Shown: one piece after another, positions 1 through 61,242 of the stretch
Position numbering within the stretch: position 1 is the stretch's first letter
How the letters are laid out: every line of letters starts with the position of its first letter
IMG/VR virus record: IMGVR_UViG_3300034116_001288
Location: 1 to 61,242 of that record
Length of the DNA: 61,242 bases
Source of the DNA: a virus
Lineage: Duplodnaviria; Caudoviricetes
Direction: 5' to 3' (one strand)
Notes under the pieces: model-generated
Seen by the model: only the letters and a program-made list of their open reading frames with translations
Told to the model about the DNA's origin: nothing
The model's database searches: none
Made by a program: the position numbers and the translations under genes

Positions 1-168
1 CTGACGCTCGACGCCTGACGCCTGACGCTCGACGCTCGACGCTCGACGCTCGACGCTCGACGCCTGACGCTCGACGCTCGACGCTCGACGCTCGACGCTC
101 GACGCTCGACGCTCGACGCTCGACGCCTGACGCTCGACGCTCGACGCCTGACGCTCGACGCTCGACGC
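1..168. repeat. Tandem heptamer array, 24 units of (TC/CT)GACGC, truncated by the window start
   Basis: Read directly: 18 TCGACGC and 6 CTGACGC units, followed by G-tracts at ~171-216. Confidence 0.97.
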
Positions 169-654
169 CTGGCGGGGGGGGGTGGCTAGGGAGGGGGGGG
201 CGGAGGGGGGGGGCGGATTCCGCAAATTTTCCGCTTACGCTCGCGCCTGGCAAAGGGGGAAGGCCGAAATCGGCGCTATGGCAATTATGGTAATCGTATT
301 AATAAATGCCATAGGTGAATCCATCATCGAAATACCATAAACATCAGACTTATCAGAATTACATTCACCAGATTCTAAAGAATCACCATATATACCATAC
401 GGACTATTCACACCATTCAAGTAATCTCTTCCATAACTCGTTCACTCGCAGGGTTCCGCGTCAGCCATGTTGCAAAAACACGCATAATGTGTTTTCCGAT
501 ATTCGCACAGATTTGCCTTTCTTGCCACCAGCTTCGCGTCTGCTGATCTCAGGCGGTAATTGCCCTACGGCATCCCGCGCCCGGTGCGGAACGTGTAAAT
601 CGAGATGTGCGCATTTCGCAAGTGCGCCGGTGGTTGACGGGTTGATTCGCGGGC

Positions 655-1302
655 ATCGGTCTGAAGCCTGCATTCACAAAAGTTAATCGCTACATCTTTG
701 ACCCGAAAGCGTGGTCGTGGTCGATACCGTCTGGAACGACGTGCCCTGGTGCAGAGCAGTGCCTCGCTCGGGTGGACAGGGAAACTGGACACATGACCAA
801 TGGCCCGAAGCAGACCTTTAAATGCTATGCTGCCGTGAGCGAGAGATACCCCTCGGTGCGGGCGAGATATTGGTGTAACTTCGATGCCGTTCGAGGAAAG
901 AGTGCCGGGGAAGTGGCGAGCGTAATTTCGGAGTGCTTCCCAAAAAAAGCAAAGAGGGTGAGGGTCCACACTGCCGGTGACTTCTTTTCTGAGCAATACT
1001 TCTTGGGCTGGATGGAGTTTGCAAGATCGATGCCGGATGTCCAATTTTGGGCATTCACGAAGTCGCTCCCGTTCTGGATCTCTAACATGGCATCAGTCCC
1101 CGAGAACATGGAACTTCAAGCCTCTTATGGCGGAAGGTGGGACAGTATGATCGAGCAGAACAATCTGAAATTCGCACGGGTGGTGTGGTCCCGAGAAGAG
1201 GCTGAAAAATTAGGATTGGAGATCGACATGGATGATTCGCGCGCCGCGCGCCGGGGCGGATCCTTTGCACTGCTCGAAAATTTCTCTTCGCGTGTGACTT
1301 GA
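655..1302 (+). CDS. Gp88-like (radical-SAM-like) phage protein, probable non-canonical start
   Basis: The frame is open from the stop at 643 and contains SWSIPSGTTCPGAEQC...CYA, RVHTAGDF and FWAFTK. The tracked ORF (772) omits the first Cys motif, so the start is probably ATC 655 or CTG 661. Confidence 0.65.
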   Translation: MGLKPAFTKVNRYIFDPKAWSWSIPSGTTCPGAEQCLARVDRETGHMTNGPKQTFKCYAAVSERYPSVRARYWCNFDAVRGKSAGEVASVISECFPKKAKRVRVHTAGDFFSEQYFLGWMEFARSMPDVQFWAFTKSLPFWISNMASVPENMELQASYGGRWDSMIEQNNLKFARVVWSREEAEKLGLEIDMDDSRAARRGGSFALLENFSSRVT

Positions 1303-1326
1303 CGGTTTCGCTTAAATGCGCATAAT
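1299..1326 (+). promoter_or_regulatory. sigma70-like promoter for a leaderless gene
   Basis: TTGACG-16nt-CATAAT with ATG 1333 six nt after the -10 box. Confidence 0.6.
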
Positions 1327-1332
1327 GTGGGC

Positions 1333-1578
1333 ATGTATAAGCCCCTTGCTCCATTCGTGTCTCCGCCCGGTTTCCGCACCTATTGCTTCCTCGTCGTCGA
1401 TGGCGGAGACACGGGCGAGCCGAACCGTGAGGTCTTTTTCAGCCTCCCCGAGGGGGATGATCTTTCGAACGAAAAGATCGCCCGAACCCTAATCAACATC
1501 GGCGGCGAGATCGTCCGTCACTACGTCGAAGAAATCGGATTGGAGGATCCCTCCGTCTCGGTCGATCTCGTCAGTTGA
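1333..1578 (+). CDS. Hypothetical protein
   Basis: ORF with its own promoter, converging on the next gene. Confidence 0.55.
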   Translation: MYKPLAPFVSPPGFRTYCFLVVDGGDTGEPNREVFFSLPEGDDLSNEKIARTLINIGGEIVRHYVEEIGLEDPSVSVDLVS

Positions 1579-1930
1579 GCATCTCCATGATCGACCCCGA
1601 GGACACGCCCTCGATGAGGGTCTTGATCCTCGTGAGTGTCTCCGGCGTGATTTGATCCTTCGTCAGCCGGATGACCCGCCAACCGAGGAGCGTGGCTTCG
1701 AGGTATTTCTCGGAGTCGGCGATGAACCCGCTCGCCCGATTGTGACGACCGTAGGAGTGGATGCCGCCCTCGACCTCGATGAGCGTGCGGGAGTCGTGAT
1801 GGGCATAGTCCGCCCGCCACTTCCGCACCGGATGGAATGCGTGCTCCTCCTCCAGCGTCGGACCATGGATTGACCTCCACACCATGTTGAACCTCATTTC
1901 AAGTGAGGACGCAGATCGCTTTGTTGCCAT
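1571..1930 (-). CDS. PD-(D/E)XK endonuclease (DUF559/Vsr-like)
   Basis: EHAFHPVRKWRADY...LIEVEGG...H...D.EKY..A..LGWRVIR motif string. Confidence 0.8.
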   Translation of the reverse strand: MATKRSASSLEMRFNMVWRSIHGPTLEEEHAFHPVRKWRADYAHHDSRTLIEVEGGIHSYGRHNRASGFIADSEKYLEATLLGWRVIRLTKDQITPETLTRIKTLIEGVSSGSIMEMLN

Positions 1931-2699
1931 GGCAGTAAGAAAAAATCAACCGCGCCCTCGCGCTCCGAGGAAGTCGTCATCGGTGTCGAGAAAACCCGCC
2001 TCTACCCCGGTCAAGTCGCCGGAAATGGCGAAACCGGGAACACTCACTCCAGATCTTGCTCGCAAAGTCCTTCAAGCAGACCTTGGGAGGATCTTGCAGA
2101 AGGTCAAGGATCGGAAACCCCTTTCAGCGCCGGAGCGGAATCTCATGTCTCAGATGGCGGCGGATGAGTCGCCGTCGCCGACGACCAACGAGACCCCAGA
2201 CCACGTCGCCTCCGTCTCCGCCCTCGCCGGTATCCTTGGCGTGAGTCGCCGGTCGATTCAACTTTGGCGACGGAAATATCCATCCGAAATTCCGTCGAAC
2301 CGCACCAACGGGAACTACGACGTGGTCGCATGGCGAGAGTTCGTTCGGCGCAAGGGATTGAAGGAGGGCACCACCATCGAAAGCGACGACGACGGCGAGG
2401 ACATGGAGTCGCTCAAGAAGCGAGACCTACGCGCCCGTGCGGAGGAGCGTGAGTTCAAGCTTTCCGTCATCAAGGGCGACTACCTGCACAAGGAGGACGT
2501 GCGCGAGAGCATCGCCGCCCTCGTCGCCGAGACGATCAAACTGATGCGAGACAAACTGGAGAACGAACTCCCGCCGGTCTGCGCTGGACTCGATGCTGTG
2601 CGGATCCGCGCCGAGAACGCGCGGGTGGTCGATGAGATTTGCGAACTCCTCCACCGCGAGGATGTCGGGGAGCGGGAGGAGGATGACGATGTCGAGTGA
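1929..2699 (+). CDS. terS: Terminase small subunit (Nu1-like HTH)
   Basis: HTH SALAGILGVSRRSIQLWRR...GNYDV plus a coiled coil, overlapping the terL start. Start uncertain (1884, 1929 or 2025). Confidence 0.75.
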   Translation: MAVRKNQPRPRAPRKSSSVSRKPASTPVKSPEMAKPGTLTPDLARKVLQADLGRILQKVKDRKPLSAPERNLMSQMAADESPSPTTNETPDHVASVSALAGILGVSRRSIQLWRRKYPSEIPSNRTNGNYDVVAWREFVRRKGLKEGTTIESDDDGEDMESLKKRDLRARAEEREFKLSVIKGDYLHKEDVRESIAALVAETIKLMRDKLENELPPVCAGLDAVRIRAENARVVDEICELLHREDVGEREEDDDVE

Positions 2700-4671
2700 G
2701 TCACCATCCGGTCGCGATACAGTCCGAGCCATGTGGCGCGATTCGTGGCGACCTCCAGATCGCCGCCCCGCATGGCAATGGGCGGAGGACAACGTGAAGG
2801 CGATTCCGTATTCGCCGACTCCCGGCGGATTCAGGTCGGTGAACTCCCCGTGGATTCGCCGCCCGCTCGAAGCGCTCACCGACGTGACCATCCGCAAGGT
2901 TCAGATCGTCGCCGGTATCCAGGCGTCGAAGACTCTCGGATCCGAGATTGGCTCGTGCCACATCGTCGCGAACCTGCCGGGTCCGATGCTCTGGCTCGAC
3001 CAGAAAGATGAGGAGGCGAGCGACGAGTTGGAGTCGCGGCTGAAACCCCTCTGGCGAAACACGCCCGAGGTGCGGAAACTCCTCCCCGGCGATACCGGGA
3101 AGAACCGCTACAAATCGAAGCGGAACAAGGTCACCTTCTTGAACGGCATGACCGCATGGGTGCTCGGTGCTCACAACATCAAGAACCTTCAGCGCCGCTC
3201 GATCCGATGGCTCATCGGGGACGAGACATGGTCATGGCCGCAGGGGCATATGGCCGAGGCCGAGGCGCGCGTCACCGCATTCGGATGGCTCGGGAAGGTC
3301 TTCTTCTCGTCTCAGGCTGGAGAGGAAAACGACGACACCGACCGCTCTTTCATTGGCGGATCTCAGGAGACCTGGAACTTTAAGTGCTTGAATTCGGAAT
3401 GTGAAATTCTGCAACCTTACCTCTGGGAGAACGTCGAGTGGTCGAAGGAGGCGAAGAACGACGACGGCACCTATCGGCATGACGAGGTCCACGCCACGGC
3501 ACGCATTGTTTGCCCTCACTGCGGACACTCACACAACACCAATGAACTGCGCGTCCGTCGCGCGATGAACGATCCCGAGCGTGGCGCGAACTTCGTCGCC
3601 ATGAATCCGCACGCCCCCGCCGACTACCTGTCCTTCCACTGGAACGGCATGGCATCCACCCCCGTCGGCACGCTTGCAGTCTTGTATGTCACCGCGAAGG
3701 AGGCGGCGCGAAAGGGCGACCTCTCGCTCCTCAAGATCTTCTATCAAAAGCGTCTCGCGATCCCGTGGCGCGACCTCTACGAGGACTACAAGATGGAGAT
3801 CGTCAGGTCCACCTACCTGGAGGGCGAGCCATGGGCGGAGGAGTGCTCTATCCTGCGGGACGGATCTATCGTCGATTCCTTCCCGCCGGTCCCGGTTCGC
3901 GAAGACTTCGACTCCGAGGAGGAGTTCCTGCTCGCCGCCCGCCTTCACTCGCGCCACGCCGGATCCTCACCCGTTCGCGGGCGGATGCTGAAGGTGGACT
4001 GCCAGCGGGATCACTTCTTTGCGACCGTCACCTCTTTCTCGTCCATCGGCAGCACCAGACTCCTCTGGTGCGGAGGTGGGCGCGAAGGGGATCGTCCGCT
4101 CCTTGTCTGGGAGGACATCGAGGACTTGCAGAAGAAGTGGGAAGTGGCGGACCACCTCGTCTTCATTGACGCCGGTCACGACACGGCGCGCGTTTATCTG
4201 GAGTGTGCCAAGCACGGATGGACGGCGCTCATGGGCGACCAACGCTCCACCTTCTCGCACACCGTCCCGATCAATCCCAAACGACCGCAGGAGGGCACCC
4301 GGCGCGTCGAGCGCTTCTACTCGCCGGTGCGGAAGATCAATCTCGGCAATGGCCTCGTCTGCCGGATGCATTATTTCTCGAACCTCAACAACAAGGACAT
4401 CCTCGCCCGCCTCCGCCGGAATCAGGATCCCGAGGAAGGAGTCACCTACGAGGTGCCCGACAACGTGCCCGAGGACTTCCTGAAGCAGATGGACTCCGAG
4501 CAACGCATCAAGACGAAGAGTGGGAAGTGGGTCTGGACGCAGATCGGCAAGCGCCCGAATCACTTCTTCGACTGCGAGACCATGGGCACTGCGGGCCTCG
4601 TGATGATGAAACTCCTAGGTCGCGATCAGGTGGCGGATGGGGAAGGGGATGCGGAGAAGGGCGATTCGTAA
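2689..4671 (+). CDS. terL: Terminase large subunit, lambda GpA family
   Basis: QWAEDN, SPWIRRPL, Walker A-like GIQASKT, Walker B LIGDE, two Cys pairs, nuclease VDCQ / IDAG / NHFFDC. Confidence 0.93.
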   Translation: MSSESPSGRDTVRAMWRDSWRPPDRRPAWQWAEDNVKAIPYSPTPGGFRSVNSPWIRRPLEALTDVTIRKVQIVAGIQASKTLGSEIGSCHIVANLPGPMLWLDQKDEEASDELESRLKPLWRNTPEVRKLLPGDTGKNRYKSKRNKVTFLNGMTAWVLGAHNIKNLQRRSIRWLIGDETWSWPQGHMAEAEARVTAFGWLGKVFFSSQAGEENDDTDRSFIGGSQETWNFKCLNSECEILQPYLWENVEWSKEAKNDDGTYRHDEVHATARIVCPHCGHSHNTNELRVRRAMNDPERGANFVAMNPHAPADYLSFHWNGMASTPVGTLAVLYVTAKEAARKGDLSLLKIFYQKRLAIPWRDLYEDYKMEIVRSTYLEGEPWAEECSILRDGSIVDSFPPVPVREDFDSEEEFLLAARLHSRHAGSSPVRGRMLKVDCQRDHFFATVTSFSSIGSTRLLWCGGGREGDRPLLVWEDIEDLQKKWEVADHLVFIDAGHDTARVYLECAKHGWTALMGDQRSTFSHTVPINPKRPQEGTRRVERFYSPVRKINLGNGLVCRMHYFSNLNNKDILARLRRNQDPEEGVTYEVPDNVPEDFLKQMDSEQRIKTKSGKWVWTQIGKRPNHFFDCETMGTAGLVMMKLLGRDQVADGEGDAEKGDS

Positions 4672-4700
4672 AATATTTGAAGAAATATTCAAATCGCCCC

Positions 4701-4729
4701 TTGACCGATGCGCACAACGGGGGCAGGAT
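4701..4729 (+). promoter_or_regulatory. sigma70-like promoter with upstream inverted repeat, leaderless
   Basis: TTGACC-17nt-CAGGAT with ATG at 4736. ATTTGAA-N6-TTCAAAT inverted repeat just upstream (~4676-4695). Confidence 0.55.
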
Positions 4730-4735
4730 GTGCGC

Positions 4736-5368
4736 ATGGAAAACACCACCTACATCCCAACCTACGACCACAACGACTTCGAATCCGCCGTCGCCGACGG
4801 CGAGCACGCAAACGCCGCGATCATCGCGAGCACGATCTCGGAAGATCCCGCCCTGGACGAGACTGCCCGTCAGGGGTGGGTCGATGCAGCTTGGAAGCAG
4901 TATTGGCTCATCCCCGAGGACGAAGGTTGCGTCCGTGCTGACGTGCTGGAGTGCATCCAGCCAAACGGAGCCTTCGCCGTCTCCGCTCCCTTACATGCTG
5001 ACGGCTTTCTGATCCTCGACGGATCCGACATCGAATCGGTCACTAAGGCGATCTCGACCGCTCGTTGCACCGGCAGTATGAGTGCCACCTTCCGCGACGG
5101 CGACAAGCATGCGGAGGTGCATCGCCTACCCTTCTCCACCCCCAACCACGTCGGACCCGTCACCGCGCAGGATGCGGCGAAAATCACCGGAGACGGGATG
5201 TTTAACGACATTGAGGAGGGATCCCTGTTCTTCATCTGCAAGGACACCCTCTGGTGGTATGAGCAGATGGCTGACGGCAAATTCCACGCCATCATCGAGC
5301 GTTCCGAGTGGATCGTCGAGACTCAGGAGGAGATCATCAAAATCATCCAAGACAATTACTTTATCTGA
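4736..5368 (+). CDS. Hypothetical acidic protein (moron-like insert)
   Basis: ORF behind its own promoter between terL and the gpW-like gene. Confidence 0.7.
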   Translation: MENTTYIPTYDHNDFESAVADGEHANAAIIASTISEDPALDETARQGWVDAAWKQYWLIPEDEGCVRADVLECIQPNGAFAVSAPLHADGFLILDGSDIESVTKAISTARCTGSMSATFRDGDKHAEVHRLPFSTPNHVGPVTAQDAAKITGDGMFNDIEEGSLFFICKDTLWWYEQMADGKFHAIIERSEWIVETQEEIIKIIQDNYFI

Positions 5369-5369
5369 T

Positions 5370-5639
5370 ATGACCACCGACCTCACCCTCCCCCTCGTCC
5401 ACCTCAACGGCACCGGACGCGCCACCCTCATCGAAGACTACGACGACGCAGACGACACCCTCCAAGGATTCATAGATTCCTTCGCGAGCATCGAGTTCAA
5501 CGCCCGCGACTATTACCCCGCCGGTCCTGACGCATGGGGGAAGGCAGTTGATGCCAGACAGGAGATCAACCAGAAGATTAGGGATATCGAGGACTACCTT
5601 GACGCCCACCGCGCTCACCTCTACTCTTCTAAACGATAG
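5370..5639 (+). CDS. Hypothetical phage protein
   Basis: Coupled to the previous stop. LP.VHLNGTG...FNARDYYP motifs. Confidence 0.7.
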   Translation: MTTDLTLPLVHLNGTGRATLIEDYDDADDTLQGFIDSFASIEFNARDYYPAGPDAWGKAVDARQEINQKIRDIEDYLDAHRAHLYSSKR

Positions 5640-5735
5640 TCGTTAAAATTTTCCAATGGATTGGACCATTGGATTGGACGCAAGACCTCGGCAGCAATGC
5701 CGGGGTCTTCGCGTTTTGACATGCGAGTTCGGGCA

Positions 5736-5996
5736 ATGGCATCCGAGACTCCTGACTACACCGTTGGATTCACGCTCGCGGAGGTGGAGGAAATCTTCGC
5801 CATCCTCAAGCTTGAGTTGAAGAAGGTCATCGCGAGCTATTCCGAGTCGGGGACTCAGGTCATCCGCCAGCGACTCGACGACATCCACAAGAAGATGGCG
5901 GCTTGCCAGAAGGCGCTCCAGACGCTCGACCCAACCTCTTACGGCACCAATAATAAAACTGCCACCTCCGCAGTCCCCTACAGCTTCCCACGATGA
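5736..5996 (+). CDS. Head-tail joining protein (gpW-like)
   Basis: Small helical protein immediately before the portal, ATGA overlap, SY-containing hairpin segment. Confidence 0.6.
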   Translation: MASETPDYTVGFTLAEVEEIFAILKLELKKVIASYSESGTQVIRQRLDDIHKKMAACQKALQTLDPTSYGTNNKTATSAVPYSFPR

Positions 5997-7516
5997 GCAT
6001 CCTCTCGAACATTGGATCTCTCTTCGGGATCGCCAAGACTCCCGCTCCCGCCATCGTCGGTGAGTCGCCGCAAGATGGCGCGTTCGCGACCGGCAACGGC
6101 AGCAGTTTCGACGCCGCCACCCGCTCGCCTCGCAGGTCGCAGGTTCCCGGCGCATCGCCCACCGATTTCAAGCACGAGTTCGGCGGCGGCAGTCGCCTGG
6201 AGATCGTCAAGCGCTCTCGTTACCTGATGAAAAACGCGGGACTCCCGCGCGAGGTGCGGGATCTCAATGTCCTCTACGGCATCGGTCCCGAGGGACTTTC
6301 GCCCTATCCGCTCGTCGAATCCCGCCAATGGCTGAAGGACGCGACCGCATACTTCCGGCAATGGAGCGAGCGCGCGGACATCACCGAGCGATTCTCCTTC
6401 ACTGAGATTCAAAAGCTCGTCTCTCAAGCCATCGACACCGACGGCGAGATCTTCGTCGTGAAGACCCGCAACCGACTCTCCGGCGAACCTCGCCTCCAGA
6501 TGATTGAGACCCACCGGGTGGGCAACTTCATGGACGACGACACCGAGGGCAGTGCGGACAAATGGGTGGACGGCATCCGCCTCGACCCGAGCGGTCGCCC
6601 CATCGCGATCAAGGTGCTCCTCGACAACGGGAAAACCCGCAACATCCCCATGGCCTTCGTCATGCACATCTTCGACCCCGAGTCGCCGAGTGCCTATCGC
6701 CATCCTCCCACGCTCACTCATTCGCTCAATCACATGCTCGACGAGATCGAGTTGCTCGCCCTGGAGAAGCACGCAGTGAAGGATAACGCCGACATCACTC
6801 GCGTCCTCAAGACCGAGAAGGGCAAGCTGGACACCTCTGGCGACTTCTCAGCGACCGGAGCGACCGATGTGGAGGACGACGACTCCACCGATCCGAAGGC
6901 GCTCCAGAAGATCACAGGAGGCAAGCTCGTCGCCATCCTCCCGCACGAGTCGCTCGACCCTTACGAGTCGAAGAGACCATCCCCGACTTTCACCGGCTTT
7001 CTGGAGCACCTGAACCGTGCCTCCATGCTCGGCGCATCTCCCTACGAGTTCTCCGTATCTGCGGAAAATGTCGGGAGCGCCGCGATGCGGGTTGCCCTCG
7101 CGAAGGCTCAACGCCGTTTCCGTAACCGCACGCACCTAATCACCAACCGACTCGTAAAGCAGTCGTGGTTCTACGTCATCGGCTCCGCCATCGACCGGGG
7201 TGACCTTCCGCCCATCAAGGGTTGGTCGCGCATCTCTGTCACCCCTCCTCGCGACGTGACCATGGATGCCGGTCGCGACTCCGAGGCCAATCGGCGCGAC
7301 GTGTCTGCGGGACTCAAGTTGCCCACCACCTCCTATGAGGAGCAGGGCGGCGACTTCCTCACGAGCATGGAGCGAAAGGGACAACTCATCAAGGACGTGG
7401 AGGACATCGCCAAGCGTCTCGGCGTCGATCCGAAGCAACTCTTCGACTTCGACTCACCGAAGGCCATCTCCCGTGGATCTGCCGGGACCGCACCGAGCGG
7501 AGGGAAGGCTAAGTGA
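5993..7516 (+). CDS. Portal protein, lambda family
   Basis: RSRYLMKN, DTDGEIF, LQMIE, DGIRLD..GRP, HIFDP, RPSPTFTGF, MDAGRD. Confidence 0.92.
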   Translation: MSILSNIGSLFGIAKTPAPAIVGESPQDGAFATGNGSSFDAATRSPRRSQVPGASPTDFKHEFGGGSRLEIVKRSRYLMKNAGLPREVRDLNVLYGIGPEGLSPYPLVESRQWLKDATAYFRQWSERADITERFSFTEIQKLVSQAIDTDGEIFVVKTRNRLSGEPRLQMIETHRVGNFMDDDTEGSADKWVDGIRLDPSGRPIAIKVLLDNGKTRNIPMAFVMHIFDPESPSAYRHPPTLTHSLNHMLDEIELLALEKHAVKDNADITRVLKTEKGKLDTSGDFSATGATDVEDDDSTDPKALQKITGGKLVAILPHESLDPYESKRPSPTFTGFLEHLNRASMLGASPYEFSVSAENVGSAAMRVALAKAQRRFRNRTHLITNRLVKQSWFYVIGSAIDRGDLPPIKGWSRISVTPPRDVTMDAGRDSEANRRDVSAGLKLPTTSYEEQGGDFLTSMERKGQLIKDVEDIAKRLGVDPKQLFDFDSPKAISRGSAGTAPSGGKAK

Positions 7517-7561
7517 ATCTGAATCCCGAGTGACATGGCGTGGATGGGAATAGATCCCGCA

Positions 7562-8119
7562 ATGAAAAAGCAGCAAATCGTCGTCGCCATCGGTCCCGCC
7601 CTCGGCGGGAAGTCCACCTTCTGCAACCACATCGACGACTTCGCCACCTTCTCCTTCGCCACGCCGCTCTACCAGATGCTGGCAGTCGTTGCGGGTGCGG
7701 ACACCGTTAAGGCGGCGCGCAACGCGAACCAGAAGAGCGATCCCGTCGCCGCCCTTTGCGGGAAGTCTCTCCGCGAAGGTCTCCAGACCATCGGCACCGA
7801 GTGGGGGAGGAACCTCATCGGCGAGGACGTGTGGGTTCAGCATCTCCTGCGGCGCGCCGAGCACGCTCCGCGAATCGCCATCGACGACCTCCGCTTTCCG
7901 AACGAATACGAAGAGATGCGCCGCCGAGGTGCGGTCTTCGTGCGACTCCTCCCCTTCGCCGCTTTGCGCAAGGACGGATGGCAGGGGCACGTCTCCGAAT
8001 CCCATTGGAGAACCTTCAAGGTCCACAAGGAGGTGAACTGGAACACCCGAGAAGATCTCGTCGCCGCCGCCCGCGAATTCTGCCCTGCCGACTTCATCGG
8101 CGTTGAGCCGAGCGCATAG
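7562..8119 (+). CDS. Deoxynucleoside monophosphate kinase-like protein
   Basis: GPALGGKST P-loop, SFATPLY, REGLQTIGTEWGR, IDDLRFPNE. Confidence 0.85.
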   Translation: MKKQQIVVAIGPALGGKSTFCNHIDDFATFSFATPLYQMLAVVAGADTVKAARNANQKSDPVAALCGKSLREGLQTIGTEWGRNLIGEDVWVQHLLRRAEHAPRIAIDDLRFPNEYEEMRRRGAVFVRLLPFAALRKDGWQGHVSESHWRTFKVHKEVNWNTREDLVAAAREFCPADFIGVEPSA

Positions 8120-8132
8120 CGGCACCGCTATG
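8115..8132. promoter_or_regulatory. Palindrome CATAGCGG-CA-CCGCTATG (putative operator)
   Basis: Perfect 8-bp arms, with a 17-bp identical copy at 22944-22960. Confidence 0.5.
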
Positions 8133-8152
8133 TTTGACAGTCCCACCTCGGC

Positions 8153-9532
8153 ATGGAGAACTCGACCTTTTTAAACTCAATCTGGGCAATCACCCCAGAG
8201 GAGTTCCAACGCTTTGCCTCCTACGACTTTTCAAAGCTCCCCGATCCGCTCGTGATTGAGCGCTCCGCTCGCGCCGAAGATCGGGCTGACGACGACGAAC
8301 CGAAGAACTATCGCGAGCGCATGGAGATGTTCATGCGCCAGTTCCACGAGAGCATCGACGTGGATGAAGATGGCGTCGGCACCCTCCGCATCGAGGGACC
8401 GATCATGCCCAACCCCGATATCTTCGACCGCTACTATTTCAATGCGTGCGATTCAGTCAGGGTGGCGAGCCTCATCAGGGGCGCGGCATCCAATCCTGCG
8501 ATCACGAGCCTCGTCCTCCGCATCAACTCCCCCGGCGGCATGGTCGTCGGCACTCCCGAGGTGGGCAACGCCATCCGCGAGTTCAACGCCACCGGCAAGA
8601 CTTCGGTCGCGTTTGCGGACACCCTCATGGCATCTGCCGCCTATTGGATCGGAAGTCAGGCATCCACCATTGCCACCACTGAGTCCGCGCTTGTCGGATC
8701 CATCGGTGTAATCCGCCCTCACGTCGACGCGACCGGCGCTTACGAGAAGATGGGTCTCAGCGTGAGGATCTTTCGCGGCGGCAAGCACAAGGTCGCCGGA
8801 GCCATGGGCACCGCAATGACCAAGGAGCAGGACGATCACATCCAGGCGGGAGTTGATGAGTGCCACGCGCAGTTCAAAGCGACCGTGAATCATCACCGCT
8901 CCGTCTCTGCCGATTACATGGAAGGCCAAGTCTTCTACGGTGCGGACGCGAAGGAGAAGGGTCTTGTCGATCAGATCGTCAACGGAATCGATGGCGCTTA
9001 CTCGACGGCATCAGTTGACAACCAAGAAAGTGCAATGAGCAATCCTGCCCCAACCCCGCCCGTCGCCTCCCCCGAGAAGGCTGAACTCGATTCTGCCCTT
9101 CTTCGCGTGAGCGAATTGGAGGGTAACCTTGCCGCCTCGACCGAACAGGTCGCGTCTCTCACTGCCGAACTCGCCACGGCGGAAGGTGCATGTGAGAGCA
9201 ACGCGCAGACCTTTGAATCAATGGTCGCCGATCTGAATGCTGCGCAAGCCGATCTCGCCACTGCGAACTCGCAGATCGCCGAACTTGAAGCGTCCCTCGA
9301 AGCCGCGCAAGCCGCGCAAGCCGAGTTCGACACTCAGGTCGAAGCGAAGGCCGCAGAGATCGCCGCTCGTGCGGGCACCGATCCTGCCGCCATCACCGGT
9401 TCGGCTGACGGCTCCGCCGATCAGTCGCAGTTCGCATCGATGACCGACGCGCAGAAGTGGGCGCATTGCTCCACCATCACCAACGCCGACGAGAAGCGCG
9501 CTTTCTACCTCAAGCACCTCTCCGGCGGCTGA
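8153..9532 (+). CDS. S49-family prohead protease with C-terminal coiled-coil scaffold
   Basis: INSPGG, MASAAYWIGS, GSIGV, G.HK, then an Ala/Glu heptad region. Confidence 0.92.
   Translation: MENSTFLNSIWAITPEEFQRFASYDFSKLPDPLVIERSARAEDRADDDEPKNYRERMEMFMRQFHESIDVDEDGVGTLRIEGPIMPNPDIFDRYYFNACDSVRVASLIRGAASNPAITSLVLRINSPGGMVVGTPEVGNAIREFNATGKTSVAFADTLMASAAYWIGSQASTIATTESALVGSIGVIRPHVDATGAYEKMGLSVRIFRGGKHKVAGAMGTAMTKEQDDHIQAGVDECHAQFKATVNHHRSVSADYMEGQVFYGADAKEKGLVDQIVNGIDGAYSTASVDNQESAMSNPAPTPPVASPEKAELDSALLRVSELEGNLAASTEQVASLTAELATAEGACESNAQTFESMVADLNAAQADLATANSQIAELEASLEAAQAAQAEFDTQVEAKAAEIAARAGTDPAAITGSADGSADQSQFASMTDAQKWAHCSTITNADEKRAFYLKHLSGG
9035..9532 (+). CDS. Nested in-frame scaffolding protein (Nu3-like)
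   Basis: In-frame ATG at the protease/coiled-coil boundary with TTGAC 20 nt upstream. Analogy to lambda C/Nu3. Confidence 0.6.
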   Translation: MSNPAPTPPVASPEKAELDSALLRVSELEGNLAASTEQVASLTAELATAEGACESNAQTFESMVADLNAAQADLATANSQIAELEASLEAAQAAQAEFDTQVEAKAAEIAARAGTDPAAITGSADGSADQSQFASMTDAQKWAHCSTITNADEKRAFYLKHLSGG

Positions 9533-9603
9533 ATTTCACCCCCGCATACGCAGCACCTGCGCATGTGGACTAACGAAAACCCAACCCACAAACCAAGTAA
9601 CCC

Positions 9604-10497
9604 ATGGCTACCAACACACTTGCGGGGGTGAACCTGACGAAAATCTCTCAGGTCTCTCTCGATGTCCTCAAGACCGAAGGCATTCCGCTTTCGGCATTCA
9701 CCACCGACTTCAGTTCCGACGCAATGCCGAAGGGCGAGACCGTAACGACTCGTTTCGCGACCATGCCCTCGACGCAGGACTTCGATAGCTCGAAGGCGAC
9801 CGGCAACTCGGCGACCACGGCACGCTCCGTGACTTTGAACAACTACCGAGGCGTCAGCATCGGGTTCAAGGACACTGAACTCACCTTCTCGCCCGTTCAA
9901 CTCGCCGACCTGTTCGTTCGCCCTGCGATCTCCGCGCTCGTCGATTACGTCATCAACTCGGTCCTCACCCGCGTCACGGATGCGAACGGTTTCACCCGTG
10001 TCGCCACCGTCTCTGCTGGTGCGTTCGATGCCGATGCCGTCGCCGATCTCGCCGAAGGTCTCAGCACTGCAAAGGTGCCGAAGTCGCCCCGCTCCCTCAT
10101 CATCAAGCCCACCTATCTGGCGAGCTTGGCGAAGGACAATGCGATCACCGCCGCATCCGACGGACCCTCCGGCCTGGGTGTGATCCGCGATCATCAACTT
10201 CCGCGCCTTCACGGGTTCAACGTGCTTGAGTATGCAGGGACCATCCCTGCCAACTCCGAGAACCTTGTCGGTCTCGCTTGCGGCAAGCAAAGCCTGATCA
10301 TCGCCGCTCGCGGTGTGGTCGAGCCGCCCGCCGGAACGTGGTTCGGCAACGTCGAAAACATCGTCGATCCCGGCTCGGGCCTTCCGATCCAGATCCGCGA
10401 ATACTACGACGGCACCGAACTCCGCTACGAGTTCAGCGTCCTCTTCGGGCACGCCGTCGGCATCGCCGCCTACGCTACCCGTATCGCCTCCGCGTAA
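9604..10497 (+). CDS. Major capsid protein
   Basis: 297 aa directly after protease/scaffold, KGETVT and LHGFNV segments, strong codon bias, downstream terminator. Confidence 0.85.
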   Translation: MATNTLAGVNLTKISQVSLDVLKTEGIPLSAFTTDFSSDAMPKGETVTTRFATMPSTQDFDSSKATGNSATTARSVTLNNYRGVSIGFKDTELTFSPVQLADLFVRPAISALVDYVINSVLTRVTDANGFTRVATVSAGAFDADAVADLAEGLSTAKVPKSPRSLIIKPTYLASLAKDNAITAASDGPSGLGVIRDHQLPRLHGFNVLEYAGTIPANSENLVGLACGKQSLIIAARGVVEPPAGTWFGNVENIVDPGSGLPIQIREYYDGTELRYEFSVLFGHAVGIAAYATRIASA

Positions 10498-10516
10498 TCG
10501 GAGTCACAGAATCACC

Positions 10517-10554
10517 AGAGGGGTGGGTGGTAATCCGCCCACCCCTCTTTTCTT
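10517..10554 (+). terminator. Intrinsic terminator
   Basis: AGAGGGGTGGGTGG-TAAT-CCGCCCACCCCTCT followed by TTTCTT. Confidence 0.8.
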
Positions 10555-10575
10555 ACCCCAACCCCACTTTTCATC

Positions 10576-10830
10576 ATGGCATTCACTCATATCGACGAAG
10601 ACGCAGAAGGACTTAGGCTCGGACGTTCCGCAACCGCAAAGCTTGGATTTCACGGGACCACTCCCGTGGTTCAGCGGTCCACCACTGGCACCACTACCGG
10701 TTTCACCGCCGCGACCGGCACTGCGGTTGTTTCCGGTTCCACCTTCACGGGTGGCTCCGGCACGAAGGCATACACCATCGGTGATGTCGTCCTTGCGCTC
10801 AAGCAACTCGGAATCCTCGCATCCTCCTAA
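10576..10830 (+). CDS. Small virion protein (capsid decoration or head-fibre-like)
   Basis: Thr/Gly-rich, LG..ATAKLGFHG.TPV and LKQLGIL, located after the capsid gene. Confidence 0.55.
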   Translation: MAFTHIDEDAEGLRLGRSATAKLGFHGTTPVVQRSTTGTTTGFTAATGTAVVSGSTFTGGSGTKAYTIGDVVLALKQLGILASS

Positions 10831-10872
10831 CCCGAATCGGATACCCTAACGAATATCAAGGGAACCACGACC

Positions 10873-11367
10873 ATGGAAAAAACCAGCATCGCACTCGCCT
10901 GGAAAAACGGCGAAATGAAGATCCTCGCAACAGGTGACGCGGACAGTGTCCTCGCCGCCTATCGTGAGGCAGAACTCGACCAGACCAACGAATTCGTAGG
11001 CATGCTCCGCAAGCCCGTGTGGTATAAGCGGAATACCCCCGCCCGAAACAAGGCTCGCCACGAGGAAAGCCTCAAGGTGATCGAGAAAGACGAGGTGGAC
11101 GCATCCCGTTCGGAATCGCAGGAGACTGCGGCGAAGGCGAAGGCTGACGCTGATCTTGCCTACGAGGCCAAGGTAGAGGCGGATCGGCTCGAAGCCGAGC
11201 GCATCGAAGAGCAAATGAAGCTCAATCAAGGTCTCGCCGAGATGGAGCAGAAAGAGCGAGACCAACAAGCCGCCGCCGATGACGAGAGGATGTTCGCCGC
11301 ACAGGAGTCCATCGTCGAAGTCTCGCCCTCCACGGAAATGGAGCGTGCGGCGAAGAAGAAGAAGTGA
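10873..11367 (+). CDS. Hypothetical charged coiled-coil protein
   Basis: ORF in the head operon. Confidence 0.7.
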   Translation: MEKTSIALAWKNGEMKILATGDADSVLAAYREAELDQTNEFVGMLRKPVWYKRNTPARNKARHEESLKVIEKDEVDASRSESQETAAKAKADADLAYEAKVEADRLEAERIEEQMKLNQGLAEMEQKERDQQAAADDERMFAAQESIVEVSPSTEMERAAKKKK

Positions 11368-11392
11368 TCCTGCACAAGCGGATTCACTACAG

Positions 11393-11425
11393 AAGGCCCG
11401 AGCGGAGAAATCCCTCGGGCCTTTT
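11393..11425 (+). terminator. Intrinsic terminator
   Basis: AAGGCCCGAG...CTCGGGCCTT followed by TT. Confidence 0.7.
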
Positions 11426-11445
11426 CATTGACATTTACGATGGGC

Positions 11446-12141
11446 ATGACCGCAAAAGAGATTCAGGCACGACTGAAAGTTCACGGGTTTGAACCGGGAC
11501 CAATTGATGGCGACATCGGACCCAAGACCAAGTCCGCCCTCATCGCCTTCAAGGTCTCGAAAGGACTCTCACCTCGCGACTACGTCGGACCGATTACCGA
11601 GGCAGAACTCCTCAAGGCACCCTCCTCAAACCTCGCCCCGCCAGCGATTGTCGACGAGCCTGTTTGGCTACGCCGCGCTCGTCAGGAGATCGGCGTAAGC
11701 GAGATTCACGGTTCCAAGCACTCCGCGAAAGTCCTCGGCTATGCGGAGCGAGCGAAACTTTTCTGGAATGACGACGAGACCCCTTGGTGCTCTTCGTTCG
11801 TCTCAGCGTGTCTCGAAGACGTGGGTATCAAGTCCACCCGTTCAGGGATGGCCCGATCTTACGAAACGTGGGGGCAACCCTGCAGGGCGATGCCCGGTGC
11901 GGTTGTCGTATTCTGGCGCGGATCGAAGTCCGGTGGCTACGGTCATGTGGGGTTCGTCACCGGGCGCGATCAATATGGAAACGTCATGGTCCTCGGCGGC
12001 AATCAATCCGATGCCGTGAACATCAAACCATTCTCCACGGATCGCGTCGTCGGCTACCGATGGCCCGCAGGATTCTCCCCTTCTGGCGAACCGCTCAAGA
12101 CCCTGACCTCGGACGGTCAGGTCTCCACCAACGAAGCGTGA
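11446..12141 (+). CDS. Endolysin: PG-binding domain plus TIGR02594/CHAP-like peptidase
   Basis: DGDIGPKT PG-binding motif, DDETPWC, GHVGFV, VLGGNQ. Confidence 0.9.
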   Translation: MTAKEIQARLKVHGFEPGPIDGDIGPKTKSALIAFKVSKGLSPRDYVGPITEAELLKAPSSNLAPPAIVDEPVWLRRARQEIGVSEIHGSKHSAKVLGYAERAKLFWNDDETPWCSSFVSACLEDVGIKSTRSGMARSYETWGQPCRAMPGAVVVFWRGSKSGGYGHVGFVTGRDQYGNVMVLGGNQSDAVNIKPFSTDRVVGYRWPAGFSPSGEPLKTLTSDGQVSTNEA

Positions 12142-12458
12142 TGGCAAATCTCATTCAAGAAATGCTCTCGGAGGACTCCATTGAGATCCTCGGCGACATC
12201 GGTCAGGTCTGCTATTGGAAGGGCACTCAATATCCCTGCATCATCGGTGAACCCGACATGCAGGTCGACCTCCAGGAGGGGGGACTTCTTCCCGAGGGCG
12301 CATTCAACATCAAGATTCGCCGAGCCGCCTTTTCATCGGGTGCGGGACCGTTTCCGCAGGAGAACGACCGAGTCACCTACGGGGGTATCGTCTACAAGAT
12401 CCTCTCTCCGACGAACAAGGTGGATTCCGCCTACATCAAAATCGTCCTCGCACCATGA
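12141..12458 (+). CDS. Head closure / head-tail joining protein
   Basis: ~105 aa beta-rich protein, P..NDRVTYGG..YKI, synteny. Confidence 0.65.
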   Translation: MANLIQEMLSEDSIEILGDIGQVCYWKGTQYPCIIGEPDMQVDLQEGGLLPEGAFNIKIRRAAFSSGAGPFPQENDRVTYGGIVYKILSPTNKVDSAYIKIVLAP

Positions 12459-12892
12459 ACTCACTCTCCGAAGAAGCATTCAAGACGTGGCTGGAGGACG
12501 AGGGCATTGTCGTGCCGGTCCACACCGGACTTACCGCAGACCGCATTCCCAACGCAGGGCAGCATATCTCCTGCTTCCTTCAGTCCAGCGACCACGTCGT
12601 GGGTGCCCTCTACAAGAACGAGATGGCGATCTCCATCGCGACATCTCCACATGCGCACGAGGACGAGGAGGAGGACTTCACCTTTGCCCTTGCTGATCAC
12701 CGCGCCGTAGCGACCTCCGTGCGGAGCCTGATCGAGGGTTACGACACAACAGATCTCGATGCCACCTTCGCCGATGTGACCGGCGATGCCTTCAGCGGAC
12801 TTTTCATCCGCGACGAGGTCGCTGGCATCGACAACGGGCGATGGGTCACCACCATTAATTTCATGTTCGGCTCTCGCAGGGGGGAGGGTTGA
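12455..12892 (+). CDS. Tail terminator-like protein
   Basis: Size and position just before the tail tube genes. Confidence 0.55.
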   Translation: MNSLSEEAFKTWLEDEGIVVPVHTGLTADRIPNAGQHISCFLQSSDHVVGALYKNEMAISIATSPHAHEDEEEDFTFALADHRAVATSVRSLIEGYDTTDLDATFADVTGDAFSGLFIRDEVAGIDNGRWVTTINFMFGSRRGEG

Positions 12893-12910
12893 CAATTCAG
12901 ATTCGACACT

Positions 12911-13231
12911 ATGGCAGCACACGTTGGAGTCGACACCACCTACAACCTCACCACCCCGACCGTGGGCTACACGAGCGAGGCCGAATCGGACCAATCGGTC
13001 GATACCGCCGTGGTTCGGGACGAGACCGGCACCGTGGTTATTGCGGTCCCGAAAAAGCTCGTCACCAACACCCAGACCATCAAGGGCAAGGGTGACTGCC
13101 AACTCTCTGCCGTGACTGCCGGGGCATTCACCTCCGGCACGCTCAAGATTACCTCCGCCAAGCAGACCGAGAGCGCTGATGACTTTCCCGACTTCGAAAT
13201 CACCGGCAAGAAGTTCTCTTCCCTCGACTAA
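12911..13231 (+). CDS. Putative tail tube protein 1
   Basis: Thr-rich beta protein, VVRDETG...ITSAKQTES.DDF..FEITG, synteny. Confidence 0.55.
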   Translation: MAAHVGVDTTYNLTTPTVGYTSEAESDQSVDTAVVRDETGTVVIAVPKKLVTNTQTIKGKGDCQLSAVTAGAFTSGTLKITSAKQTESADDFPDFEITGKKFSSLD

Positions 13232-13259
13232 CCTCGACTAACCCTTTCCACCCAATACC

Positions 13260-13607
13260 ATGGCAGTTGATCTTACAGATGTTGGCATTCAGTCCGTGAC
13301 CGGCGTCACCCTCCTTCAATCCGTTGAATACGAAAAGAAGGTCGACGAGGCAATGGTCACGAATTGTACTTCGGGATTCGGTGCTGCCGCGACGTTCAAT
13401 CCCACCTTCGAGTTCTCGATGAAGGGCGCGGGTGATTTGCCCGTAGCCTTGGTTATCGGATCGGACGGTGGATCGTCTGGCGACATTACTGACGTTAATG
13501 ATGGCGCTGGAACCAGGATCATCACCAACGTCAAGGAGATGGAGAAAAACGAAGACTTCAATAGTTGGGAAATCTCCGGCACCTATTGGCCATCCGCGAC
13601 TGTCTGA
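13260..13607 (+). CDS. Putative tail tube protein 2 (paralog)
   Basis: KG.G and ITNVKE.E.NEDF..WEISG align by eye with the previous gene. Confidence 0.55.
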   Translation: MAVDLTDVGIQSVTGVTLLQSVEYEKKVDEAMVTNCTSGFGAAATFNPTFEFSMKGAGDLPVALVIGSDGGSSGDITDVNDGAGTRIITNVKEMEKNEDFNSWEISGTYWPSATV

Positions 13608-13674
13608 TCTGGTCAGCAGGTTGAATCACTCACCACATAGCGGCTGAAATGCCGCGACCAGAACCCAAAATCAC

Positions 13675-14187
13675 ATGAGCAATAAAAGCCCCCTCCTCGG
13701 CGTCGGCACGAAAATCGAGATCATCCGCGACTCGATGTCGCCTTATCAGTCTCCCAACACCAGACTCGTCTCAGCCGCGCGCGCTTGCGGATTCGAATGG
13801 GGAATCAAGGATCCGTTCATGGATGCCATCGAGGAAAAGCCTGACGGCACCATCGAGCGCACCGTGACGTGGGTGATGAATGCCGCACAGAAGCGCGAGT
13901 TCGTCTGGGCGCATCGCGAAGCGGACGGCACCCTCACCGCAAAGAGCGAGGAAATTGACTTCAACGAATTCCGCTCCCGTTTCCTCAACTTGGACTGGAT
14001 CGAGGCGAACCCCGACCACCCGATCTCCTACCTCCGCGCCACTCACCGGCACCATGGGCGGATGCTCGCGACCATCAAGACGCTTCCGCAGCACGTCGTA
14101 GTCCGCAATGGTGGGCGAACTGCCTCCATTCCGACCAACGCCACGCCCGAGGACCGTGCGCGCGCCCTCCGAGCGCTTGGGAAGTGA
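13675..14187 (+). CDS. Hypothetical tail-operon protein
   Basis: Same position as 52129-52809, with similar terminal motifs. Confidence 0.7.
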   Translation: MSNKSPLLGVGTKIEIIRDSMSPYQSPNTRLVSAARACGFEWGIKDPFMDAIEEKPDGTIERTVTWVMNAAQKREFVWAHREADGTLTAKSEEIDFNEFRSRFLNLDWIEANPDHPISYLRATHRHHGRMLATIKTLPQHVVVRNGGRTASIPTNATPEDRARALRALGK

Positions 14188-14218
14188 CCTCAATTTCAAA
14201 CTCAACTCAAATCACACC

Positions 14219-14677
14219 ATGGCAAACGATCAACTTGATTCACTCATCGAAGGTCCGCGCGAGATCCTCCTCAATAGCGGAGTCGCGATCACCATCCGCC
14301 CATTCACCTTCGGGAGTTTCGGGCTTTGCAAAAAGTTCGGCCTTACAATGTTCGGCGGCGGGTCAGGGGACGAGTTTGATGAGGATGGCAACATCGTCGA
14401 CAAGCCTGAGTCCGACGAACTCAGCGACGACGTGATGTGGCAACTTCAGGTCTTTTTCTGGATGCAGTCGCAACCCATTGCTGACGTGCTCGCCGCAGTG
14501 CGGAAGGACACATGGCGCGAGCGCGTTGAGGAGTTCGGCTTCGACCTCCCCATCCACACGATGAAGGATCTCATGGGTGAGATAAACCGCATCTCCGCCA
14601 TGGCGCAGGATGCGGCAGTTGATGTCGCTCCGAAGTCCGATTCGGGCGAGTCCGACAAGGGCGCGCCGGGAAACTAG
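14219..14677 (+). CDS. Tail assembly chaperone (gpG-like)
   Basis: Ends in the slippery G GGA AAC TAG, upstream of the TMP gene. Confidence 0.7.
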   Translation: MANDQLDSLIEGPREILLNSGVAITIRPFTFGSFGLCKKFGLTMFGGGSGDEFDEDGNIVDKPESDELSDDVMWQLQVFFWMQSQPIADVLAAVRKDTWRERVEEFGFDLPIHTMKDLMGEINRISAMAQDAAVDVAPKSDSGESDKGAPGN

Positions 14678-14940
14678 TCGAGCCGGTGTGGTGGGCGGCA
14701 TTCGTCTACACATTGGCAAAGGGACGCGTAACCCCTGACGTGGAGCATTGGGTCTTGTGGGAGTTGCCCTTCGGTCGCGCTCTCGCCTACCAGCATTGTT
14801 GCCTTCGAGCCAACGGGCAATGGACCGTGCCTCTCGGTAAACCGCTCAAGGAAAGGCTCGCCGAAGCCACGATTGTCGCCGAGCGCATCGCGAAGACGGA
14901 CAATGAGGAGGATGGGGGTGGATTTGATGGGTTGCTCTGA
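14668..14940 (+). CDS. -1 frameshift extension of the chaperone (gpGT-like)
   Basis: GGGAAAC at 14668-14674. The -1 frame reads GKLVEPVWWAAF...WVLWELP to the stop at 14940. Confidence 0.7.
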   Translation, partial: GKLVEPVWWAAFVYTLAKGRVTPDVEHWVLWELPFGRALAYQHCCLRANGQWTVPLGKPLKERLAEATIVAERIAKTDNEEDGGGFDGLL

Positions 14941-14961
14941 CCTTGACTCCCCGCCCTTGAC

Positions 14962-15654
14962 GTGTCCACGACCGTCAGGCTGAACAACTCCGCCCGCTTC
15001 AATCGCTCCCTCATCTCCATTCTGGAGCACTCCCGCAAACCGGCGGAGGAGGTGATGCGCAAACAGGCGCGTCTCGTCGTCGAAAAAATGTTCGATGTCA
15101 CTCCTCCGGCGGGGCGCTCAAAGCGCGGCGTGGCGGCGAAGAAGGTCGGCGAGAAGACGGTCGCCGGTAACATTCAGAAGGTGCTCTCCGGCGTGCCGGT
15201 ATCGAAGAACCGCTCGATCTCCACGATCAGCGAGCACCAGATTGCAGTCATCCACACCCGCGCGCGAGTCGCCGGTCGAGTGAAAGGGAAGAAGCGGGCG
15301 AGAGGGGTGCGCGTTCTTGTGCCGAAGCAAAAGCTCAACGTCTACATAAAAAAGCGCCAGAAGGCAGTCGGGATGCTTGCCGCTGGCTGGAACAAGGCGG
15401 CGAGTCTCCTCCAGGCTCGCAACCGCTATTGGCCTTCCTACGTCCGTCGGCACTCGCCTCCATCCGACGCCTCGGTCAAAGTGACGAAGGACCGCATCCG
15501 CATCTACTTTCACAACAGGGTGCGGTTCGCCGGAGGGGTGGGTGTCATGCCGCGCCGCCTCAAGTGGGCACTTGGCAAACAGGCATCGAACAACGAGAAA
15601 ATCATCGCCGCCTTCAAGGGCGGAGCCAAGCGCGCCGGGTTCAGGGTGGTTTGA
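14962..15654 (+). CDS. Basic neck / tail completion protein
   Basis: Arg/Lys-rich, TPP and G.LAAGW motifs, located before the TMP gene. Confidence 0.6.
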   Translation: MSTTVRLNNSARFNRSLISILEHSRKPAEEVMRKQARLVVEKMFDVTPPAGRSKRGVAAKKVGEKTVAGNIQKVLSGVPVSKNRSISTISEHQIAVIHTRARVAGRVKGKKRARGVRVLVPKQKLNVYIKKRQKAVGMLAAGWNKAASLLQARNRYWPSYVRRHSPPSDASVKVTKDRIRIYFHNRVRFAGGVGVMPRRLKWALGKQASNNEKIIAAFKGGAKRAGFRVV

Positions 15655-15669
15655 CAGGCAACTCAGGCA

Positions 15670-17496
15670 ATGGCGAACACACTCGCAGCCGAACTGATCC
15701 TCGACATTTCGAAGTTCCGCAGGGGTCTTCAAAATGCGCAAAACGCCGTGAACAAATCGTTCGGAGGCGGATCTGCGGGTGGCAAGGTTGGCAATGGCAT
15801 CGCCGCTGGCATTGCCGGGTCTGCTGCGGCGATCACCGCGGCACTGGTTGCGGTTCTCGCCGCCGCGGCGGGTATCGCCGCATACAGGGCGGCTAAGATC
15901 ATCGCCCAAGGCATTGCCATGGCGGGCGAGCACGAGAAACTCCAGATGCGCTTCGAGATCCTGACGGGATCCCGAGGTGCTGGCAACCGGGCGCTCAACG
16001 AACTCCGTGAGGACGCGCTCAAGACCGGCGTCACGCTGGAAGACATGGCGGACAACGTCGGGAAGTTCATGGCCTTTGGCTTTGATCCCGACAAGGCGAT
16101 GAAGCTCAACAAGGGCATCCTCGACGTGGGTGGATCCGTGGGTCTATCGACTCGCGACATGAAACTCCTCGGCGTGGCGCTCTCGCAGGTCGCCGCGAAG
16201 GGCGTGGCATCCATGGAAGAACTTCGCCAGCAGATTGCGGAGAAGGGCATTCCAATCTTCAAGGCGCTTGAGCAGCAACTCGGCGTCACGGGTGCGGAAC
16301 TCTCCGTGATGATTCAAGAGGGCAAGGTCGGCGCGGATGTCGTTCTCGACATGTTTACGCAGGTGCCTGATGGTCAAGGTCCGTTCGCGCGATTCGCCGG
16401 AGGTGCGGAGAAGATGGGGCGGACCCTTCCTGGTATCGTTTCGCGAATGAAAACGGCGTGGACGGAATTCCTTCGGGTGCTCGGCAACCCTCTCGTCGAT
16501 GCGCTAAAGCCAGCGATGGAAGCTGCTCTAAAAGCCATGGAAGGACTCGTTCCGCTCGGCGCGAGGTTCGGTCAATTACTAGCCGACGCAGTCTCAGAGG
16601 TGACGGCAATCGGGATGGTCCTATCATCGCTAAGTTGGGAACAATTTGGCAACCTCTTCAAGTTGGCATTCATCATCGCGATCAAGGAGATCGCTAACCA
16701 CCTCATCGGGATGCTGGCGGGGATAGGCATGGCACTCGGTGCGTATTTGATCGCCGCAGGGCGGAGCTTCATCGCCATAATGGCAATCCTAGCCCACCCC
16801 GCATTCTGGGCGGGCTTGGCTAAGGAGTTTTGGAATATGGCGACCGTCTTCGGGGAGCAACTCCTCTCGGTCACCATGAAGGTCATCGGGTGGCTTCGCG
16901 AATCCGCCAAGGGCATCTGGGATGCCCTCACTGGCAGGGGGGGTGCGGGGATCGAGCCTCCAGACATGGGGAGTTTCGATGATTGGCTGAACGGGCAACC
17001 CACCAAGGAGGATCTTATTGATGCCGCCGTCGAGGGTCTCGCGGGGCAGATCGAAGCCGCCACCGAGGCATTCAAGACAGGATACGATAAAGGCAGCAAT
17101 ACCTTCGATTCAAGCAAGGAGCAGGACGAATTGCTCGGTCAGTTCAAGACGATGGCTGACAAACTCAAGGCTGAACAACGAGCGGCAACCGCTGAAAGAA
17201 ACCGCACCGATGGGGAAGCAACAGCATTCGGGGGGAGCGGCGGAACCGGCGGAAATGGGGGAACCGGCGGAGCTAGTCTCAACGGGGTCATGTCTCAAGC
17301 GATCAATGTCCTGTCCGGTCGCTCCGCCTTTGCGGTGATCGCAGAGTCGGCATCAAGGACTGAGCAGACGCAGAAGCAGATCAAGGAGGGGCAGGACAAG
17401 ACCAACAAGGTTCTCGACACCATCGAGAAAAACACACGACTCAAGCCCATGGGGGTCAACACTCGCGTAATGGCACCCATGACTCAATTCGTCTAA
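15670..17496 (+). CDS. Tape measure protein
   Basis: Ala/Gly helical protein with a tape-measure N-terminal signature (LSQVAAKG..SMEELRQQ.AE.GIP) and a hydrophobic middle. Confidence 0.9.
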   Translation: MANTLAAELILDISKFRRGLQNAQNAVNKSFGGGSAGGKVGNGIAAGIAGSAAAITAALVAVLAAAAGIAAYRAAKIIAQGIAMAGEHEKLQMRFEILTGSRGAGNRALNELREDALKTGVTLEDMADNVGKFMAFGFDPDKAMKLNKGILDVGGSVGLSTRDMKLLGVALSQVAAKGVASMEELRQQIAEKGIPIFKALEQQLGVTGAELSVMIQEGKVGADVVLDMFTQVPDGQGPFARFAGGAEKMGRTLPGIVSRMKTAWTEFLRVLGNPLVDALKPAMEAALKAMEGLVPLGARFGQLLADAVSEVTAIGMVLSSLSWEQFGNLFKLAFIIAIKEIANHLIGMLAGIGMALGAYLIAAGRSFIAIMAILAHPAFWAGLAKEFWNMATVFGEQLLSVTMKVIGWLRESAKGIWDALTGRGGAGIEPPDMGSFDDWLNGQPTKEDLIDAAVEGLAGQIEAATEAFKTGYDKGSNTFDSSKEQDELLGQFKTMADKLKAEQRAATAERNRTDGEATAFGGSGGTGGNGGTGGASLNGVMSQAINVLSGRSAFAVIAESASRTEQTQKQIKEGQDKTNKVLDTIEKNTRLKPMGVNTRVMAPMTQFV

Positions 17497-17497
17497 T

Positions 17498-18214
17498 ATG
17501 AGCAGATCATTTCAGATGCCCGGTCAAAAGGGCGAGGTGGACGAAAATGGCGTCGTCACTTGGACGGTTCCGTATTTCGTTGAAGACCTTTCCGAAGTCT
17601 TCGTCGTGGGGGAAGACCCCCCGGTCGAGGGAATGAAGGAGGTCGGTCGCTCGTGGACCGATATCGAGGGGGCGGGATTGCAGGTTGAGGTTCAATACGA
17701 AGGGGTGATCGGCGATCCTGAAGACAAGGAAGACACCTACGACTACGATTCCTCATTCAAGGAGGAGACACTCCTTGCGCACCCTGAATGGCGACTGCTC
17801 AAGAATGTTTTCAAGGGGCGCTACGACAAGGAAGAAAAGAAGATCGAGTTTCCCGAGTTCCTAAAGAGCAATGAGCGCGGACTCGGTGGCAGCACTTTTG
17901 TTGGACCACCGGCTCCAGGGAAGGAACCGAAGGGCATAAAAAACCCGATGTTTGGACTTGAAACATTCCTCTCTCTGTCGAGCGTTTTTCGTCACACCTA
18001 TGTCAGGTCCGATGTCTCGGCATCACTATTCAACAGGATAGGATCTATTCAAGAGTCGCTCCCCGGTGGGTTCCCCACCCCGTCCGGTCGCAACTGGATC
18101 GTCATGCCGCCGAAGATCAGCCAGCGGGGAAGCGTCTACCAGATCACCGAAGAATACATGCTCTCGCAACCCGGTGGATGGCCCGAGAAGGTCTATAAAC
18201 TGATTCAGCTCTGA
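17498..18214 (+). CDS. Putative tail tip / hub protein
   Basis: First gene after TMP, translationally coupled. Confidence 0.55.
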   Translation: MSRSFQMPGQKGEVDENGVVTWTVPYFVEDLSEVFVVGEDPPVEGMKEVGRSWTDIEGAGLQVEVQYEGVIGDPEDKEDTYDYDSSFKEETLLAHPEWRLLKNVFKGRYDKEEKKIEFPEFLKSNERGLGGSTFVGPPAPGKEPKGIKNPMFGLETFLSLSSVFRHTYVRSDVSASLFNRIGSIQESLPGGFPTPSGRNWIVMPPKISQRGSVYQITEEYMLSQPGGWPEKVYKLIQL

Positions 18215-18861
18215 TGTCCTACGTCCCTAAAGACATCGTCGCGAGAAAGGGTGATTCCGTCCTTCCCAAGTGGAAGGCGCTCCTTCGATTCATCGCCAAA
18301 ACCGGGATTGTCACTGGTCCAGGCGTGCGCGTGACGCAGGGTCCGAATGGCACCCTCGTCGATGCCGACGCATCCTTTCGGCCTTGGTCGCACCCCTTCA
18401 AGGTCTCCTGCGATGGCGCTAGCGCGACCGTCCGTGCGGGTCTGGTGAATGGGGTCTCTCCCTACATCACAGGCGTGCGGATCACGGGGGTCGATGATGA
18501 GGGCATGGAGGTTGAGGTTCCCGAGATCGAGATCGAGCACGATGGCACCCCCATCACCTATATCGCCCTCGTCCTCATCACCCCAGAAGCAAGTGGCGGA
18601 CCCGTTGCGCCGATTGCCTTTGCCGACACCCCCGAGACCGTCTTCATCGAGCACGTCACCGCACTGCCGGAGGCTTTCGCGGAGGGTGGCTCGGTCGCCT
18701 CGCTCGGTCGCGCCGTCTACCCGCTCGCCGCGCTTTACTGGGAGGAGAAGGGCATCCTGCGCGAGAAAATCCAAATCGTCCACCACAACCTCGGGCATCG
18801 CTACATCCAGAGTCGGGCGAAGGCGGGCATACCGGGGCGGCATCTGTTTTGGGCGGCTTGA
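18214..18861 (+). CDS. Putative minor tail protein
   Basis: Coupled ORF, HPFKV...VRAG.VNG. Confidence 0.55.
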   Translation: MSYVPKDIVARKGDSVLPKWKALLRFIAKTGIVTGPGVRVTQGPNGTLVDADASFRPWSHPFKVSCDGASATVRAGLVNGVSPYITGVRITGVDDEGMEVEVPEIEIEHDGTPITYIALVLITPEASGGPVAPIAFADTPETVFIEHVTALPEAFAEGGSVASLGRAVYPLAALYWEEKGILREKIQIVHHNLGHRYIQSRAKAGIPGRHLFWAA

Positions 18862-18876
18862 CTCCCGCCCCTCGGA

Positions 18877-19959
18877 GTGATCCTTCGCTCGTCAAAAGCC
18901 GCAGTCATCAAGCCGGTCGTCCCAATCCCCCATGAGGATTGGAATACCGCATTCGACGAACTGCGCCGCAACCGTCCGCTCATCTGCGGAAGTCGAGCCG
19001 ACGGCGGATGGAGACACCCGTGGAAACCGATGCTCGAATGGCATGATAACACCGCACTCTGGCGGGTGAACATCAAGCCCGGTTACGTCTCGGGACGGGA
19101 GGTCGAGGTAACGATGCCGCTCGATGATTCGCCGGAGATCACCCAATTCCGCGCGAAAGACGATGAGTCCATCCTCGTCGGGGCATCGCAGGTGCGGGCG
19201 CGACTGAGCGAGGAACCGGGCATTCCTATTAGCGAATGGCGGCGACTCGGTCCTGACTCTGATCCGACAGGACTGACTCTCAATGCCACATCGACCGGCG
19301 GAACCGTGAACTACGAGTCCGTCCATCCTTTCTTTCTGGCAATGGGCGTGGGAACCCCTCCGAACGTCACCTACAGCACCACGACAGGGAGAAGAGAGTT
19401 GATCGACAACGTGGACCGCAGTGAGGATCGCCTCTTGCGTGCGGTCGAGGTGAGCCTCAGTCAGGAGCGCCCATCCGTAACGTCAGAGTGGTCCTTCGGT
19501 GCGGGCGAGGGAACCATCGCTCAGTTCGACGTGGTCTACGCGGGCGGGGTCGAGATCCGCGAGTCTCCCTACATCACTATTCGGAAGAAATATACGCCAA
19601 AGGTGGCTCAGGATCCCATCGAGCGACTTCGCGGCAACTGGCAGGACGATGGGCGCGACGACCTCCACGTCTGCACTCTCTACCTAGTCTCCCCTCCCGG
19701 CGCGGAGCACGGGAGTGAACCTGACGACACATGGTCTCCGTTCCATCAGTCGCATATATTCTGGAACGTGAATCACGCCTCCAACCTTCTCCCGGTTACC
19801 GAGGAACCCGCGCCCCTTCGATTTCTCATCCCCCCCCTCGCTGGAGGCGTGGGTCAGATGCTTATTGATACCATTCTCGGCGACCTCAATGACCGCTACG
19901 ATGCCGCCCTTGAGTTCGTCAACAACCGCTCACTGGAGGGGCGCTTCTGGACGACATGA
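18877..19959 (+). CDS. Putative minor tail protein
   Basis: HPWK...IKPG.V.G resembles the previous gene. Confidence 0.55.
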   Translation: MILRSSKAAVIKPVVPIPHEDWNTAFDELRRNRPLICGSRADGGWRHPWKPMLEWHDNTALWRVNIKPGYVSGREVEVTMPLDDSPEITQFRAKDDESILVGASQVRARLSEEPGIPISEWRRLGPDSDPTGLTLNATSTGGTVNYESVHPFFLAMGVGTPPNVTYSTTTGRRELIDNVDRSEDRLLRAVEVSLSQERPSVTSEWSFGAGEGTIAQFDVVYAGGVEIRESPYITIRKKYTPKVAQDPIERLRGNWQDDGRDDLHVCTLYLVSPPGAEHGSEPDDTWSPFHQSHIFWNVNHASNLLPVTEEPAPLRFLIPPLAGGVGQMLIDTILGDLNDRYDAALEFVNNRSLEGRFWTT

Positions 19960-20249
19960 GTTGCTCGTGCGTTCTCTGCTCGCGGATTAAACTCCCACCT
20001 CCGCGCATCCAGGAAGCGGGCGGAGGAGGCGGAGGAGGCATCAATGTCCCCTCGCCGAATGCCAATGATCTCAATCCGAATCGCGGGCTGAACAAAGCCG
20101 AGCAACTTGCGAACAAGCGAAACGAGGCCATCAAGGACGAGGTGATCCCAAGACTCAACCCGCCCTTCCCGTATCGGGTGATCCCTCCGCCGCTTGAATA
20201 CTTCCGTTTCCCTGCGAATCCGCCGGAGACGCTCGTGGAGTCAAGTTGA
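19956..20249 (+). CDS. Hypothetical protein (N-terminal CSCVLC, Gly run, Pro-rich)
   Basis: ATGA-coupled ORF that fills the gap. Confidence 0.55.
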   Translation: MSCSCVLCSRIKLPPPRIQEAGGGGGGGINVPSPNANDLNPNRGLNKAEQLANKRNEAIKDEVIPRLNPPFPYRVIPPPLEYFRFPANPPETLVESS

Positions 20250-20270
20250 CGCGCCCCATGGACAGATCCC

Positions 20271-22943
20271 ATGGAATCCCTCGTCTATCTCGATCTCTCG
20301 ACCAAGCAACTGACCGAATCCCTCGGGGGGTCTCGCTGGAATTTTCCCACGCTCACCTACGGCGAGGACATCACCCTCAGTCTTCGATTCTCCAGGCGCG
20401 AAGCCGGGGTCGTCAGTGAGGTGTCTCGCGAGGTGACGGAACTCCGATGCTCCATCGGGCGCGTCGATGCTCGCCCCGAGTCGGGAAAGTGGGGGTTTGA
20501 GATCGTGGATGGTTCCGGCGACATCGTCGCAGATCTCCCGATCAACGTCACTGCGTCCGCTCTTACCACGGCAATCAATGCCCTTACCCTTCCCGGCGGA
20601 CTAGGCGACTGCACGGTCGAGGAGAAGTCTGGATCGTGGCTCATCCGATGGGAGGATGAGACCGTCGCTTCGACCAGCACGCCGGTCGCCATTCTCGCCC
20701 AAGAGACCAACTCCCTTTTCCCTGTCTCTTTTGTTCGCCACCGCACCTTCCAGGAGGACGGCATGTGGGTTCACGAGCTTCGGCTCATACAGGCACCCGT
20801 CGCGAGCACAAGCGCAAGCTCGCGCATCCTGCCTCCGCCGCCGGTCGTCTCTTCGGTTCAGGACGGTGGTGAAGACGAGGGGAGCGGAGCGATTTGGAAT
20901 GAAGTGCAGGATCTTTACCTGCCATCGACCTTTCGAGGTCTCTACCAGATCAAGCGCGGCTACAAGCGAAGTGGACTGCTCGATTTATCCGATGGCATCG
21001 CTGAAATCGCCGCCGCGCTCGAAGCGCTAGCCGACGATGGTGGCGTCTTCGTTGTGACGAACCCGACCACCGATCACGCCCACATCGAGTTTACTGGGAC
21101 CATGGGTGGATACAACCATGACCTGCTTGAGGTCGTCGTCTACTCCGCACCCGAGGGCGACCTCACCTTCAATCTCGCCCTCGACCATCCCGAACTCGCC
21201 GCCCTTCTCCGCCGCGAGGCCGAAGTGACTCTGCCAATCGAAATCTCCGCCGACATCACGGACGAGAACGACGACGAGATCACCCGCTCGCGCAAACTCT
21301 ACTACGGCGAAGTGACGATCCGCCGCGAACTGCATTGGGACGAACTCTCGACGGCGGCGAACATCGAATGGCTTCGCCCTCCTCTCAACGAGCGCTACGG
21401 CGGGTTTAATTACAGTCAGGTGTCCAACGGGCAACTCCATTATGCGGACTCCTATGGAGACGCTTCCGCCACCGCACTCGTCATCGACCACAACCTCGAC
21501 GCGCAAGACGTGGGGGTGATCGTGAAGGATAACGACACCGGTCTCCTTCTTGTGCTCGGCACCGACTACACGGTCGATGTGACGAACTCCAACTCCCTCA
21601 CCGTTACGTCACTCGTCGGAGCGCCCACGGCAAATCAGTGGCGCATCGTCGTCCACGGGCTTGAGGAGACCTCCTACTTCGATCCGCACACCCATGACAT
21701 CTCCGACATCACCGGACTCCAGACCATTATCGATGATCTCGGAGGGCGTCTCGGAGATCTTGAGTCTCGGGCTGGAGTGGGGGCGCTCCCCGTGCGGAGT
21801 ACCAGTGACATCGGCATCGCCGCCTCGTGGCAGTTGCCAGAGATCTTCGAGATCTACCCGGCGAAGGTAGCCATCGAGGAACCGGCAGGCAGGATTGTTG
21901 ATCTCGACACTTCCGCGCTCGGCAAGGCGAATCTCGGCCTTCTCGCGGCAGTGCATGACGCATCGGTCTCTGCGCTCACCGTCCCGGTTCCGACACCAAG
22001 TTACGCCACCCATTTCGGCAACGTGTATCAAAACCAGACCGGATCGACGGTGCGACTTCCAGGCGGGAAGGGACACCGATCCATCGACCTAAAGGCAAAC
22101 GAATACGCCGCCTGTGATGGCCGGGTCTGGTATCCCGTCGTGCGCTACGGCGAGCACGCCTCCGGCACCACGTTCACGACTGTTTACCTCACTGATGCGA
22201 ACCAACTGAATGCCGCCAACCATGAACTCTCCGACGGCAGCATCGTCCGCCTCACGACGACCGGCACCCTCCCCACCGGACTTTCCCTCGCGACGAACTA
22301 CTACGTCGTGAATCGGGCGGAGGACACCCTAGAACTCTCCGCGACTCTGGGCGGAACTCCCATAACACTGACCGGCAATGGATCCGGCACCCATACCGTC
22401 ACCCGGCACTCCGAGTCTTCCTACTACCCGAAGAATTTTGAGCGCACCCTCTTCACGATCCATGTGAGCGAGCGCCAACTGCGACTCCGCAAGAAGTTCG
22501 AAGTGCGGTTTGCCATGGAGATGGCAATCCTCAAAGCAAACACTTCCGCCTTCTGGACCCTGGTGATCGAGGTGGGCGAGCGCACGGAGGCAACCTCCCC
22601 CGCAACGACCGGCGCAAACCTTGCGGCAATCGTCTGGCGCGGCACCCCGCTGATCGAGGAGCGCATCACTATCGGGCCGGTCTCCACCATTCACCAGTTC
22701 GGCCTTCGGGTCGAGCGTGCCCTTGTCTCCGCCGTCGACACCCTTATCGCCACCGGACTTCTTTATGGCGACGAGGTGGGAGGGATCGTCCCACCCAAGT
22801 CCGCAAATTTCGCCCTCCGCGCGCGCCTCGTGCGATTCGACACCGAGGACAGCGAGTCCGCGCCGACCGGATTCGCAGTATTGCGCGGACTTTCGCTCTT
22901 GGAACTCGGGGTCACCAACCACGGGAATGCCGAGGTGTCCTGA
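20271..22943 (+). CDS. Large baseplate / tail structural protein
   Basis: 890 aa, beta-rich, with HTHDISDITGL and LPTGL...TNYYV modules typical of tail proteins. Confidence 0.7.
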   Translation: MESLVYLDLSTKQLTESLGGSRWNFPTLTYGEDITLSLRFSRREAGVVSEVSREVTELRCSIGRVDARPESGKWGFEIVDGSGDIVADLPINVTASALTTAINALTLPGGLGDCTVEEKSGSWLIRWEDETVASTSTPVAILAQETNSLFPVSFVRHRTFQEDGMWVHELRLIQAPVASTSASSRILPPPPVVSSVQDGGEDEGSGAIWNEVQDLYLPSTFRGLYQIKRGYKRSGLLDLSDGIAEIAAALEALADDGGVFVVTNPTTDHAHIEFTGTMGGYNHDLLEVVVYSAPEGDLTFNLALDHPELAALLRREAEVTLPIEISADITDENDDEITRSRKLYYGEVTIRRELHWDELSTAANIEWLRPPLNERYGGFNYSQVSNGQLHYADSYGDASATALVIDHNLDAQDVGVIVKDNDTGLLLVLGTDYTVDVTNSNSLTVTSLVGAPTANQWRIVVHGLEETSYFDPHTHDISDITGLQTIIDDLGGRLGDLESRAGVGALPVRSTSDIGIAASWQLPEIFEIYPAKVAIEEPAGRIVDLDTSALGKANLGLLAAVHDASVSALTVPVPTPSYATHFGNVYQNQTGSTVRLPGGKGHRSIDLKANEYAACDGRVWYPVVRYGEHASGTTFTTVYLTDANQLNAANHELSDGSIVRLTTTGTLPTGLSLATNYYVVNRAEDTLELSATLGGTPITLTGNGSGTHTVTRHSESSYYPKNFERTLFTIHVSERQLRLRKKFEVRFAMEMAILKANTSAFWTLVIEVGERTEATSPATTGANLAAIVWRGTPLIEERITIGPVSTIHQFGLRVERALVSAVDTLIATGLLYGDEVGGIVPPKSANFALRARLVRFDTEDSESAPTGFAVLRGLSLLELGVTNHGNAEVS

Positions 22944-22960
22944 CATAGCGGCACCGCTAT
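22944..22960. promoter_or_regulatory. Second copy of palindrome CATAGCGGCACCGCTAT
   Basis: Identical to 8115-8131, intergenic, immediately after a stop codon. Confidence 0.5.
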
Positions 22961-22986
22961 AGCGGTCGCACAAATCTTGTGATTCC

Positions 22987-23721
22987 ATGCCAATTCCAGT
23001 AGTAACACAACCCGCCTCCCCGCGAACAATCGCTCGGGGCATCGCGATCCCTTCGCTTCAGATCGTAGCGACCAACACGCCCACGAGCTATGCGGCTTCT
23101 CCGCTTCCCACCGGGATTGCGGTGGATACCACTACGGGTATCATCACGGGGACTCCTGTCGCGGAAGGTCTTACCACGACGACGATCACGGCTACGAACG
23201 GGGACGGAACGAGTGATTCGGTATCTTTGGTCTGGAACGTGCAAGCCGCAGCAGTTGGTGGTGGCAGTTGGTCTGACCTTGAGTTGGATATCGACTTCCA
23301 CACGCGGAAAGTCAGCATTCCCGGTGTGGAGCTTCCATCCGACGGTGCGGTCTTCCGTGTCGGCAAGGGTGATTATTTCTACCTGCTGGTGGGCTTGGTT
23401 AAATACGGTGTTCTGCAAGATTTGAAGCCGTCCTCGGAGACCGTGACGGTTCGTTGCGCCCTAAAGGAGTTTGAACCAGAGTCCGTCATCCAACTCGCCG
23501 ACGGTTCACCGACGACAAAAGTCGGTTCAGCCGACATGACTAGGTTTCGAATCGGCATTGAGTTCACGCCAGAGAACTGGGAGGGCGTGCTCGGCAACTA
23601 TGAGTCCGATGAACGCACGAGCGTCCTCGCAAACGCTGAGATCGAGGTGACTGTAAATGCCCTTCGTTTGACGACCGTTCCGTTCAAGGTTGAAGTGATC
23701 AGAGATCAAGTCCCAGACTGA
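22987..23721 (+). CDS. Ig-like (He_PIG-type) domain virion protein
   Basis: PTSYAASPLPTGIAVDTTTGIITGTP...TITATNG.G. Confidence 0.75.
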   Translation: MPIPVVTQPASPRTIARGIAIPSLQIVATNTPTSYAASPLPTGIAVDTTTGIITGTPVAEGLTTTTITATNGDGTSDSVSLVWNVQAAAVGGGSWSDLELDIDFHTRKVSIPGVELPSDGAVFRVGKGDYFYLLVGLVKYGVLQDLKPSSETVTVRCALKEFEPESVIQLADGSPTTKVGSADMTRFRIGIEFTPENWEGVLGNYESDERTSVLANAEIEVTVNALRLTTVPFKVEVIRDQVPD

Positions 23722-23722
23722 C

Positions 23723-25219
23723 ATGCCTGTCCCGACCATAACCGCACCGGCTAGCCCGCGCGTAATCGCCGTAGACAAGTCTATCCCGACTTTATCTATT
23801 GTTGCGTCTAATACCCCGACCAGCTACGCAGCAACCCCGCTTCCCGCTGGCATCAGCGTCAACACCTCAACAGGTCAAATCACGGGAACTCCGACTGTCG
23901 CGGGGACGACCACAACGACGGTCACCGCAACGAACGGATCTGGCACATCATCGCCCGTCTACATCATCTGGGAAGTCCAGGATGCCGCAGTGGGCGCGGG
24001 CGCGTGGAGCGACCTTGAGCTTGATTTTGACCTCGTCACGCGGGAGGTCACTATTCCAGAGGTTGAGAAGCAAGCGGATGATGTTGTCGTGACCCTACTG
24101 ACTCGTGACTCGATCAACCTTTTGGTCGGGTTCAAAAAGTGGGGGCAACTGATTGATGTTAGTGAGTCCGCGAACATCGCTAGGGTTTCCTTCTCTCTGA
24201 AAGAGTTCGAGCCGGAGCAGGTGATTGCGTTAGCGAAAGAATCGGTAGATCTGGTTGGAAGCGGATCAACGTCACGCTACAGACTGCCGCTTTCCATCGA
24301 CCGGCAGCAGTGGGACTTACTTTCTTCCTACGAGGATGATGCGCAAACCTCCGTTCGCGCCATCGGGAGTATTGAGCTTGAGATTGCATATACCGGATAC
24401 GATCAAAGCGAGGAGGTCGGCATTGCGACCATCCAAGCGGGGACCGACCCTGGAGACATTGCCGGAACCGTGGTATTTACCGGGATGGACACATCGGAGT
24501 CTCCGCTTGCGTTTGAGCTAAATATGACCCTAGCGGTCACGGGTCGTCCAAATCAAACCGTGCAATTGTCGAGAACATTCACGGCGACTTGGAGCGGTAG
24601 CGCGTGGGGGATTTCAGCCCTGTCTGGAACCGCTTCAGACTCAGGTTCCGTTGAGTCGCCATGGCAGGTGACTCTTGAGAACACTGGTGTGACAGGGGAC
24701 TCAAACTCAGTAGACATTGCCTACGAGATCACCACGGATGGCACAGCACCAGCAGGTGACTATCAGTGGCTGATCCTTACTGGCGGCTTTGGTAGCCTTG
24801 ATCTGCAAGACGAGGAGTCTAGCGGAAGTTTCGGTGGCACTCTGTACATTAAAGATGATAGCGATACGCTGATAGGGAGCGAAGCCATCTCAGGGAGTGG
24901 GTTTCCATCCGACTTTTTTGCCGCCGTGGAGACGGCTTGGGATGCGATCATGGGAACCACGGGCGAGGTCTCTGCGGTCTACGGCTCAAGTTCCGACGAC
25001 TTCTGGATAACAGCAACGGGCGCATCACTCGCGAGGTATGTTGCTTATGAACCCTCGGGAGGCTCGCTAACTTATGTAACCGGGACTTACCTACCGAGTT
25101 ATGAAGGGGCGGCTTCGGCGACCCTGACCACCACGCTCAGTAGCGATCCGACAGATCCTTTGCTGCGGTTCAGTTCTCAACCGTTTTTTACCCGCGTGAT
25201 CAGAGATTGGCTGGACTAG
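23723..25219 (+). CDS. Ig-like domain virion protein, paralog with large insertion
   Basis: The first ~220 aa align with the previous gene, and both end VIRD. Confidence 0.75.
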   Translation: MPVPTITAPASPRVIAVDKSIPTLSIVASNTPTSYAATPLPAGISVNTSTGQITGTPTVAGTTTTTVTATNGSGTSSPVYIIWEVQDAAVGAGAWSDLELDFDLVTREVTIPEVEKQADDVVVTLLTRDSINLLVGFKKWGQLIDVSESANIARVSFSLKEFEPEQVIALAKESVDLVGSGSTSRYRLPLSIDRQQWDLLSSYEDDAQTSVRAIGSIELEIAYTGYDQSEEVGIATIQAGTDPGDIAGTVVFTGMDTSESPLAFELNMTLAVTGRPNQTVQLSRTFTATWSGSAWGISALSGTASDSGSVESPWQVTLENTGVTGDSNSVDIAYEITTDGTAPAGDYQWLILTGGFGSLDLQDEESSGSFGGTLYIKDDSDTLIGSEAISGSGFPSDFFAAVETAWDAIMGTTGEVSAVYGSSSDDFWITATGASLARYVAYEPSGGSLTYVTGTYLPSYEGAASATLTTTLSSDPTDPLLRFSSQPFFTRVIRDWLD

Positions 25220-25293
25220 TGAGCACGAATAGGCTCCGGCAGTCCGCGCGGGCGCGGGACCGAGTATCTTGCCTTTGACATCGTCGATGAGCG

Positions 25294-25710
25294 ATGCGCC
25301 TTGCCTTTGATCTTGATACCCGCCGGATCGTCGATCCCGACAACTTGACAACCCTCGTCACGTCAATCAAGGCGCGACGAGGCGAGGTAATCCCGTTCGA
25401 TGTGCGCATCGCGAGGGGCGGCGAGGTCATCCAGCTTGAGGGTGCCACCGTCTCCGCCTACATCACCCCGCGACTCACGTTCGGCACTCTCATTGCGAGC
25501 AAGACCGGCATCACCGGATCCGGTGCTGGCATTGAGACCATCTACTCGGGCGAGCTTGACCTCGATGAGTCTGCCGTGAACACCCTTTTCGCGACCGCTA
25601 CCACACTCTCGGTTGAAGCGAGCCTTGAGATTCGCGTCACTGATTCGCCGCGCTCCTATCGCTCGGAACCGGTCCTTGTGACCATCCAGAATTCCTACAC
25701 CGCAGCATGA
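25294..25710 (+). CDS. Baseplate adaptor-like (BppU-N-like) protein
   Basis: MRLAFDL...YSGELDL...LEI, similar to the N-terminus of 28306-29733. Confidence 0.5.
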   Translation: MRLAFDLDTRRIVDPDNLTTLVTSIKARRGEVIPFDVRIARGGEVIQLEGATVSAYITPRLTFGTLIASKTGITGSGAGIETIYSGELDLDESAVNTLFATATTLSVEASLEIRVTDSPRSYRSEPVLVTIQNSYTAA

Positions 25711-25961
25711 CCGAGGCGATTCAGATGGATCAAGTTCTCACTATTCTGCTTGAAAAGGGCACGACCGGAGCGGTCGCCCTTGCGGTCATCTACATCCTCA
25801 TCCGAAAGATCCTTGAGCAGTATGATAAGAGGATCGAGAAATGCGAAGCCGAGAACGAGATCTGCCGCAAAGATCGAACTGAACTCCATGGACGCATCGA
25901 GAGCGTTCAGAGGGAGCGAATTCAAGACCTGCTCGAAGCCGTTCGCCGACAAGAATGCTGA
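25707..25961 (+). CDS. Holin-like protein (single TM plus coiled coil)
   Basis: GAVALAVIYILI hydrophobic helix followed by a charged coiled coil. Confidence 0.45.
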   Translation: MTEAIQMDQVLTILLEKGTTGAVALAVIYILIRKILEQYDKRIEKCEAENEICRKDRTELHGRIESVQRERIQDLLEAVRRQEC

Positions 25962-26269
25962 TGGAGACTCTCATACTACACAAAGGCGCTTCCAAGGCGC
26001 TTACCTTTACGACCACCGGATCCTTCCTCGGGAAGGATGTGGAGTTCCGCATCGGGAAGCGAATCTCGGAAAGGGAAATTGATGCTGTTGTCACCGTCTC
26101 CCTCGTCGTCTCAGGAGGCGGCACATCCGCGAGTGGCGATGCCATCGCGGGAAGCTCAGTCATATCTGGGGCAGGATACGAATCTCAACTTGTGATCATC
26201 AACTCAGCCGACGAAGACGACTTTGAAGTTGTCGAGGGTCCGCCCGTGAGAATCAAGGAAACCATCTGA
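25961..26269 (+). CDS. Hypothetical structural protein
   Basis: Coupled ORF before the fibre gene. Confidence 0.55.
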   Translation: METLILHKGASKALTFTTTGSFLGKDVEFRIGKRISEREIDAVVTVSLVVSGGGTSASGDAIAGSSVISGAGYESQLVIINSADEDDFEVVEGPPVRIKETI

Positions 26270-27858
26270 TGGCAACAATCACCCTCACCTCGGAAGAGCA
26301 GACGATCAACCTCGTGACGGAAGGGTCTGTCTCTCTGTCTGCCAGCAATGGCAAGTCTGCGTATCAGTCGTATCGCGACACGACGACTGATAGTCCCATA
26401 CTGACGGAAGCTCAGTGGGTTGCGTCTCTCGACGGACCTGCTGGTGATCCCGGCTCACCGGGACCGGCGGGTGATCCAGGCGAGAAGGGGGACAAAGGTG
26501 ATCCCGGCGACACAGGAGAGCAGGGGGAAACGGGCAAAAGCGCCTACCAATCCTACCTCGATACCACGACTGACGATCCGGTTCTCACGGAAGAAGAATG
26601 GTCTGCTGGCGGAGGAGGTGGGGATTACCTACCGCTGGCTGGCGGAACGATGGATGCCAACGCGACCATCACTTGGGGCAACGCCTCGGCCATCCGCGAA
26701 GCAGGAGCGCAAGGGCTAGAGATCGAGTGCTCGGTCGGCTACCGTTGGCAGTTCGTGGCAGGTCGGATGATCCTGCGCCAAATCAACAGTGGCCAGATCC
26801 AGCGCGTCCTCGCCATCGACGGCGTCACGCCCGGTGATACGGAGGATATCAGCGAGGGTTTTATTGTCGGCACGCGATGGGAAACTCAAGATGGAACCAT
26901 CTATGAATGCACCGACAGCACCGACGGCGCGGCAGTGTGGGTAGACGTTACCCTATCGGGAATTGTTACATCAGGTTCAAGCGCATCATTAAAAGACCTC
27001 GCGCTTAATCCTGACGCCTTGACGGGGAGTCTTGCAACGAGCGCGCTGAATGTAACGCAGACTTGGAATACGACGGGCAATCCGACCTTGCTGAAAGGCT
27101 ACGTCACCAATACCGCAAGCGGATCAGGTGCAAAACTCCTCGACTTAGGGGTTGGCGCGACAACTCGACTGAACCTTGATGCGTCGGGTCATCTTTGCAC
27201 CAACACGGCCGACGATTATGCGTCTTTCGGGTTTATTAATTCGGCGCGGGGGATTGGATACAGTAGCGCAAATGAAAAGATGTTAATGTATGCCAATGCT
27301 TCTGGAATCGTGAACGCAGGGGTTGATTCTAACGGTCTTTTTTTACCTGACGGAGGAAACCTTTCATGGTCTAGTTCCGGCTGGTCTAGCGCCAGTGATC
27401 TCTTTTTATCGCGGGCTGCGGCTGCAACCATCCAGCTAGGAGTAAATCATGCTACGACAGCAATTCGCCAAACGATCAAAGGTTGCAATGCGACCACCGG
27501 AAACGGCGGCGAGCTAGTTCTAAGGGCCGGAACTGGAACTGGAGGCGCAGTCGGAACTCAAGGCGTTTGGCTTGGTGTCCCGTCCGCAAATGCTTTAAAG
27601 CAATACGATTTCAATGGAGCTAACTTAGGCGGGTTTTTCAACGAGTCGCTTCGTGGTAGTCTGCGGTTTGCTGGGGGGTCTGGCGGTGACGTGACACTTA
27701 CAAGCAACTCAAGCAACGGCAACATTGAATTCACTCCCAACGGGACCGGCAGGGTAAAGTTTGGGACTTTTACCACCCTCACGTCTCACACCGCATCGGG
27801 CTACATCGAAATCAAGGATGCAGGAGGAACCACTAGAAGGCTTGCTGTTATTGCCTAA
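26269..27858 (+). CDS. Tail fibre with collagen-like repeats (spans the phage A/B junction)
   Basis: GXY run flanked by two GKSAYQSY.DTTTD.P.LTE..W repeats, YLPLAGGTM, Gly-rich C-terminus. Confidence 0.8.
   Translation: MATITLTSEEQTINLVTEGSVSLSASNGKSAYQSYRDTTTDSPILTEAQWVASLDGPAGDPGSPGPAGDPGEKGDKGDPGDTGEQGETGKSAYQSYLDTTTDDPVLTEEEWSAGGGGGDYLPLAGGTMDANATITWGNASAIREAGAQGLEIECSVGYRWQFVAGRMILRQINSGQIQRVLAIDGVTPGDTEDISEGFIVGTRWETQDGTIYECTDSTDGAAVWVDVTLSGIVTSGSSASLKDLALNPDALTGSLATSALNVTQTWNTTGNPTLLKGYVTNTASGSGAKLLDLGVGATTRLNLDASGHLCTNTADDYASFGFINSARGIGYSSANEKMLMYANASGIVNAGVDSNGLFLPDGGNLSWSSSGWSSASDLFLSRAAAATIQLGVNHATTAIRQTIKGCNATTGNGGELVLRAGTGTGGAVGTQGVWLGVPSANALKQYDFNGANLGGFFNESLRGSLRFAGGSGGDVTLTSNSSNGNIEFTPNGTGRVKFGTFTTLTSHTASGYIEIKDAGGTTRRLAVIA
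26976..27134 (+). repeat. 159-bp direct repeat, copy 1
   Basis: Matches 61084-61242 with one mismatch (A27007 vs G61115). Confidence 0.98.
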
Positions 27859-27862
27859 GTTT

Positions 27863-28117
27863 ATGAATATCTCAATCACCTTCAATACAGAACAAACCGC
27901 AGCTCTTGATGAGCTGCTCGCTAGCCATAACGCGGGCTTGGAAGCTCCGGTTTCGGCGGAAGCTTACCTACAGACTGTCCTGCTTGGAATCATCAACGAC
28001 AAGGTCGAGCGGCAATTTGAAGCGACCGCCAACAATCTAGTCAAAGCATCGAAACAATTGACTTATGAATCAAGAATTGCCCTCATTGCCCAAGTTCAAG
28101 CAGCCATTGAATCCTGA
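27863..28117 (+). CDS. Small protein after the fibre gene (fibre chaperone-like)
   Basis: Position and coupling. Confidence 0.55.
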   Translation: MNISITFNTEQTAALDELLASHNAGLEAPVSAEAYLQTVLLGIINDKVERQFEATANNLVKASKQLTYESRIALIAQVQAAIES

Positions 28118-28283
28118 GATTTCATTGCAACAAGCGGAAGCCATTGCCGAGCTTGATGCCCTATTGCATCCCGCCATCCTGCCGGGATTCCTGCAAACGG
28201 CAAGCCGCGAACAGTGGCGGAAGATCGCCTATTACATGGACGCGCTTAAAGAGCTTCTACCACAAATGCAAAACGGCGAATAA
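28107..28283 (+). CDS. Hypothetical protein
   Basis: Short ORF that fills the gap. Start uncertain. Confidence 0.35.
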   Translation: MNPEISLQQAEAIAELDALLHPAILPGFLQTASREQWRKIAYYMDALKELLPQMQNGE

Positions 28284-28305
28284 CCGTAAATAAGGATTTC
28301 CAATT

Positions 28306-29733
28306 ATGAAACTCTTCTTTGACCTCCGCATTGATCGGCTAGTTGCCGCACCTGGGCAGGATTCTGTCATTACCGGTTTGGCCGGAAAGTCTGGAGACGG
28401 CGCGACTCCGGTTCAGCTCATTTTCGGGCGAAGCTCTGACCCGACAAGCACGACCTCGATTGTCGAAGCGCCAACTTGGACGCCGGAAAACCTGCCTGGT
28501 GGAACTGTGATCAGGATCGGCATCAAGGAGGAGGGCGAATATAGTGACGGCACACTCCTCGCCTCAAACTCAACGTGGACGCATGATGCGGGAACCTACA
28601 CCTACACCGGAACGCTCGACCTTAACACCAACGAGATCGACACGGCACTCAATCGCGACGATGCCAACGCCGGAAACGACGTTGCTAGCCTCGCCTGTAG
28701 TTTTGAGCTGACCTATCAACCCAGCGGATCGGGCGGATGGAGAAGCTCTGTTGAGCCTGTCGAGTTTACCATTTATCACGACATCCTTGTAGGCGATGAG
28801 GCCACGCCAACAAACGCAGGAGACCCGACTCAATACCTTCTCAAGGCAAGCGGCATCGAATGGCTTCCCACGGTAACGAGTCAGACCGGAGGCACTGCTG
28901 CCGATCTGGATGCAATCGCGACGGTGAGCGTGACCGTTGGAAAGGCGGTCATGTTTAAAGATGCGGACACATCAAATCTCATCCGCCTTTACCAACTGAT
29001 TGCAAGCACCGATGCAGAAAGCGCACCAACAACCATCCGCCCAGATGACTATAACGCATCGACCAACGCAAAGGTCTGGCGCAACTTTCCGCTCGATGTG
29101 GCAGTCATTGCTGAACCTGTAAATGGCCTTTCCTCCTCGATTGCCAACGAGGTGGTTTTGTTCAACGGGACCGACGGGAAGCAGCTAAAGCGAGCGACCA
29201 CGACCGGCATTGCAAAACTTACAAGCGGAGTTCTATCTGCGGCCACGGCAGGCACGGACTACGCAACCGGAGGCGCGATTGGCAGCTCAGGGTTGACGAT
29301 GTCAACGGCGCGGCTTTTAGGGCGCACCACGGCCTCAACGGGCGCAGTGGAGCAAATCACCGTTGGCACTGGCTTGACGCTCTCAGGCGGCAATCTCAGC
29401 TCAACGGTGGGGCTTGAGGCGCTTCCTAGTGGAGTCGTAACACTCTCGACCGATACAAGCCTCATCGTCGGCTCCCACGACAAGCAATACATCGAATGCG
29501 GCAGCGGAGTATCGACGGTGACAATTTCCGCGCAGGCCGATACGACGTGGGTTCAAGATAGCCATTTCTGGATTGTAAACCGCAAGTCCTCCGGTTCCGT
29601 TACACTCGCGGAAGGGTCTGGCGTGACATTGATTTCCCACGGAAGCACCACCGGATCGATTTCTTTGGCGCATACCGAAAACCCTATCCATCTTTGGCGC
29701 AGTAATACCAATGAATGGAGGGTCATCTCCTAA
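28306..29733 (+). CDS. Tail fibre / baseplate-attached protein
   Basis: Adaptor-like N-terminus, IRPDDY, LFNGTDGK.LK, ATAGTDY, LLGR.TA.TG.VE.ITVG.GL fibre motifs. Confidence 0.75.
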   Translation: MKLFFDLRIDRLVAAPGQDSVITGLAGKSGDGATPVQLIFGRSSDPTSTTSIVEAPTWTPENLPGGTVIRIGIKEEGEYSDGTLLASNSTWTHDAGTYTYTGTLDLNTNEIDTALNRDDANAGNDVASLACSFELTYQPSGSGGWRSSVEPVEFTIYHDILVGDEATPTNAGDPTQYLLKASGIEWLPTVTSQTGGTAADLDAIATVSVTVGKAVMFKDADTSNLIRLYQLIASTDAESAPTTIRPDDYNASTNAKVWRNFPLDVAVIAEPVNGLSSSIANEVVLFNGTDGKQLKRATTTGIAKLTSGVLSAATAGTDYATGGAIGSSGLTMSTARLLGRTTASTGAVEQITVGTGLTLSGGNLSSTVGLEALPSGVVTLSTDTSLIVGSHDKQYIECGSGVSTVTISAQADTTWVQDSHFWIVNRKSSGSVTLAEGSGVTLISHGSTTGSISLAHTENPIHLWRSNTNEWRVIS

Positions 29734-29735
29734 TC

Positions 29736-30038
29736 ATGAAAGACGCCGCTTTATCGCTCGCCAACGCGCTCAAGGTTAACCCTATTGTGACCGCCGCCAT
29801 CATTCTGCTCGCTGCTTGCTGCGTCACGTCATGGAGAGCGGCCGTTGCCTTTACTAGGCTGAGTCGCGCAGTCGAGCAATCATGGAGTTATAACATGGAA
29901 CGCGAAAGCTGGGACAAGTTCGCAAGGCTGAACGCGCAGATTCAGATTCCCGATGTGGAGAAGATTCGCAAGGAGCATATATCGGCCAGCGAGAAGACAG
30001 ACGACCTTTTTGAATTTTTGGGTCAGGCCGGGAAGTGA
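29736..30038 (+). CDS. Single-TM hypothetical protein
   Basis: IVTAAIILLAACCV hydrophobic segment. Confidence 0.55.
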   Translation: MKDAALSLANALKVNPIVTAAIILLAACCVTSWRAAVAFTRLSRAVEQSWSYNMERESWDKFARLNAQIQIPDVEKIRKEHISASEKTDDLFEFLGQAGK

Positions 30039-30745
30039 GTCGCGATTGACACGGACGCGACTGGGAAACATCCGCCTTGGCCTTGACCTTGACCGCCTCT
30101 GTCGTTGATGCCTAAATACGACGATCCGAGATCGAACATTGGGTATGTGGTAATAAATGGAAACGGTCCAGATGTGTCCACTTTGCTGATTGAAGCACTA
30201 ATAATCGGAGGGTAGCCCAAAACGCTCCAAACATAATCGCCTTCCTGATCTTTTGCCGGAACTGGAATTGGCGCGAAAAGTGAAACGTCAAACTCCCAAT
30301 AGCCGATAAATTCGGTAAAGTTTAAACGTGTTAAATACGTCATTCCCGAAAGCCCGACAGGATTGAAAAATTCCGACTCCTCATCTGGGTCAGTATCTCT
30401 TTGAAAAAGCTTTGCCTGCGTGTCCCATTTATAGTCGAGGTTGAACGTTTGAAGCTCCGTTGCAGTATCGTAGTATTTCCAAATTCCTGATTCACAGACA
30501 ACCGAGTAAGACACATCTTCTGGAAACTCTTCGCCAAATTCAGAGTTGAAAGCGGCGGAGCTAAACTCAAATGAAAAGTTAAACTCCTTCGCCGTCAGCA
30601 GATCACAAACCTTCCCCGGCGGCATTCTCCAATCGCCAGCAACGTTCCATATTGGAGCTTCTGCCGTTGTATCAATTTCAAAAAACGTATCAGGCACGGC
30701 AAACGGCCACGCCATGCGATAGCGATTCTGAAAAGGTGCGATCAT
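30023..30745 (-). CDS. Putative minor tail protein
   Basis: Last gene of the minus-strand TMP operon, aromatic-rich. Confidence 0.6.
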   Translation of the reverse strand: MIAPFQNRYRMAWPFAVPDTFFEIDTTAEAPIWNVAGDWRMPPGKVCDLLTAKEFNFSFEFSSAAFNSEFGEEFPEDVSYSVVCESGIWKYYDTATELQTFNLDYKWDTQAKLFQRDTDPDEESEFFNPVGLSGMTYLTRLNFTEFIGYWEFDVSLFAPIPVPAKDQEGDYVWSVLGYPPIISASISKVDTSGPFPFITTYPMFDLGSSYLGINDRGGQGQGQGGCFPVASVSIATHFPA

Positions 30746-31392
30746 AGGAACGTTGGAACAACGCGCGTCCTGCTTTCATCTGGCACGGTTGTTAGCGTAT
30801 ACGCGAGCGTTGGGTAGGGTCCGATTAGCTTGGTGGCATAAACATTCTCAAGGATTAACAAAGCGTCTCCCGTATTAGGCGGATCGCCCGGCTCAGGAGG
30901 TTCAACGTATTCCACTTTGTGCAGCGGGATTCGTGTAACCTGCCAATCAAACGGATCGGGGCCGAACTCGTAGGCAGAAGGGTAACTTTCCCAATCGGCC
31001 TGAGCTAGGACTTCAATTGTGATAATCGGGTTTAAGAGAAAATCATTAATTGGCCCAACCATCTTGGCGACTACCCATTTATCTTCTGCAAGCTCAAATG
31101 GCTCCATTTCTATTGTGACTTCCCGCGTTACATCTTCCAGTGAATAGGTTACGGAAGGGTTGAGCAAAATCCATTTTTCTGGCTCAATCTTTGATCTTTC
31201 CAAATCCCATCGAAAGGAACTCGTCGCGGTGCTGAAGATGTGCGGCGGTAGCCATCCGTTTTCTGTCTCTGACCATCCCGGTCTGCCACCAGGGTTGACG
31301 CCGTGCTTTTTCGCAGCAGCAACGACGGCATTTAGCGCATTGGCGAAGTTCGTGTTGCCGCTTTTGAATGTTGGGAATGAGTAACTCATCAC
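30742..31392 (-). CDS. Putative minor tail protein
   Basis: ATGA-coupled in the TMP operon. Confidence 0.6.
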   Translation of the reverse strand: MMSYSFPTFKSGNTNFANALNAVVAAAKKHGVNPGGRPGWSETENGWLPPHIFSTATSSFRWDLERSKIEPEKWILLNPSVTYSLEDVTREVTIEMEPFELAEDKWVVAKMVGPINDFLLNPIITIEVLAQADWESYPSAYEFGPDPFDWQVTRIPLHKVEYVEPPEPGDPPNTGDALLILENVYATKLIGPYPTLAYTLTTVPDESRTRVVPTFL

Positions 31393-32015
31393 TCTGCTGC
31401 TTTTGGTTCAACGAGATTTTTCCACGTTTCCGTCACTGCCCAAACAGTCTTTGCCAGACGCACGCGCTGGAATCCTGCAAGCACGCCTTCAAGTTCATAT
31501 TGGCCCGCGATGTCGCCAGTAAAGTTCGGCGGATTCGGTTGTCGAAGCAAACCCACCGGAAGGCTTGTTGGAACCACGCCGGGAAACTTTGGTTTCGTCG
31601 GATATCTCGTTGATCTGCTGATCCATCGCGTTGTCGCAGTCTGGGCAAAATACCGGAAGCTGACGTTTTCTCCTGTTGTGGTGGTGATTGTCACGCTTTC
31701 CTCCGCGATGTCATCAGTTATGTCGATGACGCCTTTGTCCGTATCGGTTGCGTCAAGAAATCCGAGGTAATTAAGAATGACATCGCAAACCGGACCACGC
31801 TCCTGCCACGATACCGTTTGAAGAAACATGTTTTTGTATGTTGAATGAGCCGCGCCGCGCTTCCATTGCGCCAGTTCCGAATTTAGCTGTGCATTTGCGG
31901 TTCCTACAGCGCCGCGACGAGTCACGGTCAATGTGTCAGGGCCGTCGAACCCCTTAGCGGAATCGACTGAAAAATCGCGGAATGACGTTGTTCCTCTAGA
32001 TGCGGCGGTTGGCAT
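31389..32015 (-). CDS. Putative tail tip / hub protein
   Basis: First gene after TMP. Confidence 0.6.
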   Translation of the reverse strand: MPTAASRGTTSFRDFSVDSAKGFDGPDTLTVTRRGAVGTANAQLNSELAQWKRGAAHSTYKNMFLQTVSWQERGPVCDVILNYLGFLDATDTDKGVIDITDDIAEESVTITTTTGENVSFRYFAQTATTRWISRSTRYPTKPKFPGVVPTSLPVGLLRQPNPPNFTGDIAGQYELEGVLAGFQRVRLAKTVWAVTETWKNLVEPKAAE

Positions 32016-32016
32016 G

Positions 32017-33738
32017 TCAATTAACGGTTACGGCGGATTTAATGTTGCTTTCAATGGATTGAAGAGATGCGGCTTGTTGCTCTTGCAGCGAAAGGTTCTT
32101 CTTCGCTTCTTTGTCGTTTGCCGATGTATTGAGGCGTCGCTTTTCCCCAAGTCCACCGGTTGTCATTCCTGACGCGATGCCGAGGCGCTCGCGATCCTTT
32201 GCAAAAACGTTGTCAGTTCCTAGCGGCGCTCCAGCTTCGCCGAATACGCGATTGGATGGGCGAACGGCTTCTCCGAAAAGCCTCCCGTCCCTGCTGCTTC
32301 TCGCTTCCTTCGGTGGACCCATTTGTTCTGGCGCTACCGTTGGCTTGGGTGGTCCGTAGGTTGTGCCGTCGATCTGCGGAACGTTGTAAGAGTCGCGGCG
32401 TTTTTGCTCTGCCTCGTCAGCAGCAACCCGCTTTCTTTGCTCCTCTGCCTCTTTGTCGTAAACGTCTCCTTGCGGCGTTTGTTGTTTTGGAACCTGCGGA
32501 AAGCTTTTTCCAAATGCTTCCGCGAATTTACCAGCGGCGGCTGTCACCGCGCTTGAAGGCGCCCAATCAATTTGGCCAAGCTCTTCTTGCAATTTTGACG
32601 CAAAATCCGGCGCAGCTTTTTCTTCCGGCTTGGCCTCGCCAATAATTCGCGTGGTATCTACCATGTCCACCTCGCCCTTGAGAGCTTTACCGAAGTTTTT
32701 CGCCAACTCGTAAAACGCGCCGCCAATGGCATCAACCCCTGCCACCAAAACATCAATCAAGATGTTTTTCATGAATGAAAGACCTTCCGCCGAAAACAAC
32801 GCTTGAAGCAACGCGCCAAAAACGTCCAGAGCCTTTGCAAACGCGTCTGCAAGGACGGCCACCAAAAGCGGGACAGACGCTGAAATCATCGCAATGACGT
32901 TTTCCATGTTGAACGCGCTGCCGATTCGCAAACCTAGAGCAGCAAAGTCGAAATTGTCGAATTTGGTCAACACCTCATCAACGTCTCCAGCGATTGGCTC
33001 AAGGAATCCAACGAAAAAGCCTTGAAGCTTTTCGGGAATTCGCGCCATCTTGTCGGAGATCGAATCGAACAATCCTGCAGAGCGATCAAGGATTTCGGCC
33101 TGGGTCCCAAGGAAAGCCCCGGCATTGGCAAAAGCTTGGCCATCGGCGAACAACGTCAAAAGCTCGCCGCCAGACTTCCCGAAAATCTGCATCGCAAGCG
33201 CAGCCCTTTGCGCAGGATCTTTAATTGCCGCAATTTTGCTTTGGATCAATTGGAATTGCGCGGCAGGATCGAGTTTTGAAATGTCTTCAAACTTGATGCC
33301 GAGGGCGTCAAAGGGCTTTGCTGCGGTCTTAGATCCGTTGCCAAAATCAGTGATCGTCTTTTGAAGCTTGTTGATTACTCCGCCAATCTTGTCCGCTGAG
33401 ACTCCATTGTCTTCAAATGCTCTTCCCATTATGGCAAGCTGCCCTGCCGCAATTCCAGTTCGCGCAGAAAGGTCCGCCATCTTTCCGCCCAAATCGGCTG
33501 CTCCTTTTAGCCCTGTGGCAAAACCTGCTCCCGCAGCGGCAGCCCCAGCCAATGCAATTGCGGTTGCCGCCTTCCCAGCAGACAGAGCAAGGCCCCCCAT
33601 GGCCTTGGTAGCACCGCCGAGCGATTGCCCAATCTTAGTGCCGGTAGTTGCTGCCAGCCCTCCAGCTCGTCGCATCGTCGCAGCGAACCCCGTCATATCT
33701 GCCGAGATCGTGGTCTTAAGGTCTGCTTTTGCGGCCAT
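32017..33738 (-). CDS. Tape measure protein (phage B)
   Basis: ISADMTGF N-terminus, DLSARTG, FDALGI, RAALAMQIFGKSG.EL. Confidence 0.85.
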   Translation of the reverse strand: MAAKADLKTTISADMTGFAATMRRAGGLAATTGTKIGQSLGGATKAMGGLALSAGKAATAIALAGAAAAGAGFATGLKGAADLGGKMADLSARTGIAAGQLAIMGRAFEDNGVSADKIGGVINKLQKTITDFGNGSKTAAKPFDALGIKFEDISKLDPAAQFQLIQSKIAAIKDPAQRAALAMQIFGKSGGELLTLFADGQAFANAGAFLGTQAEILDRSAGLFDSISDKMARIPEKLQGFFVGFLEPIAGDVDEVLTKFDNFDFAALGLRIGSAFNMENVIAMISASVPLLVAVLADAFAKALDVFGALLQALFSAEGLSFMKNILIDVLVAGVDAIGGAFYELAKNFGKALKGEVDMVDTTRIIGEAKPEEKAAPDFASKLQEELGQIDWAPSSAVTAAAGKFAEAFGKSFPQVPKQQTPQGDVYDKEAEEQRKRVAADEAEQKRRDSYNVPQIDGTTYGPPKPTVAPEQMGPPKEARSSRDGRLFGEAVRPSNRVFGEAGAPLGTDNVFAKDRERLGIASGMTTGGLGEKRRLNTSANDKEAKKNLSLQEQQAASLQSIESNIKSAVTVN

Positions 33739-33810
33739 GGTCAAACCCCTCTACAAAACAAAGGAGATTTTCAACTTGCGTTTTTCGTTCGTTTTGTTGA
33801 GCGGTCCGAC
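33739..33810. promoter_or_regulatory. Back-to-back divergent promoter pair (TTG-N12-GTTTTGT motif)
   Basis: Minus: TTGAAA-N9-GTTTTGTAGAGG, ATG 36 nt on. Plus: TTGCGT-N9-GTTTTGTTGAGC, ATG 35 nt on. Shared CAACTTG core. Confidence 0.7.
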
Positions 33811-33987
33811 ATGGACACGAAACTTCTTCTGGGTCTTCTCCTTCGCCACGGCCTGACCATTGCTGGCGGCTACGCAACCGGGGCTGGCATTGTCTCGCAG
33901 GCCGATCTCCAGACCGGTATCGGTGCAGCGGTCGCGCTTGTAGGGATTGTGATGTCGGCGCTCGAAAAACGTAAAAGGGTAAAATGA
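33811..33987 (+). CDS. Holin (small, two TM)
   Basis: LLRHGLT..GG, two hydrophobic helices, basic tail, overlaps the endolysin start. Confidence 0.7.
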   Translation: MDTKLLLGLLLRHGLTIAGGYATGAGIVSQADLQTGIGAAVALVGIVMSALEKRKRVK

Positions 33988-34688
33988 CCAAAACCGAGAT
34001 CGTCGAAATCCAAACGCGCCTCAAGGCCCATGGCTTTGATCCAGGTGCAATGGATGGAGTTATCGGGCCGAAAACCCGAGCGGCGATCATCGCGTTTAAA
34101 GTCTCCAAGGCGCTTTCCCCTCGCGACTACATTGGGCCGATTACGCTGGCCGAGTTGCGAAAGGAGCTGCAGGCATCGGTCGCGCCTCCGAAGGTAGCGG
34201 GAGAACCAATCTGGCTACGCCGCGCAAGGCAGGAAATCGGCGTTTCCGAGATTGCCGGGAGGCAGCATAGCAAGCGCATCTTGTCCTACTGGCAGCTCGC
34301 AAAGCTATACTTTTCCGACGACGAGACCCCTTGGTGCGCGGGATACGTCAACGCCATGCTCGAGGACTGCGGGATTGCCGGAACTCGCAGCGGCATGGCG
34401 CGAAGCTTTGAAAAATGGGGCCAGCCCTGCGGAGCCATCCCCGGCGCGATTGTTGTTTTCTGGCGCGGCTCAAAATCAAGCGGATCCGGCCACGTTGGAT
34501 TTGTGACCGGCAAGGACCAATACGGGAACATCATGGTTCTAGGCGGCAACCAAGGCGATGCGGTCAACGTCAAGCCTTTCGACACTTCGCGAGTCGTTGG
34601 CTACCGATGGCCGAAGGGCTTCGACATCGGAAGCGATGCGCTCGATACCGTCGCCAGTGACGGCAAAACATCCCAGAACGAAGCATGA
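33984..34688 (+). CDS. Endolysin: PG-binding domain plus TIGR02594/CHAP-like peptidase
   Basis: DGVIGPKT, DDETPWC, GHVGFV, VLGGNQ. Close homolog of 11446-12141. Confidence 0.9.
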   Translation: MTKTEIVEIQTRLKAHGFDPGAMDGVIGPKTRAAIIAFKVSKALSPRDYIGPITLAELRKELQASVAPPKVAGEPIWLRRARQEIGVSEIAGRQHSKRILSYWQLAKLYFSDDETPWCAGYVNAMLEDCGIAGTRSGMARSFEKWGQPCGAIPGAIVVFWRGSKSSGSGHVGFVTGKDQYGNIMVLGGNQGDAVNVKPFDTSRVVGYRWPKGFDIGSDALDTVASDGKTSQNEA

Positions 34689-34809
34689 TCCCATCCGCCA
34701 TCTTCGGTTCGCTTTTGATGATCGCGGCTTTTGTCCTCGTCCTCAAATGCAGCCAAGACGACGACGATGACGATTTTCCCGATTACCCCGGCGGATACCG
34801 CTGACAACC

Positions 34810-35241
34810 ATGGACGAGGCGAAACGAGACAGAATTCTGGCAGGCATTTTGAAACGACCGAATGCGGCTAACTACGACATCTCGAAAAACCTCTCTGCGG
34901 TGACATCTGCCGAGGTTGCCGAGGTAAGAGCGTCGATGACGGGGCAGGTGATGAAAGGGCCACAAGAGGGCACGCAGGGCGAACTGGAGGCCATTCCGTT
35001 GAACCAAAAGCGAGTCATGCCGCAGAAACCTCAAGGCTCCGATTGCCGAAGACGACTCCATGAGATCAAGCGCGGAGTCTGTTACCGAGTCGCGGACTTC
35101 GCGCAGCACATTGGAGTCTCCGAGGATACGATCAGGCGTCACGCAAAAAGTCTTCATTGCCTTAAATGGGTCGAAATGAGTCCCGACAATTTTGAGGAAG
35201 CCGTCATGAATCCCGAAACCGCTAAATCCTACATGCGATGA
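34810..35241 (+). CDS. HTH-containing protein
   Basis: VADFAQHIGVSEDTIRRH. Confidence 0.6.
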   Translation: MDEAKRDRILAGILKRPNAANYDISKNLSAVTSAEVAEVRASMTGQVMKGPQEGTQGELEAIPLNQKRVMPQKPQGSDCRRRLHEIKRGVCYRVADFAQHIGVSEDTIRRHAKSLHCLKWVEMSPDNFEEAVMNPETAKSYMR

Positions 35242-36233
35242 ACGAAGAGATCGACCTTTCCAACAAGCTTGTAAGCGACTCCGACGCAATGAACCGCGTT
35301 GTAAAGGCGCAGGCAGAACTTGCCAAGGCCCGAGCCGAAGCTTCAGCCCTTCGCAAGGATCGAGACGATGCGCTGGACGAATATAATGCGCTGCGAGCGG
35401 CAAAGTTCCCAATTAAGAACGAATACAAGCCGAGGCCGAGGGTCAAGACCGAGACGGTCAGGCTCATCGCGAACGATGTTCATGGGTCCATGATGGATCG
35501 CGCTGCCGTCGAGGCGTTTCTTGGCGATGTGCGCCGACTTTCGCCGGATGAGATCATTTTGAACGGCGACATTGTAGAATGTGGTGGGTTTTTGGCCAAG
35601 CACCACGCGGCCAACTACATCGCGCAGACGACCTACAGCTATCAGGATGACATCGCCCATGGCAACTGGTTCCTCGATCAGCTCCAAGAGGCCGCGCCCT
35701 CCGCGCAGATTCATTTCATCGAAGGCAACCACGAGGACCGGGTCGAGCGTTGGGTCATCGATGAGACGATGTCGAACTCGCGAGATGCTGAGTTCCTGCG
35801 GCAGCTCAACGCGCCTGAGTTTCTCCTCAAGCTCAAAGAGCGCGGCATCATCTACTACCGGCGATCCGAGACTCACGTTCCGGGCCTGCCTCCTGGCTGG
35901 ATCAAGATGGGGAAAATCTTTTTCGTGCATGAATTGAGCGGATCCAAAAACGCTGCGAGCGATTCGGTGAGTCGCACGGCAGGAAATGTGGTCTTCGCCC
36001 ATACCCATCGAGAAGATTCGGCCACGCGAGTCCTTCCCGGCGTCGGCCTTGTCAAAGCGTGGAATCCCGGCTGCTTGTGCCAACGTCAACCGCTCTGGAG
36101 GCATTCGGACCCAACAGGATGGAGCCACGGATACGGCTATCAAGTCATTGCCAAAAGCGGGGAGTTCCTCCACATCAATGTGGGGATCTGGGAAGGGCGC
36201 TCCCTGCTGGGCAACATGCTGGAAGGCCGATGA
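35238..36233 (+). CDS. Calcineurin-like metallophosphoesterase with N-terminal coiled coil
   Basis: NDVHG, NGDIVE, GNHE, FVH and AHTH motifs. Confidence 0.88.
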   Translation: MNEEIDLSNKLVSDSDAMNRVVKAQAELAKARAEASALRKDRDDALDEYNALRAAKFPIKNEYKPRPRVKTETVRLIANDVHGSMMDRAAVEAFLGDVRRLSPDEIILNGDIVECGGFLAKHHAANYIAQTTYSYQDDIAHGNWFLDQLQEAAPSAQIHFIEGNHEDRVERWVIDETMSNSRDAEFLRQLNAPEFLLKLKERGIIYYRRSETHVPGLPPGWIKMGKIFFVHELSGSKNAASDSVSRTAGNVVFAHTHREDSATRVLPGVGLVKAWNPGCLCQRQPLWRHSDPTGWSHGYGYQVIAKSGEFLHINVGIWEGRSLLGNMLEGR

Positions 36234-36553
36234 GCGCGTTTGAGGGACATTTCCGCAGAGCGCAGGATGCCCTTGGACTCGCTCATTATGACGTTCGCTT
36301 TTCGGTTGAGCCTGGTGCGGGAAACTACGCAAGCATTGAACCAGATCCCGCATCCTGCACTGCGACCTGTCGAGTCGATCTGGAGTTGTGCGAGCGAGAA
36401 GAGCAAACGGCGCAGGTAGCAGTCCATGAAGTTCTGCACCTTTTGCTAGCGGAGCTGCGTCACGCTGCGTCCATCTCAGACGAGGCTGCTGATTGGGTGG
36501 AAGAGCAGATCGTCAGGAAAATCGAAGCCGTGGTTTTTCGAGGGCTGGCATGA
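36230..36553 (+). CDS. Small HEXXH zinc metallopeptidase-like protein
   Basis: VHEVLH...EE.IV, ATGA-coupled. Confidence 0.65.
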   Translation: MSAFEGHFRRAQDALGLAHYDVRFSVEPGAGNYASIEPDPASCTATCRVDLELCEREEQTAQVAVHEVLHLLLAELRHAASISDEAADWVEEQIVRKIEAVVFRGLA

Positions 36554-36834
36554 TCTGCCTTTGTTGCCCTCCCATCAATTTCGTCTGCGAGCTGCACCGC
36601 TCAGGCAAATCGCCTAATTCGGTCGCGATTGGCAGCAGATTAGGCGTTGATTGCCCGTGGAATCCCGACGACCTGCCGGCGCGTCTGCGAGGCTACGGCC
36701 ACCGGATGGCCGATCAAGACGGCGGAAGCGGCGAAGAGTGGATCACGCCGCAGGAAGATCTGGAGGCGCAAATGATCGAGGCGGCTCGCGTCCTGCTCGA
36801 TGCGGTCGAGATCGAGGTAGCAGAAGGGTTTTAA
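36550..36834 (+). CDS. Hypothetical protein
   Basis: ATGA-coupled, Cys-rich N-terminus. Confidence 0.45.
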   Translation: MICLCCPPINFVCELHRSGKSPNSVAIGSRLGVDCPWNPDDLPARLRGYGHRMADQDGGSGEEWITPQEDLEAQMIEAARVLLDAVEIEVAEGF

Positions 36835-36849
36835 TCTTTTCTCTCTTGT

Positions 36850-36892
36850 CCTTAAAAAAATCCCTTGCCATTTTTAAGGGAGGTGACAGAAT
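36850..36892 (+). promoter_or_regulatory. Early sigma70-like promoter with inverted repeat around -35
   Basis: TTGCCA-16nt-CAGAAT. CCTTAAAAA...TTTTTAAGG arms flank the -35, with a hairpin at ~36896-36921. Confidence 0.6.
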
Positions 36893-36935
36893 TCCCTCGT
36901 CAGCGGATGAGCCGCCGACGAAAACAAAAGAGAGC

Positions 36936-37346
36936 ATGAGAATTAAAGTTAGCATTCAGAACAACGCAGCGATCAACGCGGAACTCCTCAAGGTAAACGG
37001 CAAGGCGGAATCGTTTACGGTGACCTGCACCAAGCAGATTTTTGAAGCGATCAATGGCGCGGAGCGCAAACTGTCTGCGATCCCCAAGGCGAAGTGGAAG
37101 GGCGCGAAGGTCATGTTCCGCCCAGCGGGACCGTCCGCGAACTCTTACAAATACAACGCGAAAAGCACCCGCGTCTACATTGAGCGCGGCGCAACGGATT
37201 GGTTTTTGGTCAACATCCAGCCCGATGCGGTCAGTCCGAAGGAGAAAGAGTTTTTGCACATTACGATCTCTGCCGATCAAGCCGCAGAGATTCAGCGCCG
37301 CGCAATCGCAGATTTCAGCGTCCAACTTCAAACCCAAGCAGCATGA
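36936..37346 (+). CDS. Hypothetical early protein
   Basis: First ORF after the promoter, A-rich leader. Confidence 0.75.
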   Translation: MRIKVSIQNNAAINAELLKVNGKAESFTVTCTKQIFEAINGAERKLSAIPKAKWKGAKVMFRPAGPSANSYKYNAKSTRVYIERGATDWFLVNIQPDAVSPKEKEFLHITISADQAAEIQRRAIADFSVQLQTQAA

Positions 37347-37495
37347 TTCTAAACATTGAAATTCCAGACGAGGAGGGCGCGATGCTCGACGCTCTTGCGC
37401 AAGAGCAGGACCGGAGCCGCTCCGCACAAGCTCGCCGCTTGCTTATGCGAGCTATTCGTTCCGCCGCAAATCAACCAGAGGAGGACGAAGCATGA
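37343..37495 (+). CDS. Ribbon-helix-helix (CopG/Arc-like) regulator
   Basis: LNIEIPDE...LDALA...RSRSA.AR.LL..AI. Confidence 0.75.
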   Translation: MILNIEIPDEEGAMLDALAQEQDRSRSAQARRLLMRAIRSAANQPEEDEA

Positions 37496-37761
37496 GCATT
37501 CTTCAAAATCGAAAAGCGGATAACCTCCGCGCACGCATGGAGGAGTTCCTCTCATTCTCATCGGCGGATTCCGTCGCCGACATGTTCAACCGAGCTTTCG
37601 AGGCTGGAGTCGCTGCCAAATCGGACGCGGATTATTTCGCGATGAGAGACGCCCTTGAACGCGCTCGCGCTCGCTACGAGGCCCAGCGGAGAACTGAGCC
37701 TGTCGCATTTTTCGACGTTGCCCCTGGAACTCTCATCCACATCGCTTCAAATGCACTTTGA
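37492..37761 (+). CDS. Hypothetical protein
   Basis: ATGA-coupled. Confidence 0.6.
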   Translation: MSILQNRKADNLRARMEEFLSFSSADSVADMFNRAFEAGVAAKSDADYFAMRDALERARARYEAQRRTEPVAFFDVAPGTLIHIASNAL

Positions 37762-37848
37762 TCCCATGGACTTTCTCGTAAAGCTGCTGACAACGCTTGC
37801 CGTGTTCGCAGTTTGGAATGTGCCAGCCCTTTTCGATCTGATCTGGCC

Positions 37849-38055
37849 ATGATTCCTCATTCCGTTTCCGGCGTCGTCTCGCGCTACCTGCTCGACGGTC
37901 CCGAGGCCGAGAAAAGCGTCACGCTCGAGATCGAGCGATCCGAGATCGTTGCCGTGATCGACAACGAAACAGGGGAGGAACTCAATCCATCCGTTGTCGA
38001 GCGCCGCGACTACGACTACGCCATCGACGCGCTGATTCAGAAATCGCTGACATGA
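37849..38055 (+). CDS. Hypothetical protein
   Basis: ATGA-coupled chain of small ORFs. Confidence 0.55.
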   Translation: MIPHSVSGVVSRYLLDGPEAEKSVTLEIERSEIVAVIDNETGEELNPSVVERRDYDYAIDALIQKSLT

Positions 38056-38258
38056 AATCGAGCAAACGCAAACAAGGCGAAAGCGTTGAGGATTTTCAGC
38101 GGCGAATCGAAAACGCTAGATGGGCTGCGATTTCAAAACCGATTGATGACGCTGCCACAAAGACCGGCATGAAGGGCATTGGGCAAAGCCGGAATCTGAA
38201 ATGGCGCATAGCCGAAATGGAGCGGAAGGCCTTTGGAGCCGAGGAAGACAACTGGTAA
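38052..38258 (+). CDS. Hypothetical protein
   Basis: ATGA-coupled. Confidence 0.55.
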   Translation: MKSSKRKQGESVEDFQRRIENARWAAISKPIDDAATKTGMKGIGQSRNLKWRIAEMERKAFGAEEDNW

Positions 38259-38264
38259 ATCATT

Positions 38265-38507
38265 ATGAACATCGACCAACTACTCGCAAACCATGAACGC
38301 GAGACTGACAAGCTCATTGCCGAGATCCGCGCATTCCAGCGGCGTAAGCGCGAGTCATGCGATCACCTTGTTTACGACGGCTTTGCTGTCCAAGTGAGGA
38401 TGCTCAAGAACCTAGGCATCCGACTTCATTCTGTCGATGCCATCGAGGAGGCGCTTTACGCGCTGGCTCTCGATATTTTTCCCGACAACGGGCAGGGGCG
38501 CGACTGA
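38265..38507 (+). CDS. Hypothetical protein
   Basis: ORF in the early operon. Confidence 0.55.
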   Translation: MNIDQLLANHERETDKLIAEIRAFQRRKRESCDHLVYDGFAVQVRMLKNLGIRLHSVDAIEEALYALALDIFPDNGQGRD

Positions 38508-38537
38508 TACGCGAAAAATCAAAACCAAAAAAACAAC

Positions 38538-38714
38538 ATGGCTAACAAAAACACTCTCCAAAAACGCCGCATGATGGAAAAGACCTACAAGCGAGGCGTT
38601 GCGCTTGTGACTTCAAACAATAACCGATGGAAGGGCGAGAAGGTCGCGAACTACAACGAGGTTGTCGCTGAGATCCGCGAGACCACGAAGCGCCTTTATG
38701 GGCGGTCTGCGTGA
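38538..38714 (+). CDS. Small basic protein (58 aa, not in the ORF track)
   Basis: MANKNTLQKRR...YGRSA*, with a strongly A-rich leader. Confidence 0.55.
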   Translation: MANKNTLQKRRMMEKTYKRGVALVTSNNNRWKGEKVANYNEVVAEIRETTKRLYGRSA

Positions 38715-38755
38715 CAATGTCACGGCCAGTATTTAGAACCAAAAAAAAGAGACAA

Positions 38756-39508
38756 ATGAAAAACGAAATCACCGAAGCCCCTCGCACCATTAAGGGGCTG
38801 ATCAATTCCGAGGCCGTGCGTGCGCAGATTGCTCGCGCTTTGCCTTCCCACATGACGCCAGATCGCTTTCTGCGCGTTGCGACCACGCTCCTCCTTCGCT
38901 CCCCGAAGCTGGCAGAATGCTCGCAGGAAAGCTTTATGCGAGCCATGCTCGACTGCTCTAGCCTTGGCCTTGAACCGGATGGACGGCGCTGCCACCTGAT
39001 CCCCTACGGCAAAGAGGTCCAATTGATCGTCGATTGGAAGGGACTCGTCGAGCTGGCAAAGCGGAGCGGCGAGGTGGTTTCGTGGAAGGCCGAGACGGTC
39101 AAGGAGAACGATTCGTTTGAATGGGTCAACGGCGACATCCAGCACTCCGTCAACTGGCGGGAAGATCGCGGGAAGCTCCAAGCCGTCTACAGCATCGTGA
39201 AAATGTCCAACGGCGAGATCGACACCGAGGTGATGACGCTCGCGGAAGTCGAAGCGATTCGGAAACGGTCAAAGGCGAGCGGATCCGGCCCTTGGGTGAC
39301 CGATTTTGAGGAGATGGCCAAAAAGACCGTCATCCGACGCCACAGTAAGCGCCTGACGCTCTCGCCTGAGTTCCACGATGCGCTCGACAAGGACGGCGAC
39401 AAGCTCGCAGATATCCAGGTGAATCGAGCAGCCAACGAGGCCGCGAAGGTTTCCTTTTCCCAACCTGCCATTGAGGCGGAATCGACCGAGGTGAAGGAGG
39501 AGGCATGA
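38756..39508 (+). CDS. recT: RecT-family single-strand annealing recombinase
   Basis: ALP.H.TPDRF.RVA, L.ECS..S, LGLEP, HLIPY, WKGL.ELA.RSG, PW.TDFEEMAKKTVIRR. Confidence 0.93.
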   Translation: MKNEITEAPRTIKGLINSEAVRAQIARALPSHMTPDRFLRVATTLLLRSPKLAECSQESFMRAMLDCSSLGLEPDGRRCHLIPYGKEVQLIVDWKGLVELAKRSGEVVSWKAETVKENDSFEWVNGDIQHSVNWREDRGKLQAVYSIVKMSNGEIDTEVMTLAEVEAIRKRSKASGSGPWVTDFEEMAKKTVIRRHSKRLTLSPEFHDALDKDGDKLADIQVNRAANEAAKVSFSQPAIEAESTEVKEEA

Positions 39509-39936
39509 AAGACGTTTCCATCTACCACATCGATCACCTGGGTGGGAACCCAACCATCCGATTCAACCTCGCGGCGATTCGCCGCCTTCTTCCCGAGTAT
39601 CAGATCCGGAACTTTGATCTCACATCAAGGCAGCGAAAGAAGATGCAGCGCCGCGTCGATTTGTATGTTGGCCTTGGCGGCAAATGCGACTTTCAAACTG
39701 GCATCGACGCGACCGAGGAAAGGATCATTCCGGCGAGAGTGATCCCGGCCAAGGACGCGAAGATGGTTCGCGGGAAGCTTGTTCCAGCATCTAAGCGCGA
39801 GGTCATACCGGCACGGATTGAACCGGCCAAGCCCGAGATCCTCCCAAGCATCAACCACCTGCCCAATGATGATATTCTGGACAGGGCGCTTCGATTGGAT
39901 TTCGCAACTAAACCCAGAACGCTCGCCTCAGCATGA
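39505..39936 (+). CDS. Hypothetical protein with (V/I)IPA(R/K) repeats
   Basis: ATGA-coupled on both sides. Confidence 0.65.
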   Translation: MKDVSIYHIDHLGGNPTIRFNLAAIRRLLPEYQIRNFDLTSRQRKKMQRRVDLYVGLGGKCDFQTGIDATEERIIPARVIPAKDAKMVRGKLVPASKREVIPARIEPAKPEILPSINHLPNDDILDRALRLDFATKPRTLASA

Positions 39937-40574
39937 AAGAATTTCCAGACTGCACGATTTACTATTGCGAGCAACGCTCCGAGGAATGGCATGACCTTCG
40001 CCGTGGAGTATTGACCGCATCGAACTTCGGGCCGTGGCTTTTGGCCAAAGGCAAGGTTGCGGAAGGGGCGAGAGAGAAGGCGATTTGTAAGCTCATCAGC
40101 GAACGGGCCAAGTGTTGGCAGAATCCTAACTTTGAAAACGCGGCCATGCAACGCGGGACCGAACTGGAACCGCAGGCAGTTGCTGCGTTTGAAGGCGAGA
40201 CCGGGATCAAGGTCGCGGATGTTGGATTCTGCCTGTCCAAATTCGGGCGTTTCGGCTGTTCGCCGGATGGTCTGATCGTTGGTCAGTCGATTGGATTTGA
40301 AGGCAAGGTTCCGGTTCCCGAAACGCACATCCGATACCGTCGCGCAAACGAACTGCCGGAAGAATATCGTTTTCAAATTTATGGTTCACTCGCCGTGACG
40401 GGAGCCACAGGGGGATGGTGGTTTCAATCTTGGAATCCCGGCCTCGCCCCGCTCCGCATCCTCGTCGAACGCGATGAGTTTACGGAAAAGCTCAAAGCCG
40501 CACTGATCTCGTTCTCGGAGCAATACGAGGAAGCATGGGAGCAGGAGATTGCTGCAAACAAAAGAAAGGCATGA
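39933..40574 (+). CDS. YqaJ / lambda-exonuclease family nuclease
   Basis: QRSEEW...R.G.LTAS, M.RG.ELEP.A, GCSPDG, EGK, Y..Q. Confidence 0.92.
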   Translation: MKEFPDCTIYYCEQRSEEWHDLRRGVLTASNFGPWLLAKGKVAEGAREKAICKLISERAKCWQNPNFENAAMQRGTELEPQAVAAFEGETGIKVADVGFCLSKFGRFGCSPDGLIVGQSIGFEGKVPVPETHIRYRRANELPEEYRFQIYGSLAVTGATGGWWFQSWNPGLAPLRILVERDEFTEKLKAALISFSEQYEEAWEQEIAANKRKA

Positions 40575-41788
40575 TCAATGTGGATTGTTCCCAAACAACT
40601 CATATCGGCTTATGTGCCGGATATGGAGGCATTGAGCTTGGACTGCGTCGAGCAATCCCAACTCTGCGCTCAGTCGCTCTTTGTGAGATCGAAGCCTTCG
40701 CCTGTGCGAACTTGGTTGCAAAGATGGAAGCGGGACTCTTGGACTCAGCACCTATCTGGACGGATCTTAAAACCTTCCCATGGGAGAGCTTTCGAGATCG
40801 CGTGGACATCCTCACTGGAGGTTATCCCTGCCAACCATTTAGCTCCGCCGGGAAGAGAGCAGGATCAGACGACTCTCGACATCTTTGGCCCTTCATCGCA
40901 AGCGGAATTTCCATTCTTCGACCAAGGATCTGTTTCTTTGAAAACGTCGAAGGACATATCTCTTTGGGGTTGCCCAACGTCATCGAAGACTTGGCAGGAA
41001 TGGGTTACAGAACAACGTGGGGCATATTCTCAGCGTCTGAAGTCGGCGCGCCTCATCAACGGAAGCGGGTCTTTATCATGGCCCTCACCAGTAGCCTCGG
41101 AGGTGAGGCAGGGCTTTCAAGATCGCTCGCGTGGAATGAAAGGATCGCAGGAGTCTCTGACAACGGTAGTAGTGAAGAGTGCGGCGAATTGGCCGACGAT
41201 TCAGGCGAGAGACTATCGCTCAGTTACGGGCAACGAAATGGGTCAGCGGGACAACGCAATGCAGAACCTCAATGTTGCGGTTGCAATGCATGGCCAAGCC
41301 GCCCCGGCGAGCAGCAGTTCGCATGGGAGCCGCCAAGAGTTGTTGGTGGATTGGCGCACCCCGCAGGCCAACGAAGCAGGAGCGAGAGTGGAGACGCTTT
41401 ACACGAAGGATGGACAACCAGCGAGACCAGGCGAGAGAGCCTACCGCAAGACGCCGGATGGAAGGATGGTGCTGCAATCCCAGACAATAAATCAACAGGT
41501 GGAGATGGTTCAGGATTGGGCCACACCAACAGCTCGCGACCACAAGAGCGGCCGGGGCAACAACGAGCGGGAATACAAGGAACTGACTCCGATGGTGGAG
41601 AGGACACAGAAAGGCAAGTTAAACCCTCGCTGGGTCGAGACGCTGATGGGCCTGCCAATTGGCTGGACCATGCCCAGTTGTTCACAACCTGTGACAATCG
41701 AACTGACGAACTCCGACTTCTTGGAAACGGAGTTGTGCCAGCAACAGCAGAAAGAGCTTTTCGAGTGCTGATGGAGCAATTTGCATGA
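40571..41788 (+). CDS. DNA (cytosine-5) methyltransferase, alpha-type chain (motifs I-VIII and X)
   Basis: LCAGYGG, GGYPCQPFS, FENV, GAPHQRKRVF, LRLLGNGVVP. Confidence 0.9.
   Translation: MINVDCSQTTHIGLCAGYGGIELGLRRAIPTLRSVALCEIEAFACANLVAKMEAGLLDSAPIWTDLKTFPWESFRDRVDILTGGYPCQPFSSAGKRAGSDDSRHLWPFIASGISILRPRICFFENVEGHISLGLPNVIEDLAGMGYRTTWGIFSASEVGAPHQRKRVFIMALTSSLGGEAGLSRSLAWNERIAGVSDNGSSEECGELADDSGERLSLSYGQRNGSAGQRNAEPQCCGCNAWPSRPGEQQFAWEPPRVVGGLAHPAGQRSRSESGDALHEGWTTSETRRESLPQDAGWKDGAAIPDNKSTGGDGSGLGHTNSSRPQERPGQQRAGIQGTDSDGGEDTERQVKPSLGRDADGPANWLDHAQLFTTCDNRTDELRLLGNGVVPATAERAFRVLMEQFA
40578..41771 (+). CDS. Overlapping +1-frame polypeptide, putative beta chain of the C5-MTase (motif IX and TRD-like repeats)
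   Basis: 397 codons open inside the MTase, four W-x-(T/S)-x-x-A repeats, LNPRWVETLMGLPIGWT. Confidence 0.7.
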   Translation: MWIVPKQLISAYVPDMEALSLDCVEQSQLCAQSLFVRSKPSPVRTWLQRWKRDSWTQHLSGRILKPSHGRAFEIAWTSSLEVIPANHLAPPGREQDQTTLDIFGPSSQAEFPFFDQGSVSLKTSKDISLWGCPTSSKTWQEWVTEQRGAYSQRLKSARLINGSGSLSWPSPVASEVRQGFQDRSRGMKGSQESLTTVVVKSAANWPTIQARDYRSVTGNEMGQRDNAMQNLNVAVAMHGQAAPASSSSHGSRQELLVDWRTPQANEAGARVETLYTKDGQPARPGERAYRKTPDGRMVLQSQTINQQVEMVQDWATPTARDHKSGRGNNEREYKELTPMVERTQKGKLNPRWVETLMGLPIGWTMPSCSQPVTIELTNSDFLETELCQQQQKELFEC

Positions 41789-42102
41789 AACAATCCCCCA
41801 CCGCTCGCAGTCTGGCCCATCTGCGCAAAACGTGTCAGTTGGTCCAGGTTGTTGAGCGGTGGAACTCCTTCACCAAAACCCGTCACGATCTCTTTGGGAT
41901 CATTGACATCCTCGCAATCAGGGACGGTGAGACCGTAGCGGTGCAATCAACGAGCTGGAGTAACACAAAAAGCCGCATCAATAAAATGACCGAATCGGAT
42001 GCGCTAGAGCATCTGAGAAAAGCCGGATGGATCTTGCTAGTCCATGGCTGGAAAAAGAACAAAAACGGAAAATACGAACTTAAAGAAATCGACATATCAT
42101 GA
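41785..42102 (+). CDS. Small PD-(D/E)XK nuclease (resolvase-like)
   Basis: VE.W...DLFG.IDILAI....AVQ...HGW. Confidence 0.65.
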   Translation: MKQSPTARSLAHLRKTCQLVQVVERWNSFTKTRHDLFGIIDILAIRDGETVAVQSTSWSNTKSRINKMTESDALEHLRKAGWILLVHGWKKNKNGKYELKEIDIS

Positions 42103-42278
42103 AGGACTACCTTATCGGAATTCTCTGCCTGATCACAGGCTTGGGCTACGGGCTTGCCTTCTATTTCGCCCTCGAAATGGGAGCGCAACGGGACGAGAAA
42201 GATCGGGCTATCGCGGAACTGACTGAGGTGCGCGTCATGGCGGAGTGGTCCCGCTTCGACGAGGGGAGGGCGAAATGA
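42099..42278 (+). CDS. Small single-TM protein (59 aa, not in the ORF track)
   Basis: MKDYLIGILCLITGLGYGLAFYFAL..., ATGA-coupled on both sides. Confidence 0.55.
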   Translation: MKDYLIGILCLITGLGYGLAFYFALEMGAQRDEKDRAIAELTEVRVMAEWSRFDEGRAK

Positions 42279-42487
42279 GCGTCTCTGATTTCCTCGACAT
42301 GGCAGACGAAGTGCCGCGCTGGAAGAAGGACGCGAAACGATTGGGCATTGAAACCTTCTACGTTTTCGACATGTCTGATTCCTACTGGGAAGCATCAATT
42401 GAGCTTTTCGGCGAGGTTGAAACACAATGCGGAGAGACGGAGCGCGAGGCCGTGAACTCGTTGATGTTCAAACTGAAACTTGATTGA
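42275..42487 (+). CDS. Hypothetical protein
   Basis: ATGA-coupled. Confidence 0.55.
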   Translation: MSVSDFLDMADEVPRWKKDAKRLGIETFYVFDMSDSYWEASIELFGEVETQCGETEREAVNSLMFKLKLD

Positions 42488-42848
42488 TATGATAGAACAA
42501 AACGAACTACTAGAAGCCGCGTTGAAGCTCGCGGAATCGATCCGGCCCTATTCCCTCAGTGAAGAGGAACGCGCACTTATCGAGGTTATTGAGCAACACC
42601 GCCCGCAAGCGAAGAGGATAGAAGGCTGGATCAACCTTTATCATGATTCCAAACCCGGAGGAAGCATTTGGCCTACTGAGCAAGAGGCTAAACAAAATTG
42701 TGGCATTAACGGGGTGAGGCAGGTCCACATCCGCGAAGTCGTCTCTCTCGAGTGGAAGCCTTGGACCGTCGAAATGGTGAGGAATCACCGAAACTTTCAA
42801 GAGACTGCCGATTTGCACAACGCAGAGATGGAAAGGGTGACGAAATGA
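42480..42848 (+). CDS. Hypothetical protein
   Basis: Overlapping chain, EGWINLY motif. Confidence 0.6.
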   Translation: MIDMIEQNELLEAALKLAESIRPYSLSEEERALIEVIEQHRPQAKRIEGWINLYHDSKPGGSIWPTEQEAKQNCGINGVRQVHIREVVSLEWKPWTVEMVRNHRNFQETADLHNAEMERVTK

Positions 42849-43018
42849 ACGGAGACGGAAAAACCATCAGAAACCGCCGTTGGCAAAACAAGCAGATCGC
42901 CGCCGGTAGATGCGCGATATGCGCTAGGTTGGCCGTGCCGAATCGGACGCGATGCGAGATTTGCGCGGAGAACAACAGGCAATATCAGAGGGAATATCGC
43001 CAGCGGAATGGGCGATAA
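42845..43018 (+). CDS. Small CxxC-CxxC zinc-finger protein
   Basis: GRCAIC...RCEIC, Arg-rich. Confidence 0.6.
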   Translation: MNGDGKTIRNRRWQNKQIAAGRCAICARLAVPNRTRCEICAENNRQYQREYRQRNGR

Positions 43019-43024
43019 ATCGTC

Positions 43025-43084
43025 TTGCGAATCCAATTCATTTTGTTGAGCCTTTCCGTAACGCTTCACCGTTACAGTAACGTT
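43025..43084 (+). promoter_or_regulatory. Motif promoter variant with iteron-like boxes in the leader
   Basis: TTGCGA-N9-ATTTTGTTGAGC. CGTAACGC at 43057, CGTTAC at 43070, GTAACG at 43077. Confidence 0.55.
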
Positions 43085-43966
43085 ATGCCAAATTACACTA
43101 AGCTTTTTAACTCCATCATAACGTCCACGATCTGGACCGAGGATGACAAGACGCGCATCGTTTGGATTACGATGTTGGCAATCGCAGATCAAAACGGCGA
43201 GGTGCAGGCATCGATACCGGGTTTGGCCAGATTGGCGGCTGTCAGCATCAGTGACGCCGAGATCGCCATCTCTAAGTTCCTTGGGCCTGATCCTTACTCA
43301 CGGACTCCCGAGAATGACGGGCGTCGAATCGCCAAGATCGACGGGGGCTGGGAGCTTTTGAACCACGCGAAATACCGTAGGATGGCAAGTTTGGCCGAGG
43401 CTAAGGAGGCCAATTCTGAGCGGCAACGTCGCCACAGGGAGCGTAACGCCTCCGTAACGCACCGTAACGCTACCGTAACGCCTCAGACCGACAAAGCAGA
43501 AGCAGAAGTAAAAGCAGAGGCAGAAGCAGAAGCAGAAGCAGAAAAGAAAAAACAAAAGCATGAAAGCGGCTTTGCCGCTAGGTCGAGCAATGCTCGCCCA
43601 CAAAGCCGTGAGGAGTTTGATGCTTTTTTCCGCGACCTTGACCTTTACCCTCGCGATGCCGAGGGGACCTGGAACAAGTTTGAGGGCAATGGCTGGACCA
43701 ACGGCAGCAGGGAGATATTCTGCTGGAAATCAACGGTCGCTTCTTGGAAATCGCACGGCTACATGCCCAGCCAGAAAAGCCCGTCTGATTACGAGCCGCA
43801 ATGGCCAAGAGCGCAATCCGCCGCTGAGACGGCCCCCGAAGAAGAGGACGACCTCATGGCAAAGCTGATGCGGCACAAGGAGGCCGAGGCCCGAGAGGCG
43901 GCAGGAGATCACCCAGATTACTGGACAGATGAAGAAATCGAAAAAGAGGAGGCTGGATGCTTCTAA
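43085..43966 (+). CDS. Phage replication initiator / replisome organiser
   Basis: YTKLF.SI..STIW, WITMLA.AD, N..KY, ERQRRHRER, internal iterons, C-terminal NGW...W, upstream of the helicase. Confidence 0.75.
   Translation: MPNYTKLFNSIITSTIWTEDDKTRIVWITMLAIADQNGEVQASIPGLARLAAVSISDAEIAISKFLGPDPYSRTPENDGRRIAKIDGGWELLNHAKYRRMASLAEAKEANSERQRRHRERNASVTHRNATVTPQTDKAEAEVKAEAEAEAEAEKKKQKHESGFAARSSNARPQSREEFDAFFRDLDLYPRDAEGTWNKFEGNGWTNGSREIFCWKSTVASWKSHGYMPSQKSPSDYEPQWPRAQSAAETAPEEEDDLMAKLMRHKEAEAREAAGDHPDYWTDEEIEKEEAGCF
43442..43560 (+). other. Putative replication origin: four CGTAACGC iterons plus a purine-rich GCAGAA tract
   Basis: Repeats at 43442, 43453, 43463 and 43474 (10-11 bp spacing) inside the initiator gene, as in lambdoid ori. 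Confidence 0.65.
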
Positions 43967-45735
43967 CCGTTTCAGACCTTTCCGAGCAACTCGTCGGCAG
44001 GATTGAGGAGCTTGCGCCAATGCTTCTCCCCGGCGGGAGGCGTCACGGCAACGAGTGGATCTGCGGCGACCTGTCAGGCGCACCAGGTGATTCGCTCAAA
44101 CTCACGATGACGGGAGGTCATGCAGGTCAGTGGAGAGATTGGGCCACCGACGACCACGGCGACCTCGTGGACCTCTGGCGTCTCTCTCGACAAATTTCCG
44201 CAGGGGAAGCCGTTTCTGCGGTGAGGACATACCTTGGCATCTTCGCGCCTGTCAGGCAGCACGAAAAGCGGGTTTACGGCCATGCTCCCGCGATTAAGTC
44301 TGAAGCCCCATCACCAAACGGTCGCGCCTACGCCTGGCTGACCCAAGCGCGGGGGTTGAAGCCGGAGATCATCGAGAGGCTGAAAATCGAGATCGACACA
44401 GAGCGAAAGGCCATTGTTTTCCCGTGCATATCTCCAGCCGGCGAGATCATTAACCGCTCATATCGGACGCTGGGCGAGAAAAAGAAGGTGTGGCAGGATA
44501 AGGACTGCGCACCAAGCCTTTTTGGATGGCAGGCCGTCCCTGAGTCGAGCTACCGTTCCAAAACGATTCTGCTCTGCGAGGGCCAAATTGATGCGGCCAC
44601 ATGGCATCAGTGGGGAATTCCTGCGCTTTCGGTTCCCAATGGCACGGGGGCGACATGGGTGGAGTTTGAATGGCACAACCTCCAAGCGTTCGATTCGATT
44701 TATCTGGCGTTTGACCAAGACGAGGCCGGGAGGAAGATCGCTGACATGGCGGTGACGCGCCTTGGAAAGCATCGTTGCTTTATCGTCGCGATGCCCAAAA
44801 AGGACGCAAACGATTGCCTGCTGGCTGGATTCACCGCCGAGGACGCACGCGACTGGGTAGCGAACGCAAAGCGCCCTCGCATCGAGCGATTGGTGACGAC
44901 GGCGGAAATGGAAGATCGCCTCGTCGAGGACGTGAAGCCAAAGCCCGAGCCGTTTTCGATGCCGTTCCTAAAAATGGATTGGCACAATGGGGATGGGTTT
45001 TACTTCCGCCCAGGTGAGCTGACCATCTGGGGCGGCTTCTCGCACGCTGGCAAGTCTACCATGCTCAACTTCATGGTTGCCCAGCTCTTGGGCGCACGGA
45101 TTCCGGTCTTCATCGGCTCTTTTGAGATCCGCGTTGAAACTCAGCTTCGGAAGATGCTGTCGGTGTTCTACGGAAAAAGGAACATCAACGAGACTGCTGC
45201 GCGTGAGTTTGCGCGGAACGTAGGTGAAAGCATTGTCTTTTCCGATGTTGTCGGCTCCATCACCAAAGATTCGCTGATGGAGATGATGTGGTTCTCGCAC
45301 CGACGCTATGGAACAAGCCATTTCGTCATCGACTCGTTGATGCGCGTGCAGGGCTTGGAAGAGGATTACCCAGCCCAAGGAGAGTTTTGTAATCGGCTCC
45401 AAGACTTTGCCAAAGAAACGGGAAGTCATCTACATCTGGTTGCACATCTGGCAAAGCCAGCGCAAGATGGAGCAAGGCCGAGCATGTATGCCATCAAAGG
45501 CTCGAGCTTGATGGTCAACAATGCAGACAACGTTCTGCTTGTCCTCCGCAACCCTGAGAAAGAAAAGAAGCGCAAGGCCGGAAAACTGACGAGCGAGGAA
45601 GAGCGGTCTATGCACGACTCCGAGATCATTGTCGAGAAGCAGCGCGAAACCGGATGGCTTGGCATGTTCAAACTCAATTTCGATTCCGCTAGATTCCGAT
45701 TTACAGAATTTGATTCAAGCAAAGTAATACAATGA
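43957..45735 (+). CDS. TOPRIM primase-SF4 helicase fusion (T7 gp4/Twinkle-like)
   Basis: CEGQIDA, SVPNG, FDQDEAG, KDAND, GFSHAGKS, VIDSL, HLVAH, IKGS, EKQR. Confidence 0.92.
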   Translation: MLLTVSDLSEQLVGRIEELAPMLLPGGRRHGNEWICGDLSGAPGDSLKLTMTGGHAGQWRDWATDDHGDLVDLWRLSRQISAGEAVSAVRTYLGIFAPVRQHEKRVYGHAPAIKSEAPSPNGRAYAWLTQARGLKPEIIERLKIEIDTERKAIVFPCISPAGEIINRSYRTLGEKKKVWQDKDCAPSLFGWQAVPESSYRSKTILLCEGQIDAATWHQWGIPALSVPNGTGATWVEFEWHNLQAFDSIYLAFDQDEAGRKIADMAVTRLGKHRCFIVAMPKKDANDCLLAGFTAEDARDWVANAKRPRIERLVTTAEMEDRLVEDVKPKPEPFSMPFLKMDWHNGDGFYFRPGELTIWGGFSHAGKSTMLNFMVAQLLGARIPVFIGSFEIRVETQLRKMLSVFYGKRNINETAAREFARNVGESIVFSDVVGSITKDSLMEMMWFSHRRYGTSHFVIDSLMRVQGLEEDYPAQGEFCNRLQDFAKETGSHLHLVAHLAKPAQDGARPSMYAIKGSSLMVNNADNVLLVLRNPEKEKKRKAGKLTSEEERSMHDSEIIVEKQRETGWLGMFKLNFDSARFRFTEFDSSKVIQ

Positions 45736-46025
45736 GAACAGCAAACATCAATGTCACCAAAATCGACAAGACCGCCCTTTACGAAGGGAAGAACGGCAAA
45801 TACTTGAGCCTGGTCTTCTTCGACAACAAGGAAGGGCCGGACCAGTTCGGCAACGATGGCTTCGTCACGCAGGACCTGGGCAAGGAGCGCCGCATGGCAG
45901 GCGAGAAGGGGCCGATCATTGGCAACTGGAAGGAGGTTGGAACAAAGGGGCCGACTCCCGCGCAAGCTAGACAGGAAAGCTCAGTGATCGTTTCGATGGA
46001 GGATCATTCCGATATTCCGTTTTGA
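45732..46025 (+). CDS. Small SSB-like protein
   Basis: INVTKIDK...GK.GKYL and an acidic DIPF C-terminus. Confidence 0.6.
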   Translation: MRTANINVTKIDKTALYEGKNGKYLSLVFFDNKEGPDQFGNDGFVTQDLGKERRMAGEKGPIIGNWKEVGTKGPTPAQARQESSVIVSMEDHSDIPF

Positions 46026-46066
46026 TCTAGGCCAAGAAAGCCGCCCTTAAGCAAACGCATAAGCTT

Positions 46067-46804
46067 ATGGACGCCGACCTATTACCGCCCGAATCCACGA
46101 AAGACGCTCCTCGGCGTTCCATGCAGCGTCTTGTTCTGCCTTGTGGTGTCACGCTCTACAACGGTGATTGTCGGGAAATCCTGCCGCAAATCATGGGTGA
46201 CATCGTGGTGACTGATCCGCCCTACGGTCTCGAATATCCGTATCGAAGCTACGACGACACCCGCGAGAATCTCGCAACCCTGCTGGATGAAGTGATGCCG
46301 CTCATCTTCGCCGCCGCTGGTCGTGCCGTGGTGATGCCCGGGCCGACTCAAATAGGGTTGTATCCGCAACCTGAGTGGGTTGGATGCGTGACATGGAACA
46401 CCACGGGAACCTTCGGCAAGCGGGGATACAACCAATGGACGCCGCTTCTTTGCTACGGGCCGGATGTGGCTGGCTTCGGAAACGTCAACGGTATCACGAA
46501 AAGCGATGTGCTGGCAATCTCTGGCGGCGGTGGAGTCGGATTCATGCGGGATGGGGAAAAGGACATCCACACCTGCCCGAAACCTCTCAGCATGATGAAG
46601 AAGGTCATCCAGCGGCACACGATGGAGAATGAAATCGTGATCGACCCGTTCATGGGAAGCGGCACGACGGCAATCGCCTGCGTGCAAATGGGACGCCGCT
46701 TCATCGGCATCGAGCAAGACCCCGAATACTTTAAAAGCGCGGTGGAACGAATCCGCGCCGCCACCGCCCAGAGCGATATGTTTCTTGGGCAGAACACGCG
46801 TTAG
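46067..46804 (+). CDS. DNA amino-methyltransferase (N6-A/N4-C, beta class)
   Basis: GDC, TDPPYG, H.CPKP, DPFMGSGTT, FIGIE. Confidence 0.92.
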   Translation: MDADLLPPESTKDAPRRSMQRLVLPCGVTLYNGDCREILPQIMGDIVVTDPPYGLEYPYRSYDDTRENLATLLDEVMPLIFAAAGRAVVMPGPTQIGLYPQPEWVGCVTWNTTGTFGKRGYNQWTPLLCYGPDVAGFGNVNGITKSDVLAISGGGGVGFMRDGEKDIHTCPKPLSMMKKVIQRHTMENEIVIDPFMGSGTTAIACVQMGRRFIGIEQDPEYFKSAVERIRAATAQSDMFLGQNTR

Positions 46805-46834
46805 CCACAAAAACTTGTAGGCGAATCCTTAAGC

Positions 46835-47191
46835 ATGACCGAGAAGACCTACCACACCGACCTGGATGATGCGATCCTCGACGGGTGGGAGTCGCCGGTA
46901 GTGCTGCCGATTAACGGAGGCGAGGTGCATTCTCACGGCAGGAGATGCTATGTCCGCAACGCTCGCCGCATTGCCTTCCTTCGTTATGCTCTGGGCCGGG
47001 AGATGATCGCGGCCAAACACCTGACCGACGTTCTGGGCTTTGCCGCAGGGTGTGAGGTCCACCAGTTCCTGCGGAGTCTTCAGTTCCAGCTGGCAATCGA
47101 GAAATCACCGATCCGCGTGCAGCTCGTCCTTAAAGGCCGGAAAGGTTATTGGGTGGCATTTGACAAGACGAAACACAATGGAACAAAATGA
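46835..47191 (+). CDS. Hypothetical protein (possible winged HTH)
   Basis: ORF coupled to the HNH gene. Confidence 0.5.
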   Translation: MTEKTYHTDLDDAILDGWESPVVLPINGGEVHSHGRRCYVRNARRIAFLRYALGREMIAAKHLTDVLGFAAGCEVHQFLRSLQFQLAIEKSPIRVQLVLKGRKGYWVAFDKTKHNGTK

Positions 47192-47583
47192 ACGCAAAGG
47201 AAACCAAGAGGATTTCGCTTTTGATCGAAGAAGGCAAAAGGAAGCAGGAGAAATTTCGTCAATTGAGGGAATCGCCATCGACAAGGGAATCTCACAAGCC
47301 CAAGAAAGCCAAGAAATCAAAAAAGGCCAAACTGGAAGACCTAGAAGCAAAATGGAGAAATCAAATTCCATACGCGCAATATCTGCAAACGGATTATTGG
47401 AAGCGCGTCAGGTCCAAGGCAGTGGAAACCGCAGGCAGCCGATGCAACGATTGCAAAAGGGGCAATTGCCGTCTCGACGTGCATCACAAGACATACGCTC
47501 ATCGAGGGGCCGAGCTGCAATTCATGGGCGATCTTGTCGTGCTTTGTCGGGAGTGTCACCTAAAGAGGCACGGGCTGATCTAG
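47188..47583 (+). CDS. HNH endonuclease
   Basis: Y..YLQT..WK..R, CNDC, LDVHH..Y, L.VLCRECH...H. Confidence 0.85.
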   Translation: MNAKETKRISLLIEEGKRKQEKFRQLRESPSTRESHKPKKAKKSKKAKLEDLEAKWRNQIPYAQYLQTDYWKRVRSKAVETAGSRCNDCKRGNCRLDVHHKTYAHRGAELQFMGDLVVLCRECHLKRHGLI

Positions 47584-47690
47584 GCAGAGGGTTGAGCGGA
47601 TGTTGCGGCTGCACTGGATGCGCCATGCTCCTGACCATCTGCGCGATCATTCTCATGCTGCTGATGATGGCAGCTTAACCAACCCAACCT

Positions 47691-47969
47691 ATGAACCAAC
47701 AAAAGAAAAGAGGACGGCCAGCAAAGGCCAAGGCTGAAGTGCAACCCGTCGAGGATGTCGAGCAGGTTGATACCATGCAGGGCGCCGAGGCCATTGATGC
47801 CATCGAGGATGTCGAGCAACCAACGCAAGATGAGACTCAAGGCAACCCAGGCCAAGAGCTGGTTCGCCGTGTCGAGATGGAGATTGGACGCACGCACAAC
47901 GCATGGGGAATGGTTGATCCTGTCGAGCTGATCGATGCGTTCAAGCGTGTCGTCTCAAGTTCTTATTGA
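47691..47969 (+). CDS. Hypothetical protein (KRGRP N-terminus, acidic repeats)
   Basis: C/A-rich leader, EDVEQ repeated twice. Confidence 0.6.
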   Translation: MNQQKKRGRPAKAKAEVQPVEDVEQVDTMQGAEAIDAIEDVEQPTQDETQGNPGQELVRRVEMEIGRTHNAWGMVDPVELIDAFKRVVSSSY

Positions 47970-48060
47970 GATTGCTTAATGAGACAGGGAGATGCAAGCG
48001 ACTTGCGCCAAGGGCGTGGGCGTTCCATGTGGCGGAAGAGTGGCGTTGAAAACCAACAAG

Positions 48061-48110
48061 TTACGGGTCCCTCTGAGGCGATATCTCTGATCAGGGTCGT
48101 CGCGAGCCAT
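48061..48110 (+). other. Candidate cos region (cosQ-like)
   Basis: TTACGGGTCCC resembles the lambda cosQ context TTACGGGTCCT. It lies in the long intergenic gap between the HNH region and the capsid gene. Confidence 0.35.
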
Positions 48111-48314
48111 TCCGCTAGTCGCAACAAGCCCCCAAGAGGACACCAGATTACACGCTTGTTGAGACTGCGAGCGCGGCCAAAAACCTCCGACTCGCTCTCA
48201 AATCGCACTTTTCCGAGCAATGGGCAAAACCGCGCAATCCTAGTGCAATCAAGGCTTTCTAGGCACATCGCCGGCGCATTCGTTGCTTGGTAATTAGCAT
48301 ATGTAAAAATCCCC

Positions 48315-48349
48315 TTGCATTTCTTTTTCGTTTTGTGGTGTCTGGCGCA
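48315..48349 (+). promoter_or_regulatory. Motif promoter of the capsid-tail operon
   Basis: TTGCAT-N9-GTTTTGTGGTGT with ATG 35 nt after the TTG. Confidence 0.65.
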
Positions 48350-50341
48350 ATGTCGCGCGGCACAAAAAAACAATTCTCACCGCAGGTCCGTTCTTTCGAC
48401 CTATCGCGTTCCTCGATCAACGAGGACGAGCGAACGGTGGACGTTGTTTTCTCGACCGAAACCGATCAAGTCGAACGGAGCTGGGGCGTCGAGATTCTCG
48501 ATCACGGTTCAAAGTCCGTTCGCCTCAAGCGGCTGAACAATTCCGCGCCGCTTCTGCTTGATCACGATCCCCGCGAACAAGTGGGCGTGATCGAATCCGC
48601 TCGCATCGACGGCAAAGCTGGAGCCGCAACCGTTCGCTTTTCGCGTTCGGCCAAGGGCGAGGAGATCTTCCAAGATGTTAGGGACGGGATCCGCTCCAAG
48701 ATTTCCGTAGGCTATCGCGTCCACGCGCTCGTCATGGAAAAGCGTGACAAGCAGAGCGGCAAAGAAACCTATCGCGTCATGGATTGGGAGCCTTTCGAGA
48801 TCTCCCTTGTTTCCATTCCTGCCGACGACGGCGCCGGCGTGCGCGATGGCGCATCCATCTTCGGCCAACGAGCCGCTGAACTTTCAACCTCCATTACCAT
48901 GGAAAACCAAGACCACGACCAAGAACGCGCCGACAACGCAACGGCTCCCGCTGCGATCGCTCCGGCGGAAACCAAAAACGAAGTCCGCGCCGCCGCTGAG
49001 GTGGAACGGGAACTCAACAAGCTTCAAATCGCTCAACTTGCGAAGGAAGAAGCCGCACGCGCAATCGCCGAAGATCGCAAGCGTGCCGCTGAAATTACCG
49101 AATGCGGTAATGGATTCCGCCGCAACCAGGCTGAGATCACCAAAGCCATCGAAAGCGGCCTGAGCATTGACGACTACAAGCGCCAACTCCTCGACTCTAT
49201 GAAAACCGAAAACCCCGCTTACTCCGCTGGCCGCGTCGAAATCGTCAGCGAACCCGTCAAGAAGGGCACTCGCCAATACCTTCAAAGCACCTGGGCGGAG
49301 AACGCCAAGCGTGCCTTGGGTGACCGTGGCCGCAACATCGTTGTTCCGACTTACTCGGAAGCTCGCGAGTTCTCGCGCAACTACATTGGCGGATCGCAAA
49401 CCCCCTTCCACCGCTCCTTGACCGGATCCGTGACGCTCGTTGACAAGCTCGCCATCGACGAGGGAATCGGTATGCCCATCGTCGAGGAAGTGGTCGCGAT
49501 GTATCCCGAAATCGCCGTGTTCCCGGTTGACACCATCTCCGGTGATACCGTGACGCTTTCGATTCAGACCGGCAATCCCTCCGTCGGATACCGGAATGCC
49601 AACGAAGGAACCTCGGCCAAAAAGGGAACGTTCGCATCGCGCATCTTCCAAACCTCGATCATCGAGCAGTTCATTAACGTGGACATCCAAGGCGTTCTCA
49701 ACGCCAGCAAGGATCCGGCCCGTGTCCTGACTGCCGAAGCCCGCAGCGTGACCAAGGCCGTTCTTAGCCACATCGCATTCCAACAATGGTATGCTGGCAC
49801 GGTTCAGGCAAATGTTGATTCCAAGGCGGCTCCCGGCTTCCTCGCTCAGTCCAACAGCGCCGCGACTCACGTTGTTGATGCTACCGGTTCGACCGCTAAG
49901 AGTTCCGTCTGGGTCATGGAGCTTCTCCAAGGCGAATGCGACCACGTCTACGGCAACGACAACACCCTCCTGTTTGGTGAAGACTGGACCGAAGAGACGG
50001 TTGACGATGCCAACGGCAACAGCCTCCGCTGCCTTCAGAACTGGATCTCGGGCCGCGTCGCTCCTCGCCTCGCGAACAAGAACCGCGCGATCCGCATCAA
50101 GAACCTCGGAACCGATTCCGGCAAGGGTCTGACCGACGCTCTCCTCGCAAAGGCATTCCGGCAAGCTCGCGAACTCGGCATGAACCCGAATGCGATCTTC
50201 GCGACTCCTCGCTCCGTCGAGCAGCTCCAAGTTAGCCGCACCACCTACTCGCCCATCGGCGCTCCCGCTCCGATGCCGGAAGAGTATCAGGGTGTGCCGA
50301 TCTACCAAACCATCAACCTGTCCAATGCGGAGACGGTCTGA
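48350..50341 (+). CDS. HK97-type prohead protease-scaffold-major capsid fusion
   Basis: FSTE, EILDH, PLLLDHD, ISVGY, WEPFEISLVSIPAD, then a coiled coil and capsid domain (YRNANEG, YQGVPI). Confidence 0.9.
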   Translation: MSRGTKKQFSPQVRSFDLSRSSINEDERTVDVVFSTETDQVERSWGVEILDHGSKSVRLKRLNNSAPLLLDHDPREQVGVIESARIDGKAGAATVRFSRSAKGEEIFQDVRDGIRSKISVGYRVHALVMEKRDKQSGKETYRVMDWEPFEISLVSIPADDGAGVRDGASIFGQRAAELSTSITMENQDHDQERADNATAPAAIAPAETKNEVRAAAEVERELNKLQIAQLAKEEAARAIAEDRKRAAEITECGNGFRRNQAEITKAIESGLSIDDYKRQLLDSMKTENPAYSAGRVEIVSEPVKKGTRQYLQSTWAENAKRALGDRGRNIVVPTYSEAREFSRNYIGGSQTPFHRSLTGSVTLVDKLAIDEGIGMPIVEEVVAMYPEIAVFPVDTISGDTVTLSIQTGNPSVGYRNANEGTSAKKGTFASRIFQTSIIEQFINVDIQGVLNASKDPARVLTAEARSVTKAVLSHIAFQQWYAGTVQANVDSKAAPGFLAQSNSAATHVVDATGSTAKSSVWVMELLQGECDHVYGNDNTLLFGEDWTEETVDDANGNSLRCLQNWISGRVAPRLANKNRAIRIKNLGTDSGKGLTDALLAKAFRQARELGMNPNAIFATPRSVEQLQVSRTTYSPIGAPAPMPEEYQGVPIYQTINLSNAETV

Positions 50342-50377
50342 TTTAACCCATCCTGACAACCCCAACTACACAAGACC

Positions 50378-50782
50378 ATGTCACAAAAAGTTAATCGCCG
50401 GAACAAAGCAGACGCTCTCCTGAGCGTTACCAAGGCGCTCCCCGCTGCCGCTGCCAACAACGACTCCGATGAAATCTACATCGGGCCTGCTGGACCGCAT
50501 CGCGAAGGCATGAAGCTCCGCGCTTCGTGGCCTGCGAACAGCGTCCTCGTCGCCACCAAGCTCCTCACGCTTACTCTTAAGAGCGGAGCTACCGGAGCGC
50601 TCGCCGCCGAAACCGATCCCACTGCTACCTACGTCATCACCGGGAATACCGGCTTCGACGCTGGTTATGTGGATTTCGAGCTTGGCCAGAACGTTGGCGA
50701 ATACGTCGCCGTCAATCAGGCCGTCGAAACTGGCGGCGGTTCCAACATCGCCACCTCGTTCACCTACACGGTGGTCTGCTAA
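50378..50782 (+). CDS. Capsid cement / decoration-like protein
   Basis: Beta-rich, Ala/Thr-rich, directly after the capsid gene. Confidence 0.55.
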   Translation: MSQKVNRRNKADALLSVTKALPAAAANNDSDEIYIGPAGPHREGMKLRASWPANSVLVATKLLTLTLKSGATGALAAETDPTATYVITGNTGFDAGYVDFELGQNVGEYVAVNQAVETGGGSNIATSFTYTVVC

Positions 50783-50794
50783 AAAATCCCATTC

Positions 50795-51040
50795 ATGCCC
50801 GCAGTAAATTCAGAAGCGAAAGCCGACGACGCACCGGGGGAGGTTCCGCCTCTTCCCTCCCCTGGTGCGACTGCGGACAGGGTTAACCGCATCCAGCGCA
50901 TCGTTGACATTGTCGAAATGCTCAACGGCACACCGGACCAAGAGACGGTCATCGAGGACGAGCGGAAAAACCTCACGGCATTTATTGCCGAAGGTCTTGA
51001 CGCCAGCCTCACCGCCAAAGTCAAAGCCATCCTAAAATGA
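50795..51040 (+). CDS. Hypothetical head-region protein
   Basis: Operon position. Confidence 0.65.
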   Translation: MPAVNSEAKADDAPGEVPPLPSPGATADRVNRIQRIVDIVEMLNGTPDQETVIEDERKNLTAFIAEGLDASLTAKVKAILK

Positions 51041-51336
51041 GCTATGCAACCCTCGATCATCAAGCAGCCCTTGCCGATCTGATCGCGTTTGAAGGCAAGA
51101 TGATCGAAATCGACGGCGTGAAGATGAGGGCAATTATCGAACAAGGCGACACCTCCTTTGAGGCTAGCGAATTCGGAATCGACAACCGCGAAAGCACCCT
51201 CACCGCTACGATCCTAAACAGAGGCACGACGCCGCGCAAACAAGCGCCCGTTTTTTACCAAGGGCAGAAATATCGCATCACGGCAATCAAGCCCGAAGGC
51301 GAAAGAATCCTTTCCATTGATCTGACCAATGATTGA
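51037..51336 (+). CDS. Head closure / head-tail joining protein
   Basis: ~99 aa, G..I.IDG, V.YQGQKYRI, synteny. Confidence 0.65.
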   Translation: MSYATLDHQAALADLIAFEGKMIEIDGVKMRAIIEQGDTSFEASEFGIDNRESTLTATILNRGTTPRKQAPVFYQGQKYRITAIKPEGERILSIDLTND

Positions 51337-51742
51337 TACCACCCCAGACCTGGCAGAGCGAGTCGAGGATAGCATCGCACGGGTTTTCCGTGATGCCTTC
51401 CCTGGTATTGTCATCGCAACCTCTAGCAAGCCCGAGGAACGCGTTGGAACGTCCATCGGTATCAAAGCCGAGACCGGAGCCGAGGAGCCAATCGGAACGA
51501 ACATCTTCCCCATCTCCATCGACATCGAGACCCGCAATCTTGATGCACAACAGCGCGAACTCATGCGCGAAATGATCGGCAATGCCGACTCTGCCAAGCA
51601 AACGGTTTCCGCTTACTCAGCCAAATCCTTTACCATGCCGCGAGGGCAAGCCGTCGAAATGATCGGAGCGCCTCGCACGGTCGAGAACGAAAACGACCGC
51701 ATCGTGACCTATTCTCTTGTCGCAACCATTCAACCCATCTGA
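51329..51742 (+). CDS. Tail terminator-like protein
   Basis: Position before the tail tube gene. Confidence 0.55.
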   Translation: MIDTTPDLAERVEDSIARVFRDAFPGIVIATSSKPEERVGTSIGIKAETGAEEPIGTNIFPISIDIETRNLDAQQRELMREMIGNADSAKQTVSAYSAKSFTMPRGQAVEMIGAPRTVENENDRIVTYSLVATIQPI

Positions 51743-51745
51743 GCC

Positions 51746-52126
51746 ATGCCAACTCCCACTTTTGTATCTGCAACCAATATGATCAAAGGCGTCGTCGCTG
51801 CGGAAACGGCGATCAACATTTCCGACTTTCGCCAAGGCTGGACCAACGAAAAGATCTTCATCGAAGACAAAGGCGGATCGCCCACTGGTTTCGTTTACAA
51901 CTTCCTGACCGCGACCACCTGCACGATTACCGGCGAGGTTAACACCTCCGCTCTAAGCGGCATTCTTGGTGTCGCTTTCGGAACTGCCGAAACCATCGCA
52001 AATTCCGTGTCTGGCTACGGTATCACCACGGGAGGTTTCTATATGGACGACATCGAAATCAGTCAATCGCGAGGCGCTCTGGCCACGGCTACGGTGAATT
52101 TCACCAAGCACCCTGACATCACCTGA
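51746..52126 (+). CDS. Putative tail tube protein
   Basis: Thr/Gly-rich beta protein, synteny. Confidence 0.55.
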   Translation: MPTPTFVSATNMIKGVVAAETAINISDFRQGWTNEKIFIEDKGGSPTGFVYNFLTATTCTITGEVNTSALSGILGVAFGTAETIANSVSGYGITTGGFYMDDIEISQSRGALATATVNFTKHPDIT

Positions 52127-52128
52127 GA

Positions 52129-52809
52129 ATGAGTGAACTAAAAGGGGCGGGAGTTAACATCATCCCAACGCAATGTCCGCGCTTCTTCGCGGCTTGTGTG
52201 ACTGCTGGCGTCGAGCTTGAACCGGGAACTCCAGGCGTGTCTAACGTCTATTCAAAGGGCGTTACCTACGATCCAGACGAGCCGGGAACGATTAGCTATC
52301 ACCTCGACAACAAGACTGTCGGCCCTTTGTCGCTCGCCAAAGTCTGGCGCGATCCCTCGCAAGACATGACTGAGGCCGCAGCCCTGCCGGCGCGAATGAT
52401 CAGCGCGAGGACAGAGGACCATTGGCAGCAGATCGCCGACGATCTGGAATTGCTGCACGTTTATTGTGCCATCGCGCACATCAAGTCCTTCGCCGATGGG
52501 AAATTCGCCATTGGAATGCGTGCCGTTACCGACGAGGAGGAGCGTGCCGCGCAAATGCTCTCCGACATGCCTGATGTCATCCGCAATGCCGCAGGAAGGC
52601 GAAACGGCGGAAAGATCGCTGAACGATTTGACGCCATCTGGATGCCTGCCATGTTCGCATGGGTAAAAGCATGGGTCGCCAATTACCTAGAGCTTAAAGA
52701 CATCTGGAAAGCCGCAAATCCCGCCATCAAGATCGAGCGGGAGGGCTTCCCGCTTGTCATTCCGAAAGGTCCGCAATTTGAGAAACTAGCCCGCAGATGG
52801 GTCAAATAA
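52129..52809 (+). CDS. Hypothetical tail-operon protein
   Basis: Positional counterpart of 13675-14187. Confidence 0.7.
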   Translation: MSELKGAGVNIIPTQCPRFFAACVTAGVELEPGTPGVSNVYSKGVTYDPDEPGTISYHLDNKTVGPLSLAKVWRDPSQDMTEAAALPARMISARTEDHWQQIADDLELLHVYCAIAHIKSFADGKFAIGMRAVTDEEERAAQMLSDMPDVIRNAAGRRNGGKIAERFDAIWMPAMFAWVKAWVANYLELKDIWKAANPAIKIEREGFPLVIPKGPQFEKLARRWVK

Positions 52810-52822
52810 CCAAAAAAGAAGC

Positions 52823-53278
52823 ATGAGCCAAATCACCATCGAAGACATCGAAAAAGAAAACACTGTCACGCCTGACATCGTCGCCGCACGTAGCCGATCC
52901 TACCAGTTCAAAGGGAAACCTCTTAAACCCTTTTCCAAGTCCCGCTCGACCGCAGCGCGGTGCATGGGCAACTCCCTCTTCCTCGGTCGCGCAAGGCCGG
53001 ATGAAAACGGAGTCTGGGATCAAATCACGCTCGACTCGATCATGGTGGTCTGGCTCTGCTCCGTCGAGGATTCCCGCGTTGCTCGCGCCTGTCTCAATCG
53101 CGACCAAGCGATCATTGAGATGATGGCATGGTGGGACAAGGAGGGCGGCGAAATCGGAGGCGCGGAGGAGATCGAAGCCGTTCAGCTTCTGAACATGATC
53201 TGCGAGGACATCCAGACCGTCTCCGCATCCGTCGAATCTCCCTCCGGTGGTCGCGACACCTCCAACGTGGGGGAGTAA
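52823..53278 (+). CDS. Tail assembly chaperone (gpG-like)
   Basis: Ends G GGG GAG TAA. LKPFS resembles IRPFT of the phage A chaperone. Confidence 0.7.
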   Translation: MSQITIEDIEKENTVTPDIVAARSRSYQFKGKPLKPFSKSRSTAARCMGNSLFLGRARPDENGVWDQITLDSIMVVWLCSVEDSRVARACLNRDQAIIEMMAWWDKEGGEIGGAEEIEAVQLLNMICEDIQTVSASVESPSGGRDTSNVGE

Positions 53279-53493
53279 TCGGGAGCGATGCTGACTACGT
53301 TTCCACCGTAGCGGCAAAGCTCCCTGGGCAGAGTTGGGCTTATTACATGGACGAGCTTCCCTTGTGCATCGGTATGCAGTTGCGCAATGCGGACCTTTTC
53401 GAGCGAGGCTGCGACATTGTGCCACCAGGCAGGAGCGCATCGGCGAAAATGCAGGAGATCCTTGGCGAACATGCGGATGCGTGGTTTAGTTGA
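53269..53493 (+). CDS. -1 frameshift extension (gpGT-like)
   Basis: GGGGGAG at 53269-53275. The -1 frame is open (VIGSDADYV...YYMDELP) and shares ELP with the phage A extension. Confidence 0.6.
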   Translation, partial: GGVIGSDADYVSTVAAKLPGQSWAYYMDELPLCIGMQLRNADLFERGCDIVPPGRSASAKMQEILGEHADAWFS

Positions 53494-53495
53494 GT

Positions 53496-54053
53496 ATGGA
53501 CAGAATAACGGCATCGGTAGACGTTCGCGAGTTTATGGCTGCATTGCAGGCATACGAGAAGGAATCGTCGCGAGATTTGAAAACCGTTGTGAAATCAACA
53601 GCAATAGATGTTGCGTTTAAAGCCAATCAGTCAGCAACGGCAGCAAAGAAATCGTCGATTCCCAATCTGAAAACCGGGCTTTTTAACGCGCTGGCAGCAA
53701 AGGCCGGATTTACTCGCGGCAATGGAAACCAAAGGGAGGCCGAACGTCTTTACAATCGCCGCATCTCTGCGATCAAATACAGCAAATCGCTGTTTCTGAA
53801 GATGGCGCAGGATCTTGGCGCAAAGGTCGCATCGCTTCGCAAGAAAATCGAAAACGCAGGAGCCGAGGACAAAGGCACGATTTTGATTCCGGCCATTGAA
53901 CTTACAATTGAAGGCGTTGACATGGACCACGCCAACAAAGTCTTGGCTCCAGCATTGCAGGAGGGCGTCAATAAAAGCGCGGCGAAGATGCGCCAGCGAA
54001 TCGCGGACAAGATCGCCAAACGCGCACAGGCTCATTCGGGAAGAGGAAGGTGA
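53496..54053 (+). CDS. Basic neck / tail completion protein
   Basis: Lys/Arg/Ala-rich, counterpart of 14962-15654. Confidence 0.55.
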   Translation: MDRITASVDVREFMAALQAYEKESSRDLKTVVKSTAIDVAFKANQSATAAKKSSIPNLKTGLFNALAAKAGFTRGNGNQREAERLYNRRISAIKYSKSLFLKMAQDLGAKVASLRKKIENAGAEDKGTILIPAIELTIEGVDMDHANKVLAPALQEGVNKSAAKMRQRIADKIAKRAQAHSGRGR

Positions 54054-54466
54054 TGCAACGCTTCTCAATCAAGGCTCTTTCCTCGATGTTTCGCACCAAC
54101 CGCGAGACAGTGGAAAAACGCGCCTCGCACCTGGGGCTGAAGTTTGAAGAAGGCGACAAGGGAGCGAAGCTTTACGACATCTTTGAAATCGCCCAGCTTC
54201 GTCCTCCACCAGCTCGCAGTGAAGGGGCAATGTCTTTAGAGGAGGCGAGGACGCGAGAGGCTACAGCGCGTGCTGAGGGGCTAGAAATGGACAATGCGCG
54301 AAAGAGGCGGGAGCTTGCCAACGTGGACGAGCTAATGGCCGCGCAAAATGTCCTCTTCGACGAGATCGCCGCAATGATCAAGAAATCGAAAATGACCGAC
54401 GCTGAAAAGGAGGATTGTCTGAGCGTGATTTCATCGGTTCCTCGAAAGTGCTGGGGCGAGCTTTGA
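54050..54466 (+). CDS. terS: Probable terminase small subunit (DUF1441/Nu1-like)
   Basis: FSIKALS..F..NRETV.KR HTH, G.KGAKLY, EARTR...A.AE.LE..NA..R.EL coiled coil. Confidence 0.6.
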   Translation: MMQRFSIKALSSMFRTNRETVEKRASHLGLKFEEGDKGAKLYDIFEIAQLRPPPARSEGAMSLEEARTREATARAEGLEMDNARKRRELANVDELMAAQNVLFDEIAAMIKKSKMTDAEKEDCLSVISSVPRKCWGEL

Positions 54467-54470
54467 AGCG

Positions 54471-54528
54471 AGAAAAAAAGGTTACATTTTTCTCTTGCAT
54501 GGGTGTAACCTTAGGTTACATTGAACCC
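54471..54528 (+). promoter_or_regulatory. sigma70-like promoter with palindromic operator, copy 1
   Basis: TTGCAT-16nt-TACATT. TGTAACC-TTA-GGTTACA at 54504-54520. Leaderless ATG at 54529. Confidence 0.7.
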
Positions 54529-54744
54529 ATGAACAAGAACACCACCGCAATGATCGAAATCAAAGACCCCGCAGACAAAAACAACATTTTGGTTTTTCGC
54601 AAAACGAATCAGCCAGCAGGTCTTCAACCCGTCGGAATTATTCATTGTTTCTGTGCCACCGAATGGGAGGCTATCGGAGCCGCCGGAAATCACATCGGGT
54701 GGTTCATTTCAAAAAAGGAAGCTCTTAAAAGCCTAGTTGCATAA
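54529..54744 (+). CDS. Small hypothetical protein (AT-rich moron)
   Basis: ORF directly behind promoter copy 1. Confidence 0.65.
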   Translation: MNKNTTAMIEIKDPADKNNILVFRKTNQPAGLQPVGIIHCFCATEWEAIGAAGNHIGWFISKKEALKSLVA

Positions 54745-54767
54745 TATTATGCAACTAGTTGCATAAT
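54733..54767. repeat. Nested perfect palindromes (three alternating CTAGTTGCATAAT half-sites)
   Basis: CTAGTTGCATAATATTATGCAACTAG (26 bp) overlapping ATTATGCAACTAGTTGCATAAT (22 bp). Confidence 0.9.
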
Positions 54768-54849
54768 TTCCAGCGAAAAGCCCCGCGCGGCAAGCTTGGC
54801 CCAGACAAGGCTGCGCTTGCCGCTTTTTGGGGTAACGCGCAAAGAAAAG

Positions 54850-54906
54850 AGAAAAAAAGTTACCTTTTTTGTTTGCGCGGGAGTCACTTTATGTTACATT
54901 TAAAAC
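54850..54906 (+). promoter_or_regulatory. sigma70-like promoter/operator, copy 2
   Basis: AGAAAAAAAGTTAC...TTGCGC-16nt-TACATT, leaderless ATG at 54907. Confidence 0.7.
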
Positions 54907-55068
54907 ATGAACAACACCGCAACCGAAGCCAAAGCAAAAATCAAAGCAATCCTTGAAGCCAAGTTTTTGGATTTGGTCAAACAAGGAATGGATCCAAAAG
55001 CCGCCTTTGCTGACGTGATGGGAGCTTTTGAAAAACAATTCCCGGGCCTCGTCGAAAAACTTGCGTGA
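54907..55068 (+). CDS. 53-aa helical protein (not in the ORF track)
   Basis: MNNTATEAKAKIKAILEAKFLDLVKQGMDPKAAFADVMGAFEKQFPGLVEKLA*. Confidence 0.7.
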   Translation: MNNTATEAKAKIKAILEAKFLDLVKQGMDPKAAFADVMGAFEKQFPGLVEKLA

Positions 55069-55078
55069 TTCGCAAAGC

Positions 55079-55285
55079 ATGACCGCCCCCGAATACAAAA
55101 CCCTCCGCGAAAAGCTCGCCCTTACTCAGGGCGGGCTTGCCTCGCGTTTAGGCGTGACGCGTAAAACCATCAACGCTCGCGAAACCGGAGCCGTTCGCAT
55201 CAGCGAAGAGGCTGCGCTGGCCCTTGAGTCGCTGGTCTTTATGGAGCCGAAACCGGCATCGGAACCTGCTTGCCAATCGTCGTAG
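55079..55285 (+). CDS. XRE/Cro-family HTH regulator
   Basis: MT..EYK.LRE.L.LTQ..LA..LGV...TI.ARE.G. Confidence 0.85.
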   Translation: MTAPEYKTLREKLALTQGGLASRLGVTRKTINARETGAVRISEEAALALESLVFMEPKPASEPACQSS

Positions 55286-56684
55286 GAAGCCCTGCCGCCT
55301 CAAGCTTGGCGTTGTCGGCCTCGTTCTCGGCAATGATTTTGTCGATGTTCAAGCCGCGATCCTTGGCCGCGCGTTCGCGAGAGTTGAGTGAGAGGGCGAT
55401 TTCTCGCTCGATGGCCTCGATGTCGCCAACTGGATCAACCCAAGTCCAAGTCCTGCCAGAGAACTCGACATGGGAAAGACGGTCAAAGTCGAGGAGGCTA
55501 TAGCCTTCAATCCTGCCCATCAAGAGCGCCATTCGTAGCCAACGCTCGAAAAGCGGAATCTCAAAAGTGTCGATGAACCACGAATGGAGAATCTTGTAAA
55601 TGTCGCGCTCTGAAAGTACGCCCTGCCTAATGCTAGAGTAAGAAACGCCCTCCAAGTCTTGCGCCCATGTGTTGTAATTGACGTAGATGCCGGGGCTGAC
55701 TCCGCGCAGAATGGCCTTGCGGAAATCAGGCATCGCGCTATTCGGATGCGCCGGATCAATCATTTGGGCCTCGACGCCGTGGGGCAACGTCTCAAACGTG
55801 CCTGGTGCGGAAGGCGCAATGGCCTTGCCGTCATCGTCCTCGTCGCCAGTGTATTGGGCCTCGCCCGTCTGCTTGAAAAAGCCTAGCTTGTTGGCGCTGA
55901 TACGGGCGGCAATTACCTCGGCCTCTTCAAACTTGGCAAGATGACGAAGGCGAAGTAGGGCGTTGGCCAGCCACGAATAGCCTTGGCTCTGGTTGATTCG
56001 ACGCGCCAAGAATGTGTGGATCATGTTGTCACCAGGCACTGCGAATGTTTCGCGCGTATACCTGCCGCTCTTAGGATCCATTTTCCTAAGGTGGTATTTG
56101 ATCGGCTCGTCCCACTCGTCAAACTCCACGCCCATGTAGATGCGAGCGGCATCGTTTCGGTGATGCGGATCGAGCGCGTCGATCTCGATGCCCTGCGCAG
56201 CAAAGCGGAAATCGTTTTTCGGAAAGCCCTCGATGGTGCGGGTCAAAAAGCCGCCATCGCGAACCGCAGACCGCAAGGCGAGACGCTCAAAAGCAGCGCG
56301 TGAAAACTGGCGCGTGACATCGAAATTGCCACGCCGGGAGAAATCCTCCCAAGCCTCCTCAACCTTCGCTCTCGCGTTGTTGTCGGCGCTATTGGACAAG
56401 CCTTTTTTGCTTCTCGCATCTGCTCGACGGGCAAGCGATTTCATGCGGATACCATGCTGGCCGATGACGTTGGATTCCAAAGCCATTAACGCGCCCTCGA
56501 TGTAGCCGTCATTCCGCTCAGAATCCCGCGCACGGTCGCGCAGTGACTTGGCATCCTGCTTGATCGCGTTATCCGCTGGGCCTGTTCCTGCGACCCAATC
56601 GTTCGTGTATCGAGTCCCCTTGGCCGCGTCAAAATTGCGAGCGCGGATGGGCTTGTTGTTGGGCCCGTAGAGAAGAGGTTTCAT
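55239..56684 (-). CDS. Portal protein, lambda family (phage B)
   Basis: LRDRARD..RND, NVIG, RDGG, MGVEFD, SYSSIR, WVDP. Confidence 0.93.
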   Translation of the reverse strand: MKPLLYGPNNKPIRARNFDAAKGTRYTNDWVAGTGPADNAIKQDAKSLRDRARDSERNDGYIEGALMALESNVIGQHGIRMKSLARRADARSKKGLSNSADNNARAKVEEAWEDFSRRGNFDVTRQFSRAAFERLALRSAVRDGGFLTRTIEGFPKNDFRFAAQGIEIDALDPHHRNDAARIYMGVEFDEWDEPIKYHLRKMDPKSGRYTRETFAVPGDNMIHTFLARRINQSQGYSWLANALLRLRHLAKFEEAEVIAARISANKLGFFKQTGEAQYTGDEDDDGKAIAPSAPGTFETLPHGVEAQMIDPAHPNSAMPDFRKAILRGVSPGIYVNYNTWAQDLEGVSYSSIRQGVLSERDIYKILHSWFIDTFEIPLFERWLRMALLMGRIEGYSLLDFDRLSHVEFSGRTWTWVDPVGDIEAIEREIALSLNSRERAAKDRGLNIDKIIAENEADNAKLEAAGLPTTIGKQVPMPVSAP

Positions 56685-57217
56685 TCAAATCTGGAGTAAA
56701 TGGTTCGACCGTTGGAAAGGCCAGCGTCTGCGCGAGCCTTGGCGATCTCGGTGTCGAGGTCGCGACGGTATTTGGTCAAAAGCTCGCGAGCGTCCATCAA
56801 GGAGATTTTCGTAATCGGCACGCCGCCGACCGTGTAGGTCTCAAGCCCTCGGCCTTCGTCATCGCTGATTCGGCCCTCAAGGTGCGCTTCCAAAGCCCTG
56901 ACCATTTTCCGCGCATGACTCGGCAGCGGAGCGCGATCCGGCGGGGCTTGTAGCGTGATATTGCCAATGGACTCAACCGACCGAATCCCGGCCACCTCAA
57001 GCGTCAAGGCAACAACGTAGATTCCTGCCGGCAGGTTTGCCGTCTTTTCGGGCGGATAGGTAGCGGTTGCCGTCGTGTCCGATACGGACAGCGCAACGGT
57101 GACAACCTCGCCGGAATCAATGCTGCGAAAATGAGCCGATCCTGTAGCGCCTGACGTTACAGTTGCCGTAAATTCGATGGATTCGCCGCAGAATGCACGG
57201 GAGGGTAAAGCTGCCAT
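56681..57217 (-). CDS. Head-tail adaptor (gpW-like C-terminus)
   Basis: SHARK...LEA.LEGR, YTVGG..I.K, ATGA overlap with the portal. Confidence 0.7.
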   Translation of the reverse strand: MAALPSRAFCGESIEFTATVTSGATGSAHFRSIDSGEVVTVALSVSDTTATATYPPEKTANLPAGIYVVALTLEVAGIRSVESIGNITLQAPPDRAPLPSHARKMVRALEAHLEGRISDDEGRGLETYTVGGVPITKISLMDARELLTKYRRDLDTEIAKARADAGLSNGRTIYSRFE

Positions 57218-57251
57218 GTCGATGCCTCCACAAAACAAAGCCCAATTTCAA
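57218..57251 (-). promoter_or_regulatory. Motif promoter
   Basis: TTGAAA-N9-GTTTTGTGGAGGCATCGAC-ATG. Confidence 0.65.
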
Positions 57252-57261
57252 GGGCTTTTCG

Positions 57262-59145
57262 TTAATCGGCTACGAAATCAAGAGTATATTCGCGCTCTTT
57301 ACCTCTATCTGGCACGTTTTTGGCCGCATATTCGGCGTATTTCTTGGCAATCGTGGCAAAAGCAATGTCGAGCTTTTTCGCGGCAGCAATATTGTAGACG
57401 CGAACGTCGAGCGGTTCGTTTCGGTCGCGCTTGTCCTTCTTGTCGAAGAACTCGTAGAAGCTGCCGTCTTGTCCTTTTTTCAGCGTCACCTTCTCGATCA
57501 AGAGGCGCTGGAAATATTCCGGCGTATAACCATGGCCGCTAGGGAAATGCATGTAATTATGCGGATAGATGGAAGATTTGCGATCTTGGCGCAGGGCCGC
57601 GTTCTGATAAATCATCGACTTGCATTCGTGCGTGCCGATCTCAAAGAACGTTCCGCGCTTTTCCCGTTTCGGCTGTGAGACGATTGGCTTGCCAAGCACG
57701 GTCGAGCCGAAGATGGCGAAGACTCCGCGAGCTTGTCGGACCTTCGTGAAGGCCAGCACCTGGGCCTGCCGGTATTTCGAGTCGATAAAGACGGAGGCAG
57801 CTCGCAGCACCTTGCCGCACGGGTGCAGGAATTCGGTCTGAAGCAGCGCATCGAGCTTCTGCCACACTTCCGGCTCCATCGTGCCGCCGCTCAAAATGTG
57901 ATACCCCAGCCCCCACGTTTGACCGTTCGCACCGTGACCGACAAATTCAAACTCCAAACGGTCGCCTTGAACGTCGCAACCTCCGGTGACAACCAGCACG
58001 CCGGCGGGAATCGTGAACTGGTTTTCAGTCACGCGCTCGAGGTAGTCGTAAGCCTCCTGAGCAAGGCCAACGGGATCGGGCATCTCTTCCTCGGGCGCCT
58101 GGTAGGTTTCAGCGTCGAAGGTGTTAATTAGCACGCGCTTCGCCTTTTCGCGATTGTCTGCCGCCTCAATTTTCAACTCCTCGACCGCAGCCCAGTGCAG
58201 ATGACTCGCAAAGCCCTTTTGGGGAGGATGCGGCGACATCATCCGCGAACCGTGGAAACCTGCGATGCCGTTGAATGGACGCGTGGCCTGCCATCGACCA
58301 TTGCGAATCATCTCCATCCGCTCCGCATCGGAGATCCGACACTCGCTCTCGGGGCATTCAATCCATGCATCCTCGGGCTTGTCGCGGTCATATTTCAATT
58401 GGCGGCGATGCAGAACAAATTCCTTTGAGCAATGCGGACAAGGCGCGATCCAGACTCGCCAATCGCTCTGGAGCATCAGCGCCTCGATCTTGCTTTTGCC
58501 CTTAACGGATGGGTAGCTCGCGGCAATCTTGATTGTGTCCGAATATTCAGAACCTCGGACCCAGAAGATCTCGAGCGGGTCACCTTCGTCGCTCTCGGTC
58601 GATTCGATGGCGTCGATCTCGTCCGCGAAAAGGAAGTTGCCCTTTGCCCTCCGCATCTCACCTGGAGCGTTTGACCCGAAGGCATTCACAAGGCCACCGG
58701 GGAAGAGCTTGTGCAAAATCGTGTTCCCGCTTTTGCGCCGGCCAGAATCGTCTCCGATGAGCGAGGCCAGATCGGGCGTCGGATTGACCAGCTCGCCCAT
58801 GAGCGTTTCTTTTGACCATTTCTCGGTCTGGCTAATCGTTGGATACATGACCAGCACGCGGCGAGGCGCTTCGGCGATGCTGTGGCCGATCTGGTTCATG
58901 ACGACTTCAGTCTTTCCCATGCGCGAGGCGAGCATGTAAACCGTCATCTGGACGCGAGGATCGTAGGGCGCTTCCATCATTTCTCGCTGATACGGGGCGA
59001 AATCGAACCGAAAGCGCCTCCCGCCTTCCATGCGTCGGACCTTCTCAGACCATTCCGGCGCGGTCATGGTGCGCTGAAAACGGAACGCACGCTCTAAGTG
59101 CCTGAGAGTTCCCCGGTAATACCGATCAAGAGCCGCCTCATTCAT
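57262..59145 (-). CDS. terL: Terminase large subunit, lambda GpA family (phage B)
   Basis: APYQREMM, SRMGKT, LFADEID, EGDP, PCPHC, GCDVQ.DRLE, IDS, RNEPLD..VY. Confidence 0.95.
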   Translation of the reverse strand: MNEAALDRYYRGTLRHLERAFRFQRTMTAPEWSEKVRRMEGGRRFRFDFAPYQREMMEAPYDPRVQMTVYMLASRMGKTEVVMNQIGHSIAEAPRRVLVMYPTISQTEKWSKETLMGELVNPTPDLASLIGDDSGRRKSGNTILHKLFPGGLVNAFGSNAPGEMRRAKGNFLFADEIDAIESTESDEGDPLEIFWVRGSEYSDTIKIAASYPSVKGKSKIEALMLQSDWRVWIAPCPHCSKEFVLHRRQLKYDRDKPEDAWIECPESECRISDAERMEMIRNGRWQATRPFNGIAGFHGSRMMSPHPPQKGFASHLHWAAVEELKIEAADNREKAKRVLINTFDAETYQAPEEEMPDPVGLAQEAYDYLERVTENQFTIPAGVLVVTGGCDVQGDRLEFEFVGHGANGQTWGLGYHILSGGTMEPEVWQKLDALLQTEFLHPCGKVLRAASVFIDSKYRQAQVLAFTKVRQARGVFAIFGSTVLGKPIVSQPKREKRGTFFEIGTHECKSMIYQNAALRQDRKSSIYPHNYMHFPSGHGYTPEYFQRLLIEKVTLKKGQDGSFYEFFDKKDKRDRNEPLDVRVYNIAAAKKLDIAFATIAKKYAEYAAKNVPDRGKEREYTLDFVAD

Positions 59146-59157
59146 GTTTAAAACCCA

Positions 59158-60129
59158 TCAAACAGGTTGACCGTGGCTCAACAATACCGGAGCCAACGTC
59201 ACCAGTTGCGAAAATTGCGTTTCTGTTCCCCGGGAGAAGGTCAAGACTGCCGCTGTTGGGAGCGCCACGCTAGCCGCGTCGAGCAATCGCAGCACCTTGG
59301 AAGTGTCGAGCGTCATCGTTACGCCGATGGGGCCAATAAAGGTCTCGGAAACGGTGATCGCCGGGTTCACTCCCACGGCAGTTCGCTTGACCTCGATCTT
59401 GATTGTCTCTCCGGTCGCATCTCTCGCTACCAAAAACTCTCCCGGCTCGATGTCCTCCAGCGCCGTCTCGATTTGATACGTTGAAACATCCGCCGAAAGC
59501 CACATCGTGCCGGTATCGGTCGCGGTCCTGATCTGGAACTTTCCAGCATCCGGCATCCTAGAAATGGTTATGCGGTCATTCTGCGCAACGCTCACGCTAC
59601 CGGTCGCGATGTTTGCAACCGTCACGGCAGCCTCGCTAATGTTGGACGCGCTTGTCACCGCCACAAGCGTCTGAAGGGTTAAATCAATCTCGACCGTCTC
59701 TACGTTGGAAGCCCCGCCAGCGATCAGCGTGAGGGCGCGATTCGTCATCGTTCCAAAGGCGGAATGGGCAATTGCGAAGTCTGCTCTCGCTCCGTTGCTG
59801 CGGAAAGTGACGGTAAAAAGGCCATCTTTTCCCGTCACATCGACACCACCAGCGGAAACGATGGCAGAAAGGCGATTGAGCGCGAGACCCAGCAAATGCG
59901 CGTCAATCCCGGCAGCGGGAAGCTCGACGGTGGACGCGCCCCAGGTGATCGACCAATCGCCAGAGGCAATCGGAACTGCTTTTTCGAGCGCAAGAGACAA
60001 GCTCAACGTATCACTACTGGAAATCTCCAAATGATCCGCAATCAGCTCGACGCTGAGACTGTCACCGGGGCGAATCGCATCAGGCAATCCCCGCACCTGT
60101 CCCTTGTCGTCATAGCGCAATTTGAGCAT
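59158..60129 (-). CDS. Putative baseplate / tail structural protein
   Basis: Resembles the N-terminal half of 20271-22943 by eye. Start reassigned to MLKLRY from the promoter motif. Confidence 0.6.
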   Translation of the reverse strand: MLKLRYDDKGQVRGLPDAIRPGDSLSVELIADHLEISSSDTLSLSLALEKAVPIASGDWSITWGASTVELPAAGIDAHLLGLALNRLSAIVSAGGVDVTGKDGLFTVTFRSNGARADFAIAHSAFGTMTNRALTLIAGGASNVETVEIDLTLQTLVAVTSASNISEAAVTVANIATGSVSVAQNDRITISRMPDAGKFQIRTATDTGTMWLSADVSTYQIETALEDIEPGEFLVARDATGETIKIEVKRTAVGVNPAITVSETFIGPIGVTMTLDTSKVLRLLDAASVALPTAAVLTFSRGTETQFSQLVTLAPVLLSHGQPV

Positions 60130-60199
60130 GTCGGACGCCTCGACAAAACGCCGCGCAAAATCAAGTTGAAAATCCCCGTTGTTTTGTGGAGGCATCGAC
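60130..60199. promoter_or_regulatory. Back-to-back divergent motif promoter pair
   Basis: Minus: TTGATT-N9-GTTTTGTCGAGG, ATG 35 nt on. Plus: TTGAAA-N9-GTTTTGTGGAGG, ATG 34 nt on. Shared CAAGTTG core. Confidence 0.7.
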
Positions 60200-61242
60200 A
60201 TGCCCGACTCTCCCGTCATCTCTGGCGTTGCCGATCTGCCTAAATTCTATTTCGCGGAGGGCGCACCGTTCCGATTGAGCCTGACCATCGGCGCGGAATT
60301 TTCGATGACGGGAAAATTCGTCACCTTCGGAATGCGTGCGCGATCCGGCACGGTCAGACGGGTTTTCGGGACGGATTCCGGCGAGTCGAATCTAACCATC
60401 GCGGGGCAGGTGATTACGTTCAACGTTGCGACAACCGACGCGACTGTCCCGGCCTTTGCTTCGGGCTGGACGTTGGAAGATGTCCAAGCCAAGGGCGAAA
60501 CAGAATATTGGGTGGACATCTCCGCGACCGAAGGCAGTGACGTTCTGTTGCGCCTACAAGGCCAAGCCGATTGGGTGGCACCTGGATCTGACATCGCTGA
60601 ATCTTCCGCTGTTGTCGCCTCGCCAGCCATTGATGTAAACATCACCAGCGGTGCGGTATCGGCATCGGTTGCAGTTATCGGAGGCGGCGGCGATTTGTTC
60701 GGGCCAGCCAGCGCGACCGACAATGCGATTGCCCGATATGACCTAACAACAGGGAAGCAAATTCAAAATTCTGGCATCACCATAGCGGACGGCGCTTCCG
60801 GCACACTAGCGGGTAGCAATTCCGGCGACGTTACGCTAGCAGGAACGCCCGACTATCTGACCATCGCCAATCAAGTCATCACGCGCAGCAACGTCAATTT
60901 GGCATCGCATGTTACCGGCACGCTTCCAGTTGCTAACGGCGGCACTGGGCAGACCGCTTTAAGCTCAATCGACGCCGCCGATTTTGGTTCGGGAGCCGCA
61001 GTGGATAATTACATTTTGGCAGCCGACGGTTCAAGTGGCGCCGCTTGGGAGTCGCCAGCCGCGTTAGGTATTGTCGCCACAAATTCAAGCGCATCATTAA
61101 AAGACCTCGCGCTTGATCCTGACGCCTTGACGGGGAGTCTTGCAACGAGCGCGCTGAATGTAACGCAGACTTGGAATACGACGGGCAATCCGACCTTGCT
61201 GAAAGGCTACGTCACCAATACCGCAAGCGGATCAGGTGCAAA
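60200..61242 (+). CDS. Tail fibre of phage B, 5' part (continues in frame at 27135-27858 on the circle, 588 aa total)
   Basis: Open to the window end. GPASATDNAIARYD, G.NSGDVTL and VTGTLPVANGGTG motifs, then SSASLKDLALDPD shared with the other fibre. Confidence 0.85.
   Translation, partial: MPDSPVISGVADLPKFYFAEGAPFRLSLTIGAEFSMTGKFVTFGMRARSGTVRRVFGTDSGESNLTIAGQVITFNVATTDATVPAFASGWTLEDVQAKGETEYWVDISATEGSDVLLRLQGQADWVAPGSDIAESSAVVASPAIDVNITSGAVSASVAVIGGGGDLFGPASATDNAIARYDLTTGKQIQNSGITIADGASGTLAGSNSGDVTLAGTPDYLTIANQVITRSNVNLASHVTGTLPVANGGTGQTALSSIDAADFGSGAAVDNYILAADGSSGAAWESPAALGIVATNSSASLKDLALDPDALTGSLATSALNVTQTWNTTGNPTLLKGYVTNTASGSGA
61084..61242 (+). repeat. 159-bp direct repeat, copy 2
   Basis: The last 127 bp (61116-61242) are identical to 27008-27134. 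Confidence 0.98.

Follow-up and report, generated by a model that had tools for sequence, protein, structure and literature searches.

A viral record that probably joins two unrelated lake-water phages by an assembly lasso at a shared tail-fibre cassette

Gene content of the two parts

The window, i.e. the whole 61,242-bp stretch analysed, which is listed by IMG/VR as one virus record, most likely consists of part of one phage and the whole of another, named A and B here. Phage A (1..26975, plus strand) is partial and comprises the structural half only. By comparison with PHROGs and Pfam, it encodes terS (1884-2699), terL (2593-4671), portal (5993-7516), protease (8153-9532), major head protein (9604-10497), a CHAP lysin (11428-12141) and the tape measure (15670-17496), followed by tail proteins up to 26269. 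Phage B (27008..61115, numbered on the plus strand) is complete and closes into a circle of 34,108 bp. The same databases identified an unknown gene (28306-29733), a tail block including the tape measure (32017-33744, minus strand), a lysin (33984-34688), a RecT-like protein (38711-39508), an exonuclease (39933-40574), methyltransferases, a primase/helicase (43957-45735), a head protein-protease fusion (48287-50341), portal (55239-56684, minus strand) and terL (57262-59145, minus strand). The doubling of the core structural genes claimed in the original prediction was reproduced by a PHROGs profile search with 93 ORFs: terS or a terS-like gene, terL, portal, protease/major head protein, tape measure, lysin and fibre occur in two sets.

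The two phages are unrelated in their core genes and GC content. The terL proteins share 21% identity over 135 aa and the portal proteins 21%, and the GC content is 0.590 in A and 0.548 in B. Their lysins are homologous (69% identity). Among cultured phages, the best matches reached 26% identity for the terL of A and 33% for that of B. A relative of A is present in IMG/VR (G006, 96% identical to 1318-18396); a 498-aa tail protein of A had no relative in that collection. The left contig end carries a tandem array of the heptamer GACGCTC (3..168, 23.7 copies), followed by a G-rich tract (171-217). An origin of both as sequencing junk was rejected because G006 has a counterpart: it begins with an array of equal period and different unit, and was the sole match of a 35-mer located beside the array.

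The right part is an autonomous phage. G002, an IMG/VR record of 34,514 bp whose ends carry a 123-bp repeat, aligns collinearly with 27008-61115 in circularly permuted form, and the closing junction of B is bridged by contigs from three other metagenomes, which lead from 59128-61242 directly into 26976-27892 (L003), 26976-29083 (L004) and 26976-27166 (L005). A complete genome corresponding to the looped part of the window is hence known to stand alone elsewhere. In 47 B loci, no DNA of A was present, the lysin homologue aside. These observations bear on a reading of the window as tandem prophages in one bacterial chromosome, with a contig that ends at the repeat. A single host chromosome would indeed yield equal depth for both parts; against it stand the self-closing relative G002 and the lack of any integrase, attachment site, tRNA, host gene or host flank in searches of 93 ORFs with PHROGs, 73 ORFs with Pfam and a tRNA scan. 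Furthermore, the fibre retrieved 58 loci from 185,579 species genomes, all of them collagen-repeat matches only. A prophage tandem is thus very improbable.

The terminal repeat and the fibre genes

In a self-comparison of the window, 61084-61242 repeats 26976-27134 at an offset of 34,108. This 159-bp repeat has a sole mismatch, A at 27007 and G at 61115, which changes a codon from N to D, and identity collapses upstream of 26976 and 61084. Both the one-mismatch repeat and the exact match of 127 bases up to the contig end, as originally described, were confirmed: the final 127 bases (61116-61242) are an exact copy of 27008-27134 (plus strand), and the 128-base suffix has no second copy anywhere in the window. 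A repeat of this length cannot have arisen by chance within 61 kb. The largest k of SPAdes is 127, and circular contigs carry an end overlap of length k. In the window, the terminal exact match equals 127, and the base adjoining it differs; the assembler and the k used for this contig are not on record. In a k=127 graph the 127-mer at 27008..27134 would be a branching vertex; 61084..61242 (plus strand) is a second copy of the shared tract, truncated by the contig end.

These features resemble those of de Bruijn lasso contigs: the 127-base end match, the differing preceding base, a loop equal to a complete genome and a shared tract exceeding k. In contrast to circular contigs of such assemblers, the overlap connects the end with an internal position and not with the other end, and for this reason IMG/VR classes the record as linear. 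The window received a CheckV completeness of 71% for about 1.5 genomes, a value which conceals its composite nature. A genome size of 86 kb, to which the 71% could have pointed, was rejected, since G002, with its terminal repeats, scores only 40%.

The fibre ORFs starting at ATG 26269 and ATG 60200 share one frame across the repeat. The N-terminal part in A (26269..26975, plus strand, 236 codons) carries collagen-like Gly-X-Y repeats, matches PHROG tail-fibre families at E ~1e-7, lies where the tail block ends and is identical to residues 1-236 of a database fibre (P0007). The N-terminal part in B (60200..61242, plus strand, 347 codons) continues at 27135-27858 to a total of about 588 aa, as in P0003. 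The original prediction had two unrelated N-termini running into the same C-terminal module. The in-frame entry stands, for 53 codons; beyond 27134 the DNA is present once in the window, and therefore a wholly shared module is not an observation.

The tract common to A and B extends over 205 bp (26976..27180, plus strand, first copy, with the SNP at 27007) and starts the distal fibre module with SSASLKDLAL. The following segment (27181..28305, plus strand) holds the remaining module with its stop at 27858 and two small ORFs (27863-28117 and 28065-28283). It most likely represents the copy of B, with identities of 98.4% to L003 and 95.9% to L004, both B-type contigs. The divergence from L003 is even over the B cassette (98.5% identity at 60681-61083 and 98.0% at 27181-27892). 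The variable cassette of the B lineage begins on the left at 60681, as homology ends at 60675-60686 in 24 of the 47 loci. Its right edge (28304..28306, plus strand) is a second graph branch located one base before ATG 28306, the position at which homology begins in all five long B relatives. Behind 28304, each of four lake-water runs has a loose end that does not resemble the window over 255 nt or more; a 30-nt query from it had no match in IMG/VR, metagenome contigs, the window or 79 loci.

P0007 follows the A fibre for 304 residues, and its first difference corresponds to nucleotide 27181. It comprises 6 member sequences on 3 contigs and joins the exact N-terminus of A to another module. From this divergence at 27181 and the graph branch after 27180, we infer an identical tract of about 205 bp and a probably hybrid ORF 26269-27858. 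The initial placement of A's exit from the shared DNA at 28304 was revised after P0007 to 27180, where both P0007 and the Logan contigs leave the identical tract. The continuation of A was absent from all collections searched, and P0007 as query retrieved no A-type contig from IMG/VR. The 60,294-bp contig encoding P0007 could be the full genome of A or another lasso. Near-identity of A and B is demonstrated for 26976-27180, not for the whole receptor-binding module, and possibly recurs at 27914-28304. The segment in between (27181-27913) belongs to B with clearly better odds than the reverse assignment; under the assignment to B, ORF 26269-27858 is a hybrid. The encoded 529-aa fibre is probably an artefact and not a real protein, and an identical protein was not returned by the protein-cluster search.

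Read depth and the origin of the record

Four lake-water runs, possibly sibling samples or the source of the window itself, were read as Logan contigs, in which depths are contig means and a molecule-level link is visible neither way. In all four runs a contig of 26,864 bp covers phage A from 142 to 27005, where it stops, and a loose end with B sequence joins at 26976. Branches of the graph flank the contig 26976-27180 on either side, at 26976 and after 27180. The depth of this contig (31.6/43.2/36.5/38.1) is close to the sums of A and B (37.7/39.1/45.3/50.7), with A alone at 17.4/18.5/22.8/24.6 and B at 20.3-26.1. Downstream, 27151-27288 (19.3/21.1/28.8/16.1) and 27333-27943 (16.9/18.9/13.5/23.1) are at single-phage depth. 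The depth check around 27,000 suggested with the original prediction thus gave, in contig means, about A plus B between 26976 and 27180 only and a single phage on the flanks. The ratio of A to B was 0.86, 0.90, 1.01 and 0.94, and the allele retained at 27007 was that of the more abundant phage in all four runs. A near-equal depth of two phages also raises the likelihood of a lasso-type misassembly.

The single depth of 27181-27943, the branch after 27180 and the divergence of P0007 at 27181 together speak against the idea that the module as a whole was recently transferred between the two phages. Of the very recent receptor-binding module swap proposed earlier, the breakpoint near 26976 remains as a real and reused module boundary; sharing of DNA by A and B is shown for about 205 bp only. 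Possibly, A still carries the complete distal module as printed, with a genuine ORF 26269-27858, a very recent swap and a wrong join later, within 27914-28304. The depth of 27333-27943 lies slightly closer to A than to B in three of four runs, the assembler chose this link even with read pairs that can span 205 bp, and two database fibres (P0004 and P0005) combine an A-like N-terminal domain with a module of the window's type (type I). Against this reading, B-type contigs from three other metagenomes match the module at 98-100% identity and diverge from it to the same degree as from the adjoining B-specific part, P0007 ties the N-terminus of A to a different module, and the search for the 529-aa protein was negative. 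A genuine A module is accordingly considered unlikely.

Even less likely is a real co-integrate, in which a B genome would have inserted by homologous recombination into the fibre gene of A, so that left A, B and right A form one replicon. Such a B-type phage within an A-type fibre gene, entered at the shared cassette, kept at 1:1 and recurring across lakes (the window and G004), predicts the ratio near 1:1 in the four runs, an approximately doubled depth of the shared tract and a single depth of the distal module. B encodes RecT and an exonuclease, and G004, a second IMG/VR record, likewise joins a B-like and another phage at a fibre gene. In contrast, B is autonomous elsewhere (G002 and the 47 loci without A), the depth ratio shifts from 0.86 to 1.01 with the allele at 27007 tracking that order in every run, and A plus B would far exceed the likely packaging size of either genome. 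The exact 127-base ends on both composite records are an assembler signature: in G004, exactly 127 bp of the contig start are repeated at 42237-42363, inside a fibre gene, where a 42.2-kb phage is joined to a B-like fragment.

The window record is best explained, with a probability of about 0.8, as a de Bruijn-graph lasso formed on ordinary fibre mosaicism and not as one virus. The chimera of a partial A and a full 34,108-bp circle of B, favoured from the outset, gained support from G002, the closing junction in three metagenomes, the unrelatedness of A and B, and G004. Two unrelated lake-water phages would have been present together in the sample, A being represented by its left 27 kb from the packaging genes to the fibre and B by its whole 34.1-kb genome. 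Both fibre genes would carry homologous distal cassettes starting at one codon (26976), with near-identity over about 205 bp, where a single SNP lies, and probably once more over 27914-28304. The two genomes would have merged in the graph because the exact shared stretch exceeds the largest k (127), and the contig path would then have led from A through the merged stretch once around B and halted on meeting the 127-mer vertex again. The true fibre of A is probably similar to P0007, and A may leave the cassette at 28304. Phages of one host may have acquired the shared tracts by recombining with each other, possibly aided by RecT and the exonuclease of B. Several findings weigh against the lasso: the A to B depth ratio is also expected of a single molecule, the depth of 27333-27943 is nearer to A in three runs and fits neither phage in run X3, read pairs available to the assembler could span the 205 bp at which A was joined, P0004 and P0005 are natural combinations of the A-like domain with the window's module type, and the continuation of A is missing.

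Chimeric viral contigs are the subject of benchmarks (PMC3901335 and PMC5610896). IMG/VR lists the window and G004 as single viruses, yet each most likely combines one entire phage with a fragment of a second, and any inference of host range, gene content or taxonomy from either record would be wrong.

Mosaicism of the fibre cassette

Distal tail-fibre parts have reportedly been exchanged among unrelated phages, as in P2, Mu, P1 and gp37/gp38 of the T-even phages (Haggard-Ljungquist 1992; Tetart 1998). The window resembles these cases in its unrelated N-terminal anchors, its one homologous distal module and the sharp in-frame boundary. Unlike them, its cassette extends over both small ORFs downstream, up to a single base ahead of the following gene, and its module had no family or relative in Pfam, PHROGs, PDB, ESM Atlas or cultured phages; the top ESM Atlas scores of 0.88-0.90 are leads only. 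Neither an invertase nor a chaperone family was recognised. Relaxed homologous recombination by phage Rad52/RecT-type recombinases has been described (PMC3945230), and the window agrees with it in that B possesses a RecT-like protein and an exonuclease and in that the joints lie at short identity tracts within diverged homologues. The two enzymes of B might be makers of the mosaic joints.

Relatives of the module form ten protein clusters with 72-100% identity within the module and at least five different N-termini. In all ten clusters the module starts with SSASLK or its equivalent, so that non-homologous N-termini meet a homologous distal part in frame, always at one boundary. Fibre-cassette DNA is repeatedly shared, within the fixed boundaries 60681, 26976 and 28305, by two freshwater phage lineages that are otherwise unrelated. 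The shared cassette and the 69%-identical lysin fit a common host and an ordinary modular exchange of host-recognition parts. The module occurs in the otherwise unrelated genomes A, B and G009, and the match of G009 begins at 26976. A 35-mer from the module end gave no match in metagenome contigs and was found in IMG/VR in the contig of L004 and in G009 only.

Gene content of the two halves

PHROGs searches with 93 ORFs and Pfam searches with 73 ORFs delineated two full virion gene sets in the window, in agreement with the original observation that every core structural gene occurs twice. The left part, phage A (1-26975; GC 0.590), encodes on the plus strand terS (1884-2699), terL (2593-4671), a portal (5993-7516), a protease (8153-9532), a major head protein (9604-10497), a PG_binding/CHAP lysin (11428-12141), a tape measure (15670-17496) and a fibre with collagen-like repeats that starts at 26269. 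The right part, phage B (27008-61115; GC 0.548), is organized in four blocks on alternating strands. Block 1 (plus) comprises the fibre and ORFs of 475 and 107 aa, block 2 (minus) the tail genes including the tape measure (32017-33744). The long block 3 (plus) contains the lysin (33984-34688), RecT, an exonuclease, two methyltransferases, a primase/helicase, an HNH protein, small head-tail proteins, a terS-like ORF and a head protein-protease fusion (48287-50341). Block 4 (minus) holds the portal (55239-56684), a head-tail joining protein, a 353-aa ORF and terL (57262-59145). The terL, joining protein and portal genes (55239-60219, minus) lie opposite in strand to the fusion and connector genes (48287-54744, plus) and are divergent from the fibre gene. 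Short tandem repeats at 43442-43543 (an 11-mer, 3.8 copies; the hexamer AAGCAG, 8.3 copies), located within a 313-aa ORF directly upstream of the primase/helicase gene, are a candidate replication origin.

Judged by sequence, the virion counterparts of A and B are unrelated, lysins excepted: the terL proteins share 21% identity over 135 aa, the portals 21%, and the tape measures did not match. The two PG_binding_1 + CHAP lysins share 69% protein identity (66% DNA identity over 586 bp), a hint of a common host in which the peptidoglycan target is accessible. A scan of the window for tRNAs found none, and no integrase was seen among the 93 and 73 ORFs scanned; an interpretation of A and B as tandem prophages would have to do without any integrase, tRNA or host DNA.

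Phage A is present as a fragment. Its sole close relative found, the IMG/VR record G006 (17,704 bp), is 96% identical to window 1318-18396, and two further records are related at about 67% identity. None of the three reaches the fibre, and every search for a continuation of A beyond it, including those of IMG/VR and metagenome contigs, failed. Both A-type records start within a tandem array that comprises at least 23 heptamer copies (window 3-168, unit GACGCTC; G006, locus L074, 11-174, unit CTGTCGC), about 1.7 kb upstream of terS and followed by a G-rich tract (window 171-217) and conserved sequence. Since G006 has a similar array with a different unit, sequencing junk was ruled out and the array is a real, fast-evolving feature; possible roles are those of a packaging-site, genome-end or origin repeat. 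The A contig from lake water described below likewise ends in it, at window 142.

The repeat and the depth profile across it

The record (61,242 bp, IMG/VR class linear, CheckV completeness 71) repeats 26976-27134 at 61084-61242, at an offset of 34,108 and with a sole mismatch, A at 27007 and G at 61115, which changes N to D in the fibre protein. The final 127 bases have an exact second copy at 27008-27134, and the 128-base suffix has none anywhere in the window. The sequences upstream of 26976 and 61084 are unalike, and the fibre ORFs from ATG 26269 and ATG 60200 enter the repeat in the same frame; the features first described for this repeat were accurate. An exact tract of more than 127 bases is common to A and B, covering at least 27008-27134 in the window and reaching 27180 in Logan contigs.

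Eight lake-water runs contain all sampled words of 22000-26975 and may include the source sample. Four of them (X1, X2, X3 and X7), which may not be independent, were compared with window 19000-36000 as assembled Logan contigs; depths follow in that order. All four yielded an A contig of 26,864 bp (window 142-27005; depth 17.4/18.5/22.8/24.6), a loose end before 26976 consisting of the B N-terminal sequence, and a 205-bp contig, 26976-27180, with depths of 31.6/43.2/36.5/38.1 against A+B sums of 37.7/39.1/45.3/50.7. Short contigs come next, with breaks at 27151-27180, 27259-27288, 27333-27362, 27914-27943 and 28275-28304 in every run. Window-type 27151-27288 (19.3/21.1/28.8/16.1) and 27333-27943 (16.9/18.9/13.5/23.1) are at the depth of one phage. 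Depth is 28.3/28.8/26.2/37 over 27914-28304 and 20.3/20.6/22.5/26.1 on the B backbone from 28275 onward, and in all four runs a loose end that does not resemble the window extends for at least 255 nt behind 28304. X3 retained a different haplotype of 27914-28304 (11 differences). Two genomes therefore enter at 26976, the graph branches again after 27180, and the window's 27181-27943 is carried by only one of them. As a single module copy cannot serve both N-termini at this depth, the contig is chimeric between 26976 and 28304, whichever phage owns the module, which supports the proposed chimera of phage A with a circle of phage B.

Phage B as an autonomous circle

TerL of B was found at 47 IMG/VR loci from many metagenomes, mostly at 98-99% aa identity, with record lengths clustering at 34.5-35.5 kb. 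One such record, G002 (34,514 bp, class direct terminal repeats; a 123-bp repeat was found), is collinear with 27008-61115 as a circular permutation: its positions 282-17804, 19892-21067 and 25171-34374 match window 42314-60681, 28306-29385 and 33588-42281, and it diverges only in the fibre cassette and tail block. Because G002 keeps the four-block layout, this layout is natural and not a misassembly. Contigs L003, L004 and L005, from three other metagenomes, run unbroken from window 59128-61242 (92% identity) into 26976 onward, continuing to 27892 (98.4%), 29083 (95.9%) and 27166 (100%), respectively, and thus independently confirm the closing junction. The predicted full circle of 34,108 bp is upheld by these records. 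G002 has a CheckV completeness of only 40% despite its 34.5 kb and terminal repeats, so that the 71% of the window says nothing about a larger genome; such values are misleading for the whole B group.

An A-B co-integrate would be consistent with every depth figure. It is nonetheless disfavoured by the autonomy of B elsewhere (A DNA occurs in 0 of the 47 B loci, the cross-match of B's own lysin aside), by the k-sized end signature, and by a depth ratio that varies together with the allele retained at 27007, which is G in X1, X2 and X7 (B > A) and A in X3 (A > B).

The fibre cassette and its probable exchange

Fifteen proteins were retrieved with the distal module (window ORF residues 237-529) as query; ten clusters among them have 72-100% module identity and total lengths of 337-630 aa. 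In the alignment, at least five different N-termini join the module at the same entry point, and the distal segment occurs as two allelic types, freely combined with N-termini. P0003 (588 aa) joins the B N-terminus to the window's module. P0007 (532 aa; six members on three contigs of up to 60,294 bp) matches the window A ORF exactly over residues 1-304 and has 58 differences beyond; the first, residue 305 (nt 27181), coincides exactly with the Logan graph branch. The cassette also occurs at 77-79% nt identity in G009, a 23.5-kb record of a third, otherwise unrelated phage, whose match to the A copy starts at 26976. Over 26976-27180, G009 is only 66-82% identical to the window, so the A/B identity there is not mere conservation.

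Within the B lineage the cassette has fixed edges, 60681 and 28305/28306: in 24 of 47 loci, homology to the window breaks off at 60675-60686, and all five long relatives match it again from 28306. The right edge lies one base before the ATG of the next gene. The window's cassette is carried by three of the 47 loci. Between window B and L004 it is 98.3% identical, against about 92% in the flanks.

We favour B as the owner of 27181-27913, at about 70:30. The stretch is present in three B-type contigs, it is as diverged from L003 (98.0% identity) as the neighbouring B-specific stretch 60681-61083 (98.5%), P0007 gives A a different module partner, and the window's own 529-aa ORF (26269-27858) is absent from the proteins returned by the module search. 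Ownership by A would agree with the depth of 27333-27943, slightly closer to A in three of four runs, with the assembler's choice of the A link though read pairs can span 205 bp, and with P0004 and P0005, fibre proteins carrying A-like domains on a window-type module.

G004 (loci L071, L072 and L073; 51,710 bp, another metagenome), entered in IMG/VR as a single virus of completeness 60, is a second lasso, that is, a chimeric contig with an exact 127-bp match between its end and an internal site. Its positions 1-127 recur exactly at 42237-42363, within a fibre gene (41290-43548, minus), and base 128 differs. The 42,236-bp loop (GC 0.63-0.67) carries a terL, portal, protease, tape measure, ParB, primase, holin and endolysin of its own and resembles A weakly, with 38% aa identity for the protease and 33% for one tail protein; the 9.3 kb appended to it (GC 0.56-0.59) match window 60684-51322 at 74-78% nucleotide identity. 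G004 is a complete 42.2-kb phage joined to a B-like fragment at the fibre gene. That two records carry this k-sized signature in fibre genes points to the assembler, and together they document a recurrent sharing of identical fibre DNA between these two phage lineages.

A k=127 graph would merge A and B at their exact common tract. Diverged stretches between near-identical tracts were perhaps collapsed as strain bulges, which would extend the ambiguous region past the insert size, and the path would lead from A once round B and halt at an already-used vertex. The underlying biology is most likely that phages exchange the distal fibre cassette as a module with fixed boundaries; these phages probably share a host, given their common lysin type and module. 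The RecT/exonuclease pair of B is a plausible agent, but by analogy only (PMC3945230). Just past the cassette, the first 51 residues of the B 475-aa ORF (28306-28458) share 67% identity with a gene in the corresponding position of the unrelated G004 loop phage (39913-40065), and might serve another exchangeable tail protein as a second conserved anchor.
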